Source: a virus. From it: a stretch of 14,283 nucleotides of DNA. The translations under genes and the position numbers were made by a program. Shown here piece by piece: positions 1 through 14,283 of this stretch. The DNA lies in the UHGV virus genome UHGV-0283667; one strand, 5' to 3'. The number at the start of each line of letters is the position of its first letter. Within the stretch, counting starts at the first letter, position 1. Below the pieces are notes generated by a model. The model had not been told where the DNA came from and did no database searches. It saw nothing but the letters and a program-made list of their open reading frames with translations.

Positions 1-77
1 CCTGCGCCCACGTTATAGACGAACGAGTAAAGAGCGCCGCGCGTTGTTTCCGGTATATCGACTTTGATGTACGGGTT
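1..77 (-). pseudogene. Phage endolysin (T4-lysozyme-like, GH24) fragment; reading frame runs leftward out of the window and is cut off near position 77
   Basis: Reverse-complement translation of 1-77 gives ...[26 protein letters not shown], matching the conserved core of enterobacterial prophage lysozymes. Similarity stops near 77, where the + strand Rz frame begins. Confidence 0.55.
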
Positions 78-385
78 ATTACCGTGATAACGCAATCGCC
101 TACAAAGAGCAGCGCGATAACAAGGCCAGTGAACTGGAGAAGGCGAACGCTACCATCGCTGACATGCGGAAGCGTCAACGTGATGTAGCAGAACTCGACG
201 CAAGATACACAAAGGAGCTTGCTGATGCTAACGCGACTATCGAAAGTCTCCGTGCTGATGTTTCTGCTGGGCGTAAGCGCCTGCAAGTCGCCGCCACCTG
301 TGCAAAGTCAACGACCGGTCTCACAGAAAAGCCGCCCCGAGATGGTCGCCACCATATACGGCAGTTCTCAGGCTCAACTTTCTGA
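68..385 (+). pseudogene. Rz-like inner-membrane spanin (i-spanin) fragment lacking the N-terminal transmembrane segment and the native C-terminus
   Basis: Frame opens after the TGA at 65-67. Translation [80 protein letters not shown] is lambda Rz-like (about residues 25-103). After position 316 the frame reads a non-Rz tail ([22 protein letters not shown]) to the stop at 383-385. Confidence 0.7.
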
Positions 386-398
386 AAGGCTCGGGTGA
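225..398 (+). CDS. Rz1-like outer-membrane lipoprotein spanin (o-spanin), 57 aa, in the +1 frame of Rz
   Basis: Not in the ORF track (under 60 aa). RBS AGGAG at 213-217, ATG at 225. Translation [57 protein letters not shown] has a lipoprotein signal with lipobox Cys followed by a Pro-rich stretch, as in lambda Rz1. The C-terminal part lies in the inverted segment and may not be native. Confidence 0.5.
257..316. repeat. Left arm of a 60-bp inverted repeat (58/60 identical to the reverse complement of 641-700)
   Basis: Read directly: 257-316 equals the reverse complement of 641-700 except at 266/691 and 307/650. The match does not extend at either end. Confidence 0.9.
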
Positions 399-437
399 TG
401 TAATAGGCGCGTGAGATGCGCTGTGAAATTCAGATGT

Positions 438-464
438 AAAAAAAGCCCCGCATCGCGAGGCTCA
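438..464 (-). terminator. Rho-independent terminator on the minus strand, just downstream of the minus-strand Rz fragment
   Basis: Minus-strand sequence GAGCCTCGC-GAT-GCGGGGC followed by seven U: 7-bp GC-rich stem with one G-U pair. The stem sequence is nearly identical to the + strand terminator at 1201-1226. Confidence 0.6.
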
Positions 465-493
465 TTAAATGGACTTTGTGATTTGCAAAAAAA

Positions 494-775
494 TTATTTC
501 AGGCATTGCGTCCTGATGTATTCCTGCAGGTAGTTAACCTGCGCGGTTATCTTGTCGATTCCACTTCGGAGACGGTAATAATTGAGTTCAGCATCTGCTG
601 TAAGTCCTGGGCTTTCTCCATCGCCCATGCCGCTGGCTCTGGTCGTTGATTTTGCACAGGTGGCGGCGACTTGCAGGCGCTTACGCCCAGAAGAAACATC
701 GTTTGAGGTTAAGCATCTGGCGCGCGGTAAGTGGTTGCGTTGAAATAAGAGCCAGTCCATTACAAATTTCATCAA
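494..775 (-). pseudogene. Rz (i-spanin) C-terminal portion encoded on the minus strand, fused to an unrelated 25-aa N-terminal leader
   Basis: From the arm at 700 downward the translation [66 protein letters not shown] matches the lambda Rz C-terminus, including the ...YI..QC end. The first 25 residues are not Rz-like, and the start is TTG/ATG with no clear RBS. Confidence 0.65.
641..700. repeat. Right arm of the 60-bp inverted repeat
   Basis: Reverse complement of 257-316 with two mismatches. Confidence 0.9.
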
Positions 776-870
776 GCGTTATTGGTAAGGGTGATAATTA
801 TGAGATACCTCTTCACTAAGAGTAATCTTAAGGGTAATGTGTAACCTCACTTTTTAATACGGAGGTTGTA

Positions 871-1095
871 ATGTTAGAGAATTATTTCCCTTCAGGAATA
901 GGTGCTCAGCCTGTAACTCAAGCTCAAAAACAGAGGGTTATAGCTGTTCAAGCTGCCCTTGAATTAGTTAAGGCCTCACTTTCTTCTGCAGGTGGTCAGG
1001 CTACAAGTGCAAAATTTGAACAGGAATTAAAAGCAGCTATTGGCTTAATTGAACCATTAGCCGATGCCATTCAGAAAGCAATCAGCAAAGAATAA
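871..1095 (+). CDS. Hypothetical small protein (74 aa) in an AT-rich moron-like insert between the lysis and packaging modules
   Basis: RBS GGAGG at 861-865, ATG at 871. The 780-1200 region is visibly AT-rich compared with flanking phage genes. Protein is helical-looking and hydrophilic with no signal peptide or TM segment. Followed by the terminator at 1201-1226. Confidence 0.6.
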   Translation: MLENYFPSGIGAQPVTQAQKQRVIAVQAALELVKASLSSAGGQATSAKFEQELKAAIGLIEPLADAIQKAISKE

Positions 1096-1200
1096 ATAAA
1101 CCACCTGCATTTTGTTTTATTTCCCAACTAACGGGTGTAATAATCTTAATGTTTCCCGTGGATAGATAAGACAATAAGTATTCACCTTCAAGATATAAAC

Positions 1201-1226
1201 GAGCCTCGCTAATGCGAGGCTTTTTT
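1201..1226 (+). terminator. Rho-independent terminator
   Basis: GAGCCTCGC-TAAT-GCGAGGC followed by TTTTTT: perfect 7-bp stem, 4-nt loop, T-run. Confidence 0.8.
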
Positions 1227-1261
1227 ACGCATTGTAAGCGTGCACCAAAGAGGGGATATAA

Positions 1262-1612
1262 ATGCCACCACGAACCCCAAAAGCCTGCCGTTTTCGCGGT
1301 TGCCGCAATACCACGACTGATCCGTCAGGCTATTGCGAAAGCCACAAAAGCGAGGGCTGGAAGCAATACAAGCCAGGACAATCCCGTCATCAGCGCGGTT
1401 ATGGTTCGAAGTGGGACAGTATCCGCGCGGGTGTCCTGAAGCGTGACAAAGGCCTGTGTCAGTTATGTCTGCGTGCTGGTGTGGTGCGTGAGGCGAAAAC
1501 CGTTGACCACATCATCCCTAAAGCGCATGGCGGCACTGATGCCGACTGTAATCTGCAGAGTCTGTGCTGGCCGTGTCATAAGGCGAAGACGGCCCGTGAA
1601 CGACTTAAGTGA
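1262..1612 (+). CDS. HNH endonuclease (phage packaging-associated)
   Basis: RBS GAGGGG about 6 nt upstream of ATG 1262. Cys-rich N-terminus and HNH motif ...VDHIIPKAHGG...NLQSLCWPCHKAKT. Position immediately upstream of terminase small subunit is typical of HK97-like phages. Confidence 0.9.
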   Translation: MPPRTPKACRFRGCRNTTTDPSGYCESHKSEGWKQYKPGQSRHQRGYGSKWDSIRAGVLKRDKGLCQLCLRAGVVREAKTVDHIIPKAHGGTDADCNLQSLCWPCHKAKTARERLK

Positions 1613-1638
1613 TAATAATTCTCAACTGTCTGAGGGGA

Positions 1639-1698
1639 GGGGCGGGTCAAATCTCTGTGACCTGACGTCTTCCGGACTGCCCGCCCCATCGTTTTTTT
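1639..1698. other. Candidate cos/packaging-signal region: 8-bp GC inverted repeat around a 32-bp spacer, then a T7 run
   Basis: GGGGCGGG at 1639-1646 and CCCGCCCC at 1680-1687, followed by the T-run at 1692-1698. Lies between the HNH and terminase small subunit genes, where HK97-like phages place cos. The cleavage site cannot be determined from sequence alone. Confidence 0.3.
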
Positions 1699-1737
1699 AT
1701 ACCCGCGAAAAATGAAATTTAACCAGGAGTGCCGCAT

Positions 1738-2232
1738 ATGGCTGGAACGGCGGGGCGTTCCGGGCGTCGCCCCAAGCCAACGGCGCGCAAGGCGCTGGCC
1801 GGAAACCCCGGCAAGCGAGCCCTGAATAAAGATGAACCCGTTTTTACGCCCATCAAAGGTGTTGAGCCACCGGAGTGGTTCGCTGAAGAAGAGCTCCCTC
1901 TCGCCACGATCATGTGGCAACTGACAACCAAAGAACTCTGTGGTCAGGGCCTGCTGTGCGTGACTGACCTCGCAGTGCTTGAGCGGTGGTGCGTAGCCTA
2001 TGAGTTCTGGCGACGTGCTGTGAAAAATATTGCCAGCCAGGGCAACACCATCACCGGTGCAATGGGCGGCATGGTCAAAAATCCGGAGCTGACCGCCAAA
2101 AAAGAACAGGAGTCCGAGATGAGCAGTACGGGGGCAATGCTCGGACTCGACCCCAGCAGCCGCCAGCGTCTGATTGGCCTGGCGGGGCAGAAGAAAGCCA
2201 CTAACCCGTTTCTGAAAATTATCGAATCATGA
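1738..2232 (+). CDS. Terminase small subunit (P27-family-like)
   Basis: RBS AGGAG at 1725-1729, ATG at 1738 (the ORF track begins at an upstream GTG, 1729). About 164 aa with a basic N-terminus. The stop overlaps the terminase large subunit start (ATGA at 2229-2232). Confidence 0.85.
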
Positions 2233-3110
2233 GCCGGAAATCTTACCCCAACGTAAATGCAGCAAATCAGTATGCCCGGGATGTCGTGCGCGGAAAGATT
2301 GTTGCCTGCCAGTTTGTGATTCAGGCCTGCCAGCGCCATCTTGATGACCTGATGGCGGAAAAAAGTAAGTCGTTTCGTTACCGCTTCGACAAGGACCTGG
2401 CTGAACGGGCCGCCAAATTTATTCAGCTGTTGCCGCACACCAAGGGTGAGTGGGCATTTAAACGGATGCCCATCACGCTGGAGCCGTGGCAGCTATTTGT
2501 GATCTGCTGTGCGTTTGGCTGGGTCAATAAAGGCACCCGGTTGCGCCGCTTCCGGGAGGTGTATACCGAAATTCCCCGTAAGAACGGCAAATCGGCAATC
2601 TCTGCCGGTGTTGCCCTGTATTGTTTTGCCTGTGATAACGAGTTCGGCGCGGAAGTGTATTCCGGTGCCACGACGGAGAAACAGGCATGGGAAGTCTTTC
2701 GTCCGGCACGACTGATGTGTAAACGCACACCCATGCTGACGGAAGCGTTCGGGATTGAGGTTAACGCCTCAAACATGAACCGTCCGGAGGATGGTGCGCG
2801 GTTTGAACCGCTGATCGGTAACCCCGGTGATGGTTCATCACCCCACTGTGCCGTGGTGGATGAATATCACGAGCACGCCACAGATGCGCTTTACACCACG
2901 ATGCTTACCGGGATGGGGGCGCGACGCCAGCCACTGACCTCGAACTGCTCAAGAGTCAGTGATTTATCCTCGCAGCTCTGCCAGCTCACCAGGTTGAAAT
3001 ACGCCGAACGCGCCGACACCCAGATATTGAGGTGTTTTGTTTTAAAGACGTTTGCCAGACGGGCGTTATTTTTCGCACGTTGCTGCTGGCTTAACAAAAA
3101 CTCGCGATAA
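2229..3110 (+). CDS. Terminase large subunit, N-terminal ATPase part; family similarity ends near 2938 and the rest of the ORF is out-of-sense read-through
   Basis: Walker A-like IPRKNGKS and Walker B-like AVVDEYHEH, then ...[11 protein letters not shown]. From about 2939 the + frame reads junk ([13 protein letters not shown]...) to the stop at 3108-3110. Confidence 0.8.
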
Positions 3111-3200
3111 ACCGACACACCGATATTCGGGTTAGCTTTTTCAAGTACCTGCGGGTCGGTCCAGTCGTCGCCTTCGTCAACGGTATAGATGATCCTGGCC
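2939..3200 (-). other. Internal terminase large subunit segment in inverted orientation (sense on the minus strand)
   Basis: Minus-strand translation [87 protein letters not shown] carries the terminase signature DDW.DP...KANPN...FKTKHLN.W. It lies exactly between the N- and C-terminal + strand parts, which share one reading frame. Confidence 0.75.
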
Positions 3201-3749
3201 CCGCGTTTCTGGGTACCGTATGACACGGTGTATAGCGTCGAGAAAAATGAAGATCGCCGGACAGCCGAACGCTTTCAGAAATGGGTGGAAATGGGCGTCC
3301 TGACCGTTACCGATGGTGCAGAGGTGGATTATCGCTACATCCTCGAAGAGGCCAAAGCGGCGAACAAAATCAGCCCGGTCAGCGAGTCACCCATCGACCC
3401 CTTCGGGGCGACCGGGTTGTCACATGACCTTGCTGATGAAGACCTGAACCCCGTCACCATCATTCAGAACTACACCAACATGTCCGACCCGATGAAAGAG
3501 CTGGAAGCGGCAATTGAATCGGGGCGCTTTCATCATGATGGCAATCCCATCATGACCTGGTGTATCGGCAACGTGGTCGGAAAAACCATTCCGGGTAACG
3601 ATGATGTGGTGAAACCCGTCAAAGAGCAGGCGGAAAACAAAATCGATGGTGCAGTTGCGCTGATTATGGCGGTTGGCAGAGCCATGCTGTACGAGAAAGA
3701 AGACACGCTGTCTGACCACATTGAGTCCTACGGGATCCGCTCGCTTTAA
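3189..3749 (+). CDS. Terminase large subunit, C-terminal nuclease part (family similarity from about 3201)
   Basis: ...[20 protein letters not shown]...[18 protein letters not shown]...[16 protein letters not shown] is typical of the Terminase_1 C-terminal nuclease domain. Same frame (0) as the N-terminal part. Confidence 0.8.
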
Positions 3750-3829
3750 CTGAGGTAATTATGATCATGCTGATTCTCGCGCCTCTGGTAGGCGTGCTGG
3801 GGGCGCTTTTGCTGGCGTATGGTGTTCAG

Positions 3830-3937
3830 GCTGCCGTTCAGGTGATACAGATTGCAGGGCAACATCCCGACCGACTCTGCCAGCACCCTGACGCAGGAAA
3901 AAACCGCCGTCAGTCGCATGGCCCGCTGGCTGCTGAT
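3830..3937 (-). other. Portal protein N-terminal conserved segment in inverted orientation
   Basis: Minus-strand translation ISSQRAMRLTAVFSCVRVLAESVGMLPCNLYHLNGS matches the N-terminal conserved helix of HK97-family portals, but lies on the strand opposite the portal body. Confidence 0.65.
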
Positions 3938-3953
3938 CTGCTTTCCGGTATAG

Positions 3954-4814
3954 GTGTCATATGACACTGGCTGTGTGGTACCGAAGCTTAACAGTAGCTG
4001 GGAGCCGGTCTATCAGGTCACATTCCCGGACGGCTCCACGGATGTGCTGACCCAGGAGGATATCTGGCATGTGCGCACGCTGACGCTGGACGGTCTGGTG
4101 GGACTGAATCCCATCGCCTATGCCCGCGAGGCAATATCGCTGGCAGCAGCGACTGAAGAGCACGGTGCCAGACTGTTCAGCAATGGCGCGGTGACGTCCG
4201 GTGTGTTGCGTACAGAACAGACGCTGTCGGATCAGGCTTATGAGCGCCTGAAGAAAGATTTTGAGGAGCGTCACACCGGGCTTGGCAATGCTCACCGCCC
4301 GATGATCCTTGAGATGGGGCTGGACTGGAAGTCGATGGCGCTGAACGCCGAGGACAGCCAGTTCCTGGAAACCCGCAAGTTTCAGCTTGAAGAAATCTGT
4401 CGTCTGTTCCGTGTGCCCTTGCACATGGTGCAGAACACCGATCGCGCCACCTTCAACAATATCGAAGAGCTGGGGCTGGGATTTATCAACTATTCACTGG
4501 TGCCGTATCTGACCCGTATTGAGCAGCGGATCAACACCGGACTGGTACGAAAAAGTAAGCAGGGCGTTTATTACGCCAAATTTAACGCCGGGGCGTTACT
4601 GCGCGGGGATATGAAGTCCCGTTTTGAAGCCTACGCCACCGGGATCAACTGGGGAATTTACTCTCCCAATGACTGCCGCGACCTGGAAGATATGAATCCG
4701 CGTCCCGGTGGTGATGTCTATCTCACACCGATGAACATGACCACGAAACCCTCCGATGGTAGTAAAGCCGGTAAGCAGAAGGATAACGCCAATGCAGACG
4801 AAACAACGTCTTGA
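3954..4814 (+). CDS. Portal protein (HK97 family), body and C-terminus; N-terminal region missing from this strand
   Basis: ...EPVYQVTFPDGSTDVL...LVGLNPIAYAREAISLAAATEEHGARLFSNGAVTSGVL...FLETRKFQLEEICRLFRVPLHMVQ...GGDVYLTPMNM is portal-like. The ORF opens at GTG 3954 inside a 14-bp palindrome, with a frame-0 stop at 3951-3953 immediately upstream. Confidence 0.85.
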   Translation: MSYDTGCVVPKLNSSWEPVYQVTFPDGSTDVLTQEDIWHVRTLTLDGLVGLNPIAYAREAISLAAATEEHGARLFSNGAVTSGVLRTEQTLSDQAYERLKKDFEERHTGLGNAHRPMILEMGLDWKSMALNAEDSQFLETRKFQLEEICRLFRVPLHMVQNTDRATFNNIEELGLGFINYSLVPYLTRIEQRINTGLVRKSKQGVYYAKFNAGALLRGDMKSRFEAYATGINWGIYSPNDCRDLEDMNPRPGGDVYLTPMNMTTKPSDGSKAGKQKDNANADETTS

Positions 4815-5442
4815 TGTACCGCTGAGTCTGAAATCTGTCAGTGACTCCGGTGAGTTTGAAGGGTATGGCTCCGTCTTTGGTGTAAAGGACAGCCACGATG
4901 ATGTGGTGATGTCCGGGGCATTTGCTGCTTCCCTGCGGGCGTGGAGTGACAGAAAAACGTTACCTGCGCTGCTCTGGCAGCACCGCATGGATGAACCCAT
5001 CGGTGTTTACACCGAAATGAAGGAAGACGATGTCGGGCTTTACGTCAGGGGACGGTTGCTCATTGATGATGATCCCCTCGCAAAACGCGCACATGCACAC
5101 ATGAAGGCCGGTTCGTTAACCGGCCTTTCTATTGGGTACGTCCTGAAAGACTGGGAATACGACCGGAGCAAAGAAGCCTTTCTGTTGAAAGAAATCGACC
5201 TCTGGGAAGTCAGTCTGGTGACGTTCCCGTCTAACGACGAGGCGCGGATCAGCAACGTCAAGAACGCGCTGGCCCGCGGGGAAATCCCCGAACAGAAAAA
5301 AATCGAAAGAGTCCTGCGTGATGTCGGACTCTCCCGTACCCAGGCCAAAGCATTCATGGCCGGGGGCTATGGCGCACTGTCCCTGCGCGACGCTGAGGAT
5401 GTGGGCTCTGCACTGAATGCACTTAAAAATCTGAACTTCTAA
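4792..5442 (+). CDS. Prohead maturation protease (HK97 family)
   Basis: RBS AAGGA at 4779-4783, ATG at 4792 (track start 4756 has no RBS). Overlaps the portal 3' end. HK97-protease-like sequence. Confidence 0.85.
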   Translation: MQTKQRLDVPLSLKSVSDSGEFEGYGSVFGVKDSHDDVVMSGAFAASLRAWSDRKTLPALLWQHRMDEPIGVYTEMKEDDVGLYVRGRLLIDDDPLAKRAHAHMKAGSLTGLSIGYVLKDWEYDRSKEAFLLKEIDLWEVSLVTFPSNDEARISNVKNALARGEIPEQKKIERVLRDVGLSRTQAKAFMAGGYGALSLRDAEDVGSALNALKNLNF

Positions 5443-5456
5443 TCAGGAGAAATACG

Positions 5457-6662
5457 ATGGCGGTTGATATTAAAGATGTGGAACAGGTCGCGCAGGAGCT
5501 GCAGCAGAAGTTTGACGACTTCAGGGCAAAGAACGACAAGCGCGTGGATGCGATTGAGCAGGAAAAAGGCAAACTTGCCGGGCAGGTGGAAACCCTGAAC
5601 GGGAAACTCAGCGAGCTGGAAAATCTCAAAAGCGACCTTGAAAAAGAGCTGCTTGAGCTGAAACGTCCGGCAGGTGGTGCGCAAAATAAACTGGCCACAG
5701 AGCACAAAGAGGCGTTTGTGGGCTTTCTGCGTAAAGGCCGTGAAGACGGTCTGCGCGATCTGGAGCGCAAGGCATTGCAGGTGGGCACTGATGAAGACGG
5801 TGGCTATGCCGTGCCGGAAGCACTGGATCGCAACATTCTCACCCTGCTGAAAGATGAAGTGGTGATGCGCCAGGAAGCCACGGTGATCACTGTTGGCGGT
5901 TCCGACTACAAAAAACTGGTGAATCTGGGCGGCACGGCTTCCGGATGGGTGGGCGAGACTGACGCGCGCTCCCAGACTGCCACCTCAAAACTGGGACTGA
6001 TTGAACCTTTCATGGGGGAAATCTACGGTAACCCGCAGGCCACTCAGAAAATGCTGGATGATGCCTTCTTCAACGTGGAGGCCTGGATCAACAGCGAGCT
6101 GGCGACCGAATTTGCCGAACAGGAAGAAATTGCCTTTACCACCGGTGATGGCACTAAGAAGCCAAAAGGGTTCCTGGCGTATGAATCCACCGATGAAACC
6201 GATAAGGTTCGTGCGTTCGGTAAACTTCAGCATATTGTATCCGGTGAAGCGACGACGGTGACCGCAGACGCCATTATCAAACTGATTTACACGCTGCGTA
6301 AGGCACACCGCACTGGCGCGAAGTTCATGATGAACAACAACAGCCTGTTTGCCATCCGTCTGCTGAAAGACACCGAGGGTAACTATCTGTGGCGTCCGGG
6401 GCTGGAGCTGGGGCAACCGTCCTCTCTGGCGGGTTACGGTATCGCTGAAAACGAACAGATGCCGGATATCGCCGCTGATGCGAAAGCTATTGCATTTGGT
6501 AACTTCAAACGGGGTTACACCATCGTTGACCGTATCGGTACCCGCATTCTGCGTGATCCGTACACCAATAAACCGTTTGTCGGTTTTTATACCACCAAGC
6601 GCACCGGCGGCATGCTGGTCGATTCGCAGGCCATCAAACTGCTGAAGATTGCAGCGGCGTAG
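5457..6662 (+). CDS. Major capsid protein (HK97 fold) with N-terminal coiled-coil delta/scaffold domain
   Basis: RBS AGGAG at 5443-5447. The first ~100 aa are a charged coiled coil (KLSELENLKSDLEKELLELK), followed by a capsid domain of HK97-like length (401 aa total). Confidence 0.9.
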   Translation: MAVDIKDVEQVAQELQQKFDDFRAKNDKRVDAIEQEKGKLAGQVETLNGKLSELENLKSDLEKELLELKRPAGGAQNKLATEHKEAFVGFLRKGREDGLRDLERKALQVGTDEDGGYAVPEALDRNILTLLKDEVVMRQEATVITVGGSDYKKLVNLGGTASGWVGETDARSQTATSKLGLIEPFMGEIYGNPQATQKMLDDAFFNVEAWINSELATEFAEQEEIAFTTGDGTKKPKGFLAYESTDETDKVRAFGKLQHIVSGEATTVTADAIIKLIYTLRKAHRTGAKFMMNNNSLFAIRLLKDTEGNYLWRPGLELGQPSSLAGYGIAENEQMPDIAADAKAIAFGNFKRGYTIVDRIGTRILRDPYTNKPFVGFYTTKRTGGMLVDSQAIKLLKIAAA

Positions 6663-6670
6663 TCATTCAG

Positions 6671-6688
6671 GGGCGCTGAATTGCGCCC
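6671..6688 (+). terminator. GC-rich stem-loop directly after the major capsid gene; possible partial terminator or mRNA stabiliser
   Basis: GGGCGC-TGAATT-GCGCCC, followed by TTGTTCT (weak U tract). Confidence 0.35.
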
Positions 6689-6711
6689 TTGTTCTGACAG
6701 GTGAAAGAATC

Positions 6712-6900
6712 ATGATCCTGAAACAAGATCTGAAATGGTCACCGGACGGTATGCGCGTTGAGATCATTCGTGCTGGTGAGTATGAAGATAAAGAATTACC
6801 CGAACGGGTACGTGAAATTGCCACTGCAGCAGGGATTGTTTCTGATAAGAGAACACCTGTTGCACGGGTATCTGATAAGGCTAAAAAACAGCATTCATAG
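6712..6900 (+). CDS. Hypothetical small protein (62 aa) between capsid and connector genes
   Basis: ATG at 6712 in frame with track ORF 6649..6900. Hydrophilic, no recognisable family. Lower GC than neighbours. Confidence 0.45.
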   Translation: MILKQDLKWSPDGMRVEIIRAGEYEDKELPERVREIATAAGIVSDKRTPVARVSDKAKKQHS

Positions 6901-6911
6901 AGGTAGCCCAA

Positions 6912-7217
6912 ATGATGCCTACTCTGGAAGAGCTTCGTGTTCAGTGCCGGATTGATGATGACAATGAACAGGAGAATGCACTTCTTATGATGTATCTGGC
7001 AGCAGCCAGAGAAGAGGCTGAAAAGTTTTTAAACCGGACACTTCACGATGAAACTGTTCCTGATCAGGATACGACCGGGCTTGTAATAACACCACTGATA
7101 AAGTTGCGTCTTATGCAACTGGTTGGCTACTGGTACGAGAACAGGGAAATGCAGGATGCTGTACCTGATTTTTTCTATACCGGACTCCGAATGTATCGGT
7201 TTCATCCCGGAACATAG
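6912..7217 (+). CDS. Head-tail connector protein (gp6-like)
   Basis: N-terminal pattern M.PTLEELRVQCRIDDD...ALL..YLAAAREE typical of gp6-like connector proteins. Size 101 aa and position after the capsid gene fit. Confidence 0.7.
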   Translation: MMPTLEELRVQCRIDDDNEQENALLMMYLAAAREEAEKFLNRTLHDETVPDQDTTGLVITPLIKLRLMQLVGYWYENREMQDAVPDFFYTGLRMYRFHPGT

Positions 7218-7226
7218 GAGGATTTC

Positions 7227-7565
7227 ATGCAGGCAGGAAGATTACGTGATCGCGTGGTTATTCTGAATATTACGACCTCCCGTACCCCTTCCGGTCACCC
7301 GGAGGAAACCCTGAAAGAGGGGGCTACGGTATGGGCAGAGGTTAAGGGGATCAGTGGGCGGGAACGTATATCGGGCGGTGCGGAAACCGCGCAGACAACA
7401 GTAAGAGTCTGGATGCGATTTCGGCGCGATGTGACGGCCGCCTCACGTCTGAAAGTGCTGACCGGGGCATTCAAGGGAGCCATTCTGAATATCGACGGGC
7501 CGCCGATCCCGGACGCACGATCCTCCAGGCTTGAAATACTTTGCAGCCAGAGAGGTGGAATGTGA
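7227..7565 (+). CDS. Head closure / head-tail adaptor protein
   Basis: RBS AGGAGG 7 nt upstream of ATG 7227. N-terminal MQAGRLRDRVVI motif typical of the head-tail joining family. 112 aa. Confidence 0.7.
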   Translation: MQAGRLRDRVVILNITTSRTPSGHPEETLKEGATVWAEVKGISGRERISGGAETAQTTVRVWMRFRRDVTAASRLKVLTGAFKGAILNIDGPPIPDARSSRLEILCSQRGGM

Positions 7566-8011
7566 CGGATTTTAGTCTGGATTTTTCTGGCCTGGCGGAT
7601 ATTGCAAGAGATCTGGAACTTCTCAGCAGAGCAGAGAGTAATAAGGTGCTTCGCGATGCCTCCCGTGCCGGTGCAGAGGTTATCCGGGAGGCGGTTATTG
7701 ATCATGCGCCAGAGCGAACCGGAAAACTGAAGAAAAACGTGGTTATTCTGACTCAGCGTTCACGGCGTCGTGGTGAAATTATCTCTGGTGTCCACATTCG
7801 TGGGCGGAATCTGCGAACCGGAAACAGTGATAACAGCATGAAAGCCAGCGATCCGCGAAACGCGTTTTACTGGCGTTTCGTGGAGCTGGGGACTATCAAT
7901 ATGCCTGCCCATCCGTTCATTCGCCCGGCCTTTGATACGACAGAGGAGCTGGCAGCACAGGTTGCCATGAAGCATATGAATCAGGCTATTGATGGGGTGC
8001 TGAGTAAATGA
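7562..8011 (+). CDS. Tail component, HK97 gp10-like family
   Basis: Likely GTG start at 7562 after RBS AGAGGTGG (track start is TTG 7541). Motifs ...IDHAPERTGKL... and ...FYWRFVELGT...PAHPFIRPAFD resemble the gp10 family. Confidence 0.65.
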   Translation: MTDFSLDFSGLADIARDLELLSRAESNKVLRDASRAGAEVIREAVIDHAPERTGKLKKNVVILTQRSRRRGEIISGVHIRGRNLRTGNSDNSMKASDPRNAFYWRFVELGTINMPAHPFIRPAFDTTEELAAQVAMKHMNQAIDGVLSK

Positions 8012-8352
8012 GAGAAGCCACGCTGTATGCTCTTCTGTCCCAACTGGCCGGAGGGCAGGTTTATCCTTATGTGGTCCCGCTGACGGAGGGAAAGCCTGCG
8101 GTATCTCCACCATGGCTGGTGTTTTCAGTGGTGTCTGACATCGCGTCTGATGTGCTTGATGGTCAGGCTGAATCCAGAATTACCGTGCAGATTGATATCT
8201 GGGCAACGGCTCCTGATGACGCAGATGATATCCGTGAGCAGGCGCTTGATGCGGTAAGGGAACTGGCACCATCCGTTATTTCTAAAACTCAGGGTTATGA
8301 TCCTGATTCCCGTCTGAGCAGAGCTACGCTTGAATTTCAGGTAATAGCCTGA
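8008..8352 (+). CDS. Tail completion protein (DUF3168-like)
   Basis: ATGA start/stop overlap with the upstream gene. N-terminal ...LYALL...VYPYVVP... pattern. 114 aa. Confidence 0.55.
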   Translation: MREATLYALLSQLAGGQVYPYVVPLTEGKPAVSPPWLVFSVVSDIASDVLDGQAESRITVQIDIWATAPDDADDIREQALDAVRELAPSVISKTQGYDPDSRLSRATLEFQVIA

Positions 8353-8373
8353 GGTCGTTAATGATTTTACCCA

Positions 8374-8394
8374 CCCGCCGCTGGCGGGTTTTTT
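8374..8394 (+). terminator. Intrinsic terminator-like hairpin immediately upstream of the major tail protein gene
   Basis: CCCGCC-GCT-GGCGGG followed by TTTTTT. Confidence 0.6.
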
Positions 8395-8411
8395 ATTTTC
8401 AGGAGACGAGT

Positions 8412-9116
8412 ATGTCCTCTAATTTTGAACGTTCTCAGCAGACCAAAGTCATGATCTCGTCTGCACCGGTAACGGCAGAAACGCTGAGTTCTGCCAGTTT
8501 TCTTGAACTGAGCTGTACGATTAAAGAGGTTCAGTTTACCGCCGGGCAGAAACAGGATATTGATGTCACTACGCTGTGTTCTACCGAGCAGGAGAATATC
8601 AACGGTCTTGGGGCTGCTTCAGAGATTTCCATGTCAGGAAACTTTTATCTCAACTCTGCCCAGAACGCGTTGCGTAGTGCTTATGACAACGACACCACAT
8701 ACGGTTTCAAAGTTATTTTCCCGTCAGGAAATGGATTTACTTTTATGGCAGAAGTTCGCCAGCATACCTGGTCTGTGGGAACCAACGGTGTTGTTGCTGC
8801 CACATTTTCCCTGCGCCTGAAAGGAAAGCCCTCTCTGACCACTGAACCTTTGAAACTCCTCTCTGATTTGAAAAGTACACTACAGGTTTCTGCCAGTGAA
8901 ACGCTGAATATGTCTGTTGAGGCATCAGGTGGTGTGCCTCCTTATTCATATGTCTGGAAGAAAGGCAGCTCTCCAGTTTCCGGGCAGACATCGGCAACTT
9001 TCAACAAGGCCTCCGTGACATCCGGAGATGCCGGTGCGTATACCTGTGAGGTTTCTGATTCAGCAAGCCCGATTAATAAGGTGACCTCCACTTCCTGCAC
9101 CGTAACTGTCAGTTAA
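8412..9116 (+). CDS. Major tail protein with C-terminal Ig-like domain
   Basis: RBS AGGAG 6 nt upstream of ATG 8412 (track start 8361 lies inside the terminator). The C-terminal ~85 aa look like a Big_2/Ig-like domain. Confidence 0.8.
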   Translation: MSSNFERSQQTKVMISSAPVTAETLSSASFLELSCTIKEVQFTAGQKQDIDVTTLCSTEQENINGLGAASEISMSGNFYLNSAQNALRSAYDNDTTYGFKVIFPSGNGFTFMAEVRQHTWSVGTNGVVAATFSLRLKGKPSLTTEPLKLLSDLKSTLQVSASETLNMSVEASGGVPPYSYVWKKGSSPVSGQTSATFNKASVTSGDAGAYTCEVSDSASPINKVTSTSCTVTVS

Positions 9117-9130
9117 GGAGGATGAAATCT

Positions 9131-9502
9131 ATGTCTAAAAATATCCGCAATCTGGCACTGGCGACGATGTCTGGTTTTCGCCACAAAACAGTTGATGTTC
9201 CTGAGTGGGAAGGTACAACGGTTGTATTACGGGAACCCTCTGCAGAAGCCTGGTTACGTTGGCAGGAGATCGTTAAAACCGGAGATGATGATACACCGTT
9301 ATCAGTTGCGGAGCGTGCCCGCCGAAATCTGGAAGCGGATGTTGAACTGTTCATCGATGTTCTGTGTGATACCGGGATGCAACCCGTGTTTTCAGCGGAT
9401 GATCGGGAGCAGGTACTTGCAGTATATGGTCCGGTACATGCGCGACTGCTTCGTCAGTCACTGGAACTGATCACTGATGCTGAAGTTATTAAAAAAAAGT
9501 AG
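9131..9502 (+). CDS. Tail assembly chaperone (gpG-like)
   Basis: RBS AAGGAGG at 9115-9121, ATG at 9131. Acidic ~124-aa protein directly upstream of the tape measure gene, ending in a slippery A-run. Confidence 0.75.
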   Translation: MSKNIRNLALATMSGFRHKTVDVPEWEGTTVVLREPSAEAWLRWQEIVKTGDDDTPLSVAERARRNLEADVELFIDVLCDTGMQPVFSADDREQVLAVYGPVHARLLRQSLELITDAEVIKKK

Positions 9503-9804
9503 CACTTCCGGGTATTCGTTTTCTGATGATGCTGGCGCTCAGGATGGGGCGCACATTGTCAGAGTTACGCCGGGAAATGTCTGCATCGGAAATCATGATG
9601 TGGGCAGAATTTGACAGGATCAGCCCGCTGGGTGACGAGCGGGCTGATATCCGGGCTGCCCAGATAGTTTCTGCAGTTTACGGGGCGCAGGGTGTCAAAG
9701 TTCCACTGAATGAAGCGATTCTTCAGTGGGAGGTCGTTCCTGCAAATAATATTAAAGATCCGTTCACAGCGTTTGAAAATGCATTATTTGCAGCGACACA
9801 ATGA
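9131..9804 (+). CDS. Tail assembly chaperone frameshift fusion product (gpGT-like) by -1 ribosomal frameshift at 9493-9499
   Basis: The -1 frame is open from 9493 through the stop at 9802-9804. The slippery run sits just before the G stop at 9500-9502. Confidence 0.65.
9491..9499 (+). promoter_or_regulatory. Programmed -1 frameshift slippery site (A AAA AAG)
   Basis: Heptamer A-AAA-AAG at 9493-9499 within the run AAAAAAAAG (9491-9499). Confidence 0.65.
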
Positions 9805-9814
9805 TCTTCTTACT

Positions 9815-9844
9815 TTACTGGATTATGATTCCGATTTTTATTAA
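9815..9844 (+). promoter_or_regulatory. Candidate sigma-70 promoter for the downstream moron
   Basis: TTACTG (9815-9820), 18-bp spacer, TATTAA (9839-9844), in an AT-rich intergenic stretch. Confidence 0.3.
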
Positions 9845-9862
9845 GTAAATAAGGAGATATTG

Positions 9863-10204
9863 ATGGAAGTTATTCTTATTGCGCTAGTCCTGGGGTTAAT
9901 TCCGGCTATTATCGCGCAAAGTAAAGGGCGTTCATTTTGGGGATGGTGGATATACGGAGCCTTACTCTTTATCGTTGCCTTGGTTCATTCACTTGTAATC
10001 CAAAAAGATGAAAAAACGCATGAGCAACAAATGGTGAGCAATGGCATGAAAAAATGCCCTTACTGTGCGGAGTTGATCAAAGAAGAAGCCATTAAGTGTA
10101 AGCATTGCGGTAGTGATTTAACACATAACCCTGATAGTACCGTTTCGCAAAAAACGGATGATGAATATCTTGAAGAAGCAAGGCGTAAGGCTGGGCTTCT
10201 TTAA
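9863..10204 (+). CDS. Moron: small membrane protein with two predicted TM helices and a C-terminal zinc-ribbon (CPYC...CKHC)
   Basis: RBS AAGGAG at 9851-9856, ATG at 9863. Two hydrophobic stretches, then CPYC-x13-CKHC. AT-rich codon usage unlike flanking tail genes. Own terminator downstream. Confidence 0.7.
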   Translation: MEVILIALVLGLIPAIIAQSKGRSFWGWWIYGALLFIVALVHSLVIQKDEKTHEQQMVSNGMKKCPYCAELIKEEAIKCKHCGSDLTHNPDSTVSQKTDDEYLEEARRKAGLL

Positions 10205-10209
10205 AAGCA

Positions 10210-10234
10210 AAAACCGCTTCGGCGGTTTTTTTTT
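10210..10234 (+). terminator. Rho-independent terminator (A-tract upstream, so possibly bidirectional)
   Basis: AAAACCGC-TTCG-GCGGTTTT followed by a T9 run. Confidence 0.75.
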
Positions 10235-10249
10235 GCCTGGAGAACGAGA

Positions 10250-13200
10250 ATGGCGTCACTACGCGAACTGATTATAAAAATCTCGGCAAATTCGCAGTCA
10301 TTCCAGTCAGAAATTGCGCGAGCTTCACGTATGGGACAGGAGTACTACCGTACCATGCAGAACGGAGGTCGACAGTCTGCAGCTGCATCCCGTGATATGC
10401 GGCGAGCACTGGCAGAAGTGACCGAGCAGATAAATACGGCGAAGTCTTCGGCAATGAATATGGCTGGCGCATTTGCCGGTGCTTTTGCCACTGGACATCT
10501 TATATCTCTTGCGGATGAATGGAGCTCAGTAAATGCCCGTTTGAAGCAGGCCACGCAGTCCAGCGATGATTTCCAGGCATCACAGCGCGAATTAATGGCG
10601 ATCAGCCAGAGAACGGGTACTGCTTTTGCTGATAACGCCAGTCTTTTTGCACGTTCGGCTTCTTCCATGCGGGAATATGGTTACAGGTCTGAGGAAGTAC
10701 TGAAAGTTACCGAGGCCATTTCTACAGGATTGAAATTGTCCGGAGCCAGTTCTGCGGAAGCCAGCTCGGTGATCACTCAGTTCAGCCAGGCACTGGCGCA
10801 AGGGGTTCTGCGCGGTGAAGAGTTTAATTCAGTAAATGAAAGCGGTGATCGTGTTATTCGTGCTCTGGCTGCAGGAATGGGGGTTGCCCGTAAAGATCTG
10901 AAGGCAATGGCGGATGATGGAAAGCTGACCGCCGATAAGGTTGTTCCTGCACTGATTAGCCAGCTTGGTACGCTGCGGGATGAATATGCAGCCATGCCTG
11001 ATACCGTATCATCCTCTGCAACCAAAGTTGAAAACGCCTTTATGGCCTGGGTTGGTGGTGCGAATGATGCCAGCGGTGCAACGAAAACGCTTACCGGAAT
11101 AATGAATGGTGTTGCGAATAATATTGATACGGTTGCCACGGCGGCGGGAGCTCTGGTTGCAATTGGTGTAGCCCGATATTTTGGCAATATGGCGTCTTCT
11201 GCGGGCTCTGCAACTGCCGGGTTAATCACTGTTGCCAGAAACGAAGTGGCTCTTGCTGAGGCACAGCTCAGAGGGACACAGATAGCAACAGCCAGAGCGC
11301 GGGCGGCATTGTATCGTGCGCAGCAGGCGGTTGTGGCTGCCCGTGGTACAGAAAAACAGGCTGCAGCAGAAGCGAAACTGGCAACCGCACAGGCTTCACT
11401 TACCCGTAATATTGCTGCCAGAACAGCGGCACAGGCAACGCTGAATAACGTTACGTCAGTTAGTAGTCGGTTGTTAAGCGGTGCTCTGGGGCTGGTTGGT
11501 GGTGTGCCTGGACTTGTCATGCTGGGGGCGGCGGCCTGGTACACAATGTATCAGAACCAGGAGCAGGCCAGAGAATCAGCGCGTCAGTATGCCGCAACAA
11601 TCGACGAAATTCGCCAGAAAACGTCTGCAATGTCACTTCCTGAAGCGGCAGATAATGAAGAAAAGACGCGGCAGGCTCTGGAGGAGCAGAACAGGTTAAT
11701 TGACGAGCAGAAAAGTAAGATTAAATCCTTACAGGAAAAAATTGCTGGCTATCAGTATGTCCTGGCAAACCCGGGCTGGACAACCGATAACGGTTTTATG
11801 ATTAACCACATGACGTCGGTGAAAACTGTCACAGAAGGGCTTGCAGAAGCAACAAGTCAGCTGGCTGTTGAGCAGTCCCGACTTTCCGGAATGCAGGAAA
11901 AAGCCCAGTCAATCCAGGATGTGCTTGCCGGGCTGGAAGAACGACGAGTGGTGCTGATCCGCCAACAGGCAGCGGAACAAAACAAAGCATATCAGTCATT
12001 ACTGATCATGAATGGCCAACATACCGAGTTTAATCGTCTTCTTGGGCTTGGTAATGAATTACTTCAGCAGCGACAGGGGCTGGTGAATGTACCGTTACGG
12101 CTGCCACAGGCTGCTCTGGATGATAAACAGCAGAACGCGCTGAATAACACTGAGCGAGAGCTGACCTTATCCCGTATGAAGGGGGAAGCGCGTGAGCGTA
12201 CTCGTCTGGGCTATGTAGCGGATGATCTCGGTTTTGTGGGGGATGCCTATCAGACGGCAAGGCAAACTTATATCAACAACGCGCTGGAAGCATGGCGTAA
12301 CAACCAGGCGAATAAGCCAAAGGTACGTGGTGGAAAATCGGAAGCAGAAAAAACGGAAGATGCTTATAACAGACTGATTAAACAACAAAAAGAACAAATA
12401 GCACTGGCAGGACAGAATACTGAACTGGCTAAGATGAAATACCAGGTCAGCCAGGGCGAATTATCAACCTTATCAGAAGCGCAGAAACAAACCCTTTTAC
12501 AGAATGCAGCACTCATCGACCAGAAAAAAATTCGTGAGCAAATTGCTGCTTATGAAAGCAGCCTGGCGGACAGTAACGCCAGTGTCAGGGCATCAAATGA
12601 GGCTCAGTTGTTAGGGTATGGAGACGGAACACGAATACGTGAGCGGCTTCAGGAAATGTGGAACATCCGACAGGAGTTTGAGCAGAAAAATAATGAGTTG
12701 CTGAGACAGTACCAGACCGGAGAAATCGAAGAAGCCCTGTGGAAACAGGAAAAAACGCTGAATGAAAAATATCTGGAGGAGCGTCTCAACGATCAGCAGG
12801 ATTATTATGCAAAGGCCGATGCTTTACGCAGTAACTGGAATGCTGGGCTCAAAGAGGGGCTGACGAACTGGGCAGACAGTGCCACTGATTATGCTTCACA
12901 AGCGGCAGATGCGGTCGTTTCCACTATGGATGGTCTGGTTTCAAATATTTCCGAGGCACTGGCCGGAAACGTTGTGGACTGGAGAAACTGGGGGAGTTCG
13001 ATCCTTCAGGAAGTTTCAAAAATCCTGATGAACGCGGCCATTGTTAACGGGCTGAAATCACTCTCCGGGACAATGTCGGGAGCGGGGGGATGGATTGGTA
13101 GTGTTGGCGACTGGCTTTCCGGTGCAGTAGCGAACGCAAAAGGCGGTGTTTACACATCGGCAAATCTGAGTGCTTACAGTAACACCATTGTGGATACGCC

Positions 13201-13492
13201 GACGTACTTTGCTTTTGCGAAAGGTGCCGGGCTGATGGGGGAAGCCGGACCTGAAGCTATCATGCCGCTTACGCGGGCGGCGGACGGTTCTCTTGGGGTC
13301 AGGGCTATTGGCAATGTGAATGGTGGTGGCGGATTTGTCTATTCTCCCGTGTATCACATCAATATTCAGAATAAAGGGAGCAATGGCGAGATTGATACGC
13401 AGTCAGCCAGGGGGCTGGTGGATCTGATCGACAGCAGGGTTGTGTCAATTATGCAGTCATCACGTCGGGACGGAGGATTATGCAGTGCCTGA
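10250..13492 (+). CDS. Tail tape measure protein (1080 aa)
   Basis: RBS GGAGA 6 nt upstream of ATG 10250. Long Ala/Gln-rich helical protein immediately after the G/GT chaperone genes. Confidence 0.92.
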   Translation: MASLRELIIKISANSQSFQSEIARASRMGQEYYRTMQNGGRQSAAASRDMRRALAEVTEQINTAKSSAMNMAGAFAGAFATGHLISLADEWSSVNARLKQATQSSDDFQASQRELMAISQRTGTAFADNASLFARSASSMREYGYRSEEVLKVTEAISTGLKLSGASSAEASSVITQFSQALAQGVLRGEEFNSVNESGDRVIRALAAGMGVARKDLKAMADDGKLTADKVVPALISQLGTLRDEYAAMPDTVSSSATKVENAFMAWVGGANDASGATKTLTGIMNGVANNIDTVATAAGALVAIGVARYFGNMASSAGSATAGLITVARNEVALAEAQLRGTQIATARARAALYRAQQAVVAARGTEKQAAAEAKLATAQASLTRNIAARTAAQATLNNVTSVSSRLLSGALGLVGGVPGLVMLGAAAWYTMYQNQEQARESARQYAATIDEIRQKTSAMSLPEAADNEEKTRQALEEQNRLIDEQKSKIKSLQEKIAGYQYVLANPGWTTDNGFMINHMTSVKTVTEGLAEATSQLAVEQSRLSGMQEKAQSIQDVLAGLEERRVVLIRQQAAEQNKAYQSLLIMNGQHTEFNRLLGLGNELLQQRQGLVNVPLRLPQAALDDKQQNALNNTERELTLSRMKGEARERTRLGYVADDLGFVGDAYQTARQTYINNALEAWRNNQANKPKVRGGKSEAEKTEDAYNRLIKQQKEQIALAGQNTELAKMKYQVSQGELSTLSEAQKQTLLQNAALIDQKKIREQIAAYESSLADSNASVRASNEAQLLGYGDGTRIRERLQEMWNIRQEFEQKNNELLRQYQTGEIEEALWKQEKTLNEKYLEERLNDQQDYYAKADALRSNWNAGLKEGLTNWADSATDYASQAADAVVSTMDGLVSNISEALAGNVVDWRNWGSSILQEVSKILMNAAIVNGLKSLSGTMSGAGGWIGSVGDWLSGAVANAKGGVYTSANLSAYSNTIVDTPTYFAFAKGAGLMGEAGPEAIMPLTRAADGSLGVRAIGNVNGGGGFVYSPVYHINIQNKGSNGEIDTQSARGLVDLIDSRVVSIMQSSRRDGGLCSA

Positions 13493-13826
13493 ACCTGAAG
13501 CTTTTAACTGGATCCCCCGCGAGGGGATGGAGACGACACGAAAGCCATCTGTTATTACGGTAAAGTTCGGTGACGGATATGAACAGCGACGGGCTGGTGG
13601 TCTGAATGCGGATCTGAAAACGTTTAAACCGGTATTTCGGGTCACAGATGAATATTCCCGCGCTGCGCTGGACAGTTTTTTATCCCGTCATGCCGGGATG
13701 CGTGCTTTTTTGTGGCGTCCGCCAAAATACAACAGGACCGTCCGGGTTGTCTGCAGGGAGTGGAGTATTTCGGATAATGCCATGTATACCGATTTTAACT
13801 GTACCTTTGAAGAGGTCACTCACTGA
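13485..13826 (+). CDS. Minor tail protein M (lambda gpM-like)
   Basis: Likely GTG start at 13485 after RBS GGAGGA, overlapping the tape measure 3' end (track start is TTG 13440). ...VKFGDGYEQRRAGGLNADLKTFKPVF...FLWRPP... matches lambda M. Confidence 0.85.
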   Translation: MPEPEAFNWIPREGMETTRKPSVITVKFGDGYEQRRAGGLNADLKTFKPVFRVTDEYSRAALDSFLSRHAGMRAFLWRPPKYNRTVRVVCREWSISDNAMYTDFNCTFEEVTH

Positions 13827-14218
13827 TGCAGGATATACAGCAGGAAACACTGAATGAGTGTACAAAATCGGAGCAATCCGCGCTGGTCGTGCTCTGGGAA
13901 GTCGATCTGACAGAGGTCGGCGGAGAGCGTTATTTTTTCTGTAATGAGCAGAACGAAAAAGGTGAGTCGGTCACCTGGCAGGGGCGACAGTATCAGGCGT
14001 ACCCTATTCAGGGAAGCGGCTTTGAGATGAACGGCAAAGGAGCCAGTGCAAGACCAACGCTGAAAGTCTCTAACCTGCACGGCATGGTCACCGGGATGGC
14101 GGAAGACCTGCAGAGTCTGGTCGGCGGAAAGGTAGTCAGGCGTAAGGTTTGCCAAAGTTGCCGACGTTATTGCGAAACTTACAGCCACTCAGGCATTTGC
14201 TGCATTTATCCTTCGTGA
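13826..14218 (+). CDS. Minor tail protein L (lambda gpL-like), N-terminal 108 aa; family similarity ends at 14149
   Basis: MQDIQQETLNECTKSEQSALVVLWEVDLTEVGGERYFFCNEQNEKGE.VTWQGRQYQ.YPIQGSGFE.NGKG...VVRRKV is nearly identical in pattern to lambda L. From 14150 the frame reads non-L sequence. Start overlaps the M stop. Confidence 0.85.
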   Translation: MQDIQQETLNECTKSEQSALVVLWEVDLTEVGGERYFFCNEQNEKGESVTWQGRQYQAYPIQGSGFEMNGKGASARPTLKVSNLHGMVTGMAEDLQSLVGGKVVRRKVCQSCRRYCETYSHSGICCIYPS

Positions 14219-14283
14219 TATCGGACGTCGGCTGGTCATATTCATCCGCGACAGCCGGACCGCTATAACCGCACTCATCACCG
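14150..14283 (-). other. Minor tail protein L C-terminal region in inverted orientation; continues beyond the window end
   Basis: Minus-strand translation GDECGYSGPAVADEYDQPTSDITKDKCSKCLSGCKFRNNVGNFG matches the Cys-rich C-terminal region of lambda L. Confidence 0.75.

What the first reader, a model, noticed from the sequence alone, without database searches (positions are those of the whole stretch)
1..385. Head-to-head junction of truncated endolysin and truncated Rz at about position 77
Reading the minus strand from 77 toward 1 gives a GH24 lysozyme core ([26 protein letters not shown]). Reading the + strand from 77 gives Rz from about residue 25 ([14 protein letters not shown]...). Canonical lambdoid lysis cassettes carry endolysin and Rz on the same strand, with the Rz N-terminal transmembrane segment directly after the endolysin. 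Here the Rz TM segment is absent and the endolysin points the other way. This is consistent with an inversion of a block that ends at about 77 and extends left of the window.
Basis: partly seen in the sequence, partly recalled or inferred. Interest (0 to 1): 0.6.

Follow-up and report, generated by a model that had tools for sequence, protein, structure and literature searches.

The report
Private strand-flip junctions in a prophage
The back-to-back endolysin and Rz fragments are really in the sequence, but they form one of at least eight blunt, homology-free strand flips scattered through an otherwise ordinary E. coli prophage, so this is most likely a sequence-construction artefact (or dead, shattered DNA), not a new lysis-gene arrangement.

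Summary
Window 77->3 (- strand) encodes residues 87-111 of an RrrD/phage-21-type SAR endolysin. Window 78-316 (+) encodes Rz residues 26-104. The two 5'-truncated genes meet head to head at 77/78.

The junction is not a lysis-cassette feature, for three reasons.
- Rz breaks again at 316/317, where the sequence flips into the reverse complement of an Rz 3' end plus terminator (317-700). It flips once more at 700/701.
- Compared with near-identical public prophages, the window has three more short inverted islands: 2938-3195, 3825-3966 and 14151-14283. Where both sides lie inside the window, 105-197 bp of reference sequence is missing on each side. These events break terL, portal and tail protein L.
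- All eight junctions are blunt (0-2 nt microhomology), have no flanking inverted repeats and share no motif.

Three junction k-mers were absent from the three contig collections, and no record in the three BLAST collections spans the left end. Two chimeric ORFs were not in the public gene index. All 19 relatives read carry the canonical same-strand order.

Best reading: an artefact of how the sequence was built (mis-assembly, chimeric template or in-silico rearrangement). The rival is a recently shattered dead prophage. Either way the lysis remnants are non-functional. Interest is low.

The parts
1..77 (-). Fragment of an RrrD/phage-21-type SAR endolysin (GH24), residues 87-111 only. The N-terminal 86 residues (SAR segment and catalytic region) are absent. 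The fragment runs off the left edge of the window.
   Evidence: (L003 4798-4875, 96%)
77..78 (.). Junction J1: head-to-head join of the endolysin fragment and the Rz fragment. One base is ambiguous, and 232 bp of the reference cassette between the breakpoints are missing.
   Evidence: The 30-mer across J1 is absent from viral, genome and metagenome contig collections. No complete E. coli genome, phage or plasmid record spans it.
78..316 (+). Rz (i-spanin) fragment, residues 26-104, DLP12-type allele (99.6% to the E. coli HKUOPY1 lysis protein). It lacks the N-terminal transmembrane segment and the C-terminal third. It carries the 5' part of the embedded Rz1 frame, which is also cut at 316.
316..317 (.). 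Junction J2: forward Rz joins the far end of an inverted Rz 3' end plus downstream fragment. At most 2 nt of microhomology.
317..700 (-). Inverted fragment holding Rz residues 85-152 with the stop codon (700->494), a terminator hairpin (466->436) and DLP12-type downstream sequence (to 317). The allele is a hybrid: K-type bases at 640, 650 and 691, DLP12-type bases at 521, 542 and 552.
   Evidence: (a terminator is annotated in the HK106/phi80 matches)
257..316 (.). Left arm of a 60-nt inverted repeat (right arm 641-700, 97% complementary). The same Rz stretch (codons 85-104) is present in both orientations, taken from two different alleles.
700..701 (.). Junction J3: the inverted Rz fragment joins the forward HK97-like prophage at L004 6001. 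It is blunt, and 104 bp of the K-type reference are missing.
   Evidence: The junction 30-mer is absent from the metagenome and viral collections.
701..2937 (+). Collinear HK97-like prophage, 100% identical to E. coli 1517k: tail of hyp50, hyp74, HNH endonuclease, P27-family terS and the 5' part of terL.
2938..3195 (-). Inverted 258-bp island inside terL (L004 8603->8346). 108 bp and 105 bp of reference are missing on its two sides.
   Evidence: The junction k-mer is absent from the genome and viral collections. The chimeric ORF is not on record.
3825..3966 (-). Inverted 142-bp island in the 5' part of the portal gene; the replaced stretch takes in the ymfR 3' end and the portal start (L004 9676->9535). 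197 bp and 173 bp of reference are missing on its two sides.
14151..14283 (-). Inverted island of at least 133 bp in minor tail protein L (L004 20374->20242). 208 bp are missing on its left, and it runs off the window. A private substitution (14130 A, C in all relatives) lies 20 nt to its left.

Best explanation
The endolysin/Rz head-to-head junction is one of at least eight blunt strand-switch junctions in this 14.3-kb window. Apart from these junctions, the sequence is an ordinary, widespread HK97-like E. coli prophage, with scraps of a DLP12-type lysis cassette at its left end.

Short pieces of 130-390 bp sit in reverse orientation but in their original order. Where both sides can be seen, 105-197 bp are lost on each side.

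Because the junctions have no homology, are private to this sequence and destroy several essential genes in DNA that is otherwise base-identical to public genomes, the most likely origin is non-biological. Candidates are mis-assembly or mis-oriented placement of small contigs, a chimeric template, or in-silico rearrangement. A biological inversion of a lysis-gene block is less likely.

Whatever its origin, nothing here can work as a lysis cassette. There is no holin. The endolysin is present only from residue 87. One Rz copy lacks its membrane anchor and its C-terminus. The second Rz piece, inverted, holds residues 85-152 only.

Shown: the anatomy, the blunt junctions, their absence from every collection searched, and the canonical order in all relatives. 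Inferred: the artefactual origin.
For: - Segment mapping: window 1-78, 78-318 and 315-700 map to one DLP12-type cassette in alternating orientation. Window 701 onward is 100% identical to the E. coli 1517k prophage except for inverted islands at 2938-3195, 3825-3966 and 14151-14283 with lost flanks.
- Six further public loci show the same three islands as inverted relative to the window, so the window is the odd one out. L005 differs from the forward segments by only 2 nt.
- Junction microhomology is 1, 2, 0, 0, 0, 0, 0, 0 nt. There are no inverted repeats above chance within +-40 nt of the breakpoints and no common motif.
- All 5 small pieces are inverted and none is a simple deletion. The order is always preserved.
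- Uniqueness: no complete E. coli genome (5,426), phage (50,697) or plasmid (72,556) record spans the left end. K-mers for J1, J3 and J4 are absent from the viral, GTDB and JGI contig collections. Chimeric ORFs that keep their native start codons are not in the 153-billion-gene index. By contrast, the intact tape measure and terS proteins of the same window occur in 244 and 331 blocks of that index, and the 16 places read are all canonical.
- The two arms of the 60-nt inverted repeat come from different Rz alleles. The inverted piece is itself a K-type/DLP12-type hybrid that switches inside an 86-nt identical stretch, as a repeat-induced chimera would.
Against: - No reads or assembly graph are available, so an artefact is inferred rather than shown.
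- Standard de Bruijn-graph errors switch paths inside shared k-mers. The flips here have no shared sequence, so no specific, well-known assembler failure reproduces blunt inverted islands with lost flanks.
- Base-level accuracy is otherwise perfect, which argues against a generally poor assembly.
- One private substitution 20 nt from a junction could equally be a mark of error-prone repair in vivo.
- Deletion-inversion-deletion events are a known class of real structural variant.
Confidence: 0.6

Rival explanations
1. The rearrangement is real and recent. A resident prophage and a DLP12-type cassette were shattered locally by several double-strand breaks or replication template switches. They were rejoined without homology, giving a series of deletion-inversion-deletion scars and leaving a dead prophage.
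For: - The pattern (order kept, short middle piece inverted, both flanks trimmed) matches the delINVdel class of complex structural variants.
- 100% identity elsewhere means the events would be very recent.
- A private substitution lies 20 nt from J8.
- All the genes hit are dispensable for the host.
Against: - At least five independent events in 14 kb, with essentially no point divergence, would be needed.
- There is no microhomology at 7 of 8 junctions, although E. coli end joining and template switching normally use some.
- None of the junctions appears in 5,426 complete E. coli genomes or in any other collection.
- Pieces at the left end come from at least two different loci or alleles.
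Confidence: 0.25
2. A single inversion of a block ends at about 77 and extends left of the window, for example an exchange between two oppositely oriented lambdoid prophages or a clean 310-bp local inversion. Reversing it would restore endolysin followed by a full-length Rz.
For: - The orientation switch at 77/78 is real.
- Arithmetic on the reference cassette allows a clean inversion of RrrD codon 87 to Rz codon 25, with its other end 232 bp left of the window.
Against: - Recombination between prophages would place the junction inside shared homology and yield intact hybrid genes. Here the join is blunt, between non-homologous points of two different genes.
- Rz is broken again 239 bp later, and the same kind of flip recurs five more times beyond the lysis region, in the structural genes.
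- The events whose two sides lie inside the window lose sequence there, so the Rz N-terminus would probably not be restored.
Confidence: 0.08
3. Template-switch chimeras arose during whole-genome amplification (phi29 multiple displacement amplification). [quoted passage not shown]
For: In MDA products, 85% of chimeras are inverted joins with an intervening deletion, mostly within 10 kb and favouring nearby segments (PMC1855051). Long MDA molecules carry one chimeric join per roughly 3-11 kb (bioRxiv 10.1101/2022.08.13.503872).
Against: 93.5% of proximal inverted MDA junctions show at least 2 bp of complementarity (PMC1855051). Here 7 of 8 junctions have fewer than 2 nt. The probability of that under the MDA rate is about 4e-8.
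Confidence: 0.05

Closest known systems
DLP12-type lysis cassette of E. coli (essD holin, rrrD SAR endolysin, rzpD/rzoD spanins), related to the phage 21 lysis genes
   Same: The three left-end fragments are 96-99.6% identical in DNA to this cassette in E. coli HKUOPY1. They belong to the same Pfam families, PF00959 and PF03245.
   Different: The canonical cassette is complete and lies on one strand. Here only residues 87-111 of the endolysin, 26-104 of Rz and 85-152 of a second Rz allele are present, in alternating orientation and with no holin.
HK97-like E. coli prophage with HNH endonuclease and P27-family small terminase (for example in strains 1517k and AH01, and assembly GCA_964055825.1)
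   Same: Window 701-14283 is 99.97-100% identical, segment by segment.
   Different: The window carries three short inverted islands with lost flanks that break terL, portal and tail protein L. All 19 relatives read are collinear and intact at whichever of these sites their stretch covers.
Deletion-inversion-deletion (delINVdel) complex structural variants, known mainly from human genomes (from my own knowledge, not tested here)
   Same: A short inverted segment stays in its original position with sequence lost on both sides.
   Different: Real cases are usually single events, often with microhomology or templated insertions. Here there are at least five events in 14 kb, all blunt.
MDA (phi29) inverted chimeras
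   Same: [quoted passage not shown]
   Different: Junction complementarity is expected in about 93% of proximal cases and is absent here.

Membership tests
Functional lambdoid lysis cassette (holin, endolysin, Rz/Rz1 spanins) | Holin gene upstream of the endolysin on the same strand | tested here: not met
   tblastn with EssD and both K-type holins finds nothing in the window. The left edge of the window limits this test.
Functional lambdoid lysis cassette (holin, endolysin, Rz/Rz1 spanins) | Complete endolysin with its N-terminal SAR/catalytic region | tested here: not met
   Only RrrD residues 87-111 are present, and residues 1-86 are absent from the whole window. On the minus strand the gene start would lie at coordinates above 77, where Rz sits instead.
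Functional lambdoid lysis cassette (holin, endolysin, Rz/Rz1 spanins) | i-spanin Rz with an N-terminal transmembrane anchor and a full periplasmic domain | tested here: not met
   Fragment 78-316 holds residues 26-104 and fragment 700->497 holds residues 85-152 on the other strand. Residues 1-24 are absent.
Functional lambdoid lysis cassette (holin, endolysin, Rz/Rz1 spanins) | Complete embedded o-spanin Rz1 lipoprotein | tested here: not met
   The plus-strand Rz1 frame is cut at 316, 11 residues after the lipobox Cys. The minus-strand copy starts at the J3 junction with a shortened signal peptide (MFLLGVSAC...).
Site-specific invertible segment (Hin/Gin/Pin-type or inverton) | Inverted repeats at both boundaries of the inverted segment, and inversion without loss of sequence | tested here: not met
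   No inverted repeat above chance lies within +-40 nt of any breakpoint pair. 105-197 bp are lost beside the islands whose two sides lie inside the window. The left boundary of the island ending at 77 is outside the window.
Site-specific invertible segment (Hin/Gin/Pin-type or inverton) | Invertase gene nearby | tested here: not met
   The annotation of the collinear relatives (L004, and L005 to L020) lists no recombinase within the region the window covers. The window's own ORFs were not scanned separately.
Inversion by homologous recombination between oppositely oriented prophages | Junctions lie inside shared homology and produce intact hybrid genes | tested here: not met
   J1 joins RrrD codon 87 to Rz codon 25 with 1 ambiguous base. 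J2 to J8 have 0-2 nt.
MDA / template-switch chimera | Inverted join of nearby segments with an intervening deletion | tested here: met
   The criterion is taken from PMC1855051.
MDA / template-switch chimera | At least 2 bp of complementarity at the junction (93.5% of proximal inverted chimeras) | tested here: not met
   7 of 8 junctions have fewer than 2 nt. P is about 4e-8 under the published rate.
Assembly or sequence-construction artefact | Junctions not supported by reads from the source DNA | not testable with these tools
   No reads or assembly graph are available. Indirect support only: junction k-mers and chimeric ORFs are absent from all public collections searched.

The most novel reading that the evidence does not exclude
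The junctions are real. A resident E. coli prophage and a neighbouring or recombined DLP12-type lysis cassette underwent a localised, chromothripsis-like burst of blunt, homology-independent deletion-inversion-deletion events. This would point to an unrecognised end-joining or fork-collapse process that can scramble prophage DNA in enterobacteria.
Probability: 0.1. Interest if true: 0.55.

Novelty: not a real feature. Interest (0 to 1): 0.08.

Why it matters
This matters mainly as a caution. Read alone, the left 385 bp look like an intriguing inverted lysis cassette. Read against the whole window, they are one symptom of a sequence that has been locally flipped and trimmed at least five times. 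Any gene call, ORF or "novel arrangement" drawn from this window near positions 78, 316, 700, 2937-3195, 3824-3966 and 14150 should be distrusted until reads confirm the junctions. If the junctions proved real, they would be a rare bacterial example of clustered blunt complex rearrangements, but they would still say nothing new about phage lysis.

Tried and rejected
- Inverted-repeat-mediated inversion. The 60-nt inverted repeat (257-316 / 641-700) first suggested a flip between repeat arms. The arms are two different Rz alleles, the flanks do not fit a reciprocal inversion, and no second repeat pair exists.
- A hybrid parent phage. I built a 'restored' cassette (78-316, then the reverse complement of 317-640, then 701-1100) and searched for it. 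No complete E. coli genome carries it contiguously, and none of 10 terS contexts has the DLP12-type downstream piece.
- De Bruijn-graph path switching. It needs shared k-mers at the joins, and none exist. It could explain only the K-type/DLP12-type switch inside 553-639.
- MDA chimeras. Rejected on junction complementarity.
- Restriction or ligation motifs at the breakpoints. None found.
- Finding the source contig to read the left flank. Exact look-ups of two chimeric ORFs and junction k-mer scans of the viral, genome and metagenome collections all returned nothing. Look-ups of intact proteins found only canonical relatives.
- Low-coverage islands as the cause. A gap-free 10-kb stretch, perfect base accuracy and 5 of 5 islands inverted do not fit random coverage gaps with random orientation. 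This is my own reasoning.

Full report
- The minus strand 77->3 reads [25 protein letters not shown]. This is identical to residues 87-111 of the 165-aa lysozyme RrrD, a phage-21-type SAR endolysin, in E. coli HKUOPY1. The short peptide also touches Pfam PF00959.
- The plus strand from 77 reads [14 protein letters not shown].... This is Rz residues 25/26-104 of the neighbouring 'lysis protein' (PF03245, E=2e-24).
- At the DNA level, window 1-78 equals L003 4798-4875 (96%), and window 78-318 equals L003 4565->4325 on the other strand (99.6%).
- Both genes are 5'-truncated and diverge from one point. The 232 bp that separate the two breakpoints in the intact cassette are missing: RrrD codons 113-165 and Rz codons 1-24, which include the transmembrane anchor. 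A holin, RrrD 1-86 and Rz 1-24 occur nowhere in the window.

**2. The region is more broken than the finding says.**
- Rz homology stops at 316. The rest of the '73-aa ORF' to 385 is antisense read-through.
- Window 315-700 is the reverse complement of the Rz 3' end (residues 85-152), its stop codon, a terminator hairpin and DLP12-type downstream DNA. It equals L003 4001-4386 at 98.7%.
- As a result the same 60 nt of Rz occur in both orientations, at 257-316 and 641-700 (97% complementary).
- At 700/701 the sequence switches again, into an HK97-like prophage in forward orientation, 100% identical to L001, L002 and L004.
- Take coordinates along the intact cassette, with the rrrD start as 1. 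The window then reads 335->258 | 568->808 | 1132->747 | prophage.
- The two arms of the 60-nt repeat differ at two positions. The inverted piece is itself a hybrid, with K-type bases at 640, 650 and 691 and DLP12-type bases at 521, 542 and 552. The switch lies somewhere in an 86-nt stretch that is identical in both alleles.
- At least two Rz alleles, and hence two loci, contribute to these 700 bases.

**3. The same kind of event recurs across the window.** I compared the window with the closest complete genome, E. coli 1517k (L004). The mapping is as follows:

| Window | L004 | Orientation |
|---|---|---|
| 701-2937 | 6001-8237 | forward |
| 2938-3195 | 8603->8346 | inverted |
| 3196-3824 | 8709-9337 | forward |
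| 3825-3966 | 9676->9535 | inverted |
| 3967-14150 | 9850-20033 | forward |
| 14151-14283 | 20374->20242 | inverted |

- Reference sequence is missing beside each island: 108 and 105 bp, 197 and 173 bp, and 208 bp.
- These events cut terL, the ymfR/portal boundary and minor tail protein L.
- Six other public loci give exactly the same picture. One of them (L005) differs from the forward segments by only two bases. The only private base, 14130, lies 20 nt from the last junction.
- The window is therefore the exception, and its relatives are the rule.

**4. Nature of the junctions.**
- Ambiguous (microhomologous) bases at the eight junctions number 1, 2, 0, 0, 0, 0, 0 and 0. This is what random blunt joins would give.
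- No inverted repeat above chance lies within +-40 nt of any breakpoint pair.
- The breakpoints share no motif.
- All five small pieces are inverted, none is a simple deletion, and the order is always kept.

**5. Is the arrangement seen anywhere else?** No.
- No complete E. coli genome covers 80% or more of window 1-330 or 1-1300, although thousands match the separate pieces.
- The phage and plasmid collections give the same result.
- K-mers spanning J1, J3 and J4 are absent from IMG/VR, the GTDB representative genomes and the JGI metagenomes.
- Two chimeric ORFs that keep their native start codons are not in the public gene index.
- The intact tape measure and terS proteins of the same window are listed in 244 and 331 blocks of that index. 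All 16 places read have the canonical same-strand order: holin, endolysin, spanin, variable cargo, HNH, terS, an uninterrupted terL (called at 577 aa, or at 498 aa from a later start) and a 408-413-aa portal.
- The lysis module is mosaic among these phages (GH19, GH24, different holins and spanins). It is never inverted, and none of them carries the DLP12-type downstream piece.

**6. What it most likely is.** The junction at 77/78 belongs to a series of short, blunt, private strand flips. I rank the origins as follows.
- **(a) Non-biological, confidence about 0.6.** Examples are mis-oriented placement of small contigs with the gaps closed up, a chimeric template, or deliberate or accidental in-silico rearrangement. 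This fits the absence from every collection searched, the lack of any homology, the systematic orientation, the destruction of several essential genes without any point divergence, and the mixing of two Rz alleles inside a shared repeat. It is inferred, not shown, and I cannot name a specific assembler failure that gives blunt flips.
- **(b) A real, very recent burst of deletion-inversion-deletion events in a now dead prophage, about 0.25.** The topology fits a known class of complex variant, and one private substitution sits near a junction. Five or more events in 14 kb with no microhomology would be extraordinary for E. coli.
A clean 310-bp inversion is arithmetically possible for J1 alone. 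The neighbouring flips and the lost flanks elsewhere make it unlikely. Prophage-prophage homologous exchange is excluded by the blunt, non-homologous join.
- **(d) MDA template-switch chimeras, about 0.05.** The geometry fits, since 85% of MDA chimeras are inverted joins with an intervening deletion (PMC1855051). The junctions do not fit: 93.5% of proximal inverted chimeras show at least 2 bp of complementarity, whereas 7 of 8 junctions here show fewer than 2 nt (P about 4e-8).

**7. Function.** On any of these readings the lysis remnants are inert. There is no holin and no catalytic or SAR part of the endolysin. There is no Rz membrane anchor and no complete Rz periplasmic domain. Rz1 is truncated in both copies. 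The structural module is also disabled in terL, portal and tail L.

**8. Comparison with known systems and novelty.**
- The pieces belong to well-known families: the DLP12/phage-21-type essD-rrrD-rzpD cassette and an HK97-like prophage with HNH and a P27-family terminase.
- The arrangement fails every defining test of a functional lysis cassette, of an invertase-controlled segment, and of homologous inter-prophage inversion.
- It resembles delINVdel variants and MDA chimeras in geometry only.
- I file it as 'not a real feature', with low interest (0.08).
- The most novel reading still open is a genuine clustered, homology-independent shattering of prophage DNA. I give it about 10%; if true it would be moderately interesting (0.55).

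**9. What would settle it.** Any of the following would decide between artefact and real rearrangement: reads or PCR across the eight junctions, at least 500 bp of sequence to the left of the window, or a long-read assembly of the same source.

Noticed in passing
window 2938-3195, 3825-3966, 14151-14283: Three further short inverted islands (258, 142 and at least 133 bp) sit in otherwise 100%-identical prophage DNA. Each has 105-208 bp of reference sequence missing beside it. They break terL, the ymfR/portal boundary and minor tail protein L.
   Followed up: yes
window 257-316 and 641-700: A 60-nt inverted repeat (97% complementary) made of the same Rz stretch (codons 85-104) in both orientations. 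The two arms come from different alleles (GCT/AAG versus TCT/AAA).
   Followed up: yes
window 501-700: The inverted Rz 3' fragment is a hybrid allele. It carries K-type (HK97-like prophage) bases at 640, 650 and 691 and DLP12-type bases at 521, 542 and 552, with the switch inside an 86-nt stretch identical in both. No complete E. coli genome matches the whole fragment (window 315-700) above 98.7%.
   Followed up: partly
window 14130: A single private substitution (A here, C in all six relatives compared) lies 20 nt left of the last strand-flip junction. The other differences from strain 1517k (5962, 10774) are shared polymorphisms.
   Followed up: partly
window 436-466 and 1198-1228: Two similar GC-rich hairpin plus T-run elements lie in opposite orientation (31 nt, 71% complementary). 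The first is the terminator after the inverted Rz fragment. The second follows the 74-aa gene upstream of the HNH endonuclease gene.
   Followed up: no
loci L011-L020 (about 3100-5500) compared with window 1-1260: Among prophages sharing an identical terS, the lysis module is highly mosaic (Phage_holin_3_1, holin_8 plus holin_3_7, or holin_3_3; GH19 or other endolysins; Rz, DUF2570/LysC or Rz1 plus Bor). Variable cargo sits between the spanin and HNH genes (DUF6236, GrlR-like, DUF2513, KAP NTPase upstream). The genes are always on one strand, apart from bor in L017 and the upstream cargo genes (KAP NTPase in L011/L018, two ORFs in L020).
   Followed up: partly
window 9860-10204: A 113/114-aa zinc-ribbon protein gene (PF13248 in relatives) sits between the tail assembly chaperone genes and the 1080-aa tape measure gene. 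It is conserved in all relatives read.
   Followed up: no

What the first reader, a model, noticed from the sequence alone, without database searches (positions are those of the whole stretch)
1..14283. Recurrent short in-frame inversions across the whole late operon
Five breakpoints share one signature: conserved protein sequence switches strand for about 0.1-0.35 kb and then resumes, with reading frames compatible with in-place inversion. They are at about 77, 317-640, 2939-3200, about 3762-3967, and 14150 to beyond the window end. Ordinary prophage decay gives deletions, IS insertions and point nonsense mutations, not repeated small inversions of essential packaging and tail genes. Only the Rz event has flanking inverted repeats. 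Candidate explanations are an assembly or chimeric-read artefact, deliberate sequence scrambling, or a recombination process acting at short microhomologies. As read, this element cannot produce virions (TerL, portal and L all broken).
Basis: partly seen in the sequence, partly recalled or inferred. Interest (0 to 1): 0.85.

Follow-up and report, generated by a model that had tools for sequence, protein, structure and literature searches.

The report
Mis-assembled prophage contig, not real inversions
The short strand-flipped blocks in this E. coli prophage late operon are real in the sequence, but their geometry is that of paired-end mates joined in the wrong orientation, so they are almost certainly an assembly artefact.

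Summary
The window is an HK97-like E. coli prophage late operon (lysis genes to tail gene L). The strand switches exist, at w1-78, 319-700, 2938-3195, 3825-3966 and 14151-14283.

They are not in-place inversions. Every internal inverted block lacks 104-208 bp on each measurable side compared with relatives that are otherwise 99.99-100% identical.

All 8 junctions join two like-facing ends that lie 304-366 bp apart in the intact prophage (mean 333, SD 23). The second segment always lies ahead in the direction the ends face. There is no microhomology, inserted base or flanking inverted repeat. This is the geometry of read 1 joined directly to un-reverse-complemented read 2 of an ordinary paired-end fragment.

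Other evidence points the same way:
- The left 552 bases come from a different, DLP12-like prophage, entered through an 87-bp exact repeat, as de Bruijn graphs do.
- The only private base change in 10 kb lies 21 nt before a junction.
- No junction occurs in about 1,390 E. coli genomes carrying this TerL, in 20 intact relatives fetched from public assemblies, or in three contig collections.
- A toy simulation of concatenated mates reproduces inverted islands flanked by missing sequence. Split mates do not.

Verdict: not a real feature; low interest.

The parts
1..78 (-). Inverted block 0. It is an antisense fragment of the lysozyme gene rrrD of a DLP12-like lysis cassette, cut by the window start.
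   Evidence: 100% identical to L002 3298-3375 on the strand opposite to rrrD. It is joined at w78 to a point 310 bp away in L002.
78..318 (+). Direct segment: the 5' part of the Rz-type lysis gene, DLP12-like type.
   Evidence: 99.6% identical to L002 3065-2825, the sense strand of the 'lysis protein' gene. It is only 85% identical to the L001/L013-type Rz.
319..700 (-). Inverted block A, a mosaic. w319-552 is the DLP12-like Rz 3' end plus downstream sequence. w640-700 carries the three diagnostic bases of the L013-type Rz. The crossover lies within the 87-bp stretch w553-639 that is identical in both prophage types.
   Evidence: Mismatches to DLP12-type relatives lie at w406, 640, 650 and 691. 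Mismatches to the L013 type lie at w521, 542 and 552, and nothing aligns left of w501. The shared exact run is w553-639. The joined ends are 320-324 bp apart at w318 and 304 bp apart at w700.
701..2937 (+). Direct segment: the 74-aa ORF (w871-1095), HNH endonuclease (w1262-1612), small terminase (w1738-2232) and TerL codons 1-236 (w2229-2937).
   Evidence: 100% identical to L001 3407-5643; annotation.
2938..3195 (-). Inverted block B (258 bp): TerL codons about 273-358 on the wrong strand. L001 5644-5751 (108 bp) and 6010-6114 (105 bp) are absent on its two sides.
   Evidence: 100% identical to L001 6009-5752 on the minus strand. The joined ends are 366 and 363 bp apart. No microhomology.
3196..3824 (+). 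Direct segment: TerL codons 394-577 (to w3749) and the first 64 nt of ymfR (w3761-3824).
   Evidence: 100% identical to L001 6115-6743.
3825..3966 (-). Inverted block C (142 bp): portal codons about 27-74 on the wrong strand. L001 6744-6940 (197 bp) and 7083-7255 (173 bp) are absent on its two sides.
   Evidence: 100% identical to L001 7082-6941 on the minus strand. The joined ends are 339 and 315 bp apart.
3967..14150 (+). Direct segment, 10,184 bp: portal codons 132-413, prohead protease, major capsid, connector and tail-completion genes, major tail protein, tail chaperones, zinc-ribbon ORF, tape measure, M, and L codons 1-108.
   Evidence: 99.97% identical to L001 7256-17439. There is 1 mismatch to L003 (GCA_964055825.1), at w14130.
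14130..14130 (.). Private base: A in the window, C in the nine relatives that could be aligned here. It lies 21 nt before junction w14150.
   Evidence: It fits an error near the 3' end of the read that carries the junction.
14151..14283 (-). Inverted block D (133 bp, cut by the window end): tail protein L codons about 178-222 on the wrong strand. L001 17440-17647 (208 bp) is absent before it.
   Evidence: 100% identical to L001 17780-17648 on the minus strand. The joined ends are 341 bp apart.

Best explanation
The window is a mis-assembled short-read contig. I infer that the two mates of ordinary inward-facing (FR) paired-end fragments were presented to the assembler as one sequence: read 1 followed directly by raw read 2, not reverse-complemented and with no spacer. 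An equivalent mate-orientation error would give the same result. One known route, from my own knowledge of the SRA toolkit, is dumping spots without splitting them; another is a run deposited as 'single' reads of length 2L.

Each such pseudo-read creates a junction. It runs from the 3' end of read 1 to the 5' end of read 2, which lies (insert minus read length) further on, on the other strand. Where the true path is well covered, these weak links are pruned. Where it is thin or broken, they are the only links left. A small island of reads is then stitched to both flanks through two mate junctions and enters the contig upside down, with the uncovered stretches on each side missing.

The same graph also slid from the HK97-like prophage into a second, DLP12-like prophage through an 87-bp exact repeat in Rz.

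Shown: the geometry, the privacy of the junctions and the two-prophage chimera. Inferred: the read-level cause, a read length near 150 nt, an insert near 480 bp, and uneven coverage.
For: 1. All 8 junctions join like-facing ends that lie 310, 320-324, 304, 366, 363, 339, 315 and 341 bp apart in collinear relatives (mean 333, SD 23). In all 8, by my own tracing of the coordinates, the second segment lies ahead in the direction the ends face, as FR mates require. Block length plus flanking loss is near-constant although block length varies from 142 to 382 bp.

2. There are no inserted bases. There is no microhomology at 6 junctions measured against L001. There are no inverted repeats at the breakpoints in the intact reference.

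3. Away from the junctions the sequence is 100% identical to relatives. The single private substitution in 10,184 bp (w14130) lies 21 nt before a junction.

4. The two sides of every junction come from the same prophage type. The type switch happens inside an 87-bp exact repeat within an inverted block.

5. The junctions are private to this window. No record spans a junction 120-mer among about 1,390 E. coli genomes carrying this TerL or about 1,336 carrying this portal. One junction 40-mer is absent from IMG/VR and another from JGI metagenomes and the GTDB genomes. Four junction-dependent ORFs are not on record. Twenty relatives are collinear and intact.

6. A toy de Bruijn simulation of concatenated mates gives jumps of 300-355 bp. 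With thin-coverage zones it gives inverted islands of 159 and 261 bp flanked by missing sequence. The split-mate control gives none.
Against: - I could not find the source contig or its reads, so no read-level proof exists.
- By my own Poisson estimate, uniform coverage does not produce six missing stretches of 104-208 bp next to a clean 10-kb stretch. Uneven coverage or graph complexity in modules shared with other prophages has to be assumed. The GC content of the missing stretches is not extreme.
- The simulation uses my own minimal assembler, and only 2 of 24 runs with thin zones gave full islands.
- An SD of 23 bp is tight for an insert-size distribution, though only 8 values were measured.
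Confidence: 0.8

Rival explanations
1. Another technical artefact. One form is physical chimeric molecules made during library preparation, such as inverted chimeras from multiple displacement amplification or strand-split/fold-back ligation artefacts. Another is a scaffolder or gap-closer that placed small contigs in the wrong orientation and closed the gaps without Ns.
For: The general picture is the same: junctions private to this contig, near-perfect identity elsewhere, and inverted pieces with intervening loss. Small contigs of 142-382 bp are easy to mis-orient.
Against: From my own knowledge of the literature, amplification and fold-back chimeras usually show a few bases of microhomology and a broad range of jump distances. 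Here there is none at six junctions and the distance is constant at 333 +/- 23 bp. Mis-oriented scaffolding does not predict that block length plus gap is constant. It would normally leave Ns, and the window has none.
Confidence: 0.13
2. The sequence was edited on purpose, as synthetic scrambling or a planted decoy, by inverting short blocks of a real prophage sequence.
For: The junctions occur nowhere else, and the joins are clean and blunt with no microhomology.
Against: An in-place inversion would conserve every base, but 104-208 bp is missing beside every internal block. Un-flipping w319-700 gives an imperfect 62-bp direct duplication and a join between two prophage types. The constant spacing of joined ends despite variable block sizes, and a private base 21 nt from a junction, are read-pair properties that an editor would have no reason to imitate.
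Confidence: 0.03
3. Real in vivo rearrangements of the prophage: repeated small inversions with flanking deletions, produced by template switching (fork stalling or microhomology-mediated break-induced replication), a site-specific invertase, or aberrant break repair.
For: The blocks are undeniably in the sequence. The three TerL lengths (108, 258, 105 bp) are all multiples of three, so a flipped TerL would stay in frame.
Against: - No microhomology at six junctions and no inverted-repeat crossover sites in the intact reference.
- Invertases are conservative, but sequence is lost here.
- The portal and L lengths are not multiples of three.
- At least five complex events would have to accumulate in a lineage that differs from relatives by one base in 10 kb.
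- 0 of about 1,390 carrier genomes share any junction.
- No known cellular process measures out 333 +/- 23 bp.
- The left end of the contig belongs to a different prophage.
Confidence: 0.02

Closest known systems
Chimeric contigs from un-split, concatenated paired-end spots (read 1 + raw read 2 treated as one read)
   Same: Junctions are like-end joins, head-to-head or tail-to-tail. The spacing of joined ends equals insert minus read length. There are no inserted bases and no microhomology. The junctions are private to the assembly, and the effects are strongest where true coverage is thin. These points are reproduced qualitatively in my simulation.
   Different: The read set is not available, so membership is inferred from geometry only. 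The clustering of the missing stretches needs uneven coverage, which I could not verify.
HK97-like / lambdoid E. coli prophage late operon (HNH, TerS P27 family, TerL, portal, S78 protease, HK97 capsid, lambda-like tail H-M-L)
   Same: Gene order and 99.97-100% nucleotide identity to intact prophages in E. coli 1517k and GCA_964055825.1.
   Different: TerL, ymfR, portal, L and Rz appear broken in the window. This is a property of the contig, not of the prophage lineage.
Site-specific invertible DNA segments (Hin/Gin/Cin G and C segments, shufflons)
   Same: Short DNA blocks are found in inverted orientation inside phage late regions.
   Different: Those systems have inverted-repeat crossover sites and conserve every base. 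They have a nearby recombinase and switch between functional gene variants. Here there are no repeats at the breakpoints, sequence is lost, essential genes are cut mid-domain, and no recombinase gene lies in the window.
Inverted chimeras of multiple displacement amplification and fold-back or strand-split library artefacts
   Same: Inverted orientation with an intervening skip over a short distance, and purely technical in origin.
   Different: From my own knowledge, those junctions typically carry microhomology and variable jump sizes. Here there is none at six junctions and the jump is constant.

Membership tests
Concatenated-mate (paired-end orientation) assembly chimera | Every junction joins two like-facing ends, with the second segment lying ahead in the facing direction (FR geometry). 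| tested here: met
   8 of 8 junctions, traced by me from the coordinates.
Concatenated-mate (paired-end orientation) assembly chimera | The distance between joined ends follows a narrow distribution like that of insert size minus read length. | tested here: met
   304-366 bp, mean 333, SD 23, while block lengths range from 142 to 382 bp.
Concatenated-mate (paired-end orientation) assembly chimera | Blunt joins: no microhomology, linker, adapter or N at junctions. | tested here: met
   Six junctions have 0 shared bases. Blocks abut exactly. The window contains only A, C, G and T.
Concatenated-mate (paired-end orientation) assembly chimera | Junctions are absent from independent assemblies of the same element. 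| tested here: met
Concatenated-mate (paired-end orientation) assembly chimera | In the raw data, the junction sits exactly at the read-1/read-2 boundary of the spots. | not testable with these tools
   The source run and contig were not found.
Site-specific invertible segment (serine or tyrosine invertase systems) | Inverted-repeat crossover sites at both ends of the segment. | tested here: not met
   No inverted repeats at the breakpoints in L001. The only pair in the window, w257-316 / w641-700, consists of two paralogous Rz copies.
Site-specific invertible segment (serine or tyrosine invertase systems) | Conservative exchange with no gain or loss of bases. | tested here: not met
   104-208 bp is missing beside each internal block.
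Template-switch or microhomology-mediated rearrangement | Microhomology of a few bases at junctions. | tested here: not met
   0 bases at six junctions; a 1-base ambiguity at w78.
HK97-like prophage late operon | The gene set HNH, TerS, TerL, portal, S78 protease and HK97-fold capsid, followed by lambda-like tail genes. | tested here: met
   RefSeq annotation of the 99.97-100% identical locus. Pfam families of the called genes in relatives.

The most novel reading that the evidence does not exclude
The junctions are real DNA. On this reading, a process in the source cell or phage population repeatedly excised and re-inserted short segments upside down with a fixed reach of about 330 bp and blunt joins, for example a break-and-rejoin activity with a physical ruler acting on packaging and tail genes. 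Nothing in the sequence strictly excludes this, because no reads are available.
Probability: 0.02. Interest if true: 0.8.

Novelty: not a real feature. Interest (0 to 1): 0.07.

Why it matters
It matters as quality control rather than biology. The contig would wrongly be scored as a defective prophage with broken terminase, portal and tail genes. Its chimeric ORFs would enter protein databases as novel fusion proteins.

The signature can be turned into a simple filter for this class of mis-assembly in public contig collections. It consists of short inverted blocks flanked by losses, like-end joins at a constant distance, and no microhomology.

If the junctions were real, which is very unlikely, a ruler-like inversion process would be new biology.

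Tried and rejected
1. Finding the source contig. One exact junction 40-mer was scanned in IMG/VR and another in JGI metagenomes and the GTDB genomes. Exact look-ups were run on four junction-dependent ORFs. All were empty, so coverage, assembler and read layout could not be read off.

2. Repeat-induced de Bruijn misjoin as the cause of the inversions. Rejected, because that needs shared k-mers (inverted repeats) at the breakpoints and there are none. It does explain the switch between prophage types within w553-639.

3. GC-driven coverage dropout as the reason for the missing stretches. Their GC is 0.39-0.60 against a local 5-95% range of 0.41-0.60, so there is no clear signal.

4. The Logan pipeline as the culprit. 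Its methods split spots with fasterq-dump and discard k-mers seen only once. That does not by itself produce this pattern unless the run was deposited with the mates fused. This remains undecided.

5. A literature search for a description of this artefact returned nothing directly relevant. The statement about un-split SRA spots rests on my own knowledge.

6. First simulations with raw unitigs only shattered the graph. A branch-pruning step was needed.

7. Codon-phase regularity of the breakpoints. This holds for TerL only, not for portal or L, so I treat it as chance.
Full report
**What the window is.** The 14,283-base window is the lysis-to-tail part of an HK97-like or lambdoid E. coli prophage. 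Its closest complete-genome relative is E. coli 1517k (NZ_CP054388.1, fetched as L001). There the region is annotated in this order: Rz-type lysis gene, HNH endonuclease, P27-family small terminase, large terminase (TerL), ymfR, portal, HK97 prohead protease, major capsid, connector and tail-completion genes, an Ig-domain major tail protein, tail chaperones, a zinc-ribbon ORF, tape measure, M and L.

**Checking the observation.** A sensitive blastn of the window against L001, and of w1-900 against a DLP12-like lysis cassette (L002), resolves the window into nine segments that abut exactly.

| Window | Orientation | Match |
|---|---|---|
| w1-78 | inverted | L002 3298-3375 |
| w78-318 | direct | L002 3065-2825 |
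| w319-700 | inverted | L002 2505-2886; w501-700 also matches L001 3302-3103 |
| w701-2937 | direct | L001 3407-5643, 100% |
| w2938-3195 | inverted | L001 6009-5752, 100% |
| w3196-3824 | direct | L001 6115-6743, 100% |
| w3825-3966 | inverted | L001 7082-6941, 100% |
| w3967-14150 | direct | L001 7256-17439, 99.97% |
| w14151-14283 | inverted | L001 17780-17648, 100% |

They are not in-place inversions. Sequence present in every relative is missing beside each internal block:
- 108 and 105 bp around the TerL block
- 197 and 173 bp around the portal block
- 208 bp before the L block
- 104 bp after the Rz block

Flipping the blocks back gives only a 506-aa open TerL frame, against 577 aa in relatives. 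It restores neither portal nor L.

**The decisive regularity.** For each of the 8 junctions I measured how far apart the two joined ends lie in the collinear reference. The values are 310, 324 (320 if the chance 4-base extension is discounted), 304, 366, 363, 339, 315 and 341 bp, with mean 333 and SD 23. Block lengths vary from 142 to 382 bp and flanking losses from 104 to 208 bp, yet block plus loss is nearly constant.

Every junction joins two like-facing ends, right to right or left to left. In all eight, tracing the coordinates, the second segment lies ahead in the direction those ends face. None of the six junctions measured against L001 has a single base of microhomology, and there are no inserted bases. 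The intact reference has no inverted repeats at the breakpoints.

This is the geometry obtained when read 1 of an inward-facing paired-end fragment is followed directly by raw read 2. The 3' end of read 1 is joined to the 5' end of read 2, which lies (insert minus read length) further on, on the opposite strand. A random rearrangement process, or an editor inverting blocks, has no reason to hold that distance constant. Eight values falling within a 63-bp span of a plausible 0-1 kb range has a probability of order 1e-7 (my own estimate).

**Further signs of a read-graph origin.**
- From w701 onward the window is 100% identical to the L013/L003-type prophage. In contrast, w1-552 belongs to a different prophage type, a DLP12-like essD-rrrD-Rz cassette.
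- Within inverted block w319-700, the diagnostic bases at w640, 650 and 691 are of the L013 type. Those at w521, 542 and 552, and everything left of w501, are DLP12-like.
- The switch lies within an 87-bp stretch (w553-639) that is identical in both types. This is how a de Bruijn graph slides between paralogous prophages.
- The two sides of each mate junction always belong to the same prophage type, as a single fragment must.
Un-flipping the block would give an imperfect 62-bp direct duplication, so neither an in vivo nor a planted in-place inversion fits.
- Across 10,184 bp the window differs from L003 (GCA_964055825.1) at one base, w14130. It is A in the window and C in all nine relatives that could be aligned there. 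It lies 21 nt before junction w14150, where the low-quality 3' end of the junction-bearing read would be.

**The junctions are private to this window.**
- The identical tape measure protein occurs in 244 blocks of the public collection. The ten loci fetched are mutually collinear, with TerL of 577 aa (one called at 498 aa from a later start; one locus begins inside TerL), portal of 413 aa and L of 232 aa.
- Ten more loci fetched through the 74-aa ORF all have TerL of 577 aa and the normal Rz-to-HNH arrangement.
- Junction-spanning 120-mers match about 1,390 (TerL) and about 1,336 (portal) complete E. coli genomes only as two separate halves that stop essentially at the junction. No record spans either junction.
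- One junction 40-mer is absent from IMG/VR and another from JGI metagenomes and the GTDB genomes.
- Four junction-dependent ORFs are not on record.

**Mechanism (inferred).** Concatenated mates add one weak chimeric link per fragment to the assembly graph. Where the true path is well covered, these links are pruned. Where it is broken, they are the only continuation. A small island of reads between two uncovered stretches is then tied to both flanks by two mate junctions and enters upside down, and the uncovered stretches drop out.

For TerL the picture is as follows. One read 1 ends at L001 5643 and its mate starts at 6009 and reads down. A second pair has its read 2 starting at 5752 and reading up, and its minus-strand read 1 ending at 6115.

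A toy simulation on L001 supports this. It used 150-nt reads, insert 483 +/- 23, k = 31, branch pruning and tip clipping.
- Contigs ran through mate junctions with jumps of 300-355 bp.
- With thin-coverage zones, some runs gave inverted islands of 159 and 261 bp flanked by missing sequence. The observed internal blocks in TerL and portal are 142 and 258 bp.
- The same pipeline with split mates gave none.

**Weak points.**
- I have no reads.
- Full islands arose in only 2 of 24 thin-zone simulations.
- By my own Poisson estimate, uniform coverage cannot give six losses of 104-208 bp beside a clean 10-kb stretch, so uneven coverage must be assumed. The GC content of the missing stretches does not explain it.
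- The Logan pipeline as described splits spots and drops singleton k-mers. The origin of the contig stays open.

**Rivals.**
- *Library-level chimeras or mis-oriented scaffolding* (about 0.13) share the artefact verdict. They do not predict the constant distance or the blunt joins.
- *Deliberate in-place scrambling* (about 0.03) is contradicted by the flanking losses, the Rz block and the read-pair geometry.
- *Real rearrangement* (about 0.02) is contradicted by the absence of microhomology and of crossover sites, by the loss of sequence, by near-zero divergence from intact relatives, by the absence of the junctions from all other carriers, and by the lack of any cellular ruler of 333 bp.

**Verdict.** The conclusion that the prophage is defective should be dropped. 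Interest is low, except as a recognisable signature for filtering such contigs.

Noticed in passing
window 1-552: The left end of the contig comes from a second prophage type, a DLP12-like essD-rrrD-Rz lysis cassette followed in relatives by a GIY-YIG nuclease gene. It is not from the HK97-like prophage that supplies w553-14283. The source sample therefore carries both elements.
   Followed up: yes
window 553-639: An 87-bp stretch of the Rz gene is identical between the two prophage types. It is long enough to collapse in short-read graphs and to support natural recombination between lysis cassettes.
   Followed up: partly
window 9860-10204: A 113-114-aa zinc-ribbon ORF (PF13248 in relatives) sits between tail assembly protein T and the tape measure gene, a position where lambda-like tails normally have no gene. 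It is conserved in all relatives fetched.
   Followed up: no
window 8361-9116: The Ig-domain major tail protein is called with two different starts in public records: 251 aa from w8361 and 234 aa from w8412.
   Followed up: no
window 10250-13492: The exact 1080-aa tape measure protein is listed in 244 blocks of the public collection. The places shown include NCBI genome assemblies and ENA metagenome scaffolds, so this prophage lineage is common and highly clonal, with 1-4 differences per 10 kb among most of the relatives fetched.
   Followed up: partly
window 2878-2937: This 60-bp stretch of TerL is 100% identical to a 'terminase large subunit' locus in E. coli K-12 MG1655 and C600, so the head-module sequence is shared with a K-12 cryptic prophage.
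   Followed up: no

What the first reader, a model, noticed from the sequence alone, without database searches (positions are those of the whole stretch)
225..398. Unlisted Rz1-like lipoprotein ORF in the +1 frame of Rz
A 57-codon ORF below the ORF-track threshold has a strong RBS (AGGAG at 213-217), a lipoprotein signal (h-region [10 protein letters not shown], lipobox Cys) and a Pro-rich stretch ([11 protein letters not shown]), the hallmarks of an o-spanin. Its first ~30 codons lie in and before the repeat arm; the remainder lies in the inverted segment. In this orientation it ends 13 nt beyond the Rz stop (overlapped rather than embedded architecture), and still ends ...SERLG, reminiscent of the lambda Rz1 end.
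Basis: partly seen in the sequence, partly recalled or inferred. Interest (0 to 1): 0.5.

Follow-up and report, generated by a model that had tools for sequence, protein, structure and literature searches.

The report
Broken Rz1 gene, not new spanin
The small lipoprotein ORF is the first half of an ordinary phage Rz1 (outer-membrane spanin) gene that a local strand flip has fused to meaningless antisense sequence, so it is a broken known gene rather than a new kind of lysis protein.

Summary

Only codons 1-31 (225-317) are Rz1. They are identical to the embedded 61-aa Rz1 of DLP12/HK97-type cassettes. At 317/318 the sequence switches to the reverse complement of non-coding DNA that normally lies downstream of the Rz terminator. 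The 26-residue tail, including "SERLG", has no similarity to any Rz1.

The ORF gets no Pfam Rz1 hit. The missing half sits on the minus strand (547-699, 72 bits). Flipping 317-640 rebuilds the native embedded Rz1 exactly. Rz itself lacks about its first 24 codons, so no working spanin pair is encoded.

The flip is one of eight strand-flip junctions in the window. Each jumps 304-366 bp ahead in the reference, and two others break the terminase and portal genes. Otherwise the window is about 100% identical to intact E. coli prophages. No junction was found in any public collection searched. I judge them most likely technical chimeras.

Side observation: the tail lies antisense to a widely conserved, apparently structured leader RNA that is absent from Rfam.

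The parts
213..217 (+). Shine-Dalgarno AGGAG of the native Rz1 gene
   Evidence: Read directly. The same sequence precedes Rz1 in intact cassettes.
225..317 (+). Genuine 5' part of Rz1: codons 1-31, comprising the signal peptide, lipobox VSAC with Cys20, and the first 11 mature residues including PPP
   Evidence: Identical to codons 1-31 of the EC05 Rz1. Rz1-family proteins cover only this 54% of the query. Lipobox patterns are met.
318..398 (+). Non-native 26-codon tail plus stop, the antisense read-through of non-coding DNA
   Evidence: Window 318-700 is the reverse complement of a contiguous Rz 3' half, terminator and downstream non-coding block in Chlobot, EC05 and HK106. The tail has no Pfam hit and no alignment to lambda Rz1. 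Homologues of the block carry indels that are not multiples of 3.
78..317 (+). Internal fragment of the i-spanin gene Rz, about codons 25-105 of 153; the N-terminal transmembrane domain and the C-terminal third are missing
   Evidence: BLAST to EC05 at 99.6%. Pfam Phage_lysis PF03245 matches profile positions 1-75 of 126 only. The translation is compared with EC05 and lambda Rz.
257..316 (+). Left arm of the 60-nt inverted repeat (Rz codons about 85-104, EC05/Chlobot-type allele)
641..700 (-). Right arm of the inverted repeat: the same Rz/Rz1 stretch on the other strand, 1517k/AH01-type allele at both mismatches and at the next base (640)
547..699 (-). The other part of Rz1: codons 12-61 plus stop, holding the whole mature-protein domain but only 8 residues ahead of the Cys
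   Evidence: Listed by the ORF listing. Pfam Rz1 PF06085 scores 72.0 bits, profile positions 1-41 of 41. It fails the signal/lipobox patterns because the n-region is missing.
494..700 (-). 3' part of Rz (codons about 85-153 plus stop)
   Evidence: Joining 1-316 to the reverse complement of 317-640 gives ...STTRASGMGDGESPGLTADAELNYYRLRSGIDKITAQVNYLQEYIRTQCLK*.
436..466 (-). Rho-independent terminator that follows Rz
   Evidence: Hairpin plus T-run in the sequence. It aligns with the annotated terminator of HK106.
318..425 (-). Conserved non-coding leader block, cut at its 3' end by the junction at 317/318
1..77 (-). Fragment from the middle of an endolysin (rrrD-type) gene, inverted relative to the Rz fragment next to it
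   Evidence: 100% identical to EC05 rrrD, L005 3298-3375.
317..318 (.). Strand-flip junction J1 that creates the chimeric ORF. Its sister junctions lie at 77/78, 700/701, 2937/2938, 3195/3196, 3824/3825, 3966/3967 and 14150/14151

Best explanation
The ORF is a broken copy of an ordinary embedded Rz1 (o-spanin) gene of the DLP12/HK97/phi80 type.

Shown: nt 225-317 encode the native signal peptide, lipobox and first 11 mature residues. At 317/318 the DNA switches strand. The next 383 nt are the reverse complement of the Rz 3' half, its terminator and about 140 nt of downstream non-coding DNA. The Rz1 frame therefore runs on for 26 meaningless codons to a chance stop. The real Rz1 and Rz C-terminal halves lie on the minus strand. 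Flipping 317-640 rebuilds the native 61-aa Rz1 and Rz residues 25-153. The Rz fragment also lacks its N-terminal membrane anchor, because at 77/78 it abuts an inverted endolysin fragment.

Inferred: no functional spanin pair is encoded. If translated, the ORF would give a 38-residue lipopeptide. By the +2 rule (Lys at +2) it would be sent to the outer membrane, but it lacks the part of Rz1 that meets Rz.

Inferred, about 0.65: the flip is a technical chimera from assembly or library preparation, not a feature of a living genome. It is one of eight junctions of identical geometry in a sequence otherwise about 100% identical to intact prophages.
For: Intact relatives have Rz of 153 aa with an embedded Rz1, [27 protein letters not shown](S/N)QRPEPAAWAMEKAQDLQQMLNSIITVSEVEST(R/G).

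Window 318-700 matches phage Chlobot and E. coli EC05 as one contiguous piece on the opposite strand (98.4-98.5%), and HK106 at 91.8-91.9%.

Pfam Rz1 gives no hit for the ORF, 72.5 bits for the flipped reconstruction and 72.0 bits for minus-strand ORF 547-699.

In the protein search, the Rz1-family hits cover only the first ~54% of the query; the other hits examined (P0016-P0032) are antisense ORF calls over the non-coding block.

The window is a chain of nine blocks of strictly alternating strand. Every junction jumps 304-366 bp ahead in reference coordinates: 310, 324, 304, 366, 363, 339, 315, 341. Colinear parts are 100% identical to E. coli 1517k apart from 3 SNPs in 13.5 kb. The flips truncate TerL and portal.

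Eight independent public contigs that encode the identical tape-measure protein are all colinear, with TerL of 577 aa in seven of them (498 aa as called in L141) and portal of 413 aa in all.

No junction was found. BLAST of 5,426 complete E. coli genomes and 50,697 phage records gave no place covering 80% of the junction-spanning queries. Exact-pattern scans found nothing for junctions 317/318 and 700/701 in IMG/VR and GTDB representative genomes, or for 317/318 in JGI metagenomes.

Both ends of the window lie inside short inverted blocks, although such blocks make up only 7% of it.

The inverted block 318-700 changes from the resident prophage's Rz allele to a second, DLP12-type allele across an 87-nt identical stretch. 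This is what repeat-induced chimeras do.
Against: I could not see reads or the source record, so 'artefact' is an inference from pattern. The five junctions testable against an identical reference show no microhomology, and I cannot name a specific technical process that gives a constant jump of about 330 bp in both junction types. A real, recent complex rearrangement in one strain would look the same in a single sequence. A truncated lipopeptide could still be made, and a function for it cannot be excluded by sequence alone.
Confidence: 0.82

Rival explanations
1. The same reading of the ORF (a broken Rz1 fused to antisense DNA), but the strand flips are real. On this view one bacterial lineage carries a prophage recently scrambled by several deletion-inversion-deletion or duplication-inversion events, and the ORF is a pseudogene remnant.
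For: The junctions are clean, and the sequence between them is of high quality. The 60-nt duplication with two alleles could come from recombination between two resident prophages. Cryptic prophages do decay.
Against: It would need eight junctions of one geometry in 14 kb alongside only 3 point differences. Strand alternation is strict, the jump is narrow (304-366 bp), and both window ends lie in inverted blocks. No other assembly of this very common prophage shares any junction. No IS element, recombinase gene or repeat lies at the other junctions.
Confidence: 0.25
2. The segment 317-640, flanked by the 60-nt inverted repeats, is a reversible genetic switch that turns the spanin genes on and off. 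The ORF at 225-398 would be the 'off'-state product.
For: There is a real 60-nt inverted repeat at 97% identity. Flipping the segment restores both reading frames exactly.
Against: No invertase or recombinase gene is in the window; the homologous prophage is annotated throughout with structural and packaging genes. The flipped state with a leftover inverted arm was not found in any genome either: intact relatives have no second arm, and AH01 and 1517k carry unrelated sequence left of 701. The arms are two different natural alleles, not a duplicated site. Rz would still lack its N-terminus after flipping. Seven other junctions of the same kind have no repeats.
Confidence: 0.04
3. The ORF is a functional, novel o-spanin with an overlapped architecture and a new C-terminal domain.
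For: It has a good RBS, a lipobox and part of the Pro-rich stretch. The tail peptide recurs in database 'hypothetical proteins'.
Against: Those proteins have unrelated N-termini and are antisense calls over a non-coding block whose homologues carry frame-breaking indels. The ORF gets no Pfam Rz1 hit. No protein among those at E <= 0.01 was seen to combine both halves. The partner Rz is truncated at both ends. Kongari et al. 2018 found no spanin family that mixes embedded with overlapped members (PMC6139136).
Confidence: 0.02

Closest known systems
Lambda Rz1 / Pfam PF06085 (embedded o-spanin of the Rz-Rz1 two-component spanin)
   Same: It starts in the +1 frame of Rz at about 0.48 of Rz length. 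It has a signal peptide with the lipobox Cys at residue 20 and a Pro-rich stretch after the Cys. The reconstruction aligns to lambda Rz1 at E = 2e-8.
   Different: As it stands in the window, the ORF keeps only 11 mature residues of Rz1, fails the family model, and ends outside the Rz-frame ORF.
Rz1 of DLP12-like and HK97-like cassettes (E. coli EC05 prophage, phages Chlobot, HK106, phi80; 'Rz1 family lipoprotein' in RefSeq)
   Same: Codons 1-31 are identical. The window's two halves together reproduce the 61-aa protein exactly.
   Different: In those genomes the gene is one piece and fully embedded, ending 53 nt before the Rz stop in AH01. Here it is split between the two strands.
Inverted chimeric junctions of technical origin, such as inverted chimeras of multiple-displacement amplification or mis-joined assemblies (from my own knowledge, not tested)
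   Same: Strand flips with short-range jumps and intervening deletions, private to one sequence, in otherwise perfect sequence. One block crosses between two repeat copies.
   Different: No microhomology at the junctions. The jump is unusually uniform at 304-366 bp. I cannot assign a specific process.
Site-specific invertible segments (Hin/Gin/Cin/Pin-type switches, invertons)
   Same: A segment bounded by inverted repeats whose orientation decides which reading frame is complete.
   Different: No recombinase gene is present. The arms are 60-nt pieces of coding sequence from two alleles. There is no evidence of both orientations anywhere. Seven sister junctions lack repeats.

Membership tests
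Rz1 / o-spanin family (Pfam PF06085) | N-terminal lipoprotein signal with a lipobox [LVI][ASTVI][GAS]C | tested here: met
   VSAC with Cys20, and R4 and K7 in the n-region. The G+LPP and PROSITE-type core patterns match. The consensus is as quoted in PMC6139136.
Rz1 / o-spanin family (Pfam PF06085) | Match to the family profile, which covers the mature protein | tested here: not met
   No hit at E <= 1 for the 57-aa ORF. The flipped reconstruction scores 72.5 bits and minus-strand ORF 547-699 scores 72.0 bits.
Rz1 / o-spanin family (Pfam PF06085) | Conserved C-terminal half (...PEPAAWAMEKAQDLQQMLNSIITVSE..., equivalent to lambda ...PPAWIMQPPPDWQTPLNGIISPSE) | tested here: not met
   The tail [26 protein letters not shown] gives no alignment to lambda Rz1. 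The conserved half is on the other strand.
Rz1 / o-spanin family (Pfam PF06085) | Gene lies wholly inside the +1 frame of its Rz gene (embedded architecture of this family) | tested here: not met
   The start is in the +1 frame, but the stop lies 13 nt beyond the stop of the chimeric Rz-frame ORF. Intact relatives are embedded.
Rz1 / o-spanin family (Pfam PF06085) | Intact partner i-spanin, i.e. Rz with an N-terminal transmembrane domain and a C-terminal coiled coil | tested here: not met
   The Rz frame has a stop at 65-67 and matches Rz only from about codon 25. Pfam Phage_lysis covers profile positions 1-75 of 126.
Rz1 / o-spanin family (Pfam PF06085) | Outer-membrane disruption together with Rz (lysis function) | not testable with these tools
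   This needs complementation of lambda Rz/Rz1 mutants.
Invertible DNA switch (inverton) | Inverted repeats that bound the segment | tested here: met
   257-316 and 641-700, 60 nt, 97%.
Invertible DNA switch (inverton) | Cognate invertase or recombinase gene nearby | tested here: not met
   The homologous prophage region is annotated end to end with lysis, packaging, head and tail genes only.
Invertible DNA switch (inverton) | Both orientations observed in populations or related genomes | tested here: not met
   Neither the window's junctions nor a flipped version with a residual arm occur in any collection searched. Relatives have a single, uninterrupted Rz.

The most novel reading that the evidence does not exclude
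The strand flips are real and biological. On this reading an unknown in vivo process repeatedly flips the strand with a stride of about 330 bp along a prophage. At the spanin genes it leaves a 60-nt inverted repeat across which homologous recombination could flip the 324-nt segment back, making Rz/Rz1 reversibly switchable. Nothing in a single sequence can strictly exclude this. Separately, and more probably (about 0.5 by my estimate), the DNA under the ORF's tail is part of an undescribed structured leader RNA; see the items noticed in passing.
Probability: 0.04. Interest if true: 0.7.

Novelty: already known. Interest (0 to 1): 0.12.

Why it matters
For the finding itself it matters little. 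It is a disrupted copy of one of the best-studied phage lysis genes. The features that looked new, an overlapped architecture and a new C-terminus, are by-products of a strand flip.

The practical value is cautionary. This window carries eight private strand-flip junctions, so other 'findings' from it should be read as consequences of the same phenomenon. These include an invertible segment at 317-640, split terminase and portal genes, and odd ORFs at block borders. They should be checked against the reads.

The by-product with possible biological value is the conserved leader upstream of Rha/KilA-N genes.

Tried and rejected
**Source contig.** I looked for the source contig by exact-product look-up of three rearrangement-specific ORFs: the 73-aa chimeric Rz, the 59-aa ORF and the 293-aa truncated TerL. 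None is on record.

**Junction scans.**
- I scanned IMG/VR and GTDB representative genomes for exact junctions 317/318 and 700/701, and JGI metagenomes for 317/318. There were no matches.
- BLAST of the junction-spanning stretches against complete E. coli genomes and phage records found no single place covering 80% or more of the query.

**Family searches.**
- NCBIfam gave no hit even for the intact Rz1, so it is uninformative here.
- Rfam gave nothing for the non-coding block, either in the window or in intact loci. The only sub-threshold hits in the window lie elsewhere (854-934 and 1085-1228); the two shown ending at 1227-1228 rest mainly on a terminator hairpin.

**Literature.** A search for the block's core sequence returned only unrelated papers.

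**Ideas considered and rejected.**
- Recombination between two inverted prophages as the cause. That would keep Rz colinear and would not duplicate an arm.
- Template switching at microhomology. There is none at five junctions.
- Simple concatenation of read pairs. It explains head-to-head junctions but not tail-to-tail junctions with the same positive jump.
- A coding role for the tail. The frame is broken by indels in homologues.

Full report
**1. The observation**

The ORF exists as described.
- The ATG is at 225 and the stop at 396-398, giving 57 codons. The ORF listing begins it at an upstream TTG at 219.
- AGGAG lies at 213-217.
- The product is [57 protein letters not shown].
- It passes two lipoprotein signal patterns, with the lipid-modified Cys at residue 20. 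That is the same position as in lambda Rz1.
- It is in the +1 frame of the Rz frame and ends 13 nt after the stop of the Rz-frame ORF 164-385.

**2. What the two halves of the ORF are**

A closely related intact cassette is in E. coli AH01. It has a 153-aa Rz with a fully embedded Rz1, [61 protein letters not shown].

The DLP12-like cassette of E. coli EC05 encodes the same Rz1 with S at residue 28 and a terminal R. Its first 31 residues are identical to the window ORF.

After residue 31 the window ORF diverges completely. The cause is visible at the DNA level.
- Window 318-700 matches phage Chlobot (98.5%), EC05 (98.4%), HK106 and phi80 as one contiguous piece, but on the opposite strand.
- That piece comprises the Rz 3' half, the annotated rho-independent terminator and about 140 nt of downstream non-coding DNA. 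It ends about 30 nt before the next gene, a GIY-YIG nuclease in HK106 and EC05.
- The last 26 codons of the ORF are therefore the antisense reading of non-coding DNA.
- The true C-terminal halves lie on the minus strand. Rz codons about 85-153 are at 494-700. Rz1 codons 12-61 are ORF 547-699.
- Joining 1-316 to the reverse complement of 317-640 regenerates the EC05 Rz1 exactly, and Rz from about residue 25 to its end.

**3. Family tests**

| Sequence | Pfam result |
|---|---|
| 57-aa ORF 225-398 | Rz1 (PF06085): nothing at E <= 1 |
| Flipped reconstruction (61 aa) | Rz1: 72.5 bits |
| Minus-strand ORF 547-699 | Rz1: 72.0 bits |
| Rz-frame product | Phage_lysis (PF03245): profile positions 1-75 of 126 only |

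- The tail gives no BLASTP alignment to lambda Rz1 even at E = 100.
- The reconstruction aligns to lambda Rz1 at 2e-8, with LNSIITVSE opposite lambda's LNGIISPSE. The 'SERLG' resemblance is therefore coincidental.
- In a search of 5.8 billion proteins, the Rz1-family hits cover only the first 54% of the query.
- The other hits examined (P0016-P0032), from E. coli, Salmonella, Citrobacter and Cronobacter, match only the tail. Their flanks differ from one another, and none listed carries a Pfam domain. No hit among those at E <= 0.01 was seen to combine the two halves.
- Kongari et al. 2018 define the embedded, overlapped and separated architectures. They found no family that mixes embedded with overlapped members, and they report that embedded o-spanins typically start at 0.4-0.5 and end at 0.9-1 of the i-spanin length (PMC6139136). 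The native gene here starts at about 0.48 and ends at about 0.88 of Rz.
- The 'overlapped' look of the window ORF is therefore produced by the rearrangement.

**4. Rz is also cut at its 5' end**

- Window 1-78 is the reverse complement of the middle of an rrrD-type endolysin gene, 100% identical to EC05.
- It abuts Rz at about codon 25, and 232 nt are missing between them.
- The Rz frame has a stop at 65-67 and no transmembrane segment.
- Neither spanin subunit is intact in the window.

**5. The flip at 317/318 is one of a series**

From 701 to the end, the window is essentially identical to a prophage of E. coli 1517k, with 3 mismatches in 13.5 kb. It is broken into blocks of strictly alternating strand.

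| Block | Window coordinates | Orientation |
|---|---|---|
| p4 | 701-2937 | forward |
| p5 | 2938-3195 | inverted |
| p6 | 3196-3824 | forward |
| p7 | 3825-3966 | inverted |
| p8 | 3967-14150 | forward |
| p9 | 14151-14283 | inverted |

With 1-78 (inverted), 78-318 (forward) and 318-700 (inverted), this makes nine blocks and eight junctions.

- At every junction the sequence changes strand and restarts 304-366 bp further along the reference. The eight values are 310, 324, 304, 366, 363, 339, 315 and 341.
- Where the inverted block is shorter than the jump, the result is deletion-inversion-deletion. Deleted stretches are 108 and 105 nt, 197 and 173 nt, and 208 nt. This breaks the terminase large subunit and the portal gene.
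- At the spanin genes the inverted block (383 nt) is longer than the jump (324). That is why a 60-nt inverted repeat appears there and nowhere else.
- The five junctions that can be compared with an identical reference have no microhomology.

**6. The arms of the repeat are two different alleles**

- The left arm carries the EC05/Chlobot bases at both mismatch positions and at the base that follows.
- The right arm carries the 1517k/AH01 bases at all three positions.
- The inverted block then changes to the EC05/Chlobot type after an 87-nt stretch where the two alleles are identical.
- The block therefore starts in the resident prophage's own Rz and crosses into a second, DLP12-type cassette through a shared repeat.

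**7. Are the junctions seen anywhere else?**

They are not.
- No complete E. coli genome (5,426) or phage record (50,697) has a place covering 80% or more of the junction-spanning queries.
- Exact scans for junctions 317/318 and 700/701 in IMG/VR and GTDB representative genomes, and for 317/318 in JGI metagenomes, found nothing.
- The window's exact tape-measure protein is listed in 244 blocks of the collection.
- All eight contigs returned are colinear. TerL is 577 aa in seven of them (498 aa as called in L141) and portal is 413 aa in all.
- Against every one of them, the window's inverted blocks fall at the same breakpoints. The rearrangements are therefore private to the window.
- Both ends of the window lie inside short inverted blocks, which make up only 7% of its length. 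By my estimate the chance of this is about 0.005 if the ends were arbitrary.

**8. Interpretation**

The part I regard as shown:
- The ORF is Rz1 codons 1-31 fused to antisense non-coding sequence.
- The native gene is embedded and is split between the two strands.
- Rz is truncated at both ends.

The part that is inferred:
- The flips are technical chimeras (about 0.65) rather than a real, recent scrambling in one strain (about 0.25-0.3).
- The argument rests on one stereotyped geometry repeated eight times in otherwise perfect sequence, the repeat-mediated crossing between two loci, the position of the window ends, and the absence of the junctions elsewhere.
- I cannot name the exact process. 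Simple read-pair concatenation explains only one of the two junction types, and the lack of microhomology argues against template switching.
- A reversible switch across the 60-nt repeat is very unlikely. There is no recombinase gene. The arms are two alleles. No relative has the second arm. Flipping would still leave Rz without its membrane anchor.

**9. Side observation: the DNA under the ORF's tail**

On the phage sense strand (window minus strand, 318 to about 425) lies a non-coding block. It is conserved at 82-97% in lambdoid and P22-like phages of Escherichia, Salmonella, Klebsiella, Enterobacter, Pantoea, Providencia, Hafnia and Actinobacillus.

Position:
- In the nine intact loci examined it sits between the terminator after the lysis genes and the start codon of the next gene.
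- The downstream genes differ. They are Rha (PF09669) or KilA-N (PF04383) proteins, often with an ORF11CD3 C-terminal domain, or GIY-YIG-like or HNH_3 nucleases.
- Indels that are not multiples of three show that the block is not coding.

Predicted structure:
- An alignment of 63 distinct versions gives a consensus long hairpin.
- In it, YCUUUCAGAAAG pairs with CUUUCUAAAAGG, which contains the Shine-Dalgarno sequence of the downstream gene.
- GAGCCUG pairs with CAGGCUC.
- There is an apical hairpin AUGGU/ACCAU, with variants AGGU/ACCU and AGCU/AGCU.

Support:
- 99.4% of cells are paired, against 41-49% when the partners are slid.
- Five pairs show changes on both sides; 12 of 500 shuffles reach this. 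The covariation score is 0.087 against 0.047, reached by 0 of 500 shuffles.
- Most double changes come from one clade and from the two main sequence types, so the support is moderate.
- The intact EC05 version folds at -44.3 kcal/mol with z = -3.4. Divergent versions fold the same way.
- A competing helix also shows two compensatory pairs between the main types: upstream CCCGAG or CGAGAG with CUCGGG or CUCUCG, against core CCUGAGA with UCUCGGG.
- No Rfam 15 family matches it.

I read it as a candidate translational (or attenuation) control leader for the first gene after the lysis cassette. I put about 0.5 on its being a real functional RNA. In the window it is truncated by the junction and inverted, so it is not functional there. 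It also explains the 'hypothetical proteins' that match the ORF's tail: they are antisense ORF calls over this block.

**10. Verdict**

- The ORF is a disrupted copy of a known gene. Its novel-looking properties are by-products of a strand flip that is probably not biological.
- Interest is low.
- Other features of this window that lie at block borders should be treated with the same caution.

Noticed in passing
window 1-78, 318-700, 2938-3195, 3825-3966, 14151-14283: The whole window is a chain of nine blocks of strictly alternating strand relative to intact prophages. Each of the eight junctions jumps 304-366 bp ahead in reference coordinates. The colinear parts are about 100% identical to E. 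coli 1517k, and the junctions are private to this window.
   Followed up: yes
window 2229-3749 and 3954-4814: The terminase large subunit and portal genes are broken by two deletion-inversion-deletion events: 108 + 105 nt and 197 + 173 nt are lost around inverted blocks of 258 and 142 nt. In seven of eight other contigs that encode the identical tape-measure protein TerL is 577 aa (498 aa as called in the eighth); portal is 413 aa in all eight.
   Followed up: yes
window 318-425, minus strand (intact copies e.g. L005:2476-2600:-, L009:880-1010:+): A conserved non-coding leader lies between the lysis-cassette terminator and the next gene (Rha, KilA-N, GIY-YIG-like or HNH_3). It occurs in many enterobacterial and Pasteurellaceae phages. 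The predicted long hairpin sequesters the Shine-Dalgarno sequence, covariation support is moderate, an alternative helix competes with it, and it is absent from Rfam 15. It is a candidate new cis-regulatory RNA.
   Followed up: partly
proteins P0016-P0036, matching window 330-398: Public databases hold 'hypothetical proteins' (for example [29 protein letters not shown]...) from E. coli, Salmonella, Citrobacter and Cronobacter. They appear to be spurious antisense ORF calls across the conserved leader and the terminator.
   Followed up: partly
window 553-700: The inverted Rz block is a mosaic. It carries the 1517k/AH01-type allele at 691, 650 and 640, and the EC05/Chlobot-type allele from 552 downwards. 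The switch falls inside an 87-nt stretch that is identical in both alleles, which implies that two Rz loci contributed.
   Followed up: yes
window 871-1095: A 74-aa ORF (MLENYFPSGIGAQPVTQAQKQRV...) lies between the lysis cassette and the HNH endonuclease gene. It is annotated only as a hypothetical protein (WP_000892817.1) in related prophages. Its function is unknown.
   Followed up: no
window 436-466 and 1198-1228: Two similar terminator-like hairpins are reported as an imperfect inverted repeat (31 nt, 71%). The second also produces sub-threshold Rfam hits (Leu_leader at 27 bits, OmrA-B) that look like terminator matches only.
   Followed up: no

What the first reader, a model, noticed from the sequence alone, without database searches (positions are those of the whole stretch)
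780..1240. AT-rich moron with its own RBS and terminator between the lysis and packaging modules
The 780-1200 region is conspicuously AT-rich relative to flanking phage genes. It encodes a 74-aa hydrophilic helical protein with a canonical RBS and ends in a strong terminator. This is the classic moron signature, so the gene is probably expressed from the prophage and may provide a host-benefit or anti-phage function. I do not recognise the protein family.
Basis: partly seen in the sequence, partly recalled or inferred. Interest (0 to 1): 0.5.

Follow-up and report, generated by a model that had tools for sequence, protein, structure and literature searches.

The report
Small-protein moron in HK97-like prophage
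An AT-rich, self-contained cargo gene between the lysis and DNA-packaging genes of an E. coli prophage encodes a 74-residue two-helix protein of an uncharacterised enterobacterial family; it is an ordinary "moron" by architecture, but many of its relatives carry textbook heat-shock (sigma-32) promoters, which hints at a stress role.

Summary
Bases 780-1240 are 38% G+C against 51.5% for the window, and they include its lowest-GC stretch. ORF 871-1095 has a GGAGG ribosome-binding site. A strong terminator lies at 1196-1227.

The ORF is a real gene. It matches phrog_5901 in full, belongs to a family of at least 133 50%-identity clusters in Enterobacterales, and has dN/dS 0.15.

The moron reading is supported:
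- The Rz-HNH slot of near-identical HK97-like prophages holds unrelated cargo or a 48%-identical allele.
- This allele occurs in 38 of 5,426 E. coli genomes.
- The block that travels with the gene (792-1106) starts 20 nt upstream of a conserved -35/-10 pair, TTCACT-N17-TAATGT. A consensus scan misses this pair.
- 95 of 131 family loci have a terminator just after the gene.

New points:
- The Shine-Dalgarno sequence sits in a conserved hairpin.
- The gene's own terminator is decayed, so the 1196-1227 terminator belongs to a separate segment.
- 42 of 131 relatives carry a canonical sigma-32 promoter; this copy does not.
- Several genera hold chromosomal copies outside prophages.

No fold or function could be assigned. 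Expression from the prophage is untested. I class it as a new member of a known kind, of moderate interest.

The parts
701..1257 (.). AT-rich cargo island (39.7% G+C) in the Rz-HNH slot of an HK97-like prophage
   Evidence: composition. The left edge, 700/701, is where identity to 38 E. coli genomes starts. The right edge, 1257/1258, is where homology to L126/L130, which carry a different allele, resumes.
792..1106 (+). Core mobile unit: promoter-like element, leader and ORF
   Evidence: This is the only block shared (84.5% nt) with L094/L095/L096, where the flanking genes differ.
812..817 (+). -35-like hexamer TTCACT
   Evidence: The CTT/TT is conserved in 23 diverged type-A upstream regions, with a 17-nt spacer to the -10. 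It falls below the threshold of the consensus scan.
817..830 (+). Small palindrome TAAGA-gtaa-TCTTA inside the promoter spacer (possible operator, or an RNA hairpin in read-through transcripts)
   Evidence: 76% of cells are paired and 3 of 5 pairs show changes on both sides. Its function was not resolved.
835..840 (+). -10-like hexamer TAATGT
   Evidence: T835, A836 and T840 are invariant in all 23 type-A sequences. From my own knowledge, these are the -12T, -11A and -7T positions.
842..868 (+). Leader hairpin that pairs an anti-SD (842-848) with the Shine-Dalgarno region (862-868)
   Evidence: 7 bp, -6.6 kcal/mol. 95% of cells are paired across 23 sequences, 3 pairs have compensatory changes, and slid controls give 31-52%.
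861..865 (+). Shine-Dalgarno GGAGG, 5 nt before the ATG
   Evidence: AGGAGG is invariant in alignment A4.
871..1095 (+). 74-aa ORF (identical to WP_000892817.1): soluble helical-hairpin protein, member of phrog_5901
   Evidence: dN/dS is 0.15 against the L094 allele.
1098..1123 (+). Decayed remnant of the family's usual proximal terminator: the 5' arm AAACCACC and the T-run are kept, the 3' arm is lost
   Evidence: Alignment with L094, L097, L098, L102 and L105, which have AA(A/G)CCGCC-loop-GGCGGTTT+T-run at this place. 95 of 131 family loci have a terminator within 200 nt of the stop codon, mostly 3-40 nt after it.
1107..1257 (+). Separate AT-rich segment that follows the core unit and supplies the working terminator
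   Evidence: It is found only with this prophage type: 44 of 5,426 E. coli genomes have a match, 38 of them over at least 80% of the segment. 1096-1232 folds with z = -4.15.
1196..1227 (+). Intrinsic terminator (stem 1201-1209 with 1214-1222, T-run to 1226)
1..316 (+). Upstream flank: 5' part of spanin gene Rz (lysis module)
1262..1612 (+). Downstream flank: HNH endonuclease, first gene of the packaging module (followed by P27-type TerS at 1738-2232)

Best explanation
This is a genuine moron: a horizontally acquired, self-contained cargo unit in the hypervariable slot between the lysis cassette (Rz) and the packaging module (HNH, TerS, TerL) of an HK97-like E. coli prophage.

Shown:
- It is compositionally foreign.
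- It differs between otherwise near-identical prophages.
- It encodes a conserved 74-aa two-helix protein under purifying selection.
- Its family recurs as a unit of promoter-like element, short structured leader, ORF and terminator. This unit occurs behind lysis genes and in front of at least three unrelated terminase systems. It also occurs as a lone gene among housekeeping genes in Serratia, Scandinavium/Citrobacter and Mangrovibacter, and in Kluyvera, where one neighbour, DUF1398, also occurs in prophages.

Inferred:
- In this copy, transcription starts from a weak sigma-70-type promoter (TTCACT-N17-TAATGT, 812-840).
- The mRNA starts at or just before a hairpin that sequesters the Shine-Dalgarno sequence, so translation is damped.
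- Because the gene's own terminator has decayed, transcripts run on to the terminator at 1196-1227.
- The gene lies co-directionally inside the late operon, so Q-antiterminated late transcripts should also cross it.

Most speculative: a third of the relatives have a canonical sigma-32 promoter at the same place, and the conserved residues are polar or charged (R22, Q27, E31, K34, D65, Q68) plus an invariant N-terminal MLxxY. On that basis the protein is most likely a stress-linked accessory factor. It would act alone, by binding a host protein conserved across Enterobacterales, to the benefit of the lysogen. It is unlikely to be a lysis or packaging component.
For: Composition.

Real gene:
- phrog_5901 at E = 8e-29 over the full length.
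- 13, then 447, relatives, all 'hypothetical' and all in Enterobacterales.
- 133 50%-identity clusters of 60-80 aa.
- Invariant Y5 and R22.
- dN/dS 0.15.

Variable cargo slot:
- EC488, L126/L130 and HK97 hold different contents in the same slot.
- This allele is in 38 of 5,426 E. coli genomes and the type-B allele in 3 of 5,426.

Unit architecture:
- The shared block 792-1106 begins 20 nt upstream of the -35.
- T, A and T of the -10 are invariant across 23 diverged sequences.
- The anti-SD helix is 95% paired, with compensatory changes.
- 95 of 131 loci have a terminator, against 0.07 expected per 200 nt.

Independence from lysis and packaging:
- At least three Pfam-distinct terminase systems lie downstream.
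- Chromosomal copies sit next to GFA, pentapeptide, RhaM, carbonic anhydrase, GNAT, MBL, PnuC and porin genes.

Stress link in relatives:
- 42 of 131 loci carry CTTGAAA-N12-15-CCCCATNT, with the -10 end 38-48 nt from the ATG in all but one.
- The background rate is 0.017 per 150 nt.
- The consensus is taken from PMC6687850.
Against: - No promoter reaches the consensus scan's threshold in 300-1800. TTCACT/TAATGT matches only 7 of 12 positions.
- The conserved T-A-T could instead reflect an RNA-level constraint in a longer leader.
- This copy lacks the sigma-32 motif.
- Folding at 20-50 C shows no thermometer-like opening of the SD hairpin, so the stress link is by family association only.
- The gene is co-directional with the late operon and follows Rz or endolysin within 3 ORFs in 49 of 80 viral loci. 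That also fits a late, lytic-cycle role.
- No fold, Pfam, NCBIfam, PADLOC or PDB match gives a function.
- There are no expression data.
Confidence: 0.65

Rival explanations
1. It is a late-operon gene with a lytic-cycle role, such as a lysis-timing or packaging accessory. It would be expressed only by Q-antiterminated read-through, not from the repressed prophage.
For: - It is on the same strand as, and lies between, Rz and HNH/TerS.
- 49 of 80 viral loci have Rz or endolysin within 3 ORFs upstream, and 64 of 80 have a lysis gene within 4 kb.
- Serratia phage OS31 keeps it in the same place.
- The consensus scan finds no promoter.
Against: - It is absent from, or replaced in, prophages with 97-99% identical lysis and packaging genes.
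- It is found in only 1 of 50,697 deposited phage records.
- It is paired with at least three unrelated terminase systems.
- It is kept as a lone gene with its own terminator among housekeeping genes in several genera.
- The -10/-35 pair, or a sigma-32 promoter, is conserved directly upstream.
Confidence: 0.15
2. It is a single-gene anti-phage (superinfection exclusion or defence) or anti-defence factor, the commonest role of cargo in such prophage hotspots.
For: - The slot is a cargo hotspot whose other occupants are KilA-N and Rha-like genes and unassigned proteins with hydrophobic stretches.
- Alleles at only 48% identity sit in one backbone, which suggests cassette swapping or diversification.
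- HK97 gp15, the founding moron, is an exclusion protein (PMC3594210).
Against: - PADLOC gives no hit.
- The protein is soluble, with no membrane segment.
- Chromosomal copies are conserved in synteny across Serratia species, and many copies have sigma-32 promoters. That looks like a physiological rather than an anti-phage role.
- dN/dS of 0.15 shows no diversifying selection between close alleles.
Confidence: 0.12
3. The ORF is incidental. On this reading the AT-rich stretch is a non-coding regulatory or sRNA region, or a decayed remnant.
For: - The 3' part, 1096-1232, folds unusually well (z = -4.15).
- It has weak sub-threshold Rfam hits (Leu_leader 27 bits against a gathering score of 50).
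- The window carries several rearrangements.
Against: - There is a full-length HMM match and hundreds of same-length homologues with invariant residues.
- dN/dS is 0.15, and Leu2 is encoded by different synonymous codons.
- The RBS is invariant.
- The Rfam hits rest on the terminator hairpin.
Confidence: 0.02

Closest known systems
HK97 gene 15 moron (Juhala/Hendrix concept; Cumby, Davidson & Maxwell 2012, PMC3594210)
   Same: An independent add-on unit inside a late operon of an HK97-like phage. Its G+C differs from its neighbours, it has its own expression signals, it encodes a small protein, and it is variable among relatives.
   Different: gp15 sits between the tail chaperone and tape-measure genes and is an inner-membrane exclusion protein. 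This unit sits between Rz and HNH and encodes a soluble two-helix protein with no detectable homology to gp15. The gp15 slot of this same window holds another low-GC gene, the zinc-ribbon ORF at 9860-10204.
phrog_5901 (PHROGs v4, unknown function)
   Same: Full-length match at E = 8e-29, 1-74 against 1-70 of 70 profile positions. This is the catalogued family it belongs to.
   Different: PHROGs records no function. The chromosomal non-prophage copies, the promoter types and the leader hairpins described here are not part of that entry.
Sigma-32 (RpoH) heat-shock promoters of E. coli: -35 TTGAAA and -10 CCCCATWT/CCCCATNT (PMC6687850, citing Nonaka 2006)
   Same: 42 of 131 family members carry CTTGAAA-N12-15-CCCCATNT at a fixed distance from the ATG. 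They include the allele occupying this same slot in L126 and L130. The window's element has a similar layout: a 7-mer (811-817), a 14-17 nt gap, then the -10 region.
   Different: The window's copy has GGGTAATGT where CCCCATNT should be, so the C-run is lost. It reads as a sigma-70-type TAATGT. Sigma-32 dependence was not tested for any member.
Lambda bor, a moron next to the lysis genes (my own knowledge, not tested here)
   Same: Cargo placed directly after Rz at the lysis/packaging junction of a lambdoid prophage.
   Different: bor is a lipoprotein gene on the opposite strand and is unrelated in sequence.
SD-sequestering leaders and RNA thermometers (ROSE, fourU)
   Same: A conserved hairpin pairs the Shine-Dalgarno sequence with an upstream anti-SD.
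   Different: No Rfam family matches. Predicted SD accessibility hardly changes between 20 and 50 C. The stem pairs CCUC with GAGG rather than a U-run or UYGCU.

Membership tests
Moron (definition as in PMC3594210) | [quoted passage not shown] | tested here: met
   38.2% against 51.5%. It contains the lowest-GC 461-nt window of the whole 14.3 kb. GC3 is 22.7% against 55.6% (HNH) and 64.8% (TerS).
Moron (definition as in PMC3594210) | An addition that is present in some phages and absent or replaced in close relatives | tested here: met
   EC488 (97-99% identical backbone) has DUF6979 plus a 67-aa hydrophobic protein in the slot. L126/L130 have a 48%-identical allele. HK97 has KilA-N plus a 77-aa ORF. 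This allele is in 38 of 5,426 genomes. No relative with an empty slot was found.
Moron (definition as in PMC3594210) | Own promoter | tested here: inconclusive
   The consensus scan gives 0 hits. However, TTCACT-N17-TAATGT has invariant -12T, -11A and -7T in 23 diverged copies, and the mobile block starts just upstream of it. No transcript data exist.
Moron (definition as in PMC3594210) | Own terminator | tested here: met
   There is a strong terminator at 1196-1227. 95 of 131 family loci have one within 200 nt. Caveat: the proximal terminator of this copy is decayed, and the working one lies in an adjoining segment.
Moron (definition as in PMC3594210) | Expressed from the repressed prophage | not testable with these tools
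   This needs RNA-seq, 5'-end mapping or a reporter in a lysogen.
phrog_5901 | Significant full-length match to the family HMM | tested here: met
   E = 8.1e-29, 100.6 bits, residues 1-74 on profile positions 1-70 of 70.
Sigma-32 regulon promoter | CTTGAAA - 12-15 nt - CCCCATNT upstream of the gene | tested here: not met
   The window has no match within 3 mismatches. CTTCACT has 3 mismatches and the -10 region lacks the C-run (my own count on the sequence). The feature is met in 42 of 131 relatives.
RNA thermometer | SD sequestered in a hairpin that opens between about 30 and 45 C | tested here: inconclusive
   Sequestration is supported. Predicted P(unpaired) of the SD rises only from 0.09 to 0.12-0.17 between 20 and 45 C. 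No Rfam hit. Thermodynamic models are a weak test.
Known anti-phage defence systems (PADLOC-DB 2.0) | Match to a defence-protein HMM | tested here: not met
   No family at E <= 10.
Lysis or packaging accessory protein | Obligate association with one lysis or terminase system | tested here: not met
   It is found with Terminase_4+HNH, Terminase_2+Terminase_6 and DUF1441+GpA systems, and alone in chromosomes.

The most novel reading that the evidence does not exclude
The family is a phage-disseminated, single-gene extension of the enterobacterial heat-shock regulon.
- Members with CTTGAAA-N13/14-CCCCATTT would be truly transcribed by E-sigma-32. These include the alternative allele in this very slot, and domesticated copies such as the one between pnuC and a porin gene in Serratia fonticola.
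- The promoter would toggle between sigma-32 and sigma-70 forms within one family.
- The window's copy would be a sigma-70-converted derivative whose output is gated by an SD-sequestering hairpin.
- The protein would then be a new small heat-shock or proteostasis modulator carried by temperate phages.
Probability: 0.4. Interest if true: 0.6.

Novelty: new member of a known kind. Interest (0 to 1): 0.4.

Why it matters
Morons are how temperate phages hand new traits to their hosts, yet most of their small proteins have no known role. This one belongs to a compact family of roughly 450 clusters at 90% identity, confined to Enterobacterales. The family moves as a promoter-leader-gene-terminator cassette and has been fixed in the chromosomes of several genera. 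In a third of cases it sits behind a textbook heat-shock promoter.

If that regulation is real, the family is a tractable example of phage cargo plugged into a core host stress regulon, and of promoter-class switching within one gene family. The tests are simple: reporter fusions, in vitro transcription with E-sigma-32, and pull-downs. For this particular window the result is more modest: a correctly recognised, ordinary moron with an unknown product.

Tried and rejected
Function by sequence:
- Pfam and NCBIfam (E up to 1 and 10) and PADLOC (E up to 10) gave no hit.
- The PDB profile search gave a best E of 0.1, to Get1 coiled coil, which I rejected as noise.

Function by fold:
- Foldseek against BFVD gave a best E of 0.68.
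- The afdb50 library was not available.

RNA families: only sub-threshold hits that rest on the terminator, such as Leu_leader at 27 bits against a gathering score of 50.

Promoters:
- The consensus promoter scan gave 0 hits.
- The window has no sigma-32 motif.
- By eye I also considered sigma-E, sigma-28, Fur-box and LexA-box readings of the upstream conserved elements (GATAAT at 793-798, TCTGTAA). I dropped them because the spacing or the half-sites do not fit. These were not computed tests.

RNA thermometer: temperature-dependent folding shows no opening.

Other dead ends:
- The search for related loci with the 84-sequence alignment failed because no conserved stretch was found. I repeated it with A1.
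- Literature searches for the accession and for sigma-32 or prophage small proteins found nothing relevant.
- Association with HNH/P27 terminase as a packaging cofactor is rejected, because most relatives sit next to other terminases.

Full report
**1. What is in the sequence**

The window is the late region of an HK97-like E. coli prophage. Its gene order is Rz, the region in question, HNH endonuclease (1262-1612), P27-family small terminase (1738-2232), large terminase, ymfR, portal, protease, capsid, and then tail genes up to the tape measure.

Bases 701-2937 are 100% identical to E. coli 1517k and to many other genomes. The finding therefore lies in natural, well-attested sequence.

The stated features all hold.
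- G+C of 780-1240 is 38.2% against 51.5% overall.
- The lowest of all 461-nt windows starts at 739.
- GC3 of the ORF is 22.7%, against 55.6% for HNH and 64.8% for TerS.
- ORF 871-1095 encodes 74 aa behind GGAGG (861-865).
- A hairpin of -18.2 kcal/mol plus a T-run lies at 1196-1227, with z = -4.5.
- In the intact relative the AT-rich island runs from the Rz stop codon to just before HNH.

**2. The ORF is a real gene of an uncharacterised family**

It matches phrog_5901 (unknown function) over its full length at E = 8e-29. It has no Pfam, NCBIfam or PADLOC match.

Word-indexed searches found 13 and then 447 relatives. All are named 'hypothetical' and all come from Enterobacterales. An exhaustive profile search found 133 clusters at 50% identity, nearly all 60-80 aa.

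Alignments show this pattern:
- an invariant Y5 and R22;
- a nearly invariant M1-L2;
- the motifs R(L)xAVQAALEIAKAS and LADAIQxAL;
- a variable Ser/Ala/Gly-rich loop between the two motifs.

Against the 89%-identical allele of L094, dN/dS is 0.15.

**3. It behaves as a moron**

PMC3594210 defines morons as additions with deviant G+C and their own promoter and terminator, expressed from the prophage.

(a) The slot is hypervariable.
- E. coli EC488 shares the packaging and head-tail genes at 97-99% identity. Between Rz and HNH it carries a DUF6979 protein and a 67-aa hydrophobic protein.
- IMG/VR contigs L126 and L130 share HNH, TerS and TerL at about 96% nt identity from window position 1258 on. 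They hold a 48%-identical member of the same family.
- HK97 itself holds a KilA-N gene and a 77-aa ORF.
- The window's allele occurs in 38 of 5,426 complete E. coli genomes, always at 99% identity or more. The L126 allele occurs in 3.
- Among 50,697 phage records, only Serratia phage OS31 has a relative.

(b) The unit that moves is 792-1106. This is the only block shared with L094-L096, at 84.5%, and the flanking genes there differ.

(c) The family travels widely.
- In 80 viral contigs it usually follows Rz or endolysin: 49 have one within 3 ORFs upstream.
- It precedes at least three Pfam-distinct terminase systems: Terminase_4+HNH, Terminase_2+Terminase_6, and DUF1441+GpA.
- In Serratia, Scandinavium/Citrobacter and Mangrovibacter it is a lone gene among housekeeping genes. 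The neighbours assigned by Pfam are GFA, pentapeptide repeat, RhaM, GNAT, MBL-fold and, in S. fonticola, PnuC and a porin.
- In Kluyvera it sits among carbonic anhydrase and DUF1398 genes, and DUF1398 also occurs in prophages.
- These copies look domesticated.

**4. Expression signals**

The simple consensus scan finds no sigma-70 promoter in 300-1800. Comparison is more informative.

I aligned 23 diverged 'type A' upstream regions. The only invariant bases upstream of the Shine-Dalgarno sequence are one T of the -35-like element (window 813) and the T, A and last T of TAATNT (window 835-840, TAATGT). From my own knowledge, these are the -12, -11 and -7 positions of a -10 hexamer. They lie exactly 17 nt after a conserved (C)TTcAcT (window 812-817).

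The mobile block begins 20 nt upstream of that -35. I read this as a weak sigma-70-type promoter. This step is inferred, not shown. A constraint on a longer transcribed leader would give the same conservation.

Directly downstream, 842-848 pairs with 862-868, which covers the Shine-Dalgarno sequence. Across the 23 sequences 95% of cells are paired, and three pairs change on both sides. One example is AACCTCC/GGAGGTT becoming AATCTCC/GGAGATT. Slid controls give 31-52%. The structure was derived from these same sequences, which inflates the contrast somewhat. Translation is therefore probably damped by SD sequestration.

A 5-bp palindrome in the promoter spacer (817-830) also covaries, with 76% of cells paired. 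Its meaning is open.

Terminators follow 95 of 131 non-redundant family loci, mostly 3-40 nt after the stop codon. The background rate is 0.07 per 200 nt.

In the window that proximal terminator is decayed. AAACCACC and the T-run remain at 1098-1123, but the 3' arm is gone. Homology with L094 ends at 1106. That segment is known only from this prophage type.

**5. The heat-shock lead**

In 42 of 131 non-redundant loci the place of the type-A promoter is taken by CTTGAAA-N12-15-CCCCATNT, with at most 3 mismatches and often none. In all but one of them (L137, whose start codon is doubtful) the -10 end lies 38-48 nt from the ATG. The background is 0.017 hits per 150 nt in the same loci, which predicts about 2.

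This is the E. coli sigma-32 consensus: TTGAAA and CCCCATWT/CCCCATNT (PMC6687850).

The loci with this motif include L126 and L130, which have the same prophage backbone and the same slot. They also include the chromosomal Serratia fonticola copies. These 'type B' leaders carry a hairpin at a fixed place with many different stem sequences, such as CCCACC/GGUGGG, CCACAG/CUGUGG and CCUGCC/GGUAGG.

The loci are related, so the count is not a probability. But the motif persists where the surrounding sequence has diverged.

The window's own copy does not have the motif: GGGTAATGT stands where CCCCATNT would be. Folding from 20 to 50 C gives no thermometer-like opening of its SD hairpin. A heat-shock link for this copy therefore rests on family association only.

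**6. Mechanism and rivals**

Best explanation (confidence 0.65): an independently transcribed cargo gene whose small soluble product acts alone on a conserved host protein, probably in a stress context.

Rivals:
- A lytic-cycle accessory protein expressed only by late read-through (0.15). This is weakened by the chromosomal copies, the many terminase partners and the gene's absence from near-identical phages.
- An anti-phage or anti-defence factor (0.12). There is no PADLOC hit and no membrane segment.
- An incidental ORF (0.02). This is contradicted by the conservation.

**7. Novelty**

The architecture is the classic moron and the family is already catalogued as a PHROG of unknown function, so this is a new member of a known kind.

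As far as my literature searches went, four family-level observations are undescribed:
- the sigma-32 promoters;
- the switch of promoter class within the family;
- the leader hairpins;
- the domesticated copies.

**8. Oddities of the window**

Relative to E. coli 1517k the window carries four locally inverted segments. Three have the adjoining reference sequence deleted (105-208 nt on each flank seen): 2938-3195, 3825-3966 and 14151-14283. The fourth, 317-700, instead carries sequence absent from 1517k. These break Rz, the large terminase and the ymfR/portal region. I found no microhomology at the junctions. They do not touch 701-2937. I could not decide whether they are real or an assembly artefact.

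Noticed in passing
window 317-700, 2938-3195, 3825-3966, 14151-14283: Relative to E. coli 1517k (otherwise 99.97-100% identical), four segments are inverted in place. For the last three, 105-208 nt of reference sequence are missing on the flanks seen. These changes break Rz (60-nt inverted repeat 257-316/641-700), the large terminase and the ymfR/portal region. No junction microhomology was seen. No complete E. coli genome has these junctions. They may be an assembly artefact or real decay of the prophage.
   Followed up: partly
window 9600-10300 (ORF 9860-10204, +): A second low-GC island (38-42%) holds a 114-aa zinc-ribbon protein (Pfam Zn_ribbon_3). It lies between the tail assembly chaperone genes and the tape-measure gene, which is exactly the slot of the founding moron, HK97 gene 15.
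   Followed up: partly
L126:3900-4000, L108, L104, L024-L030 and 30+ other loci: A canonical sigma-32 promoter (CTTGAAA-N13/14-CCCCAT(T/G)T) lies directly upstream of family members. Among them are the alternative allele in the same prophage slot and chromosomal Serratia fonticola copies between pnuC and a porin gene.
   Followed up: partly
type-B leaders, e.g. L045, L113, L116, L124, L143 (about 15-40 nt upstream of the ATG): A hairpin lies at a fixed position in the predicted 5' leader, with many different but complementary stem sequences. It does not cover the Shine-Dalgarno sequence, unlike the type-A hairpin of the window.
   Followed up: partly
window 1107-1257: A separate AT-rich segment between the decayed terminator and HNH folds unusually well (1096-1232, z = -4.15). 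It contains TGTAATAAT (1136-1144), which resembles an extended -10, about 60 nt before the terminator hairpin. This could be a small RNA or just a 3' UTR. It is known only from this prophage type.
   Followed up: no
window 757-798 and the equivalent place in many type-A and type-B loci: A conserved 'CATTACA - G+C-rich hairpin - (C/T)GATAAT' element lies immediately upstream of the -35 in both promoter types. The hairpin is degenerate in the window. It may be a module boundary, a T-less terminator-like structure or a UP-like element.
   Followed up: no
L004-L019 (Serratia), L055-L081 (Scandinavium/Citrobacter), L061-L083 (Kluyvera), L048-L053 (Mangrovibacter): Family members sit as lone genes, each with its own terminator, among housekeeping genes and in conserved synteny across species. 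These are domesticated, non-prophage copies.
   Followed up: partly
L164:1854-2549 (E. coli EC488) and L166:1673-2637 (HK97): The same Rz-HNH slot carries unrelated cargo in close relatives: DUF6979 plus a 67-aa hydrophobic protein with its own terminator in EC488, and KilA-N plus a 77-aa ORF in HK97. Other loci hold Rha-like genes and unassigned proteins with hydrophobic stretches. The slot is a cargo hotspot.
   Followed up: partly
window 591-743 (L165:1797-1949): RefSeq annotates a 50-aa 'hypothetical protein' (WP_032146275.1) that overlaps the Rz end and runs into the island. A similar 50-aa ORF exists in L111 and L112. Whether it is a real gene was not examined, and in the window its 5' part is removed by the inversion.
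   Followed up: no

What the first reader, a model, noticed from the sequence alone, without database searches (positions are those of the whole stretch)
2229..3749. Terminase large subunit split by an inverted 262-bp internal segment
The N-terminal ATPase part (2229 to about 2938) and the C-terminal nuclease part (about 3201 to 3749) are both on the + strand in the same frame. The 88 codons between them (2939-3200) read as terminase only on the minus strand (DDWTDP...KANPN...FKTKHLNIW). As it stands the + strand frame hits a stop at 3108 and restarts at 3189, so no functional terminase is encoded. Reverse-complementing 2939-3200 in place gives one continuous ~508-aa ORF. The junctions show no inverted repeat, only GC-rich microhomology, unlike the Rz case. 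I could not locate an ITTAG-type ATPase motif or the first nuclease acidic strand with confidence, so small deletions at the junctions cannot be excluded.
Basis: partly seen in the sequence, partly recalled or inferred. Interest (0 to 1): 0.8.

Follow-up and report, generated by a model that had tools for sequence, protein, structure and literature searches.

The report
Scrambled terminase gene, probably an artefact
The phage terminase gene really is interrupted by a back-to-front piece. It is one of several identical-looking local scrambles found only in this sequence and in none of its near-identical relatives, so it is most likely a sequencing, assembly or editing artefact, or at best random damage, and not a biological switch.

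Summary

It is not a clean inversion. Compared with the intact 577-aa gene of E. coli 1517k, which is 100% identical otherwise, 108 bp and 105 bp flanking the inverted piece are missing. These carry the ATPase motif 'WAITTAG' and the first nuclease acidic strand 'ILAFDLA'. Re-inverting gives an open 506-aa frame but not a working terminase.

The same kind of scar recurs at 3825-3966 (ymfR/portal), at 14151-14283 (tail protein L) and three times within 1-700 (lysis genes), giving eight junctions in all:
- They have 0-1 bp microhomology and no inverted repeats.
- Each joins points 304-366 bp apart.
- Both window ends lie in flipped pieces.
- One flipped piece switches between two paralogous prophage templates.

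Fifteen related loci compared at these breakpoints are collinear. Neither the terL left-junction 34-mer nor a 38-mer carrying the window's only private substitution occurs in the scanned public collections.

Best reading: a non-biological chimera from template, assembly or editing. A one-off in-vivo complex rearrangement is the main rival. A programmed inverton is excluded. Low interest.

The parts
2229..2937 (+). terL 5' fragment: codons 1-236 plus 1 nt. It holds the ATPase domain up to just before motif III.
   Evidence: 100% identical to L001 12230-12938. Pfam TerL_ATPase profile 1-159 of 178.
2938..3195 (-). Inverted central terL fragment (aa 273-358 of the intact protein), the start of the nuclease domain.
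   Evidence: Reverse complement of L001 13047-13304 at 100% identity. Pfam TerL_nuclease profile 11-83, E = 5.6e-6.
3196..3749 (+). terL 3' fragment (aa 394-577 plus stop), in the same frame as the 5' fragment.
   Evidence: 100% identical to L001 13410-13963. Pfam TerL_nuclease profile 139-284.
2937..2938 (.). Left junction. It joins L001 12938 to 13304 (366 bp apart) with 0 bp microhomology. 108 bp (aa 237-272, 'MWAITTAGYN...') are lost.
   Evidence: The HK97 TerL 6Z6D alignment places 'LLIVISTQAAN' opposite this stretch.
3195..3196 (.). Right junction. It joins L001 13047 to 13410 (363 bp apart) with 0 bp microhomology. 105 bp (aa 359-393, 'GQPCILAFDLARKLD...') are lost.
3825..3966 (-). Second scar of the same type: an inverted 142-bp piece of the portal gene 5' region. 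197 bp (ymfR 3' end and portal start) and 173 bp are lost on its two sides.
   Evidence: Reverse complement of L001 14236-14377, flanked by + 14038 and + 14551. 0 bp microhomology at both junctions.
14151..14283 (-). Third scar: an inverted piece of the minor tail protein L gene that runs off the end of the window.
   Evidence: Reverse complement of L001 24943-25075 following + 24734, a 341-bp jump.
1..700 (.). Lysis-gene region made of three pieces of alternating orientation: 1-78 (-), 79-318 (+) and 319-700 (-). Piece 319-700 switches from SfV-like to DLP12-like template sequence within 553-639.
   Evidence: Junctions 318|319 and 700|701 are absent from 5,426 complete E. coli genomes.
14130..14130 (+). 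The only substitution private to the window in the 12.4 kb compared base by base (A here, C in the seven relatives compared). It lies 20 bp before junction 14150|14151.

Best explanation
The terL interruption is a private 'deletion-inversion-deletion' scar. In it, 471 bp of an otherwise intact 1,734-bp HK97-type large-terminase gene have been replaced by the reverse complement of their central 258 bp.

It is not an element of the terminase gene. It is one instance of a process that flipped strand at eight points in this 14.3-kb sequence, each time joining two positions about 330 bp apart (304-366 bp) without any homology. That process also left both ends of the window inside flipped pieces and, in one flipped piece, crossed between two paralogous prophage sequences.

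I consider it most likely that this process acted outside the cell. Candidates are a chimeric template, a mis-joined or mis-oriented assembly or scaffold, or editing of the sequence. On that reading the real phage carries the ordinary collinear 577-aa terL.

Shown: the anatomy, the losses, the recurrence, and the absence from relatives and public collections.

Inferred: the non-biological origin.

Whatever the origin, the sequence as written encodes no functional terminase. ATPase motif III and the first catalytic acidic strand of the nuclease are gone, and portal, tail protein L and Rz are broken in the same way.
For: (1) The window differs from E. coli 1517k only by these rearrangements plus 3 substitutions in 10,184 bp, and 701-3966 is 100% identical piecewise.

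(2) Fifteen related public loci compared at the breakpoints (L001-L003, L005-L016) carry the collinear arrangement. The called or annotated TerL is 577 aa in thirteen of them (498 aa from a later start in L014 and L016), and the portal is 413 aa in the thirteen loci that contain the whole gene. Only one substitution (14130) is private to the window, and it sits 20 bp from a junction. Eight private junctions against one private point change is not what divergence in nature looks like.

(3) No complete E. coli genome (5,426) or phage record covers the terL-portal stretch (2000-4000) or the two lysis-region junctions tested in one collinear piece. The terL left-junction 34-mer and the 38-mer carrying the private substitution are absent from IMG/VR, GTDB genomes and JGI metagenomes. 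The truncated ORF products are not on record.

(4) All eight junctions are blunt or nearly so: 0 bp in seven and 1 bp in one. There are no inverted repeats at the breakpoints.

(5) The jump size is uniform (mean 332 bp, SD 24), although the inverted pieces range from 142 to 382 bp and the flanks range from a loss of up to 197 bp to a 60-bp inverted duplication. This points to one process with a characteristic length.

(6) Flipped pieces make up 7% of the window, yet both window ends fall inside them.

(7) Piece 319-700 carries SfV-type diagnostic bases at 640, 650 and 691 and DLP12-type bases at 521, 542 and 552. That is a switch between paralogous templates, as in chimeric assembly or amplification.
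Against: - I have no reads, depth or metadata, so a technical origin is inferred, not shown.
- No specific artefact mechanism fits everything. MDA mispriming predicts at least 2 bp of complementarity at 93.5% of proximal inverted junctions (PMC1855051), against 0 of 8 here. De Bruijn graph misassembly needs k-1 overlap at joins. Removal of scaffold Ns is untestable.
- The test of whether the lost flanks are repeats shared with other prophage types was negative.
- The sequence is otherwise of very high quality, with no indels in 13 kb.
Confidence: 0.7

Rival explanations
1. A real, one-off in-vivo complex rearrangement in a decaying prophage. This would be a burst of local events by serial replication template switching (FoSTeS/MMBIR-like) or by breakage and rejoining among several phage genome copies. 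It would have scrambled lysis, terminase, portal and tail genes at once and killed the prophage.
For: - The delINVdel and dupINV architecture is a recognised product of replication-based mechanisms in other organisms (PMC5338099 and PMC6286558, listed).
- The pieces stay local and the large blocks keep their order and orientation.
- A private substitution lies 20 bp from one breakpoint.
- The template switch between two prophage paralogues is possible in a cell carrying both prophages.
Against: - Seven of eight junctions have 0 bp microhomology, whereas priming-based switching needs some.
- E. coli has no efficient blunt end-joining (from my own knowledge).
- Four events against one private substitution requires a single catastrophe.
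- The 60-bp inverted duplication with two allelic differences cannot come from breaking and rejoining one molecule.
- No related locus or complete genome shows any of the junctions.
Confidence: 0.2
2. Specifically, phi29 multiple-displacement-amplification chimeras (inverted joins with an intervening deletion) that became fixed in a low-input or single-cell assembly or in a long read.
For: In that study, 85% of MDA chimeras were inverted joins with an intervening deletion, they were mostly intramolecular, and their number fell off with the distance between the joined segments (PMC1855051). The alternation of orientation in the window resembles multi-segment MDA chimeras.
Against: 93.5% of proximal inverted MDA junctions show at least 2 bp of complementarity, against 0 of 8 here. 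MDA junction distances are broad, not 304-366 bp.
Confidence: 0.07
3. A programmed intragenic inverton or phase-variable terminase, in which a recombinase flips the segment to switch terL on and off.
For: Only the bare fact that an internal segment is inverted and that re-inversion is in frame.
Against: - There are no flanking inverted repeats.
- The event is not conservative: 213 bp including two catalytic motifs are lost.
- The 'on' orientation would still be dead.
- None of the 15 relatives compared, and no complete genome covering the region, has the flipped state.
- No invertase is annotated in the corresponding stretch of L001.
- The same scars hit unrelated genes.
Confidence: 0.01

Closest known systems
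delINVdel complex structural variants (human cxSV classification; replication-based FoSTeS/MMBIR models)
   Same: The architecture is the same: an inverted middle piece with a deletion on each side, two breakpoint junctions, all local.
   Different: Those junctions typically show microhomology or templated insertions, whereas these are blunt. Here at least four events cluster in 14 kb with a uniform stride of about 330 bp, and the class is not an established one in E. coli prophages.
phi29 MDA inverted chimeras (Lasken and Stockwell 2007, PMC1855051)
   Same: Inverted joins with an intervening deletion between nearby positions of the same molecule.
   Different: The expected 2-21 nt of junction complementarity is absent, and the distances are narrow rather than broadly distributed.
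Intragenic invertons and invertase-driven segments (Pin/Gin/Hin systems, shufflons; 10.1101/2023.03.11.532203)
   Same: A segment inside a coding sequence lies in the opposite orientation.
   Different: There are no inverted repeats and no recombinase, sequence is lost at both ends, there is no alternative state in relatives, and the gene is destroyed rather than recoded.
HK97-type large terminase (TerL_ATPase + TerL_nuclease; HK97 TerL structure 6Z6D) in the HNH - TerS(P27) - TerL - portal packaging module of SfV/SfII/SfIV-like phages
   Same: The three pieces are 100% identical in DNA to such a gene, and the neighbouring HNH and small-terminase genes are intact.
   Different: The gene is in three pieces. 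It lacks aa 237-272 and 359-393 and cannot be translated as one protein.

Membership tests
HK97-type large terminase (functional gene) | A single open reading frame spanning the ATPase and nuclease domains | tested here: not met
   The + frame stops at 3108-3110, and the middle 258 bp read only on the minus strand.
HK97-type large terminase (functional gene) | N-terminal ATPase domain, profile start through position 159 of 178 | tested here: met
   Pfam TerL_ATPase E = 1.4e-20, profile 1-159 of 178, in 2229-3107.
HK97-type large terminase (functional gene) | ATPase motif III / C-motif ('ITTAG', HK97 'ISTQ') | tested here: not met
   It lies in the lost 108 bp (aa 237-272 'MWAITTAGYN'). The alignment to 6Z6D is, and one search shows these bases are absent from the whole window.
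HK97-type large terminase (functional gene) | First acidic strand of the RNase-H-like nuclease ('AFDLA', HK97 'GLDLS') | tested here: not met
   It lies in the lost 105 bp (aa 359-393). Pfam nuclease profile positions 84-138 are unmatched.
Programmed invertible segment / intragenic inverton | Inverted repeats (recombination sites) flanking the invertible DNA | tested here: not met
   There are no inverted repeats at breakpoints 12938/13304 or 13047/13410 of the intact gene, or at 2937/3196 of the window. Only chance 9-21-nt pairs occur elsewhere.
Programmed invertible segment / intragenic inverton | Conservative exchange with no sequence gained or lost | tested here: not met
   108 and 105 bp are lost.
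Programmed invertible segment / intragenic inverton | Both orientations found among close relatives or in populations | tested here: not met
   All 15 related loci compared are collinear. No complete E. coli genome or phage record covers the terL-portal region in one collinear piece. Population reads are not available.
Programmed invertible segment / intragenic inverton | A cognate invertase nearby | tested here: not met
   The annotation of the collinear region of L001 (lysis genes to tail genes) lists no recombinase. The rest of the prophage lies outside the window.
Replication-based delINVdel (FoSTeS/MMBIR) | An inverted segment with flanking deletions and two junctions | tested here: met
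Replication-based delINVdel (FoSTeS/MMBIR) | Microhomology or templated insertion at the junctions | tested here: not met
   0 bp at all five junctions scored against L001, 0-1 bp at the three lysis-region junctions, and no inserted bases.
MDA inverted chimera | An inverted join with an intervening deletion, proximal segments | tested here: met
   The definition is from PMC1855051.
MDA inverted chimera | At least 2 nt of complementarity at the junction (93.5% of proximal inverted chimeras) | tested here: not met
   0 of 8 junctions.
MDA inverted chimera | DNA was amplified with phi29 polymerase | not testable with these tools
   The source of the window is unknown.

The most novel reading that the evidence does not exclude
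The scars are real and arose in vivo. On this reading a single catastrophic, homology-independent process repeatedly flipped strand with a fixed stride of about 330 bp across a prophage's late operon, drawing on two resident prophages as templates. That would be a bacterial counterpart of chromoanasynthesis, or the footprint of an unknown nuclease/ligase or replisome activity that scrambles prophage DNA.
Probability: 0.07. Interest if true: 0.7.

Novelty: not a real feature. Interest (0 to 1): 0.1.

Why it matters
If the reading is right, the value is negative but useful. The 'split terminase' should not be reported as a gene architecture or a switch, and the whole window should be treated as structurally unreliable. 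At least four genes or gene cassettes are scrambled in the same way.

The recurring signature is a practical flag for this kind of corruption in other windows: blunt joins, a stride of about 330 bp, short flipped pieces, and flipped contig ends.

Only if reads proved the arrangement real would it matter biologically. It would then be evidence for a clustered, homology-independent rearrangement process in E. coli.

Tried and rejected
- **Simple inversion.** Rejected: 108 and 105 bp are missing.
- **Inversion through inverted repeats or a site-specific recombinase.** Rejected: no repeats at the breakpoints and the exchange is not conservative.
Rejected: 0 bp.
- **A common restriction or transposase motif at the breakpoints.** None seen on inspecting the junction contexts.
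- **De Bruijn collapse of stretches shared with other prophage types as the cause of the lost flanks.** Mismatch maps against four other terL types show that x1 contains several differences. Only x2 roughly coincides with a 104-bp identical stretch of one type, so the idea is not supported.
- **Lost segments moved elsewhere in the window.** None found.
- **Finding the source record.**
  - The terL left-junction 34-mer and a 38-mer carrying the private substitution were searched in IMG/VR, GTDB genomes and JGI metagenomes, with 0 hits.
  - The three truncated ORF products were looked up, and none is on record.
  - The E. coli complete-genome and phage collections hold no record covering the rearranged regions in one collinear piece.
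- **SV simulation on a single parental locus.** This does not explain the lysis-region event, because the two 60-bp arms carry different prophage alleles.
- **MDA mispriming.** Disfavoured by the junction statistics.

Full report
**What is in the window.** The window is the late region of an E. coli SfV/SfII/SfIV-like (HK97-type) prophage. In order it carries lysis genes, an HNH endonuclease, a P27-family small terminase, the large terminase, ymfR, portal, protease, capsid, head-tail genes, the tape measure protein and minor tail genes. This comes from annotation of the collinear region of E. coli 1517k (locus L001) and from phage hits.

**The observation.**
- The + strand ORF 2229..3110 (293 aa) ends at a stop at 3108-3110. 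A second + ORF starts at ATG 3189 and ends at 3749. A minus-strand ORF 2891..3226 reads '[15 protein letters not shown]...FKTKHLNIW'.
- Pfam assigns 2229-3107(+) to TerL_ATPase (profile 1-159 of 178), 2938-3193(-) to TerL_nuclease (profile 11-83, E = 5.6e-6) and 3189-3746(+) to TerL_nuclease (profile 139-284).

**Exact anatomy.** blastn against L001 gives four consecutive blocks:

| Window | Matches in L001 | Identity |
|---|---|---|
| 701-2937 | + 10702-12938 | 100% |
| 2938-3195 | reverse complement of 13047-13304 | 100% |
| 3196-3824 | + 13410-14038 | 100% |

- The intact terL is L001 12230-13963 and encodes 577 aa.
- In the window, 471 bp of it (12939-13409) have been replaced by the reverse complement of their central 258 bp. 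The 108 bp on the left and the 105 bp on the right are gone from the entire window.
- The lost left flank encodes aa 237-272, 'MWAITTAGYN...'. In the alignment to the HK97 TerL structure 6Z6D it lies opposite 'LLIVISTQAAN', which is ATPase motif III.
- The lost right flank encodes aa 359-393, 'GQPCILAFDLARKLD...'. It lies opposite HK97 'YAGLDLSARND', the first acidic strand of the nuclease.
- All three lengths are multiples of three, so re-inversion gives an open 506-aa frame. It would still lack both motifs and would not be a functional terminase.

**Junctions.** Both junctions have 0 bp of microhomology. No inverted repeats sit at the breakpoints in the intact gene or in the window. The 'GC-rich microhomology' is not supported.

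**The event is not specific to terL.** The same comparison shows two more scars:
- 3825-3966 is the reverse complement of L001 14236-14377, with 197 and 173 bp lost. This destroys the ymfR 3' end and the portal 5' end.
- 14151-14283 is the reverse complement of L001 24943-25075, directly after + 24734. This breaks the minor tail protein L gene and runs off the window end.

The first 700 bp consist of three pieces of alternating orientation from a DLP12-like lysis cassette (locus L004):
- 1-78
- 79-318
- 319-700

This arrangement creates the 60-bp inverted repeat at 257-316 / 641-700. Within 319-700 the diagnostic bases switch from SfV-type (640, 650, 691) to DLP12-type (521, 542, 552). Two paralogous prophage sequences therefore served as template.

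**Properties shared by all eight junctions.**
- Seven have 0 bp of microhomology and one has 1 bp.
- The distance between the two joined positions is 366, 363, 339, 315, 341, 310, 320 and 304 bp, with mean 332 and SD 24.
- Meanwhile the inverted pieces range from 142 to 382 bp, and the flanks range from a loss of up to 197 bp to a 60-bp inverted duplication.
- Only short pieces (at most 382 bp) are in the minus orientation. They make up 7% of the window, yet both window ends lie in them.

**Comparison with relatives.**
- The collinear 10,184-bp block differs from 1517k at 3 positions. 1517k is the only complete genome at 99% identity or above.
- Exact look-ups of the tape measure and capsid proteins brought in 12 more public loci, L005-L016. 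With L001-L003, that gives 15 related loci compared at the breakpoints, and every one is collinear there.
- The called or annotated TerL is 577 aa in thirteen of them (498 aa from a later start in L014 and L016). The portal is 413 aa in the thirteen loci that contain the whole gene.
- In the 12.4 kb compared base by base (701-2937 and 3967-14150) against the closest relatives, only one substitution is private to the window. It is 14130 A (C in the seven relatives compared), 20 bp before junction 14150|14151.
- None of 5,426 complete E. coli genomes and no phage record covers the terL-portal stretch (window 2000-4000), or the 140-bp stretches spanning junctions 318|319 and 700|701, in one collinear piece.
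- The terL left-junction 34-mer and a 38-mer carrying the private substitution are absent from IMG/VR, the GTDB genomes and the JGI metagenomes.
- The truncated ORF products are not on record.

**Interpretation.**

*A programmed invertible segment is excluded.* There are no repeats, the exchange is not conservative, catalytic motifs are lost, no alternative state exists among relatives, and the same scars hit unrelated genes.

*A natural evolutionary origin is unlikely.* Eight private breakpoints accompany a single private point change.

*A single in-vivo catastrophe remains possible.* Replication-based template switching does produce delINVdel and dupINV architectures in other organisms (PMC5338099 and PMC6286558). 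However, it should leave microhomology. Breaking and rejoining one molecule cannot produce the two-allele inverted duplication in the lysis region.

*MDA chimeras have the right geometry but the wrong junctions.* They are inverted joins with an intervening deletion. However, 93.5% of proximal inverted MDA junctions carry at least 2 nt of complementarity (PMC1855051), against 0 of 8 here.

*What remains is a join without annealing.* A characteristic length, blunt joins, short mis-oriented pieces, flipped sequence ends and crossing between paralogous repeats all fit this. Candidates are ligation or assembly chimeras, mis-oriented short contigs with gaps closed up, or editing of the sequence. I cannot tell which, and the 304-366-bp stride remains unexplained.

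A test of one concrete assembly idea was negative. I asked whether the lost flanks are stretches identical between co-resident prophage types.

**Verdict.**
- The best explanation is a non-biological chimera (0.7). A real one-off complex rearrangement is the main rival (0.2).
- Interest is low. The decisive test is read-level or PCR validation across 2900-3250 and across the other junctions.

Noticed in passing
window 3825-3966 (with junctions 3824|3825 and 3966|3967): A second deletion-inversion-deletion scar. A 142-bp piece of the portal gene 5' region is inverted, and 197 bp (ymfR 3' end, portal start codon) and 173 bp are lost. The portal survives only as a 286-aa C-terminal ORF at 3954-4814.
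   Followed up: yes
window 14151-14283: The last 133 bp are the reverse complement of a stretch 341 bp further on in the minor tail protein L gene. The window therefore ends inside a flipped piece.
   Followed up: yes
window 1-700: The lysis region is built from three pieces of alternating orientation from a DLP12-like rrrD/Rz cassette. This gives a 60-bp inverted repeat (257-316 / 641-700, 2 mismatches). Its junctions are also absent from all complete E. coli genomes.
   Followed up: partly
window 553-639: Inside the flipped piece 319-700 the sequence changes from SfV-like prophage alleles (640, 650, 691) to DLP12-like alleles (521, 542, 552). This is a crossover between two paralogous prophage Rz genes.
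   Followed up: partly
window 14130: The only substitution private to the window in the 12.4 kb compared base by base (A here, C in the seven relatives compared). It lies 20 bp upstream of a breakpoint.
   Followed up: partly
all eight junctions (78|79, 318|319, 700|701, 2937|2938, 3195|3196, 3824|3825, 3966|3967, 14150|14151): The two positions joined at each junction are always 304-366 bp apart in the collinear sequence (mean 332, SD 24), although piece lengths and flank losses vary widely. This characteristic length is unexplained.
   Followed up: partly
window 1262-2232: The HNH endonuclease (1262-1612) and the P27-family small terminase (1729/1739-2232) directly upstream of terL are intact and 100% identical to relatives. 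This is the usual HNH-TerS-TerL packaging module of HK97-like cos phages.
   Followed up: no

What the first reader, a model, noticed from the sequence alone, without database searches (positions are those of the whole stretch)
3750..4010. Portal gene 5' end rearranged: N-terminal helix on the opposite strand and a 14-bp perfect palindrome at the junction
The + strand portal ORF begins at 3954, has a stop codon immediately upstream in frame, and lacks the N-terminal ~100 residues expected for an HK97-family portal. The conserved N-terminal helix (RLTAVFSCVRVLAESVGMLPCNLYHL) is encoded on the minus strand at 3830-3937. A perfect palindrome GTGTCATATGACAC at 3954-3967 lies exactly where both strand-specific frames begin, so both translations start V-S-Y-D-T. 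The RBS after the terminase stop leads into a 67-aa hydrophobic ORF (3761-3964) that is largely antisense to the portal segment. The reconstructed spacing between the helix and the PDGS region looks short, so the event may be more complex than a clean inversion.
Basis: partly seen in the sequence, partly recalled or inferred. Interest (0 to 1): 0.75.

Follow-up and report, generated by a model that had tools for sequence, protein, structure and literature searches.

The report
Scrambled portal gene, probably artefact
The start of the phage portal gene really is deleted and partly flipped in this sequence, but it is one of five such private lesions in the window, none seen in any related genome, so it is most likely a sequence artefact or dead-prophage damage and not a biological device.

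Summary
The window is the head-tail module of an E. coli SfII/SfIV/e14-like prophage. It is 99.97-100% identical to E. coli strain 1517k and to ten other public contigs.

Compared with all of them, the span from ymfR codon 22 to portal codon 132 (512 bp) is replaced by the reverse complement of its central 142 bp (portal codons 27-74). The flanking 197 bp and 173 bp are lost.

The 14-bp palindrome is a 12-bp palindrome already present in the intact portal gene, extended by one base pair by chance. A palindrome this long is expected in 59% of shuffles. The 67-aa ORF is YmfR residues 1-21 fused to an antisense reading of portal.

This is not special to the portal. The same kind of lesion occurs at 2938-3195 (TerL), 14151-14283 (tail protein L), 315-700 and 1-78 (lysis genes). 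All are private: no E. coli complete genome that matches the region spans any tested junction (0 of 1,352 at the portal), and none appears in phages, plasmids or the scanned collections. Six of eight junctions are blunt, and none has flanking repeats. The window differs from its nearest relatives by only one or two point differences.

Best reading: non-biological corruption, either chimeric, misassembled or simulated (confidence 0.7). The alternative is genuine private damage in a dead prophage (0.24). A programmed inversion is excluded.

The parts
3196..3749 (+). 3' part of the terminase large subunit gene (TerL codons 394-577 and stop), collinear with intact relatives
   Evidence: Window 3196-3824 equals reference 9417-10045 at 100%. 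Codon positions.
3761..3824 (+). ymfR start: codons 1-21 plus one base, preceded by a GAGG ribosome-binding site. In intact relatives ymfR encodes a 60-aa membrane protein.
   Evidence: phrog_502 'membrane protein' matches residues 1-22 only.
3824..3825 (.). Left junction. ymfR codon 22 is joined to the reverse complement of portal codon 74. 197 bp are lost (rest of ymfR plus portal codons 1-26). The join is blunt, with no microhomology.
   Evidence: The 28-mer across this junction is absent from viral, genome and metagenome collections.
3825..3966 (-). Inverted 142-bp segment: portal codons 27-74 (start of the conserved portal fold) on the minus strand
   Evidence: 100% identical to reference 10384..10243 on the minus strand. 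Pfam and PHROG portal matches. Aligns to the HK97 portal 8cez from residue 41.
3954..3967 (.). 14-bp perfect palindrome GTGTCATATGACAC. It is the 12-bp palindrome TGTCATATGACA of the intact portal gene plus one chance base pair across the right junction.
   Evidence: 12 bp in the reference at 10243-10254; a palindrome of 14 bp or more is found in 59% of shuffles.
3966..3967 (.). Right junction. Inverted portal codon 27 is joined to portal codon 132 (second base). 173 bp are lost. The join is blunt, with no microhomology.
3967..4814 (+). Remaining portal gene (codons 132-413), collinear with intact relatives
   Evidence: PF04860 profile positions 94-321, E=7e-81.
3761..3964 (+). Chimeric 67-aa ORF: YmfR residues 1-21 fused to an antisense reading of portal codons 27-74. 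A by-product of the lesion, not a gene.
   Evidence: Not on record as a called protein anywhere.
3746..3967 (-). 73-aa minus-strand ORF: portal residues 27-74 running on into an antisense reading of ymfR. A by-product of the lesion.
2938..3195 (-). Second lesion of the same kind. TerL codons 273-359 are inverted, with 108 bp and 105 bp deleted on either side. This splits the 577-aa TerL into ORFs of 293 and 186 aa.
   Evidence: Spanned by 0 of 1,392 matching genomes.
14151..14283 (-). Third lesion. Tail protein L codons 178-222 are inverted after a 208-bp deletion. It runs off the window end.
315..700 (-). Fourth lesion. The 3' part of the Rz-like lysis gene and the sequence downstream of it are inverted. 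This piece overlaps the preceding + piece by 62 bp as an inverted duplication.
   Evidence: The longest collinear stretch in any E. coli genome is 315-700.
1..78 (-). Fifth lesion. An inverted piece of an rrrD-like lysozyme gene is followed by a 232-bp deletion. It runs off the window start.
   Evidence: Spanned by 0 of 4,051 matching genomes.

Best explanation
The rearranged portal start is not a biological device. It is one of five private deletion-inversion-deletion lesions scattered through an otherwise near-perfect copy of a common E. coli prophage. It most likely does not exist in the organism. The probable source is corruption of the sequence record, by chimeric or misjoined molecules, by misassembly, or by structural variants introduced in silico.

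Shown: in each lesion a block of about 470-510 bp is replaced by the reverse complement of its central 130-390 bp, with blunt joins.

Inferred: as written, the locus cannot make phage particles. TerL is split in three, the portal lacks residues 1-131, and tail protein L and Rz are broken. The palindrome, the 67-aa ORF and the shared V-S-Y-D-T starts are passive by-products.
For: 1. The structure of the event comes from alignment to strain 1517k and ten independent contigs, at 100% identity within each block.
2. There are five events in 14.3 kb, but only one or two point differences from the nearest relatives (L003, L009). Structural changes outnumbering point changes to this degree is not what natural divergence produces.
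3. Every junction tested is private:
   - spanned by 0 of 1,352, 0 of 1,392, 0 of 2,329 and 0 of 4,051 matching E. coli genomes;
   - all 17 phage and 18 plasmid records that cover the region carry the intact arrangement;
   - the junction 28-mer is absent from IMG/VR, the GTDB representatives and JGI metagenomes;
   - four window-specific ORFs are absent from a 153-billion-gene index, while the intact tape-measure protein is listed in 244 blocks.
4. Six of eight junctions have no microhomology. No inverted or direct repeats bracket the segment. This fits random blunt breakpoints (P=0.24).
5. Both window ends lie inside inverted pieces, although such pieces make up only 7% of the window. The chance of that is about 0.005.
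6. Viable phages SfII, SfIV and SfI carry the intact TerL-YmfR-portal order.
Against: No reads or provenance are available, so absence from the organism is inferred and not shown. No specific technical process was identified that yields paired, local, order-preserving, blunt strand switches. De Bruijn graph misjoins would need overlaps of k-1 bases, and MDA chimeras usually show 2-21 nt of complementarity. The window carries one private non-synonymous SNP (14130 C>A), as a real independent isolate might. Breakpoint b falls exactly on the edge of a 12-bp palindrome (about 0.4% by chance), which hints at a physical rather than a purely random process.
Confidence: 0.7

Rival explanations
1. The lesions are genuine private mutations in a dead prophage. 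Pairs of double-strand breaks were each followed by end degradation of about 100-230 bp and re-joining of the released fragment in inverted orientation. Alternatively, double template switches occurred during replication (FoSTeS/MMBIR-like). Either route would leave a non-inducible prophage remnant.
For: The sequence is internally consistent and otherwise a faithful E. coli prophage. It has its own private SNP. A mosaic lysis region at the left end suggests an independent isolate. The del-INV-del geometry fits two breaks plus resection. One breakpoint lies at a palindrome edge.
Against: Five complex events against one or two SNPs in 14 kb. From established knowledge, E. coli has no Ku/LigD end-joining, and its alternative end-joining and template switching usually use microhomology, yet six of eight junctions are blunt. 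No intermediate (a single-event variant) exists among more than 1,300 genomes. Both window ends fall within inverted pieces.
Confidence: 0.24
2. The lesions are chimeras from phi29 multiple displacement amplification, carried into a consensus or a single-molecule read. This is a sub-case of the artefact reading.
For: MDA of E. coli DNA gives rearrangements of which more than 85% are inverted sequences with intervening deletions, mostly intramolecular and local (PMC1855051). That matches the geometry seen here.
Against: In that study more than 70% of junctions had 2-21 nt of complementarity. Here only one of eight does (P=0.0013). Each event needs two matched switches that restore the original strand. 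Chimeras rarely dominate a consensus five times in 14 kb.
Confidence: 0.1
3. The 142-bp segment is a programmed invertible switch (Hin/Gin/Pin-type invertase, Fim-type switch or shufflon) that turns portal or ymfR expression on and off.
For: A short inverted segment at a gene start with a palindrome at one border. From established knowledge, the related e14 prophage carries the Pin invertase.
Against: No inverted repeats lie at the borders in either the intact or the rearranged sequence. 370 bp are lost, so the change is irreversible. The opposite orientation with the same borders does not exist in any of 1,352 genomes. None of the window's genes, mapped onto the annotated relatives, is a recombinase. 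The same lesion type hits unrelated genes.
Confidence: 0.01
4. Portals of this lineage genuinely start near 3954, and the minus-strand similarity is fortuitous.
For: None found.
Against: All relatives encode a 413-aa portal that covers PF04860 positions 2-321. The minus-strand segment is 100% identical in DNA to codons 27-74 of that gene.
Confidence: 0

Closest known systems
Head-tail module of Shigella/E. coli temperate phages SfII, SfIV and SfI, and of e14-type prophages (HNH, P27-family TerS, TerL, YmfR, HK97-family portal, S78 protease, HK97-type capsid)
   Same: 97-100% DNA identity. The gene order is the same from HNH to tail protein L.
   Different: The window lacks 370 bp at the ymfR-portal boundary and carries portal codons 27-74 in reverse. 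It has four further lesions of the same type.
HK97 portal protein (PDB 8cez / 8fql)
   Same: Residues 27-385 of the intact relative align to HK97 portal residues 41-403, E=2e-51.
   Different: The window's + ORF keeps only residues 132/133-413. The first ~105 residues of the conserved fold are deleted or lie on the other strand.
Inversions flanked by deletions (del-INV-del / 'INVDEL' complex structural variants), as described in human genomes and as offered by structural-variant simulators (from my own knowledge, not checked here)
   Same: The geometry matches: a central piece is inverted and both flanks are lost.
   Different: Here they are tiny (about 0.5 kb), have blunt junctions, and number five in 14 kb of a bacterial prophage. 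One (315-700) carries a 62-bp inverted duplication instead of a left-hand deletion.
MDA (phi29) chimeras
   Same: Inverted sequence with an intervening deletion, local and intramolecular (PMC1855051).
   Different: Junction complementarity of 2-21 nt is typical there but nearly absent here.
Site-specific DNA invertase switches (Pin of e14, Hin, Gin, shufflons)
   Same: A short DNA segment is found in the reverse orientation.
   Different: There are no border inverted repeats, DNA is lost, no recombinase gene is present, and no second orientation occurs in the population.

Membership tests
HK97-family phage portal protein (Pfam PF04860 Phage_portal) | One polypeptide matches the profile essentially end to end (positions ~2-321) | tested here: not met
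   Window ORF 3954-4814 covers profile positions 94-321 only. The intact relative covers 2-321. The window holds a portal gene fragment, not an intact portal.
HK97-family phage portal protein (Pfam PF04860 Phage_portal) | Score above the Pfam gathering threshold (39.1 bits) | tested here: met
   272.3 bits for the 286-aa ORF. The minus-strand 73-aa ORF scores 23.5 bits, below the threshold but at profile positions 2-37.
Programmed invertible DNA switch (serine/tyrosine invertase systems, shufflons) | Inverted repeats (recombination sites) at both borders of the invertible segment | tested here: not met
   No inverted repeats lie at a/c or b/d in the intact sequence or in the window. The junctions have no microhomology.
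Programmed invertible DNA switch (serine/tyrosine invertase systems, shufflons) | Conservative and reversible: no DNA is gained or lost | tested here: not met
   197 bp and 173 bp are deleted at the two borders.
Programmed invertible DNA switch (serine/tyrosine invertase systems, shufflons) | Both orientations are seen among related genomes | tested here: not met
   None of 1,352 E. coli genomes with the region has the window's arrangement. All phage, plasmid and other contigs carry the intact order.
Programmed invertible DNA switch (serine/tyrosine invertase systems, shufflons) | An invertase or recombinase gene lies adjacent | tested here: not met
   Every gene in the window maps to a lysis, packaging, head or tail gene of the annotated relatives, and none is a recombinase. 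Sequence outside the window is unknown.
MDA (phi29) chimera | Inverted sequence with an intervening deletion, in a nearby region of the same molecule | tested here: met
   compared with PMC1855051.
MDA (phi29) chimera | 2-21 nt of complementarity at most (>70%) junctions | tested here: not met
   Microhomology at the eight junctions is 0, 0, 0, 0, 0, 0, 1 and 4 nt. P=0.0013 under a rate of 70%.
Replication-based complex rearrangement (FoSTeS/MMBIR) | Microhomology and/or templated insertions at the junctions | tested here: not met
   Six of eight junctions are blunt and none has inserted bases. One private SNP lies 21 bp from junction D, which is weak support at most.
Assembly or sequence artefact | Reads from the source sample do not support the junctions | not testable with these tools
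   No reads or provenance are available. The support is indirect: the junctions and their chimeric ORFs are absent from all searched collections.
YmfR small membrane protein (phrog_502) | Full-length match (~58 positions) of a ~60-aa protein | tested here: not met
   Only residues 1-22 of the 67-aa ORF match (E=4.4e-5). The intact 60-aa YmfR matches over residues 1-55 at E=6e-28.

The most novel reading that the evidence does not exclude
The five lesions are real and arose in vivo as a localised burst of blunt deletion-inversion-deletion rearrangements confined to a prophage. This would resemble a small-scale bacterial version of chromothripsis or chromoanasynthesis, for example after nuclease attack on replicating prophage DNA followed by homology-independent end joining in E. 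coli.
Probability: 0.1. Interest if true: 0.55.

Novelty: not a real feature. Interest (0 to 1): 0.1.

Why it matters
As a biological finding it matters little. At best it is a private loss-of-function scar in a common prophage.

Its practical value is as a warning. This window carries at least five local inversion-plus-deletion lesions that create chimeric ORFs, false gene starts and a junction palindrome. Any other finding drawn from it, such as a split terminase, a truncated tail protein L or odd lysis genes, should be checked against the intact relatives first.

If the lesions proved real, clustered blunt del-INV-del events in E. coli would be an unusual mutational signature and worth following up.

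Tried and rejected
- **Finding the source.** I looked for the window's arrangement elsewhere and found nothing. The junction 28-mer is absent from viral, genome and metagenome collections. An exact look-up of four window-specific ORFs found no record. BLAST of each junction against 5,426 E. coli genomes, phages and plasmids found no spanning match. A 35-mer carrying the private SNP is also absent from metagenome and viral contigs. The source could not be identified.
- **Recombination signals.** There are no inverted or direct repeats at the breakpoints and no shared motif. GATC or other restriction sites are not consistently present. I rejected invertase and restriction-religation models.
- **Palindrome as the cause.** The palindrome is pre-existing and is not beyond chance in length. 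No X-palindrome-rc(X) symmetry surrounds it, so a snap-back origin is rejected. Its exact coincidence with breakpoint b remains unexplained.
- **Assembly gaps from extreme base composition.** The deleted pieces are 53-60% GC against 52% overall, which is unremarkable.
- **De Bruijn graph misjoin.** This needs overlaps of k-1 bases at the junctions, and none are present.
- **In-silico re-inversion.** It does not restore a portal reading frame.
- **Resolving events at 1-700.** The source's lysis region is a mosaic that is not represented in the references I fetched (L013-L015). The right-hand deletion of the 315-700 event could therefore not be sized.

Full report
**What the window is.** The 14,283-bp window is the late region of an E. 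coli temperate prophage. In order it holds lysis genes, an HNH endonuclease, a P27-family small terminase, the large terminase (TerL), the small membrane protein YmfR, an HK97-family portal, an S78 prohead protease, an HK97-type major capsid protein, head-tail connectors, an Ig-domain tail tube protein, tail chaperones G/T, a Zn-ribbon ORF, the tape-measure protein and tail proteins M and L. Its closest complete-genome relative is strain 1517k (NZ_CP054388.1), at 99.97-100% identity block by block. The viable Shigella phages SfII, SfIV and SfI share the module at about 97.5%.

**Checking the observation.**
- The + ORF 3954-4814 starts with GTG, directly after an in-frame TAG at 3951-3953.
- It matches Pfam Phage_portal only over profile positions 94-321. 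The 413-aa portal of relatives matches positions 2-321.
- The minus-strand ORF 3746-3967 encodes MSYDTYTGKQISSQRAMRLTAVFSCVRVLAESVGMLPCNLYHLNGSLN. This is portal residues 27-74 of the intact gene, identical at DNA level. It hits PF04860 positions 2-37 (E=3.7e-5) and phrog_12 portal (E=6.5e-11).
- GTGTCATATGACAC sits at 3954-3967.
- The 67-aa ORF 3761-3964 follows the GAGG ribosome-binding site after the TerL stop.

**Anatomy of the event.** I aligned the window to strain 1517k and to ten independent public contigs that carry the identical tape-measure protein. The breakpoints are the same in every comparison.
- Window 3196-3824 is collinear. It covers the TerL 3' end and ymfR codons 1-21.
- 197 bp are then missing: ymfR codon 22 to its stop, plus portal codons 1-26.
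- Window 3825-3966 is the reverse complement of portal codons 27-74 (142 bp).
- 173 bp are then missing: portal codons 74-132.
- From 3967 onwards the portal continues collinearly from codon 132.

So a 512-bp block has been replaced by the reverse complement of its central 142 bp. Both joins are blunt, with no shared base on either side. By chance the GTG at 3954 is in frame with the remaining portal, which produces the 286-aa ORF. The 67-aa ORF is YmfR residues 1-21 fused to an antisense reading of the inverted portal piece. Re-inverting 3825-3966 in silico does not restore a portal. It gives YmfR(1-21)-portal(28-73), then a frameshift and a stop.

**The palindrome.** The intact portal gene already contains the 12-bp palindrome TGTCATATGACA, which encodes part of S-Y-D-T. 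The new neighbour at the right junction happens to extend it by one base pair to 14 bp. A perfect palindrome of 14 bp or more occurs in 59% of shuffles of the window, so its length is unremarkable. That both strands begin V-S-Y-D-T is a trivial consequence of the palindrome. There is no X-palindrome-rc(X) symmetry around it, so a snap-back origin is not supported. One oddity remains. Breakpoint b lies exactly on the edge of one of only two palindromes of 12 bp or more in the region. I estimate the chance of that at about 0.4%, and I cannot explain it.

**The decisive context.** The same kind of lesion recurs across the window.
- TerL codons 273-359 are inverted at 2938-3195, with 108 bp and 105 bp lost on the two sides. 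This splits the 577-aa TerL into 293-aa and 186-aa ORFs.
- Tail protein L codons 178-222 are inverted at 14151-14283 after a 208-bp deletion.
- At the left end, compared with DLP12-type lysis cassettes, 1-78 is inverted and followed by a 232-bp deletion. 78-318 is forward. 315-700 is inverted and overlaps the previous piece by 62 bp.
- Both ends of the window therefore lie inside inverted pieces, although such pieces make up only 7% of the window. The chance of that is about 0.005.

**All of these junctions are private.**
- No E. coli complete genome spans them. The counts are 0 of 1,352 matching genomes for 3700-4060, 0 of 1,392 for 2800-3330, 0 of 2,329 for 200-800 and 0 of 4,051 for 1-200.
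- All 17 phage and 18 plasmid records that cover the region carry the intact order.
- The junction 28-mer is absent from IMG/VR, the GTDB species representatives and JGI metagenomes.
- Four window-specific chimeric ORFs are not on record among 153 billion called genes, while the intact tape-measure protein is listed in 244 blocks.
- Apart from the rearrangements, the window differs from its nearest relatives (L003, L009) at only two positions in the blocks compared. One of them, 14130 C>A (T102K in tail protein L), is found nowhere else.

**Interpretation.** Five complex structural lesions against one or two point differences is the reverse of what natural divergence produces. The junctions carry no inverted or direct repeats and no shared motif. 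DNA is lost at each one, and the window holds no recombinase gene. A programmed inversion is therefore excluded.

From established knowledge, E. coli lacks Ku/LigD end-joining, and its alternative end-joining and template switching normally use microhomology. Six of eight blunt junctions fit that poorly, but they do fit randomly placed breakpoints (P=0.24). MDA chimeras have the right geometry: more than 85% are inverted sequences with intervening deletions (PMC1855051). However, more than 70% of MDA junctions carry 2-21 nt of complementarity, against one of eight here (P=0.0013). De Bruijn graph misjoins would need long overlaps at the junctions, and there are none.

I therefore conclude that the feature is most likely non-biological corruption of the sequence (confidence 0.7), from chimeric or misjoined molecules, misassembly, or structural variants introduced in silico. 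The exact process is unidentified. The main rival is genuine private damage in a dead prophage (0.24).

On either reading the locus has no function. TerL, the portal, tail protein L and Rz are all broken, so no particles could be made. That last step is an inference from the roles of these genes in HK97-like and lambda-like assembly. It is supported by the alignment of portal residues 27-385 to the HK97 portal structure 8cez.

**Comparison with known things and verdict.** The underlying genes are ordinary members of the SfII/SfIV/e14-type module. The lesion resembles the inversion-flanked-by-deletions class of complex structural variants and MDA chimeras, but it fails the microhomology criterion of both. 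It fails every criterion of an invertase switch.

Novelty: not a real feature. Interest: 0.1. The most novel reading that the evidence does not exclude is a real, localised burst of blunt del-INV-del events in a prophage. I give that about 10% probability and moderate interest if true. Read mapping or junction PCR on the source DNA would settle it.

Noticed in passing
window 2938-3195: TerL codons 273-359 are inverted, with 108 bp and 105 bp deleted on either side. The three segment lengths (108, 258, 105) are all multiples of 3. TerL is split into ORFs 2229-3110 and 3189-3749.
   Followed up: yes
window 14151-14283 and 14130: Tail protein L codons 178-222 are inverted after a 208-bp deletion, and the piece runs off the window end. 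A private non-synonymous SNP (C>A, T102K) lies 21 bp before the junction. It is present in none of 2,939 matching E. coli genomes and in no metagenome or viral contig.
   Followed up: yes
window 1-700: There are two further orientation switches in the lysis genes. 1-78 is inverted, 78-318 is forward and 315-700 is inverted with a 62-bp inverted duplication. The lysis cassette is DLP12-like (rrrD/Rz), unlike the nearest relative 1517k, so the source prophage is a mosaic at this end. The right-hand deletion could not be sized.
   Followed up: partly
window 3825-3964 (+ frame of the 67-aa ORF): Residues 22-67 of the chimeric ORF are an antisense reading of portal codons 27-74. They match phrog_37237 ('unknown function', 55 aa) at E=2e-30. 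That PHROG family therefore looks like a collection of spurious antisense-of-portal ORF calls.
   Followed up: no
reference position equivalent to window 3955-3966 (L001 3827-3838): Breakpoint b of the portal event falls exactly on the edge of one of only two perfect palindromes of 12 bp or more in ~15 kb. I estimate about 0.4% by chance. It is unexplained.
   Followed up: partly
window 9860-10204: A 113/114-aa Zn-ribbon-domain ORF sits between tail assembly chaperone T and the tape-measure gene. This is an unusual place for an extra gene. It is conserved in all intact relatives fetched.
   Followed up: no
window 1262-1612 and 1729-2232: An HNH endonuclease gene lies directly upstream of a P27-family small terminase. 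From my own knowledge this pairing is typical of HK97-like cos packaging modules. Both genes are intact in the window.
   Followed up: no
L001 3566-3748 / 3748-4989 (intact relatives): In intact relatives the 60-aa membrane protein YmfR (phrog_502, categorised as a moron or auxiliary gene) is wedged between TerL and the portal. Its stop overlaps the portal's GTG start by one base, which suggests translational coupling.
   Followed up: no

What the first reader, a model, noticed from the sequence alone, without database searches (positions are those of the whole stretch)
9805..10249. Moron inserted between the G/GT chaperone and tape measure genes: membrane-anchored zinc-ribbon protein with its own promoter and terminator
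The normally tight G/GT-to-tape-measure junction is interrupted by a 445-bp AT-rich cassette. It has a candidate sigma-70 promoter (TTACTG, 18 bp, TATTAA), a strong RBS, a 113-aa ORF and a strong terminator (T9). The protein has two hydrophobic helices (VILIALVLGLIPAIIA and IYGALLFIVALVHSLVI) and a C-terminal zinc-ribbon CPYC-x13-CKHC. Independent expression signals suggest it is made in the lysogen. Small membrane proteins at such positions are candidates for superinfection exclusion, abortive infection or other host-conversion functions, and I do not recognise a characterised family.
Basis: partly seen in the sequence, partly recalled or inferred. Interest (0 to 1): 0.7.

Follow-up and report, generated by a model that had tools for sequence, protein, structure and literature searches.

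The report
Tail-operon moron: membrane zinc-ribbon protein
An HK97-like E. coli prophage carries an extra, self-expressed gene in the slot where phage HK97 keeps its superinfection-exclusion gene; it encodes an uncharacterised but widespread small membrane protein with a zinc ribbon that most likely stops other phages from injecting their DNA.

Summary
The ORF is real: ATG 9863 to stop 10204, 113 aa, with two TM helices and a Zn_ribbon_3 domain. It is under strong purifying selection (dN/dS 0.08). It sits in a ~400-bp AT-rich insert (39% vs 51% GC) between tail chaperone T and the tape measure gene. Most related E. coli prophages lack the insert: 44 of 904 genomes carry it. This is the same junction as the HK97 gp15 moron, a known superinfection-exclusion gene, but the two proteins are unrelated in sequence.

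- The proposed promoter is not conserved. The conserved one is ATGATC-17-TATGAT (9801-9829), overlapping the T stop codon, and was found in 50/50 distinct homologous upstream regions.
- The terminator is real but also present at empty junctions.
- The ribbon is CPYC-x10-CKHC, not x13.

All 80 closest viral-contig homologs occupy this junction. More distant homologs sit at other prophage accessory sites. A Pseudomonas phage carries, at the same junction, a T4-Imm-type domain (PF14373) fused to the same zinc ribbon.

Best reading: a prophage-expressed inner-membrane protein that blocks tape-measure-dependent DNA injection. This function is inferred, not shown. It is a new variant of a known kind.

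The parts
9122..9502 (+). Tail assembly chaperone G (context); slippery A-run at 9491-9499 for the G/GT frameshift
   Evidence: Pfam Phage_TAC_1, E 3e-57; sequence AAAAAAAAG followed by TAG
9526..9804 (+). T part of the GT chaperone (context). Its last ~24 codons (about 9731-9804) diverge from insert-less relatives and travel with the insert.
   Evidence: Pfam Phage_tail_T, E 2e-17; alignment with phage Evi
9801..9806 (+). Candidate -35 hexamer ATGATC; contains the T stop codon TGA (9802-9804)
   Evidence: Pattern [GTA]TGA[CT]N, 17 nt (16 in one sequence), TA[GTA][GTA]AT present in 50/50 distinct upstream regions, with variable spacer sequences
9824..9829 (+). Candidate -10 hexamer TATGAT, 17 nt after the -35 and ending 33 nt before the ATG
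   Evidence: conserved position, 27-34 nt before the ATG. TAGGAT in most relatives, TATTAT in the second E. coli allele.
9851..9856 (+). Shine-Dalgarno AAGGAG, 6 nt before the ATG
   Evidence: Sequence
9863..10204 (+). Moron ORF, 113 aa plus stop; annotated elsewhere only as 'zinc ribbon domain-containing protein' (WP_021543566.1)
   Evidence: dN/dS 0.08
9866..9997 (+). Two-helix membrane hairpin (aa 2-21 and 25-45) with near-invariant motif G-x-IPAxIA-x-SKGRSF-xx-WW-x-YG...A..H
   Evidence: AlphaFold2 helices, pLDDT 81-92. Invariant columns. The hairpin-only profile finds 2,670 cluster representatives.
10046..10120 (+). Zinc ribbon CPYC-x10-CKHC (aa 62-86)
   Evidence: Pfam Zn_ribbon_3, 34.6 bits. 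Four invariant Cys. Foldseek best local fits are RanBP2/NZF-type ribbons, rmsd about 1.2 A.
10157..10189 (+). C-terminal acidic/basic helix (TDDEYLEEARRKAGLL), conserved only in the 113-aa subfamily found at this junction
   Evidence: weak matches to the C-termini of PHROGs 19323 and 5031
10209..10234 (+). Intrinsic terminator: A5-CCGC-UUCG-GCGG-T9. Shared with insert-less junctions.
   Evidence: Compensatory stem variants across homologous loci. Identical hairpin in Evi without the ORF.
10250..13492 (+). Tape measure protein (context and proposed class of target); 55% identical to HK97 gp16
   Evidence: Pfam TMP_3, Phage_HK97_TLTM, Tape_meas_lam_C; BLASTP

Best explanation
The segment is a moron: an accessory cassette dropped into the T-to-tape-measure junction of an HK97-like E. 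coli prophage.

Proposed expression: a weak sigma-70 promoter overlapping the T stop codon transcribes one gene in the lysogen. A terminator just before the tape measure gene stops that transcript. Late antiterminated transcription would read through it.

The product: a small inner-membrane protein consisting of a two-helix hairpin with an invariant KGRSF..WW turn, a Cys4 zinc ribbon and a short charged tail.

Most likely function: superinfection exclusion. It would sit in the inner membrane and prevent incoming siphophages from forming or using the tape-measure-dependent DNA channel, as HK97 gp15 and T4 Imm do.

Shown here: the insertion, the conserved signals, the domain architecture, purifying selection and the recurrent genomic position.

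Inferred: expression in the lysogen, membrane topology (N-in/C-in with a cytoplasmic ribbon is favoured at roughly 65%), and the exclusion activity itself.
For: 1. The position matches HK97 gp15 exactly. HK97 gp15 is an inner-membrane protein expressed from the prophage that blocks genome entry in a tail-dependent way (PMC3594210).

2. The junction is polymorphic. 44 of 904 E. coli genomes with a related junction carry the insert; the sampled others are about 400 bp shorter.

3. All 80 closest IMG/VR loci have the order T, this ORF, tape measure. ORF identity is 66-100% while tape measure identity is only 37-100%. Salmonella phage FSL SP-016 and Cronobacter prophages show the same order.

4. 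The promoter geometry is conserved in 50/50 distinct upstream sequences despite divergent spacers. Mean best promoter score is 10.0 against 6.4 +/- 2.3 in shuffles. The terminator stems vary in a compensatory way.

5. Pseudomonas phage YMC11/02/R656 gp065 lies between the tail chaperones and the tape measure gene. It combines PF14373 Imm_superinfect (E 1.6e-18) with a zinc ribbon homologous to ours (hhalign E 1e-25). T4 Imm is itself a PF14373 member. A 2026 preprint reports that T4 Imm binds the T4 tape measure protein to block genome translocation (10.64898/2026.03.06.709160).

6. Imm-plus-ribbon relatives occupy classical lysogen-expressed sites: next to the CI-type repressor, next to the integrase, or at a prophage end.

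7. More distant hairpin-ribbon homologs sit at other tail-operon junctions (L|K, K|I, after the tail fibre). That argues against a fixed structural role.

8. dN/dS is 0.08.
Against: - There are no expression or phenotype data.
- No hit to any PADLOC defence model beyond zinc-ribbon noise.
- No sequence similarity to gp15.
- The hairpin does not match PF14373 by hmmscan. The hairpin-only profile comparison is weak: probability 23%, P 9e-4, 20 columns.
- The link to Imm therefore rests mainly on the shared ribbon, shared architecture and shared locus.
- Identical ORF alleles sit next to tape measure proteins only 56-60% identical. Any specificity for the neighbouring tape measure protein is therefore loose.
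- The window's -35 hexamer is poor (3/6).
- Topology clues from multi-domain relatives conflict.
- Some homologs lie outside recognisable prophage tail modules.
Confidence: 0.5

Rival explanations
1. It is a prophage defence gene that acts after injection rather than by blocking entry. One form would be an abortive-infection or membrane-perturbing effector triggered by infection. Another would be a membrane-anchored factor that recognises tape measure protein in the cytoplasm, either Tab-like (blocking tail assembly) or SNIPE-like (positioned at the injection site).
For: It has the same moron features and the same tail-module association as the best explanation. [quoted passage not shown] SNIPE shows that membrane proteins with cytoplasmic domains act at the tape measure channel (PMC13190303). 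A cytoplasmic zinc ribbon could be the sensing or binding module.
Against: No enzymatic or pore-forming domain is present in 113 aa. There is no PADLOC match. The closest functional analogues by locus (gp15) and by architecture (Imm-ribbon) are entry blockers.
Confidence: 0.15
2. It is a lysogenic-conversion gene unrelated to phage defence. It would change envelope physiology, stress or antibiotic tolerance, or host interaction in the lysogen.
For: Many morons do this, for example lom and bor (PMC3594210). The hairpin family is large, with 2,670 cluster representatives, and occurs with varied C-terminal domains and in some non-phage contexts. There is a weak NCBIfam similarity of the ribbon to TcaA.
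Against: 80/80 close homologs sit beside the tape measure gene, and more distant ones sit inside tail operons or other prophage accessory slots. The sister architecture carries a domain named after T4 Imm. The TcaA hit is far below its cutoff: 19.7 bits against 550.
Confidence: 0.15
3. It serves the phage's own lytic cycle and is read as part of the late tail operon. Possible roles: helping tape measure or tail assembly at the membrane, tuning lysis, or preventing released progeny from injecting into already infected or lysing cells.
For: It is co-oriented within the late operon, so antiterminated late transcription must also express it. It is present in an isolated phage, FSL SP-016. The position next to the tape measure gene is strongly conserved.
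Against: Most closely related prophages and phages lack it, so it is dispensable for virion production. It has its own conserved promoter. The family occurs at several unrelated junctions.
Confidence: 0.12
4. It is a chance ORF or a decaying remnant with no function.
For: One homologous locus (L061) has a premature stop.
Against: 1,761 homologs, about 20 invariant residues including four Cys, and dN/dS 0.08.
Confidence: 0.01

Closest known systems
HK97 gp15 moron (superinfection exclusion; YebO-like)
   Same: Identical genomic slot between G/GT and the tape measure gene of an HK97-type tail operon. Small inner-membrane protein. AT-rich cassette followed by a hairpin-plus-T-run terminator. Similar promoter geometry (TTCACA-17-TACGCT). 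A similar leader, TTAAGTAAAGGAGG against TTAAGTAAATAAGGAG.
   Different: No sequence similarity. gp15 is 62 aa with one hydrophobic helix and no zinc ribbon. Ours is 113 aa with a two-helix hairpin and a Cys4 ribbon.
T4 Imm / Pfam PF14373 Imm_superinfect
   Same: Small inner-membrane protein. The first helix ends in (L/I)P-x-x-IA, followed by a basic turn and then a Trp/Gly-rich helix. The full-length profile alignment to Imm-ribbon proteins is colinear. T4 Imm blocks DNA translocation and is reported to bind the tape measure protein.
   Different: Our protein does not reach PF14373 in hmmscan. The hairpin is about 10 residues shorter. The hairpin-only profile match is weak at 23% probability. 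T4 Imm has no zinc ribbon.
Imm_superinfect + Zn_ribbon_3 fusion proteins (e.g. Pseudomonas phage YMC11/02/R656 gp065, annotated 'immunity to superinfection')
   Same: Same order of parts: membrane hairpin, linker, CPYCAE..I...A.KC..CG ribbon. The ribbons are homologous, E 1e-25. gp065 sits at the same chaperone-to-tape-measure junction. The others sit at prophage accessory sites.
   Different: The membrane domain is a bona fide PF14373 domain, whereas ours is a distinct KGRSF-WW hairpin family. The function of these fusions is also untested.
P22 SieA and other prophage inner-membrane injection blockers
   Same: Prophage-expressed inner-membrane proteins that stop DNA entry without touching the outer-membrane receptor (PMC3594210; PMC10883804, listed).
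   Different: Unrelated in sequence and size. Encoded in the immunity region, not in the tail operon.
SNIPE (membrane-bound nuclease acting at the injection site)
   Same: A membrane anchor plus a cytoplasmic domain, positioned where the tape measure protein brings DNA across the inner membrane.
   Different: SNIPE has DUF4041 and a GIY-YIG nuclease. Ours has only a 25-residue zinc ribbon and no catalytic domain.

Membership tests
Moron (Juhala/Hendrix sense) | Extra DNA absent from otherwise colinear relatives | tested here: met
   About 400 bp is absent in phage Evi and 8 other phages. Only 44 of 904 E. coli genomes with a related junction carry it.
Moron (Juhala/Hendrix sense) | Base composition differs from neighbouring genes | tested here: met
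   GC 0.393 against 0.50-0.51 in the flanks
Moron (Juhala/Hendrix sense) | Own promoter | tested here: inconclusive
   Conserved -35/17/-10 geometry in 50/50 distinct upstream regions. The window's -35 is weak and no transcript was mapped.
Moron (Juhala/Hendrix sense) | Own terminator | tested here: met
   Hairpin plus T9 at 10209-10234, with compensatory variants in relatives. Caveat: the same hairpin exists at empty junctions.
Moron (Juhala/Hendrix sense) | Expressed from the repressed prophage | not testable with these tools
   Needs RNA-seq, 5'-RACE or a reporter in a lysogen
HK97 gp15 / YebO family | Sequence similarity to gp15 | tested here: not met
   BLASTP E = 5, with 4 aligned residues
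HK97 gp15 / YebO family | Location between GT and the tape measure gene | tested here: met
Pfam PF14373 Imm_superinfect (T4 Imm family) | Match to the family HMM above the gathering score | tested here: not met
   No PF14373 hit at E <= 10. T4 Imm and YMC gp065 do match.
Pfam PF14373 Imm_superinfect (T4 Imm family) | Remote homology of the membrane hairpin by profile-profile comparison | tested here: inconclusive
   Hairpin only: probability 22.7%, P 9e-4, 20 columns. The full-length alignment is colinear but is driven by the ribbon.
Pfam PF13248 Zn_ribbon_3 | HMM match above the gathering score; four Cys ligands | tested here: met
   34.6 bits against a cutoff of 27, aa 62-86. C65, C68, C79 and C82 are invariant.
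PHROG 8436 (unknown function) | Full-length HMM match | tested here: met
   E 3.2e-51, aa 1-111 against profile positions 1-108 of 110
Known anti-phage defence systems (PADLOC-DB v2) | Match to any defence-protein model | tested here: not met
   Only two weak hits that cover the ribbon: HEase at 5e-5 and LmuB at 3e-3
Superinfection exclusion protein (functional class) | Blocks infection at DNA entry without blocking adsorption | not testable with these tools
   Requires plating-efficiency, adsorption and DNA-entry assays

The most novel reading that the evidence does not exclude
The protein belongs to a very large, unnamed family of membrane hairpins with a KGRSF-WW turn: 2,670 clusters at 50% identity. 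In this reading the hairpin is a minimal, portable Imm-like module for binding tape measure protein, usually coupled to a conserved zinc ribbon.

The T-to-tape-measure junction of HK97-like phages would then be a fixed expression socket. A promoter overlaps the T stop codon and a resident terminator follows. Unrelated injection blockers are swapped into it: the gp15/YebO type, the hairpin-ribbon type, and the Imm-ribbon type in Pseudomonas.

If so, this would be a third, widespread class of tape-measure-directed superinfection-exclusion proteins, and the role of the zinc ribbon would be a new mechanistic question.
Probability: 0.35. Interest if true: 0.7.

Novelty: new variant of a known kind. 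Interest (0 to 1): 0.55.

Why it matters
Blocking DNA injection at the inner membrane is one of the least understood layers of phage resistance, and only a few such proteins have been studied (T4 Imm, HK97 gp15, P22 SieA).

This cassette points to an uncharacterised family that is common in prophages of Enterobacteriaceae and beyond. It occupies the classic gp15 slot, and it shares a zinc-ribbon module with Imm-type proteins found at the same slot in Pseudomonas phages.

Testing it would be cheap: one 113-aa gene and standard coliphages. The results could:
- show how tape measure proteins are recognised;
- reveal what a zinc ribbon contributes to exclusion;
- explain host-range gaps of siphophages on clinical E. 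coli lineages that carry the prophage.

Tried and rejected
It was not detected by the scan and is not conserved in relatives.
- **TTGAAA-18-CACAAT (9773-9802).** This is the highest-scoring promoter-like site in the window. It lies in T coding sequence and is the best site only in this allele, so I keep it only as a possible second promoter.
- **Similarity to HK97 gp15.** None.
- **PADLOC and NCBIfam.** Nothing relevant.
- **Rfam on the whole window.** No match.
- **Foldseek against PDB.** Only generic RanBP2/NZF-type ribbons, E >= 0.1.
- **Literature searches** combining zinc ribbon, superinfection exclusion, tape measure and moron. No paper found. The primary gp15 paper (PMC3430355) was not available.
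- **Co-variation of this ORF with the neighbouring tape measure protein.** Only moderate, r = 0.54. Identical ORFs sit next to tape measure proteins 56-60% identical. This is not informative about specificity.
- **Membrane topology from multi-domain relatives.** The clues conflict. P0302 and P0314 (soluble N-terminal extensions) and P0385 and P0325 (ribbon, then a third TM helix, then SH3 or OB domain) favour N-in with a cytoplasmic ribbon. P0243 and P0374 suggest the opposite.
- **Minus-strand ORF 10092-10259 (55 aa).** No support for it.

Full report
**What is in the sequence**

Between the stop of the T frame of the tail chaperone (TGA 9802-9804) and the start of the tape measure gene (ATG 10250) lies one ORF. 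It runs from ATG 9863 to stop 10204 and encodes 113 aa. It is preceded by AAGGAG six bases upstream. It is followed by A5-CCGC-UUCG-GCGG-T9 at 10209-10234.

Pfam confirms the neighbouring genes:
- Phage_TAC_1 for G.
- Phage_tail_T for T.
- TMP_3, Phage_HK97_TLTM and Tape_meas_lam_C for the 1,080-aa downstream protein.

An A-run slippery site lies at 9491-9499. GC is 0.393 in 9805-10209 against 0.50-0.51 on both sides.

The protein has two predicted helices, at aa 2-21 and 25-45, with pLDDT 81-92. It has a Zn_ribbon_3 domain at aa 62-86 scoring 34.6 bits against a cutoff of 27.

**It is an insertion and a minority allele**

The window is an HK97-like E. coli prophage. The region matches strain 1517k at 100%, where the ORF is annotated only as "zinc ribbon domain-containing protein". 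The tape measure protein is 55% identical to HK97 gp16.

Phage Evi and eight other E. coli phages align on both flanks but lack about 400 bp. Among complete E. coli genomes, 904 of 5,426 have a related junction, and only 44 of them carry the insert. The sampled remainder span about 900 bp instead of 1,301 bp. The insert itself is in 43 genomes as two alleles, one at 99% or more and one at about 83% identity, and always between T and the tape measure gene.

- Divergence from Evi begins inside T at about 9731.
- The terminator hairpin is present, base for base, in Evi between T and the tape measure gene. It therefore belongs to the junction, not to the cargo.

**It is a real, constrained gene**

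The protein has 1,761 homologs at E <= 1e-3 and matches PHROG 8436 (unknown function) over its full length. About 20 columns are invariant across 54 diverse members: G11, P14, A18, K21, G22, F25, W28, W29, Y31, G32, A39, H42, E54, K64, the four Cys, E70 and A76. Between the two E. coli alleles dS is 0.91 and dN/dS is 0.08.

**Expression signals**

I compared the upstream regions of the window, 80 viral-contig homologs and Salmonella phage FSL SP-016. This gave 50 distinct sequences. Every one contains [G/T/A]TGA[C/T]N, a 17-nt spacer (16 nt in one), and TA[G/T/A][G/T/A]AT, ending 27-34 nt before the ATG. The spacer sequences differ freely. Mean best promoter score is 10.0 against 6.4 +/- 2.3 for shuffles.

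In the window this element is ATGATC (9801-9806, containing the T stop codon), a spacer at 9807-9823, and TATGAT (9824-9829). In most relatives it is GTGAC(A/T)-17-TAGGAT. This phylogenetic footprint is good in-silico evidence for an autonomous promoter, but no transcript was mapped.

A second candidate, TTGAAA-18-CACAAT (9773-9802), scores slightly higher in this allele only and lies in coding sequence.

Downstream, every homologous locus has a GC hairpin plus T-run just before the tape measure start. The stems vary in a compensatory way: CCGC/GCGG, CCCCGC/GCGGGG, CCTCAC/GTGAGG.

**Where the family lives**

All 80 best IMG/VR loci (ORF 66-100% identical) have the order T, ORF, tape measure, with gaps of 55-157 nt and 48-64 nt. 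Their tape measure proteins are only 37-100% identical to the window's. At least 575 viral contigs carry a relative. The same arrangement is found in Salmonella phage FSL SP-016 and in Cronobacter prophages.

Longer family members (173-178 aa) sit at other accessory positions:
- Between L and K in Edwardsiella.
- Between K and I in Serratia.
- After the tail spike in Enterobacter.
- Near an integrase in a Desulfobaccales element.
- In a degraded non-phage island in Pantoea.

A gene that appears at many junctions, and is absent from most close relatives, is cargo rather than a tail component.

A profile of the hairpin alone finds 2,670 cluster representatives at E <= 1e-3, of which 1,309 reach E <= 1e-10. 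Of the top 150, 119 show the strict hairpin motif, and 73% of those are followed by a CxxC...CxxC ribbon.

**The link to known superinfection exclusion**

First, the slot is the one occupied by the original moron, HK97 gene 15. Its 62-aa inner-membrane product is expressed from the prophage and blocks genome entry of HK97 and HK75 in a way that depends on the phage tail (PMC3594210). The two proteins share no sequence similarity. The cassettes do share promoter geometry (TTCACA-17-TACGCT in HK97) and a similar leader.

Second, Pseudomonas phage YMC11/02/R656 gp065 lies between the tail chaperone ORFs and the tape measure gene. It combines a bona fide Imm_superinfect domain (PF14373, E 1.6e-18) with a ribbon, RPCPYCAEMIKCAAIKCRYCG, that is homologous to ours at hhalign E 1e-25. 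Another Pseudomonas phage, vB_PaeS-D14Q, has an unannotated hairpin-ribbon ORF just upstream of its tape measure gene.

The Imm_superinfect plus Zn_ribbon_3 combination is a recurrent architecture. It is found next to CI-type repressors, next to integrases and at prophage ends.

T4 Imm is a PF14373 member. A 2026 preprint reports that it binds the T4 tape measure protein and blocks the translocation channel, with R33 and W50 important for activity.

Our hairpin is not a PF14373 member by hmmscan. The hairpin-only profile comparison is weak: 23% probability, P 9e-4. However, the two align colinearly: (I/L)PAxIA, then a basic turn, then a Trp/Gly-rich helix. I therefore say that the protein has the architecture and genomic habits of the Imm-ribbon proteins. 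I do not say that it belongs to the Imm family.

**Proposed mechanism**

In the lysogen, the weak promoter makes a short mRNA that ends at the junction terminator. The protein inserts in the inner membrane. When a related siphophage adsorbs, the protein interferes with the tape-measure-dependent step that opens a DNA path across the inner membrane.

Topology is unresolved:
- The Cys4 ribbon, relatives with long soluble N-terminal extensions lacking signal peptides (P0302, P0314), and relatives in which the ribbon is followed by a third TM helix and an SH3 or OB domain (P0385, P0325) all favour N-in/C-in. In that arrangement the invariant KGRSF-WW turn faces the periplasm and the ribbon faces the cytoplasm.
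- P0243 and P0374, and the positive charges in the turn, point the other way.

Under the favoured topology, the periplasmic aromatic/basic turn would meet the incoming tape measure protein. The cytoplasmic ribbon would oligomerise, or bind the emerging tape measure protein or a host factor. All of this is inference.

**Rivals**

- A post-entry defence: abortive infection, Tab-like blocking of tail assembly or SNIPE-like positioning at the injection site.
- Lysogenic conversion unrelated to phages.
- A lytic-cycle accessory role.

None of these is excluded. The accessory distribution and the own promoter argue against a structural role. The absence of any catalytic or pore-forming domain argues against most abortive-infection models.

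**Novelty**

The cassette type and its position are textbook. The protein family is unnamed and untested. Its relationship to Imm-ribbon fusions at the same junction in another genus appears not to have been described in the searchable literature. I rate it a new variant of a known kind, of moderate interest and easy to test.

**Caveat about the window**

Only 3967-14150 is colinear with the closest genome. Several short segments to the left, and the last 133 nt, are inverted or flanked by deletions relative to strain 1517k. No complete E. coli genome shares that arrangement. The finding lies well inside the intact block.

Noticed in passing
window 501-700, 2938-3195, 3825-3966, 14151-14283: These segments match the closest genome (E. 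coli 1517k prophage) in inverted orientation, with 100-200 bp of that genome missing beside them. This breaks the terminase large subunit and portal reading frames. None of 1,595 E. coli genomes with matches shares the arrangement. It could be a degraded prophage, an assembly artefact or a scrambled sequence.
   Followed up: partly
L001 (phage Evi) 2005-2046; window 10209-10234: Insert-less relatives keep the same terminator hairpin (AACCGCTTCGGCGGTTTTTTTT) between T and the tape measure gene. Either an intrinsic terminator is a standing feature inside this late operon, or these phages lost a cargo gene and kept the empty socket.
   Followed up: partly
L003 (HK97) 1140-1203 vs window 9805-9862: The HK97 gp15 cassette and this one share promoter spacing and a similar leader (TTAAGTAAAGGAGG vs TTAAGTAAATAAGGAG), although the ORFs are unrelated. 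This suggests cargo swapping within a common expression context.
   Followed up: partly
L009 3021-3437 (Pseudomonas phage vB_PaeS-D14Q); L115 1324-1632 (Sphingomonas): A SmpA/OmlA (BamE-like) lipoprotein gene lies immediately upstream of the hairpin-ribbon ORF in D14Q, and upstream of an Imm-ribbon gene in a Sphingomonas contig. This may be a two-gene module pairing an outer-membrane lipoprotein with an inner-membrane protein.
   Followed up: no
L009 3501-3782: A 94-aa hairpin-plus-zinc-ribbon ORF upstream of the tape measure gene is unannotated in the deposited record. A small minus-strand ORF is annotated there instead.
   Followed up: partly
window 10157-10201 (aa 99-113): The C-terminal tail TDDEYLEEARRKAGLL is conserved only in the 113-aa subfamily found at the T-to-tape-measure junction. 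It gives weak matches to the extreme C-termini of two other PHROGs of unknown function (19323, 5031). It may be a shared short interaction motif.
   Followed up: no
L061 ~6001-6339: One homologous viral contig carries a premature stop in the ORF while its tape measure protein is over 99% identical to neighbours with an intact ORF. This looks like a recent inactivation.
   Followed up: no
window 9491-9499: The G/GT programmed frameshift site is an unusually long A-run (AAAAAAAAG) directly before the G stop codon.
   Followed up: no
L008 2644-3269 (Pseudomonas phage YMC11/02/R656): Two small ORFs (106 and 75 aa) upstream of gp065 are annotated as 'tail length tape measure protein'. By position and size they are probably the tail assembly chaperone pair.
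   Followed up: no

What the first reader, a model, noticed from the sequence alone, without database searches (positions are those of the whole stretch)
13826..14283. Minor tail protein L interrupted at codon 108 by an inverted block carrying its C-terminal region
The + strand matches lambda L through ...GGKVVRRKV (ends 14149), then reads unrelated Cys-rich sequence to the stop at 14216-14218. The minus strand from the window end down to 14151 encodes GDECGYSGPAVADEYDQPTSDITKDKCSKCLSGCKFRNNVGNFG, the Cys-rich metal-binding C-terminal region of lambda L. The junction is precise to within 1-2 nt. If L is about 230 aa as in lambda, the inverted block is about 340 bp and extends about 200 bp past the window.
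Basis: partly seen in the sequence, partly recalled or inferred. Interest (0 to 1): 0.7.

Follow-up and report, generated by a model that had tools for sequence, protein, structure and literature searches.

The report
Chimeric contig end, not an inversion
The tail gene L does switch strands at base 14150/14151, but this is one of eight identical-looking blunt strand-flips in the window, and they bear the signature of a sequencing or assembly artefact rather than a biological inversion.

Summary
Window 13826-14150 (+) encodes residues 1-108 of minor tail protein L. Window 14151-14283 (-) encodes L residues 179-222. The join is blunt, between 14150 and 14151.

The interpretation as a discrete ~340-bp inversion is not supported. 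Compared with 11 nearly identical prophage copies that all carry an intact 232-aa L, the window is a zig-zag of alternating direct and inverted blocks. It has eight strand-flip junctions, including ones that wreck the terminase and portal genes. Each junction joins opposite strands of points 304-366 bp apart in the reference (mean 333, sd 23), although block sizes range from 142 to 386 bp. Six of the eight have no microhomology.

Both window ends lie within 133 nt of a junction. The only base private to the window in 13.4 kb sits 21 nt before the L junction. The junction is absent from 5,426 complete E. coli genomes and from the phage, plasmid, viral, metagenome and GTDB-genome collections.

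The constant distance fits fragment length minus read length. That is what unsplit read pairs (R1 followed by un-reversed R2) would give when assembled at low coverage, and a simulation reproduced the architecture. Verdict: artefact, low interest.

The parts
13826..14150 (+). 5' part of gene L (minor tail / tail-tip protein L): codons 1-108 plus the first base of codon 109. Colinear with the reference prophage.
   Evidence: Equals L001 15001-15325, 99.7%. PF05100 profile 1-81, E=1.7e-35. Protein alignment.
14130..14130 (+). The only base private to the window in w833-14283: A where all 8 near-identical references have C. It causes T102K and lies 21 nt upstream of the junction.
   Evidence: Interpreted as a read-end or single-template error carried into the contig along with the chimeric join (inference).
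14150..14151 (.). Blunt strand-flip junction joining reference position 15325 (+) to 15666 (-), 341 bp apart, with 0 bp microhomology.
   Evidence: The 40-mer spanning it is absent from viral, metagenome and genome contig collections. No record spans it in E. coli complete genomes, phages or plasmids.
14151..14283 (-). Terminal inverted block: reverse complement of L codons 179-222 (reference 15534-15666), cut by the window end. On the + strand its first 68 nt supply the out-of-frame 22-aa tail and stop codon of the chimeric ORF.
1..78 (-). Terminal inverted block at the other window end (lysozyme-gene sequence, inverted relative to gene order), followed by a strand-flip junction with a join distance of 310 bp.
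   Evidence: vs L012.
78..318 (+). Direct block (lysis-cassette sequence, 99.6% to L012) between the first two junctions.
315..700 (-). Inverted block in the lysis region, with join distances of 324 and 304 bp. Its last 60 nt are an imperfect (97%) inverted duplicate of w257-316.
2938..3195 (-). Inverted 258-bp block inside the large-terminase gene. 108 and 105 reference bases are missing on its two sides. Join distances are 366 and 363 bp.
   Evidence: No inverted repeats at its borders.
3825..3966 (-). Inverted 142-bp block from the start of the portal gene. 197 and 173 reference bases are missing on its two sides (ymfR and the portal start are lost). Join distances are 339 and 315 bp.
   Evidence: No inverted repeats at its borders.
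3967..14150 (+). Long colinear block (portal remainder, protease, capsid, connectors, tail tube, chaperones, tape measure, M, 5' L), 99.97-99.99% identical to references.

Best explanation
The strand switch inside gene L is a technical chimera in the assembled sequence, not a rearrangement of the phage DNA. The window is a contig of a common E. coli prophage with an HK97-type head and lambda-type tail (it sits next to dusA in strain 1517k). During assembly the path flipped strands eight times.

The most likely mechanism is that paired reads were used unsplit. Each record was read 1 followed directly by read 2 in its own orientation, which is what an unsplit dump of sequencing 'spots' gives. 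That boundary joins the end of R1 to the far end of the same library fragment on the opposite strand. The result is a blunt, homology-free join of opposite strands at a distance equal to fragment length minus read length (about 333 bp here).

The walk then runs backwards until it meets the coverage gap and flips forward again through a second such record. This leaves an inverted block, and the reference bases next to it go missing. The L event is the last of these: the contig flips at 14150 and dies 133 nt later, about one read length.

Shown here: the multi-junction architecture, the constant join distance, the blunt ends, the uniqueness of the junction, the private base next to the junction, and sufficiency of the mechanism in simulation. 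Inferred: that unsplit pairs, rather than another pipeline fault, caused it. I put about 0.9 on 'artefact of some kind' and about 0.6 on this particular mechanism. The confidence given for this entry (0.8) is for the statement as a whole, weighted towards the artefact verdict.
For: (1) The same pattern appears against 11 independent copies of the prophage, so the window is the odd one out. Ten assemblies encoding the identical 1080-aa tape measure all have an intact 232-aa L and 413-aa portal, and nine list a 577-aa TerL (498 aa as called in L008).
(2) There are eight strand-flip junctions in 14.3 kb with join distances of 310, 324, 304, 366, 363, 339, 315 and 341 bp (mean 333, sd 23, CV 7%). 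Inverted blocks range from 142 to 386 bp and the skipped reference from -82 to +197 bp. Skipped length and block length correlate at r=-0.98, so the distance is the conserved quantity.
(3) Microhomology at the eight junctions is 1, 4, 0, 0, 0, 0, 0, 0 bp.
(4) Both window ends lie 78 and 133 nt beyond a junction. The chance of that is about 0.003 on junction density.
(5) There is exactly one window-private base in 13.4 kb, and it lies 21 nt before the L junction. By my own arithmetic the chance of lying within 21 nt of any of the 6 junctions is about 0.02.
(6) Apart from the flips, identity to the references is 99.97-100% with no indels. Four destructive rearrangement events without accompanying point mutations would have to be extremely recent.
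(7) The junction was found nowhere else: 0 of 5,426 complete E. coli genomes, 50,697 phage records and 72,556 plasmids, no hit in the viral, metagenome or GTDB contig scans, and no protein with the chimeric tail among 5.8 billion clusters.
(8) In simulation, a greedy k=31 assembler fed unsplit R1+R2 records from L001 (r=150, fragment 483+/-24) put strand flips into 39 of 43 contigs >=5 kb. Median join distance was 334-349 bp, with internal inverted blocks and short inverted tails at contig ends. One example had 4 junctions in a 6.2-kb contig at 5x coverage. Split reads gave 0 of 40.
Against: I could not find the source contig or its reads, so nothing is verified at read level (searches found no record of the window's chimeric ORFs). 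The junctions are unevenly spread: seven in the first 4 kb, none in the next 10.2 kb, then one. Random coverage gaps would give this only with modest probability. The simulations use toy assemblers. The unitig version gave only short contigs, and the greedy version gave 30-nt tails rather than 78-133 nt. The one large pipeline I could check (Logan) dumps reads with 'fasterq-dump --fasta-unsorted' and discards singleton k-mers, so it would not produce this unless reads were deposited already joined. No paper describing this exact artefact was retrieved.
Confidence: 0.8

Rival explanations
1. Small contigs were mis-oriented during scaffolding or gap closing. A low-coverage assembly produced short contigs (142-386 bp) between larger ones, a scaffolder placed them backwards, and the gaps were closed without Ns.
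For: The two complete inverted blocks mapped on L001 are flanked by missing reference sequence, as gaps would be. The window has no Ns.
Against: This does not predict a constant join distance. Here gap size compensates for block size (r=-0.98) and even goes negative: the w315-700 block overlaps its neighbour by 62 bp as an inverted duplicate. Every complete short block mapped on L001 (258 and 142 bp), plus w315-700, is inverted, and no deletion-only event occurs. Scaffolders set orientation from pair links and normally leave Ns.
Confidence: 0.07
2. The chimeras are physical, made by a strand-displacing polymerase (MDA / phi29 whole-genome amplification) before sequencing. Displaced 3' ends re-prime on the opposite strand nearby, giving inverted joins with intervening deletions.
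For: The form matches. [quoted passage not shown]
Against: In that study 93.5% of inverted joins <10 kb apart had >=2 bp of complementarity at the junction. Here only 1 of 8 does, for a binomial P of about 4e-8 by my arithmetic. MDA distances fall off broadly up to 10 kb and are not fixed at 333+/-23 bp. Chimeric molecules are a minority of reads and should lose to the consensus eight times over.
Confidence: 0.04
3. A genuine, very recent complex rearrangement of a now-defective prophage: several inverted segments with flanking deletions, produced for example by replication template switching or by break repair.
For: The sequence as given contains it, and I cannot inspect reads. Prophages do decay.
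Against: This needs at least four independent inversion-plus-double-deletion events, hitting the terminase, portal, L and lysis genes, in a genome otherwise 99.97-100% identical to intact copies. No known mechanism fixes the jump at ~333 bp. There is no microhomology, and no inverted repeats lie at block borders. It has never been seen in thousands of genomes. Both sequence ends coincide with junctions.
Confidence: 0.04
4. One reading: a single clean ~341-bp inversion inside L (codons 109-222 flipped in place), by site-specific or homologous recombination.
For: The two joined reference points are 341 bp apart, so a clean inversion is arithmetically possible. The right border is outside the window.
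Against: None of the three complete inverted blocks in the same window is clean. Blunt ends with 0 bp homology exclude homologous recombination. No recombinase-type inverted repeats were found at the comparable blocks, and no invertase gene is annotated across the homologous region of L001. The opposite orientation is the only one seen in every other genome.
Confidence: 0.02

Closest known systems
Bacteriophage lambda gpL / Pfam PF05100 Phage_tail_L (tail-tip protein with a Cys-rich C-terminal region)
   Same: Both halves of the finding are bona fide L sequence. Residues 1-108 match profile positions 1-81, and residues 179-222 match profile positions 152-198. They are 99-100% identical to the intact 232-aa L of E. 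coli 1517k. The gene order tape measure, M, L is as in lambda-type tails.
   Different: In the window the two halves lie on opposite strands and residues 109-178 are absent from what is visible, so no functional L is encoded. That the Cys-rich region binds metal is from my own knowledge of the lambda gpL literature and was not tested here.
Chimeric reads or contigs from paired reads left concatenated (R1 followed by un-reverse-complemented R2)
   Same: The junctions are blunt and homology-free, join opposite strands, and share a constant join distance consistent with fragment length minus read length. There are several per contig, and the contig ends have short inverted tails. Simulation reproduced all of these.
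   Different: This could not be verified on the actual reads, and the pipeline that produced the window is unknown. I found no publication documenting this artefact, so the comparison rests on geometry and simulation.
MDA (phi29) inverted chimeras (Lasken and Stockwell 2007, PMC1855051)
   Same: Inverted joins with an intervening deletion between nearby points on one molecule.
   Different: The junction complementarity expected in 93.5% of such joins is seen in only 1 of 8 here. The join distance is fixed rather than broadly distributed.
Invertible DNA segments in phage tail genes (Mu G segment / P1 C segment, Gin/Cin-type invertases; from my own knowledge)
   Same: A tail-gene 3' region appears in inverted orientation relative to its 5' part.
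   Different: Those systems flip a whole segment between inverted-repeat crossover sites without loss of sequence, next to an invertase gene, and they swap alternative C-termini of tail-fibre proteins. Here there are no border repeats, sequence is lost, no invertase is annotated across the homologous region, the affected gene is L rather than a fibre gene, and the result is a truncated protein.

Membership tests
Phage_tail_L (PF05100), lambda gpL-like minor tail protein | Sequence match to the family profile above Pfam's gathering score | tested here: met
   the + ORF scores 122.7 bits (cut-off 25) over profile 1-81. The minus-strand 44-aa peptide scores 58.7 bits over profile 152-198.
Phage_tail_L (PF05100), lambda gpL-like minor tail protein | One continuous ORF covering the whole domain (~232 aa, profile 1-206) | tested here: not met
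   the ORF leaves L after residue 108 and stops after 22 unrelated residues. The reference L001 L covers profile 1-206.
Site-specific invertible segment (Gin/Hin/Cin-type) | Short inverted-repeat crossover sites at both borders of the inverted block | tested here: not met
   no inverted repeats >=8 nt across the borders of the two complete blocks 2938-3195 and 3825-3966. The right border of the L block lies outside the window.
Site-specific invertible segment (Gin/Hin/Cin-type) | Inversion conserves all sequence (no loss at the borders) | tested here: not met
   105-197 reference bases are missing on each side of the two complete inverted blocks mapped on L001.
Site-specific invertible segment (Gin/Hin/Cin-type) | Both orientations occur among related genomes | tested here: not met
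   every related record has the colinear orientation, and none spans the junction.
Site-specific invertible segment (Gin/Hin/Cin-type) | Invertase gene adjacent | tested here: not met
   across the homologous prophage region no invertase is annotated. The only recombinase is the tyrosine integrase ~10 kb downstream of L, next to dusA. I did not scan the window's ORFs individually.
MDA inverted chimera | Opposite-strand join of nearby points with an intervening deletion | tested here: met
MDA inverted chimera | >=2 bp complementarity at most junctions (93.5% for inverted joins <10 kb apart, PMC1855051) | tested here: not met
   1 of 8 junctions has >=2 bp. Paper figures.
Unsplit read-pair (R1+R2) concatenation chimera | Blunt joins of opposite strands at one near-constant distance (fragment length minus read length), independent of block size | tested here: met
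   333 +/- 23 bp over 8 junctions. Skipped length vs block length r=-0.98, permutation p=0.011.
Unsplit read-pair (R1+R2) concatenation chimera | Contig ends terminate in inverted tails no longer than a read | tested here: met
   the tails are 78 and 133 nt. Simulated contigs show the same.
Unsplit read-pair (R1+R2) concatenation chimera | Junction-supporting records are twice the read length, with the join exactly at the R1/R2 boundary | not testable with these tools
   The source reads and source contig could not be located.

The most novel reading that the evidence does not exclude
The sequence is real: a prophage was scrambled very recently by at least four inversion-with-double-deletion events that share a characteristic ~333-bp strand-switch distance. 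That would point to an undescribed replication or repair template-switching process with a fixed step length in E. coli.
Probability: 0.04. Interest if true: 0.6.

Novelty: not a real feature. Interest (0 to 1): 0.06.

Why it matters
As biology it does not matter: there is no evidence that L is inverted in any phage. As quality control it has some use. The window carries eight chimeric joins that create false truncated or fused ORFs in L, TerL and the portal gene. Such ORFs could be mistaken for novel proteins, pseudogenes or invertible switches. The signature described here can be used to flag similar records automatically when a close relative is available: blunt opposite-strand joins at one constant distance, inverted tails at contig ends, and private bases beside the joins.

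Tried and rejected
(1) Locating the source contig to extend the window rightwards. Exact-product look-ups of four ORFs unique to the window (130, 293, 186 and 286 aa) found nothing. The 40-mer across the junction is absent from viral contigs, metagenome contigs and genome contigs.

(2) Looking for the junction in annotated collections (E. coli complete genomes, phages, plasmids). No record spans it.

(3) The assembly-graph branch-point hypothesis. A contig of another assembly (L014) ends at exactly L nt 325, and many database L proteins are partial at aa 104-126. However, the other window breakpoints are not adjacent to polymorphic sites in ten related loci. I treat the shared end point as a coincidence within a stretch where contigs often break. 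It was found after inspecting 120 listed hits, so it carries a multiple-testing caveat.

(4) MDA chimeras: rejected on microhomology and on the distance distribution.

(5) Recombinase-type inversion: rejected because there are no border repeats and sequence is lost.

(6) Attributing the artefact to the Logan pipeline: its methods state that reads are dumped with 'fasterq-dump --fasta-unsorted' and singleton k-mers are dropped, so this is not supported.

(7) A unitig-only de Bruijn simulation with PCR duplicates. It produced the right junction type (d = F - r) only with unsplit reads, but the contigs were too short to match the window. A greedy walker matched better.

(8) A literature search for a description of the unsplit-pair artefact returned nothing directly relevant.

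Full report
OBSERVATION. ORF 13826-14218 (+) is 130 aa. Aligned to the intact 232-aa L of a nearly identical prophage (locus L001, E. coli 1517k), its first 108 residues are L with one substitution, T102K. The last 22 residues are unrelated. The minus strand from 14282 to 14151 translates to GDECGYSG...NNVGNFG, which is 100% identical to L residues 179-222. Pfam places the two pieces at PF05100 profile positions 1-81 and 152-198. At DNA level w13826-14150 equals L001 15001-15325, and w14151-14283 equals the reverse complement of L001 15534-15666. The join is blunt, between 14150 and 14151, with no shared base.

WHAT SURROUNDS IT. The window is the late region of a common E. coli prophage: lysis genes, HNH, small and large terminase, portal, protease, HK97-type capsid, connectors, Ig-domain tail tube, chaperones, tape measure, M and L. 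In strain 1517k it sits next to dusA.

Aligning the whole window to L001 shows that the L junction is not an isolated event. Colinear blocks at 99.97-100% identity alternate with short blocks in reverse orientation:
- w501-700 = rc(L001 989-1188)
- w701-2937 = L001 1293-3529
- w2938-3195 = rc(3638-3895)
- w3196-3824 = 4001-4629
- w3825-3966 = rc(4827-4968)
- w3967-14150 = 5142-15325
- w14151-14283 = rc(15534-15666)

The same breakpoints appear against ten further copies of the prophage from independent assemblies. All ten encode the identical tape-measure protein, an intact 232-aa L and a 413-aa portal, and TerL is 577 aa in nine of them (498 aa as called in L008). The left end continues the pattern when mapped on a DLP12-like lysis cassette (L012): w1-78 and w315-700 lie in one orientation and w78-318 in the other. 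In total there are eight strand-flip junctions in 14.3 kb. They destroy the terminase, ymfR, the portal start and L.

THE SIGNATURE. Each junction joins opposite strands of two reference points that are 310, 324, 304, 366, 363, 339, 315 and 341 bp apart (mean 333, sd 23). This distance stays constant although the complete inverted blocks measure 386, 258 and 142 bp. The reference bases skipped beside them range from +197 to -82, and skipped length versus block length gives r=-0.98. Where the value is negative, the window contains an inverted duplicate, as predicted (arms 257-316 / 641-700). That duplicate is only 97% complementary, so two slightly different lysis cassettes are also mixed at the left end.

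Microhomology at the junctions is 1, 4, 0, 0, 0, 0, 0, 0 bp. Both ends of the window lie just beyond a junction, by 78 and 133 nt. This is unlikely if the ends and the junctions were unrelated (about 0.003). Over w833-14283 the window has a single base that differs from all eight near-identical references. It is 14130 (A for C, the T102K change), 21 nt before the L junction. There are no Ns and no indels.

IS IT SEEN ELSEWHERE? No.
- Every match in 5,426 complete E. coli genomes and 50,697 phage records stops at query base 325, which is w14150. The same holds for 72,556 plasmids.
- The terminase/portal junction cluster is likewise unmatched in 1,590 genomes that carry the region.
- The 40-mer across the junction is absent from the viral, metagenome and GTDB-genome contig collections.
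- In a search of 5.8 billion protein clusters, hits cover 83% of the chimeric ORF (residues 1-108) and none carries its tail. The few that cover more are ordinary deletions or frameshifts.

MECHANISM. A blunt, homology-free join of opposite strands at one fixed distance is the geometry of an Illumina-type read pair. R1 ends at x, and R2 starts at the far end of the same fragment on the other strand, at x + (fragment length - read length). If pairs are handed to an assembler unsplit (R1 immediately followed by R2), each record contains such a join. Where genuine coverage runs out, the record that defines the edge of the gap offers the only continuation. The path then flips, runs backwards to the other edge of the gap, and flips forward again through a second record. 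That yields an inverted block, skipped reference bases beside it, and a join distance that depends only on the library.

The private base 21 nt before the junction fits a 3'-end read error carried in by the single template that supplied the join.

I tested sufficiency by simulation on L001 (r=150, fragments 483+/-24). A unitig-only de Bruijn graph gave such junctions only with unsplit reads, but the contigs were short. With unsplit reads, a greedy k-mer walker put strand flips into 39 of 43 contigs >=5 kb. Median join distance was 334-349 bp, with internal inverted blocks and inverted tails at contig ends. One example had four junctions in a 6.2-kb contig at 5x coverage. With split reads it produced none in 40 contigs.

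This shows the mechanism is sufficient. It does not show that it happened. I could not obtain the reads or the source record.

RIVALS.
- MDA chimeras have the right form, but 93.5% of proximal inverted MDA joins show >=2 bp of complementarity and their distances are broad (PMC1855051). Here only 1 of 8 shows it, and the distance is fixed.
- Mis-oriented small contigs in a scaffold would explain the missing bases but not the constant distance or the overlapping block.
- A recombinase-type or homologous inversion is excluded for the complete blocks, because sequence is lost and there are no border repeats.
- A genuine multi-event scrambling would need at least four destructive rearrangements in a genome with essentially no point changes, sharing an unexplained 333-bp step, and ending exactly where the sequence ends.

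SIDE OBSERVATION ON THE BREAKPOINT. A contig of another assembly (L014, a different prophage about 90% identical) ends at exactly L nt 325. Many database L proteins are partial at residues 104-126. This suggests draft contigs often stop in this stretch of L. However, the window's other breakpoints are not next to polymorphic sites in related loci. I do not build on this observation.

COMPARISON AND VERDICT. Both pieces are genuine members of the L family (PF05100), but the window does not encode a functional L. The arrangement is not a member of the invertible-segment or MDA-chimera classes, because defining features were tested and not met. It meets all testable features of an unsplit-pair concatenation chimera, and the read-level feature remains untestable here.

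I conclude that the finding is not a real biological feature. I put about 0.9 on an artefact of some kind and about 0.6 on the specific unsplit-pair mechanism. It is unlikely, given that none of the three complete events in the same window is clean. Interest is low, apart from its value as a quality flag.

Noticed in passing
window 2229-3749 and 3825-4814: The large terminase and portal genes are each broken by the same kind of inverted block. This creates false ORFs: a 293-aa TerL N-terminus with a junk tail, a 186-aa TerL C-terminus, and a portal lacking its first ~130 residues. ymfR is lost. All are intact in other copies of the prophage.
   Followed up: yes
window 1-700 (arms 257-316 / 641-700): The left end mixes two slightly different lysis cassettes. 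w1-318 is 99.6-100% identical to a DLP12-like rrrD/Rz region (L012), while w501-700 also matches the L001-type Rz at 98.5%. The 60-nt inverted duplicate is only 97% complementary, so the assembler probably also hopped between co-resident prophages.
   Followed up: partly
L014 (GCA_001606475.1 LOGM01000039.1) 2989-3313: An independent 3.3-kb draft contig of a different prophage (~90% identity) ends at exactly the same nucleotide of L (nt 325) as the window's junction. Many database L proteins are 'partial' at residues 104-126, which suggests a frequent contig-break or mosaic boundary in L.
   Followed up: partly
NZ_CP081704.1 (E. coli AH02, 43,680 bp) and NZ_CP081794.1 (E. coli CT01, 43,671 bp): Sequence ~99% identical to the window's terminase-portal region appears as separate ~43.7-kb records in two complete-genome assemblies, in AH02 alongside a chromosomal copy. 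This may be an excised circular form of an active phage.
   Followed up: no
window 9860-10204: A 114-aa ORF between the tail assembly chaperone genes and the tape measure gene. Its counterpart in the related loci is a 113-aa zinc-ribbon protein (PF13248), an extra gene relative to the classic lambda order. It is conserved in all related loci.
   Followed up: no
window 9122-9804: Adjacent chaperone ORFs (homologues carry PF06222 Phage_TAC_1, then PF06223 Phage_tail_T) in the arrangement that in lambda G/GT involves a programmed -1 frameshift. I did not look for the slippery site.
   Followed up: no
L001 21799-22155 (outside the window): The tail-fibre N-terminal-domain gene of the reference prophage contains two 168-bp direct repeat copies spaced 189 bp apart. 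They showed up as secondary BLAST hits while mapping simulated contigs.
   Followed up: no
window 14151-14218 (+ strand): The antisense, out-of-frame reading of L's Cys-rich coding region is itself Cys-rich (6 Cys in 22 aa). This is why the false tail of the chimeric ORF looks like a metal-binding motif and partly aligns with the true CxxCxxxC.
   Followed up: partly
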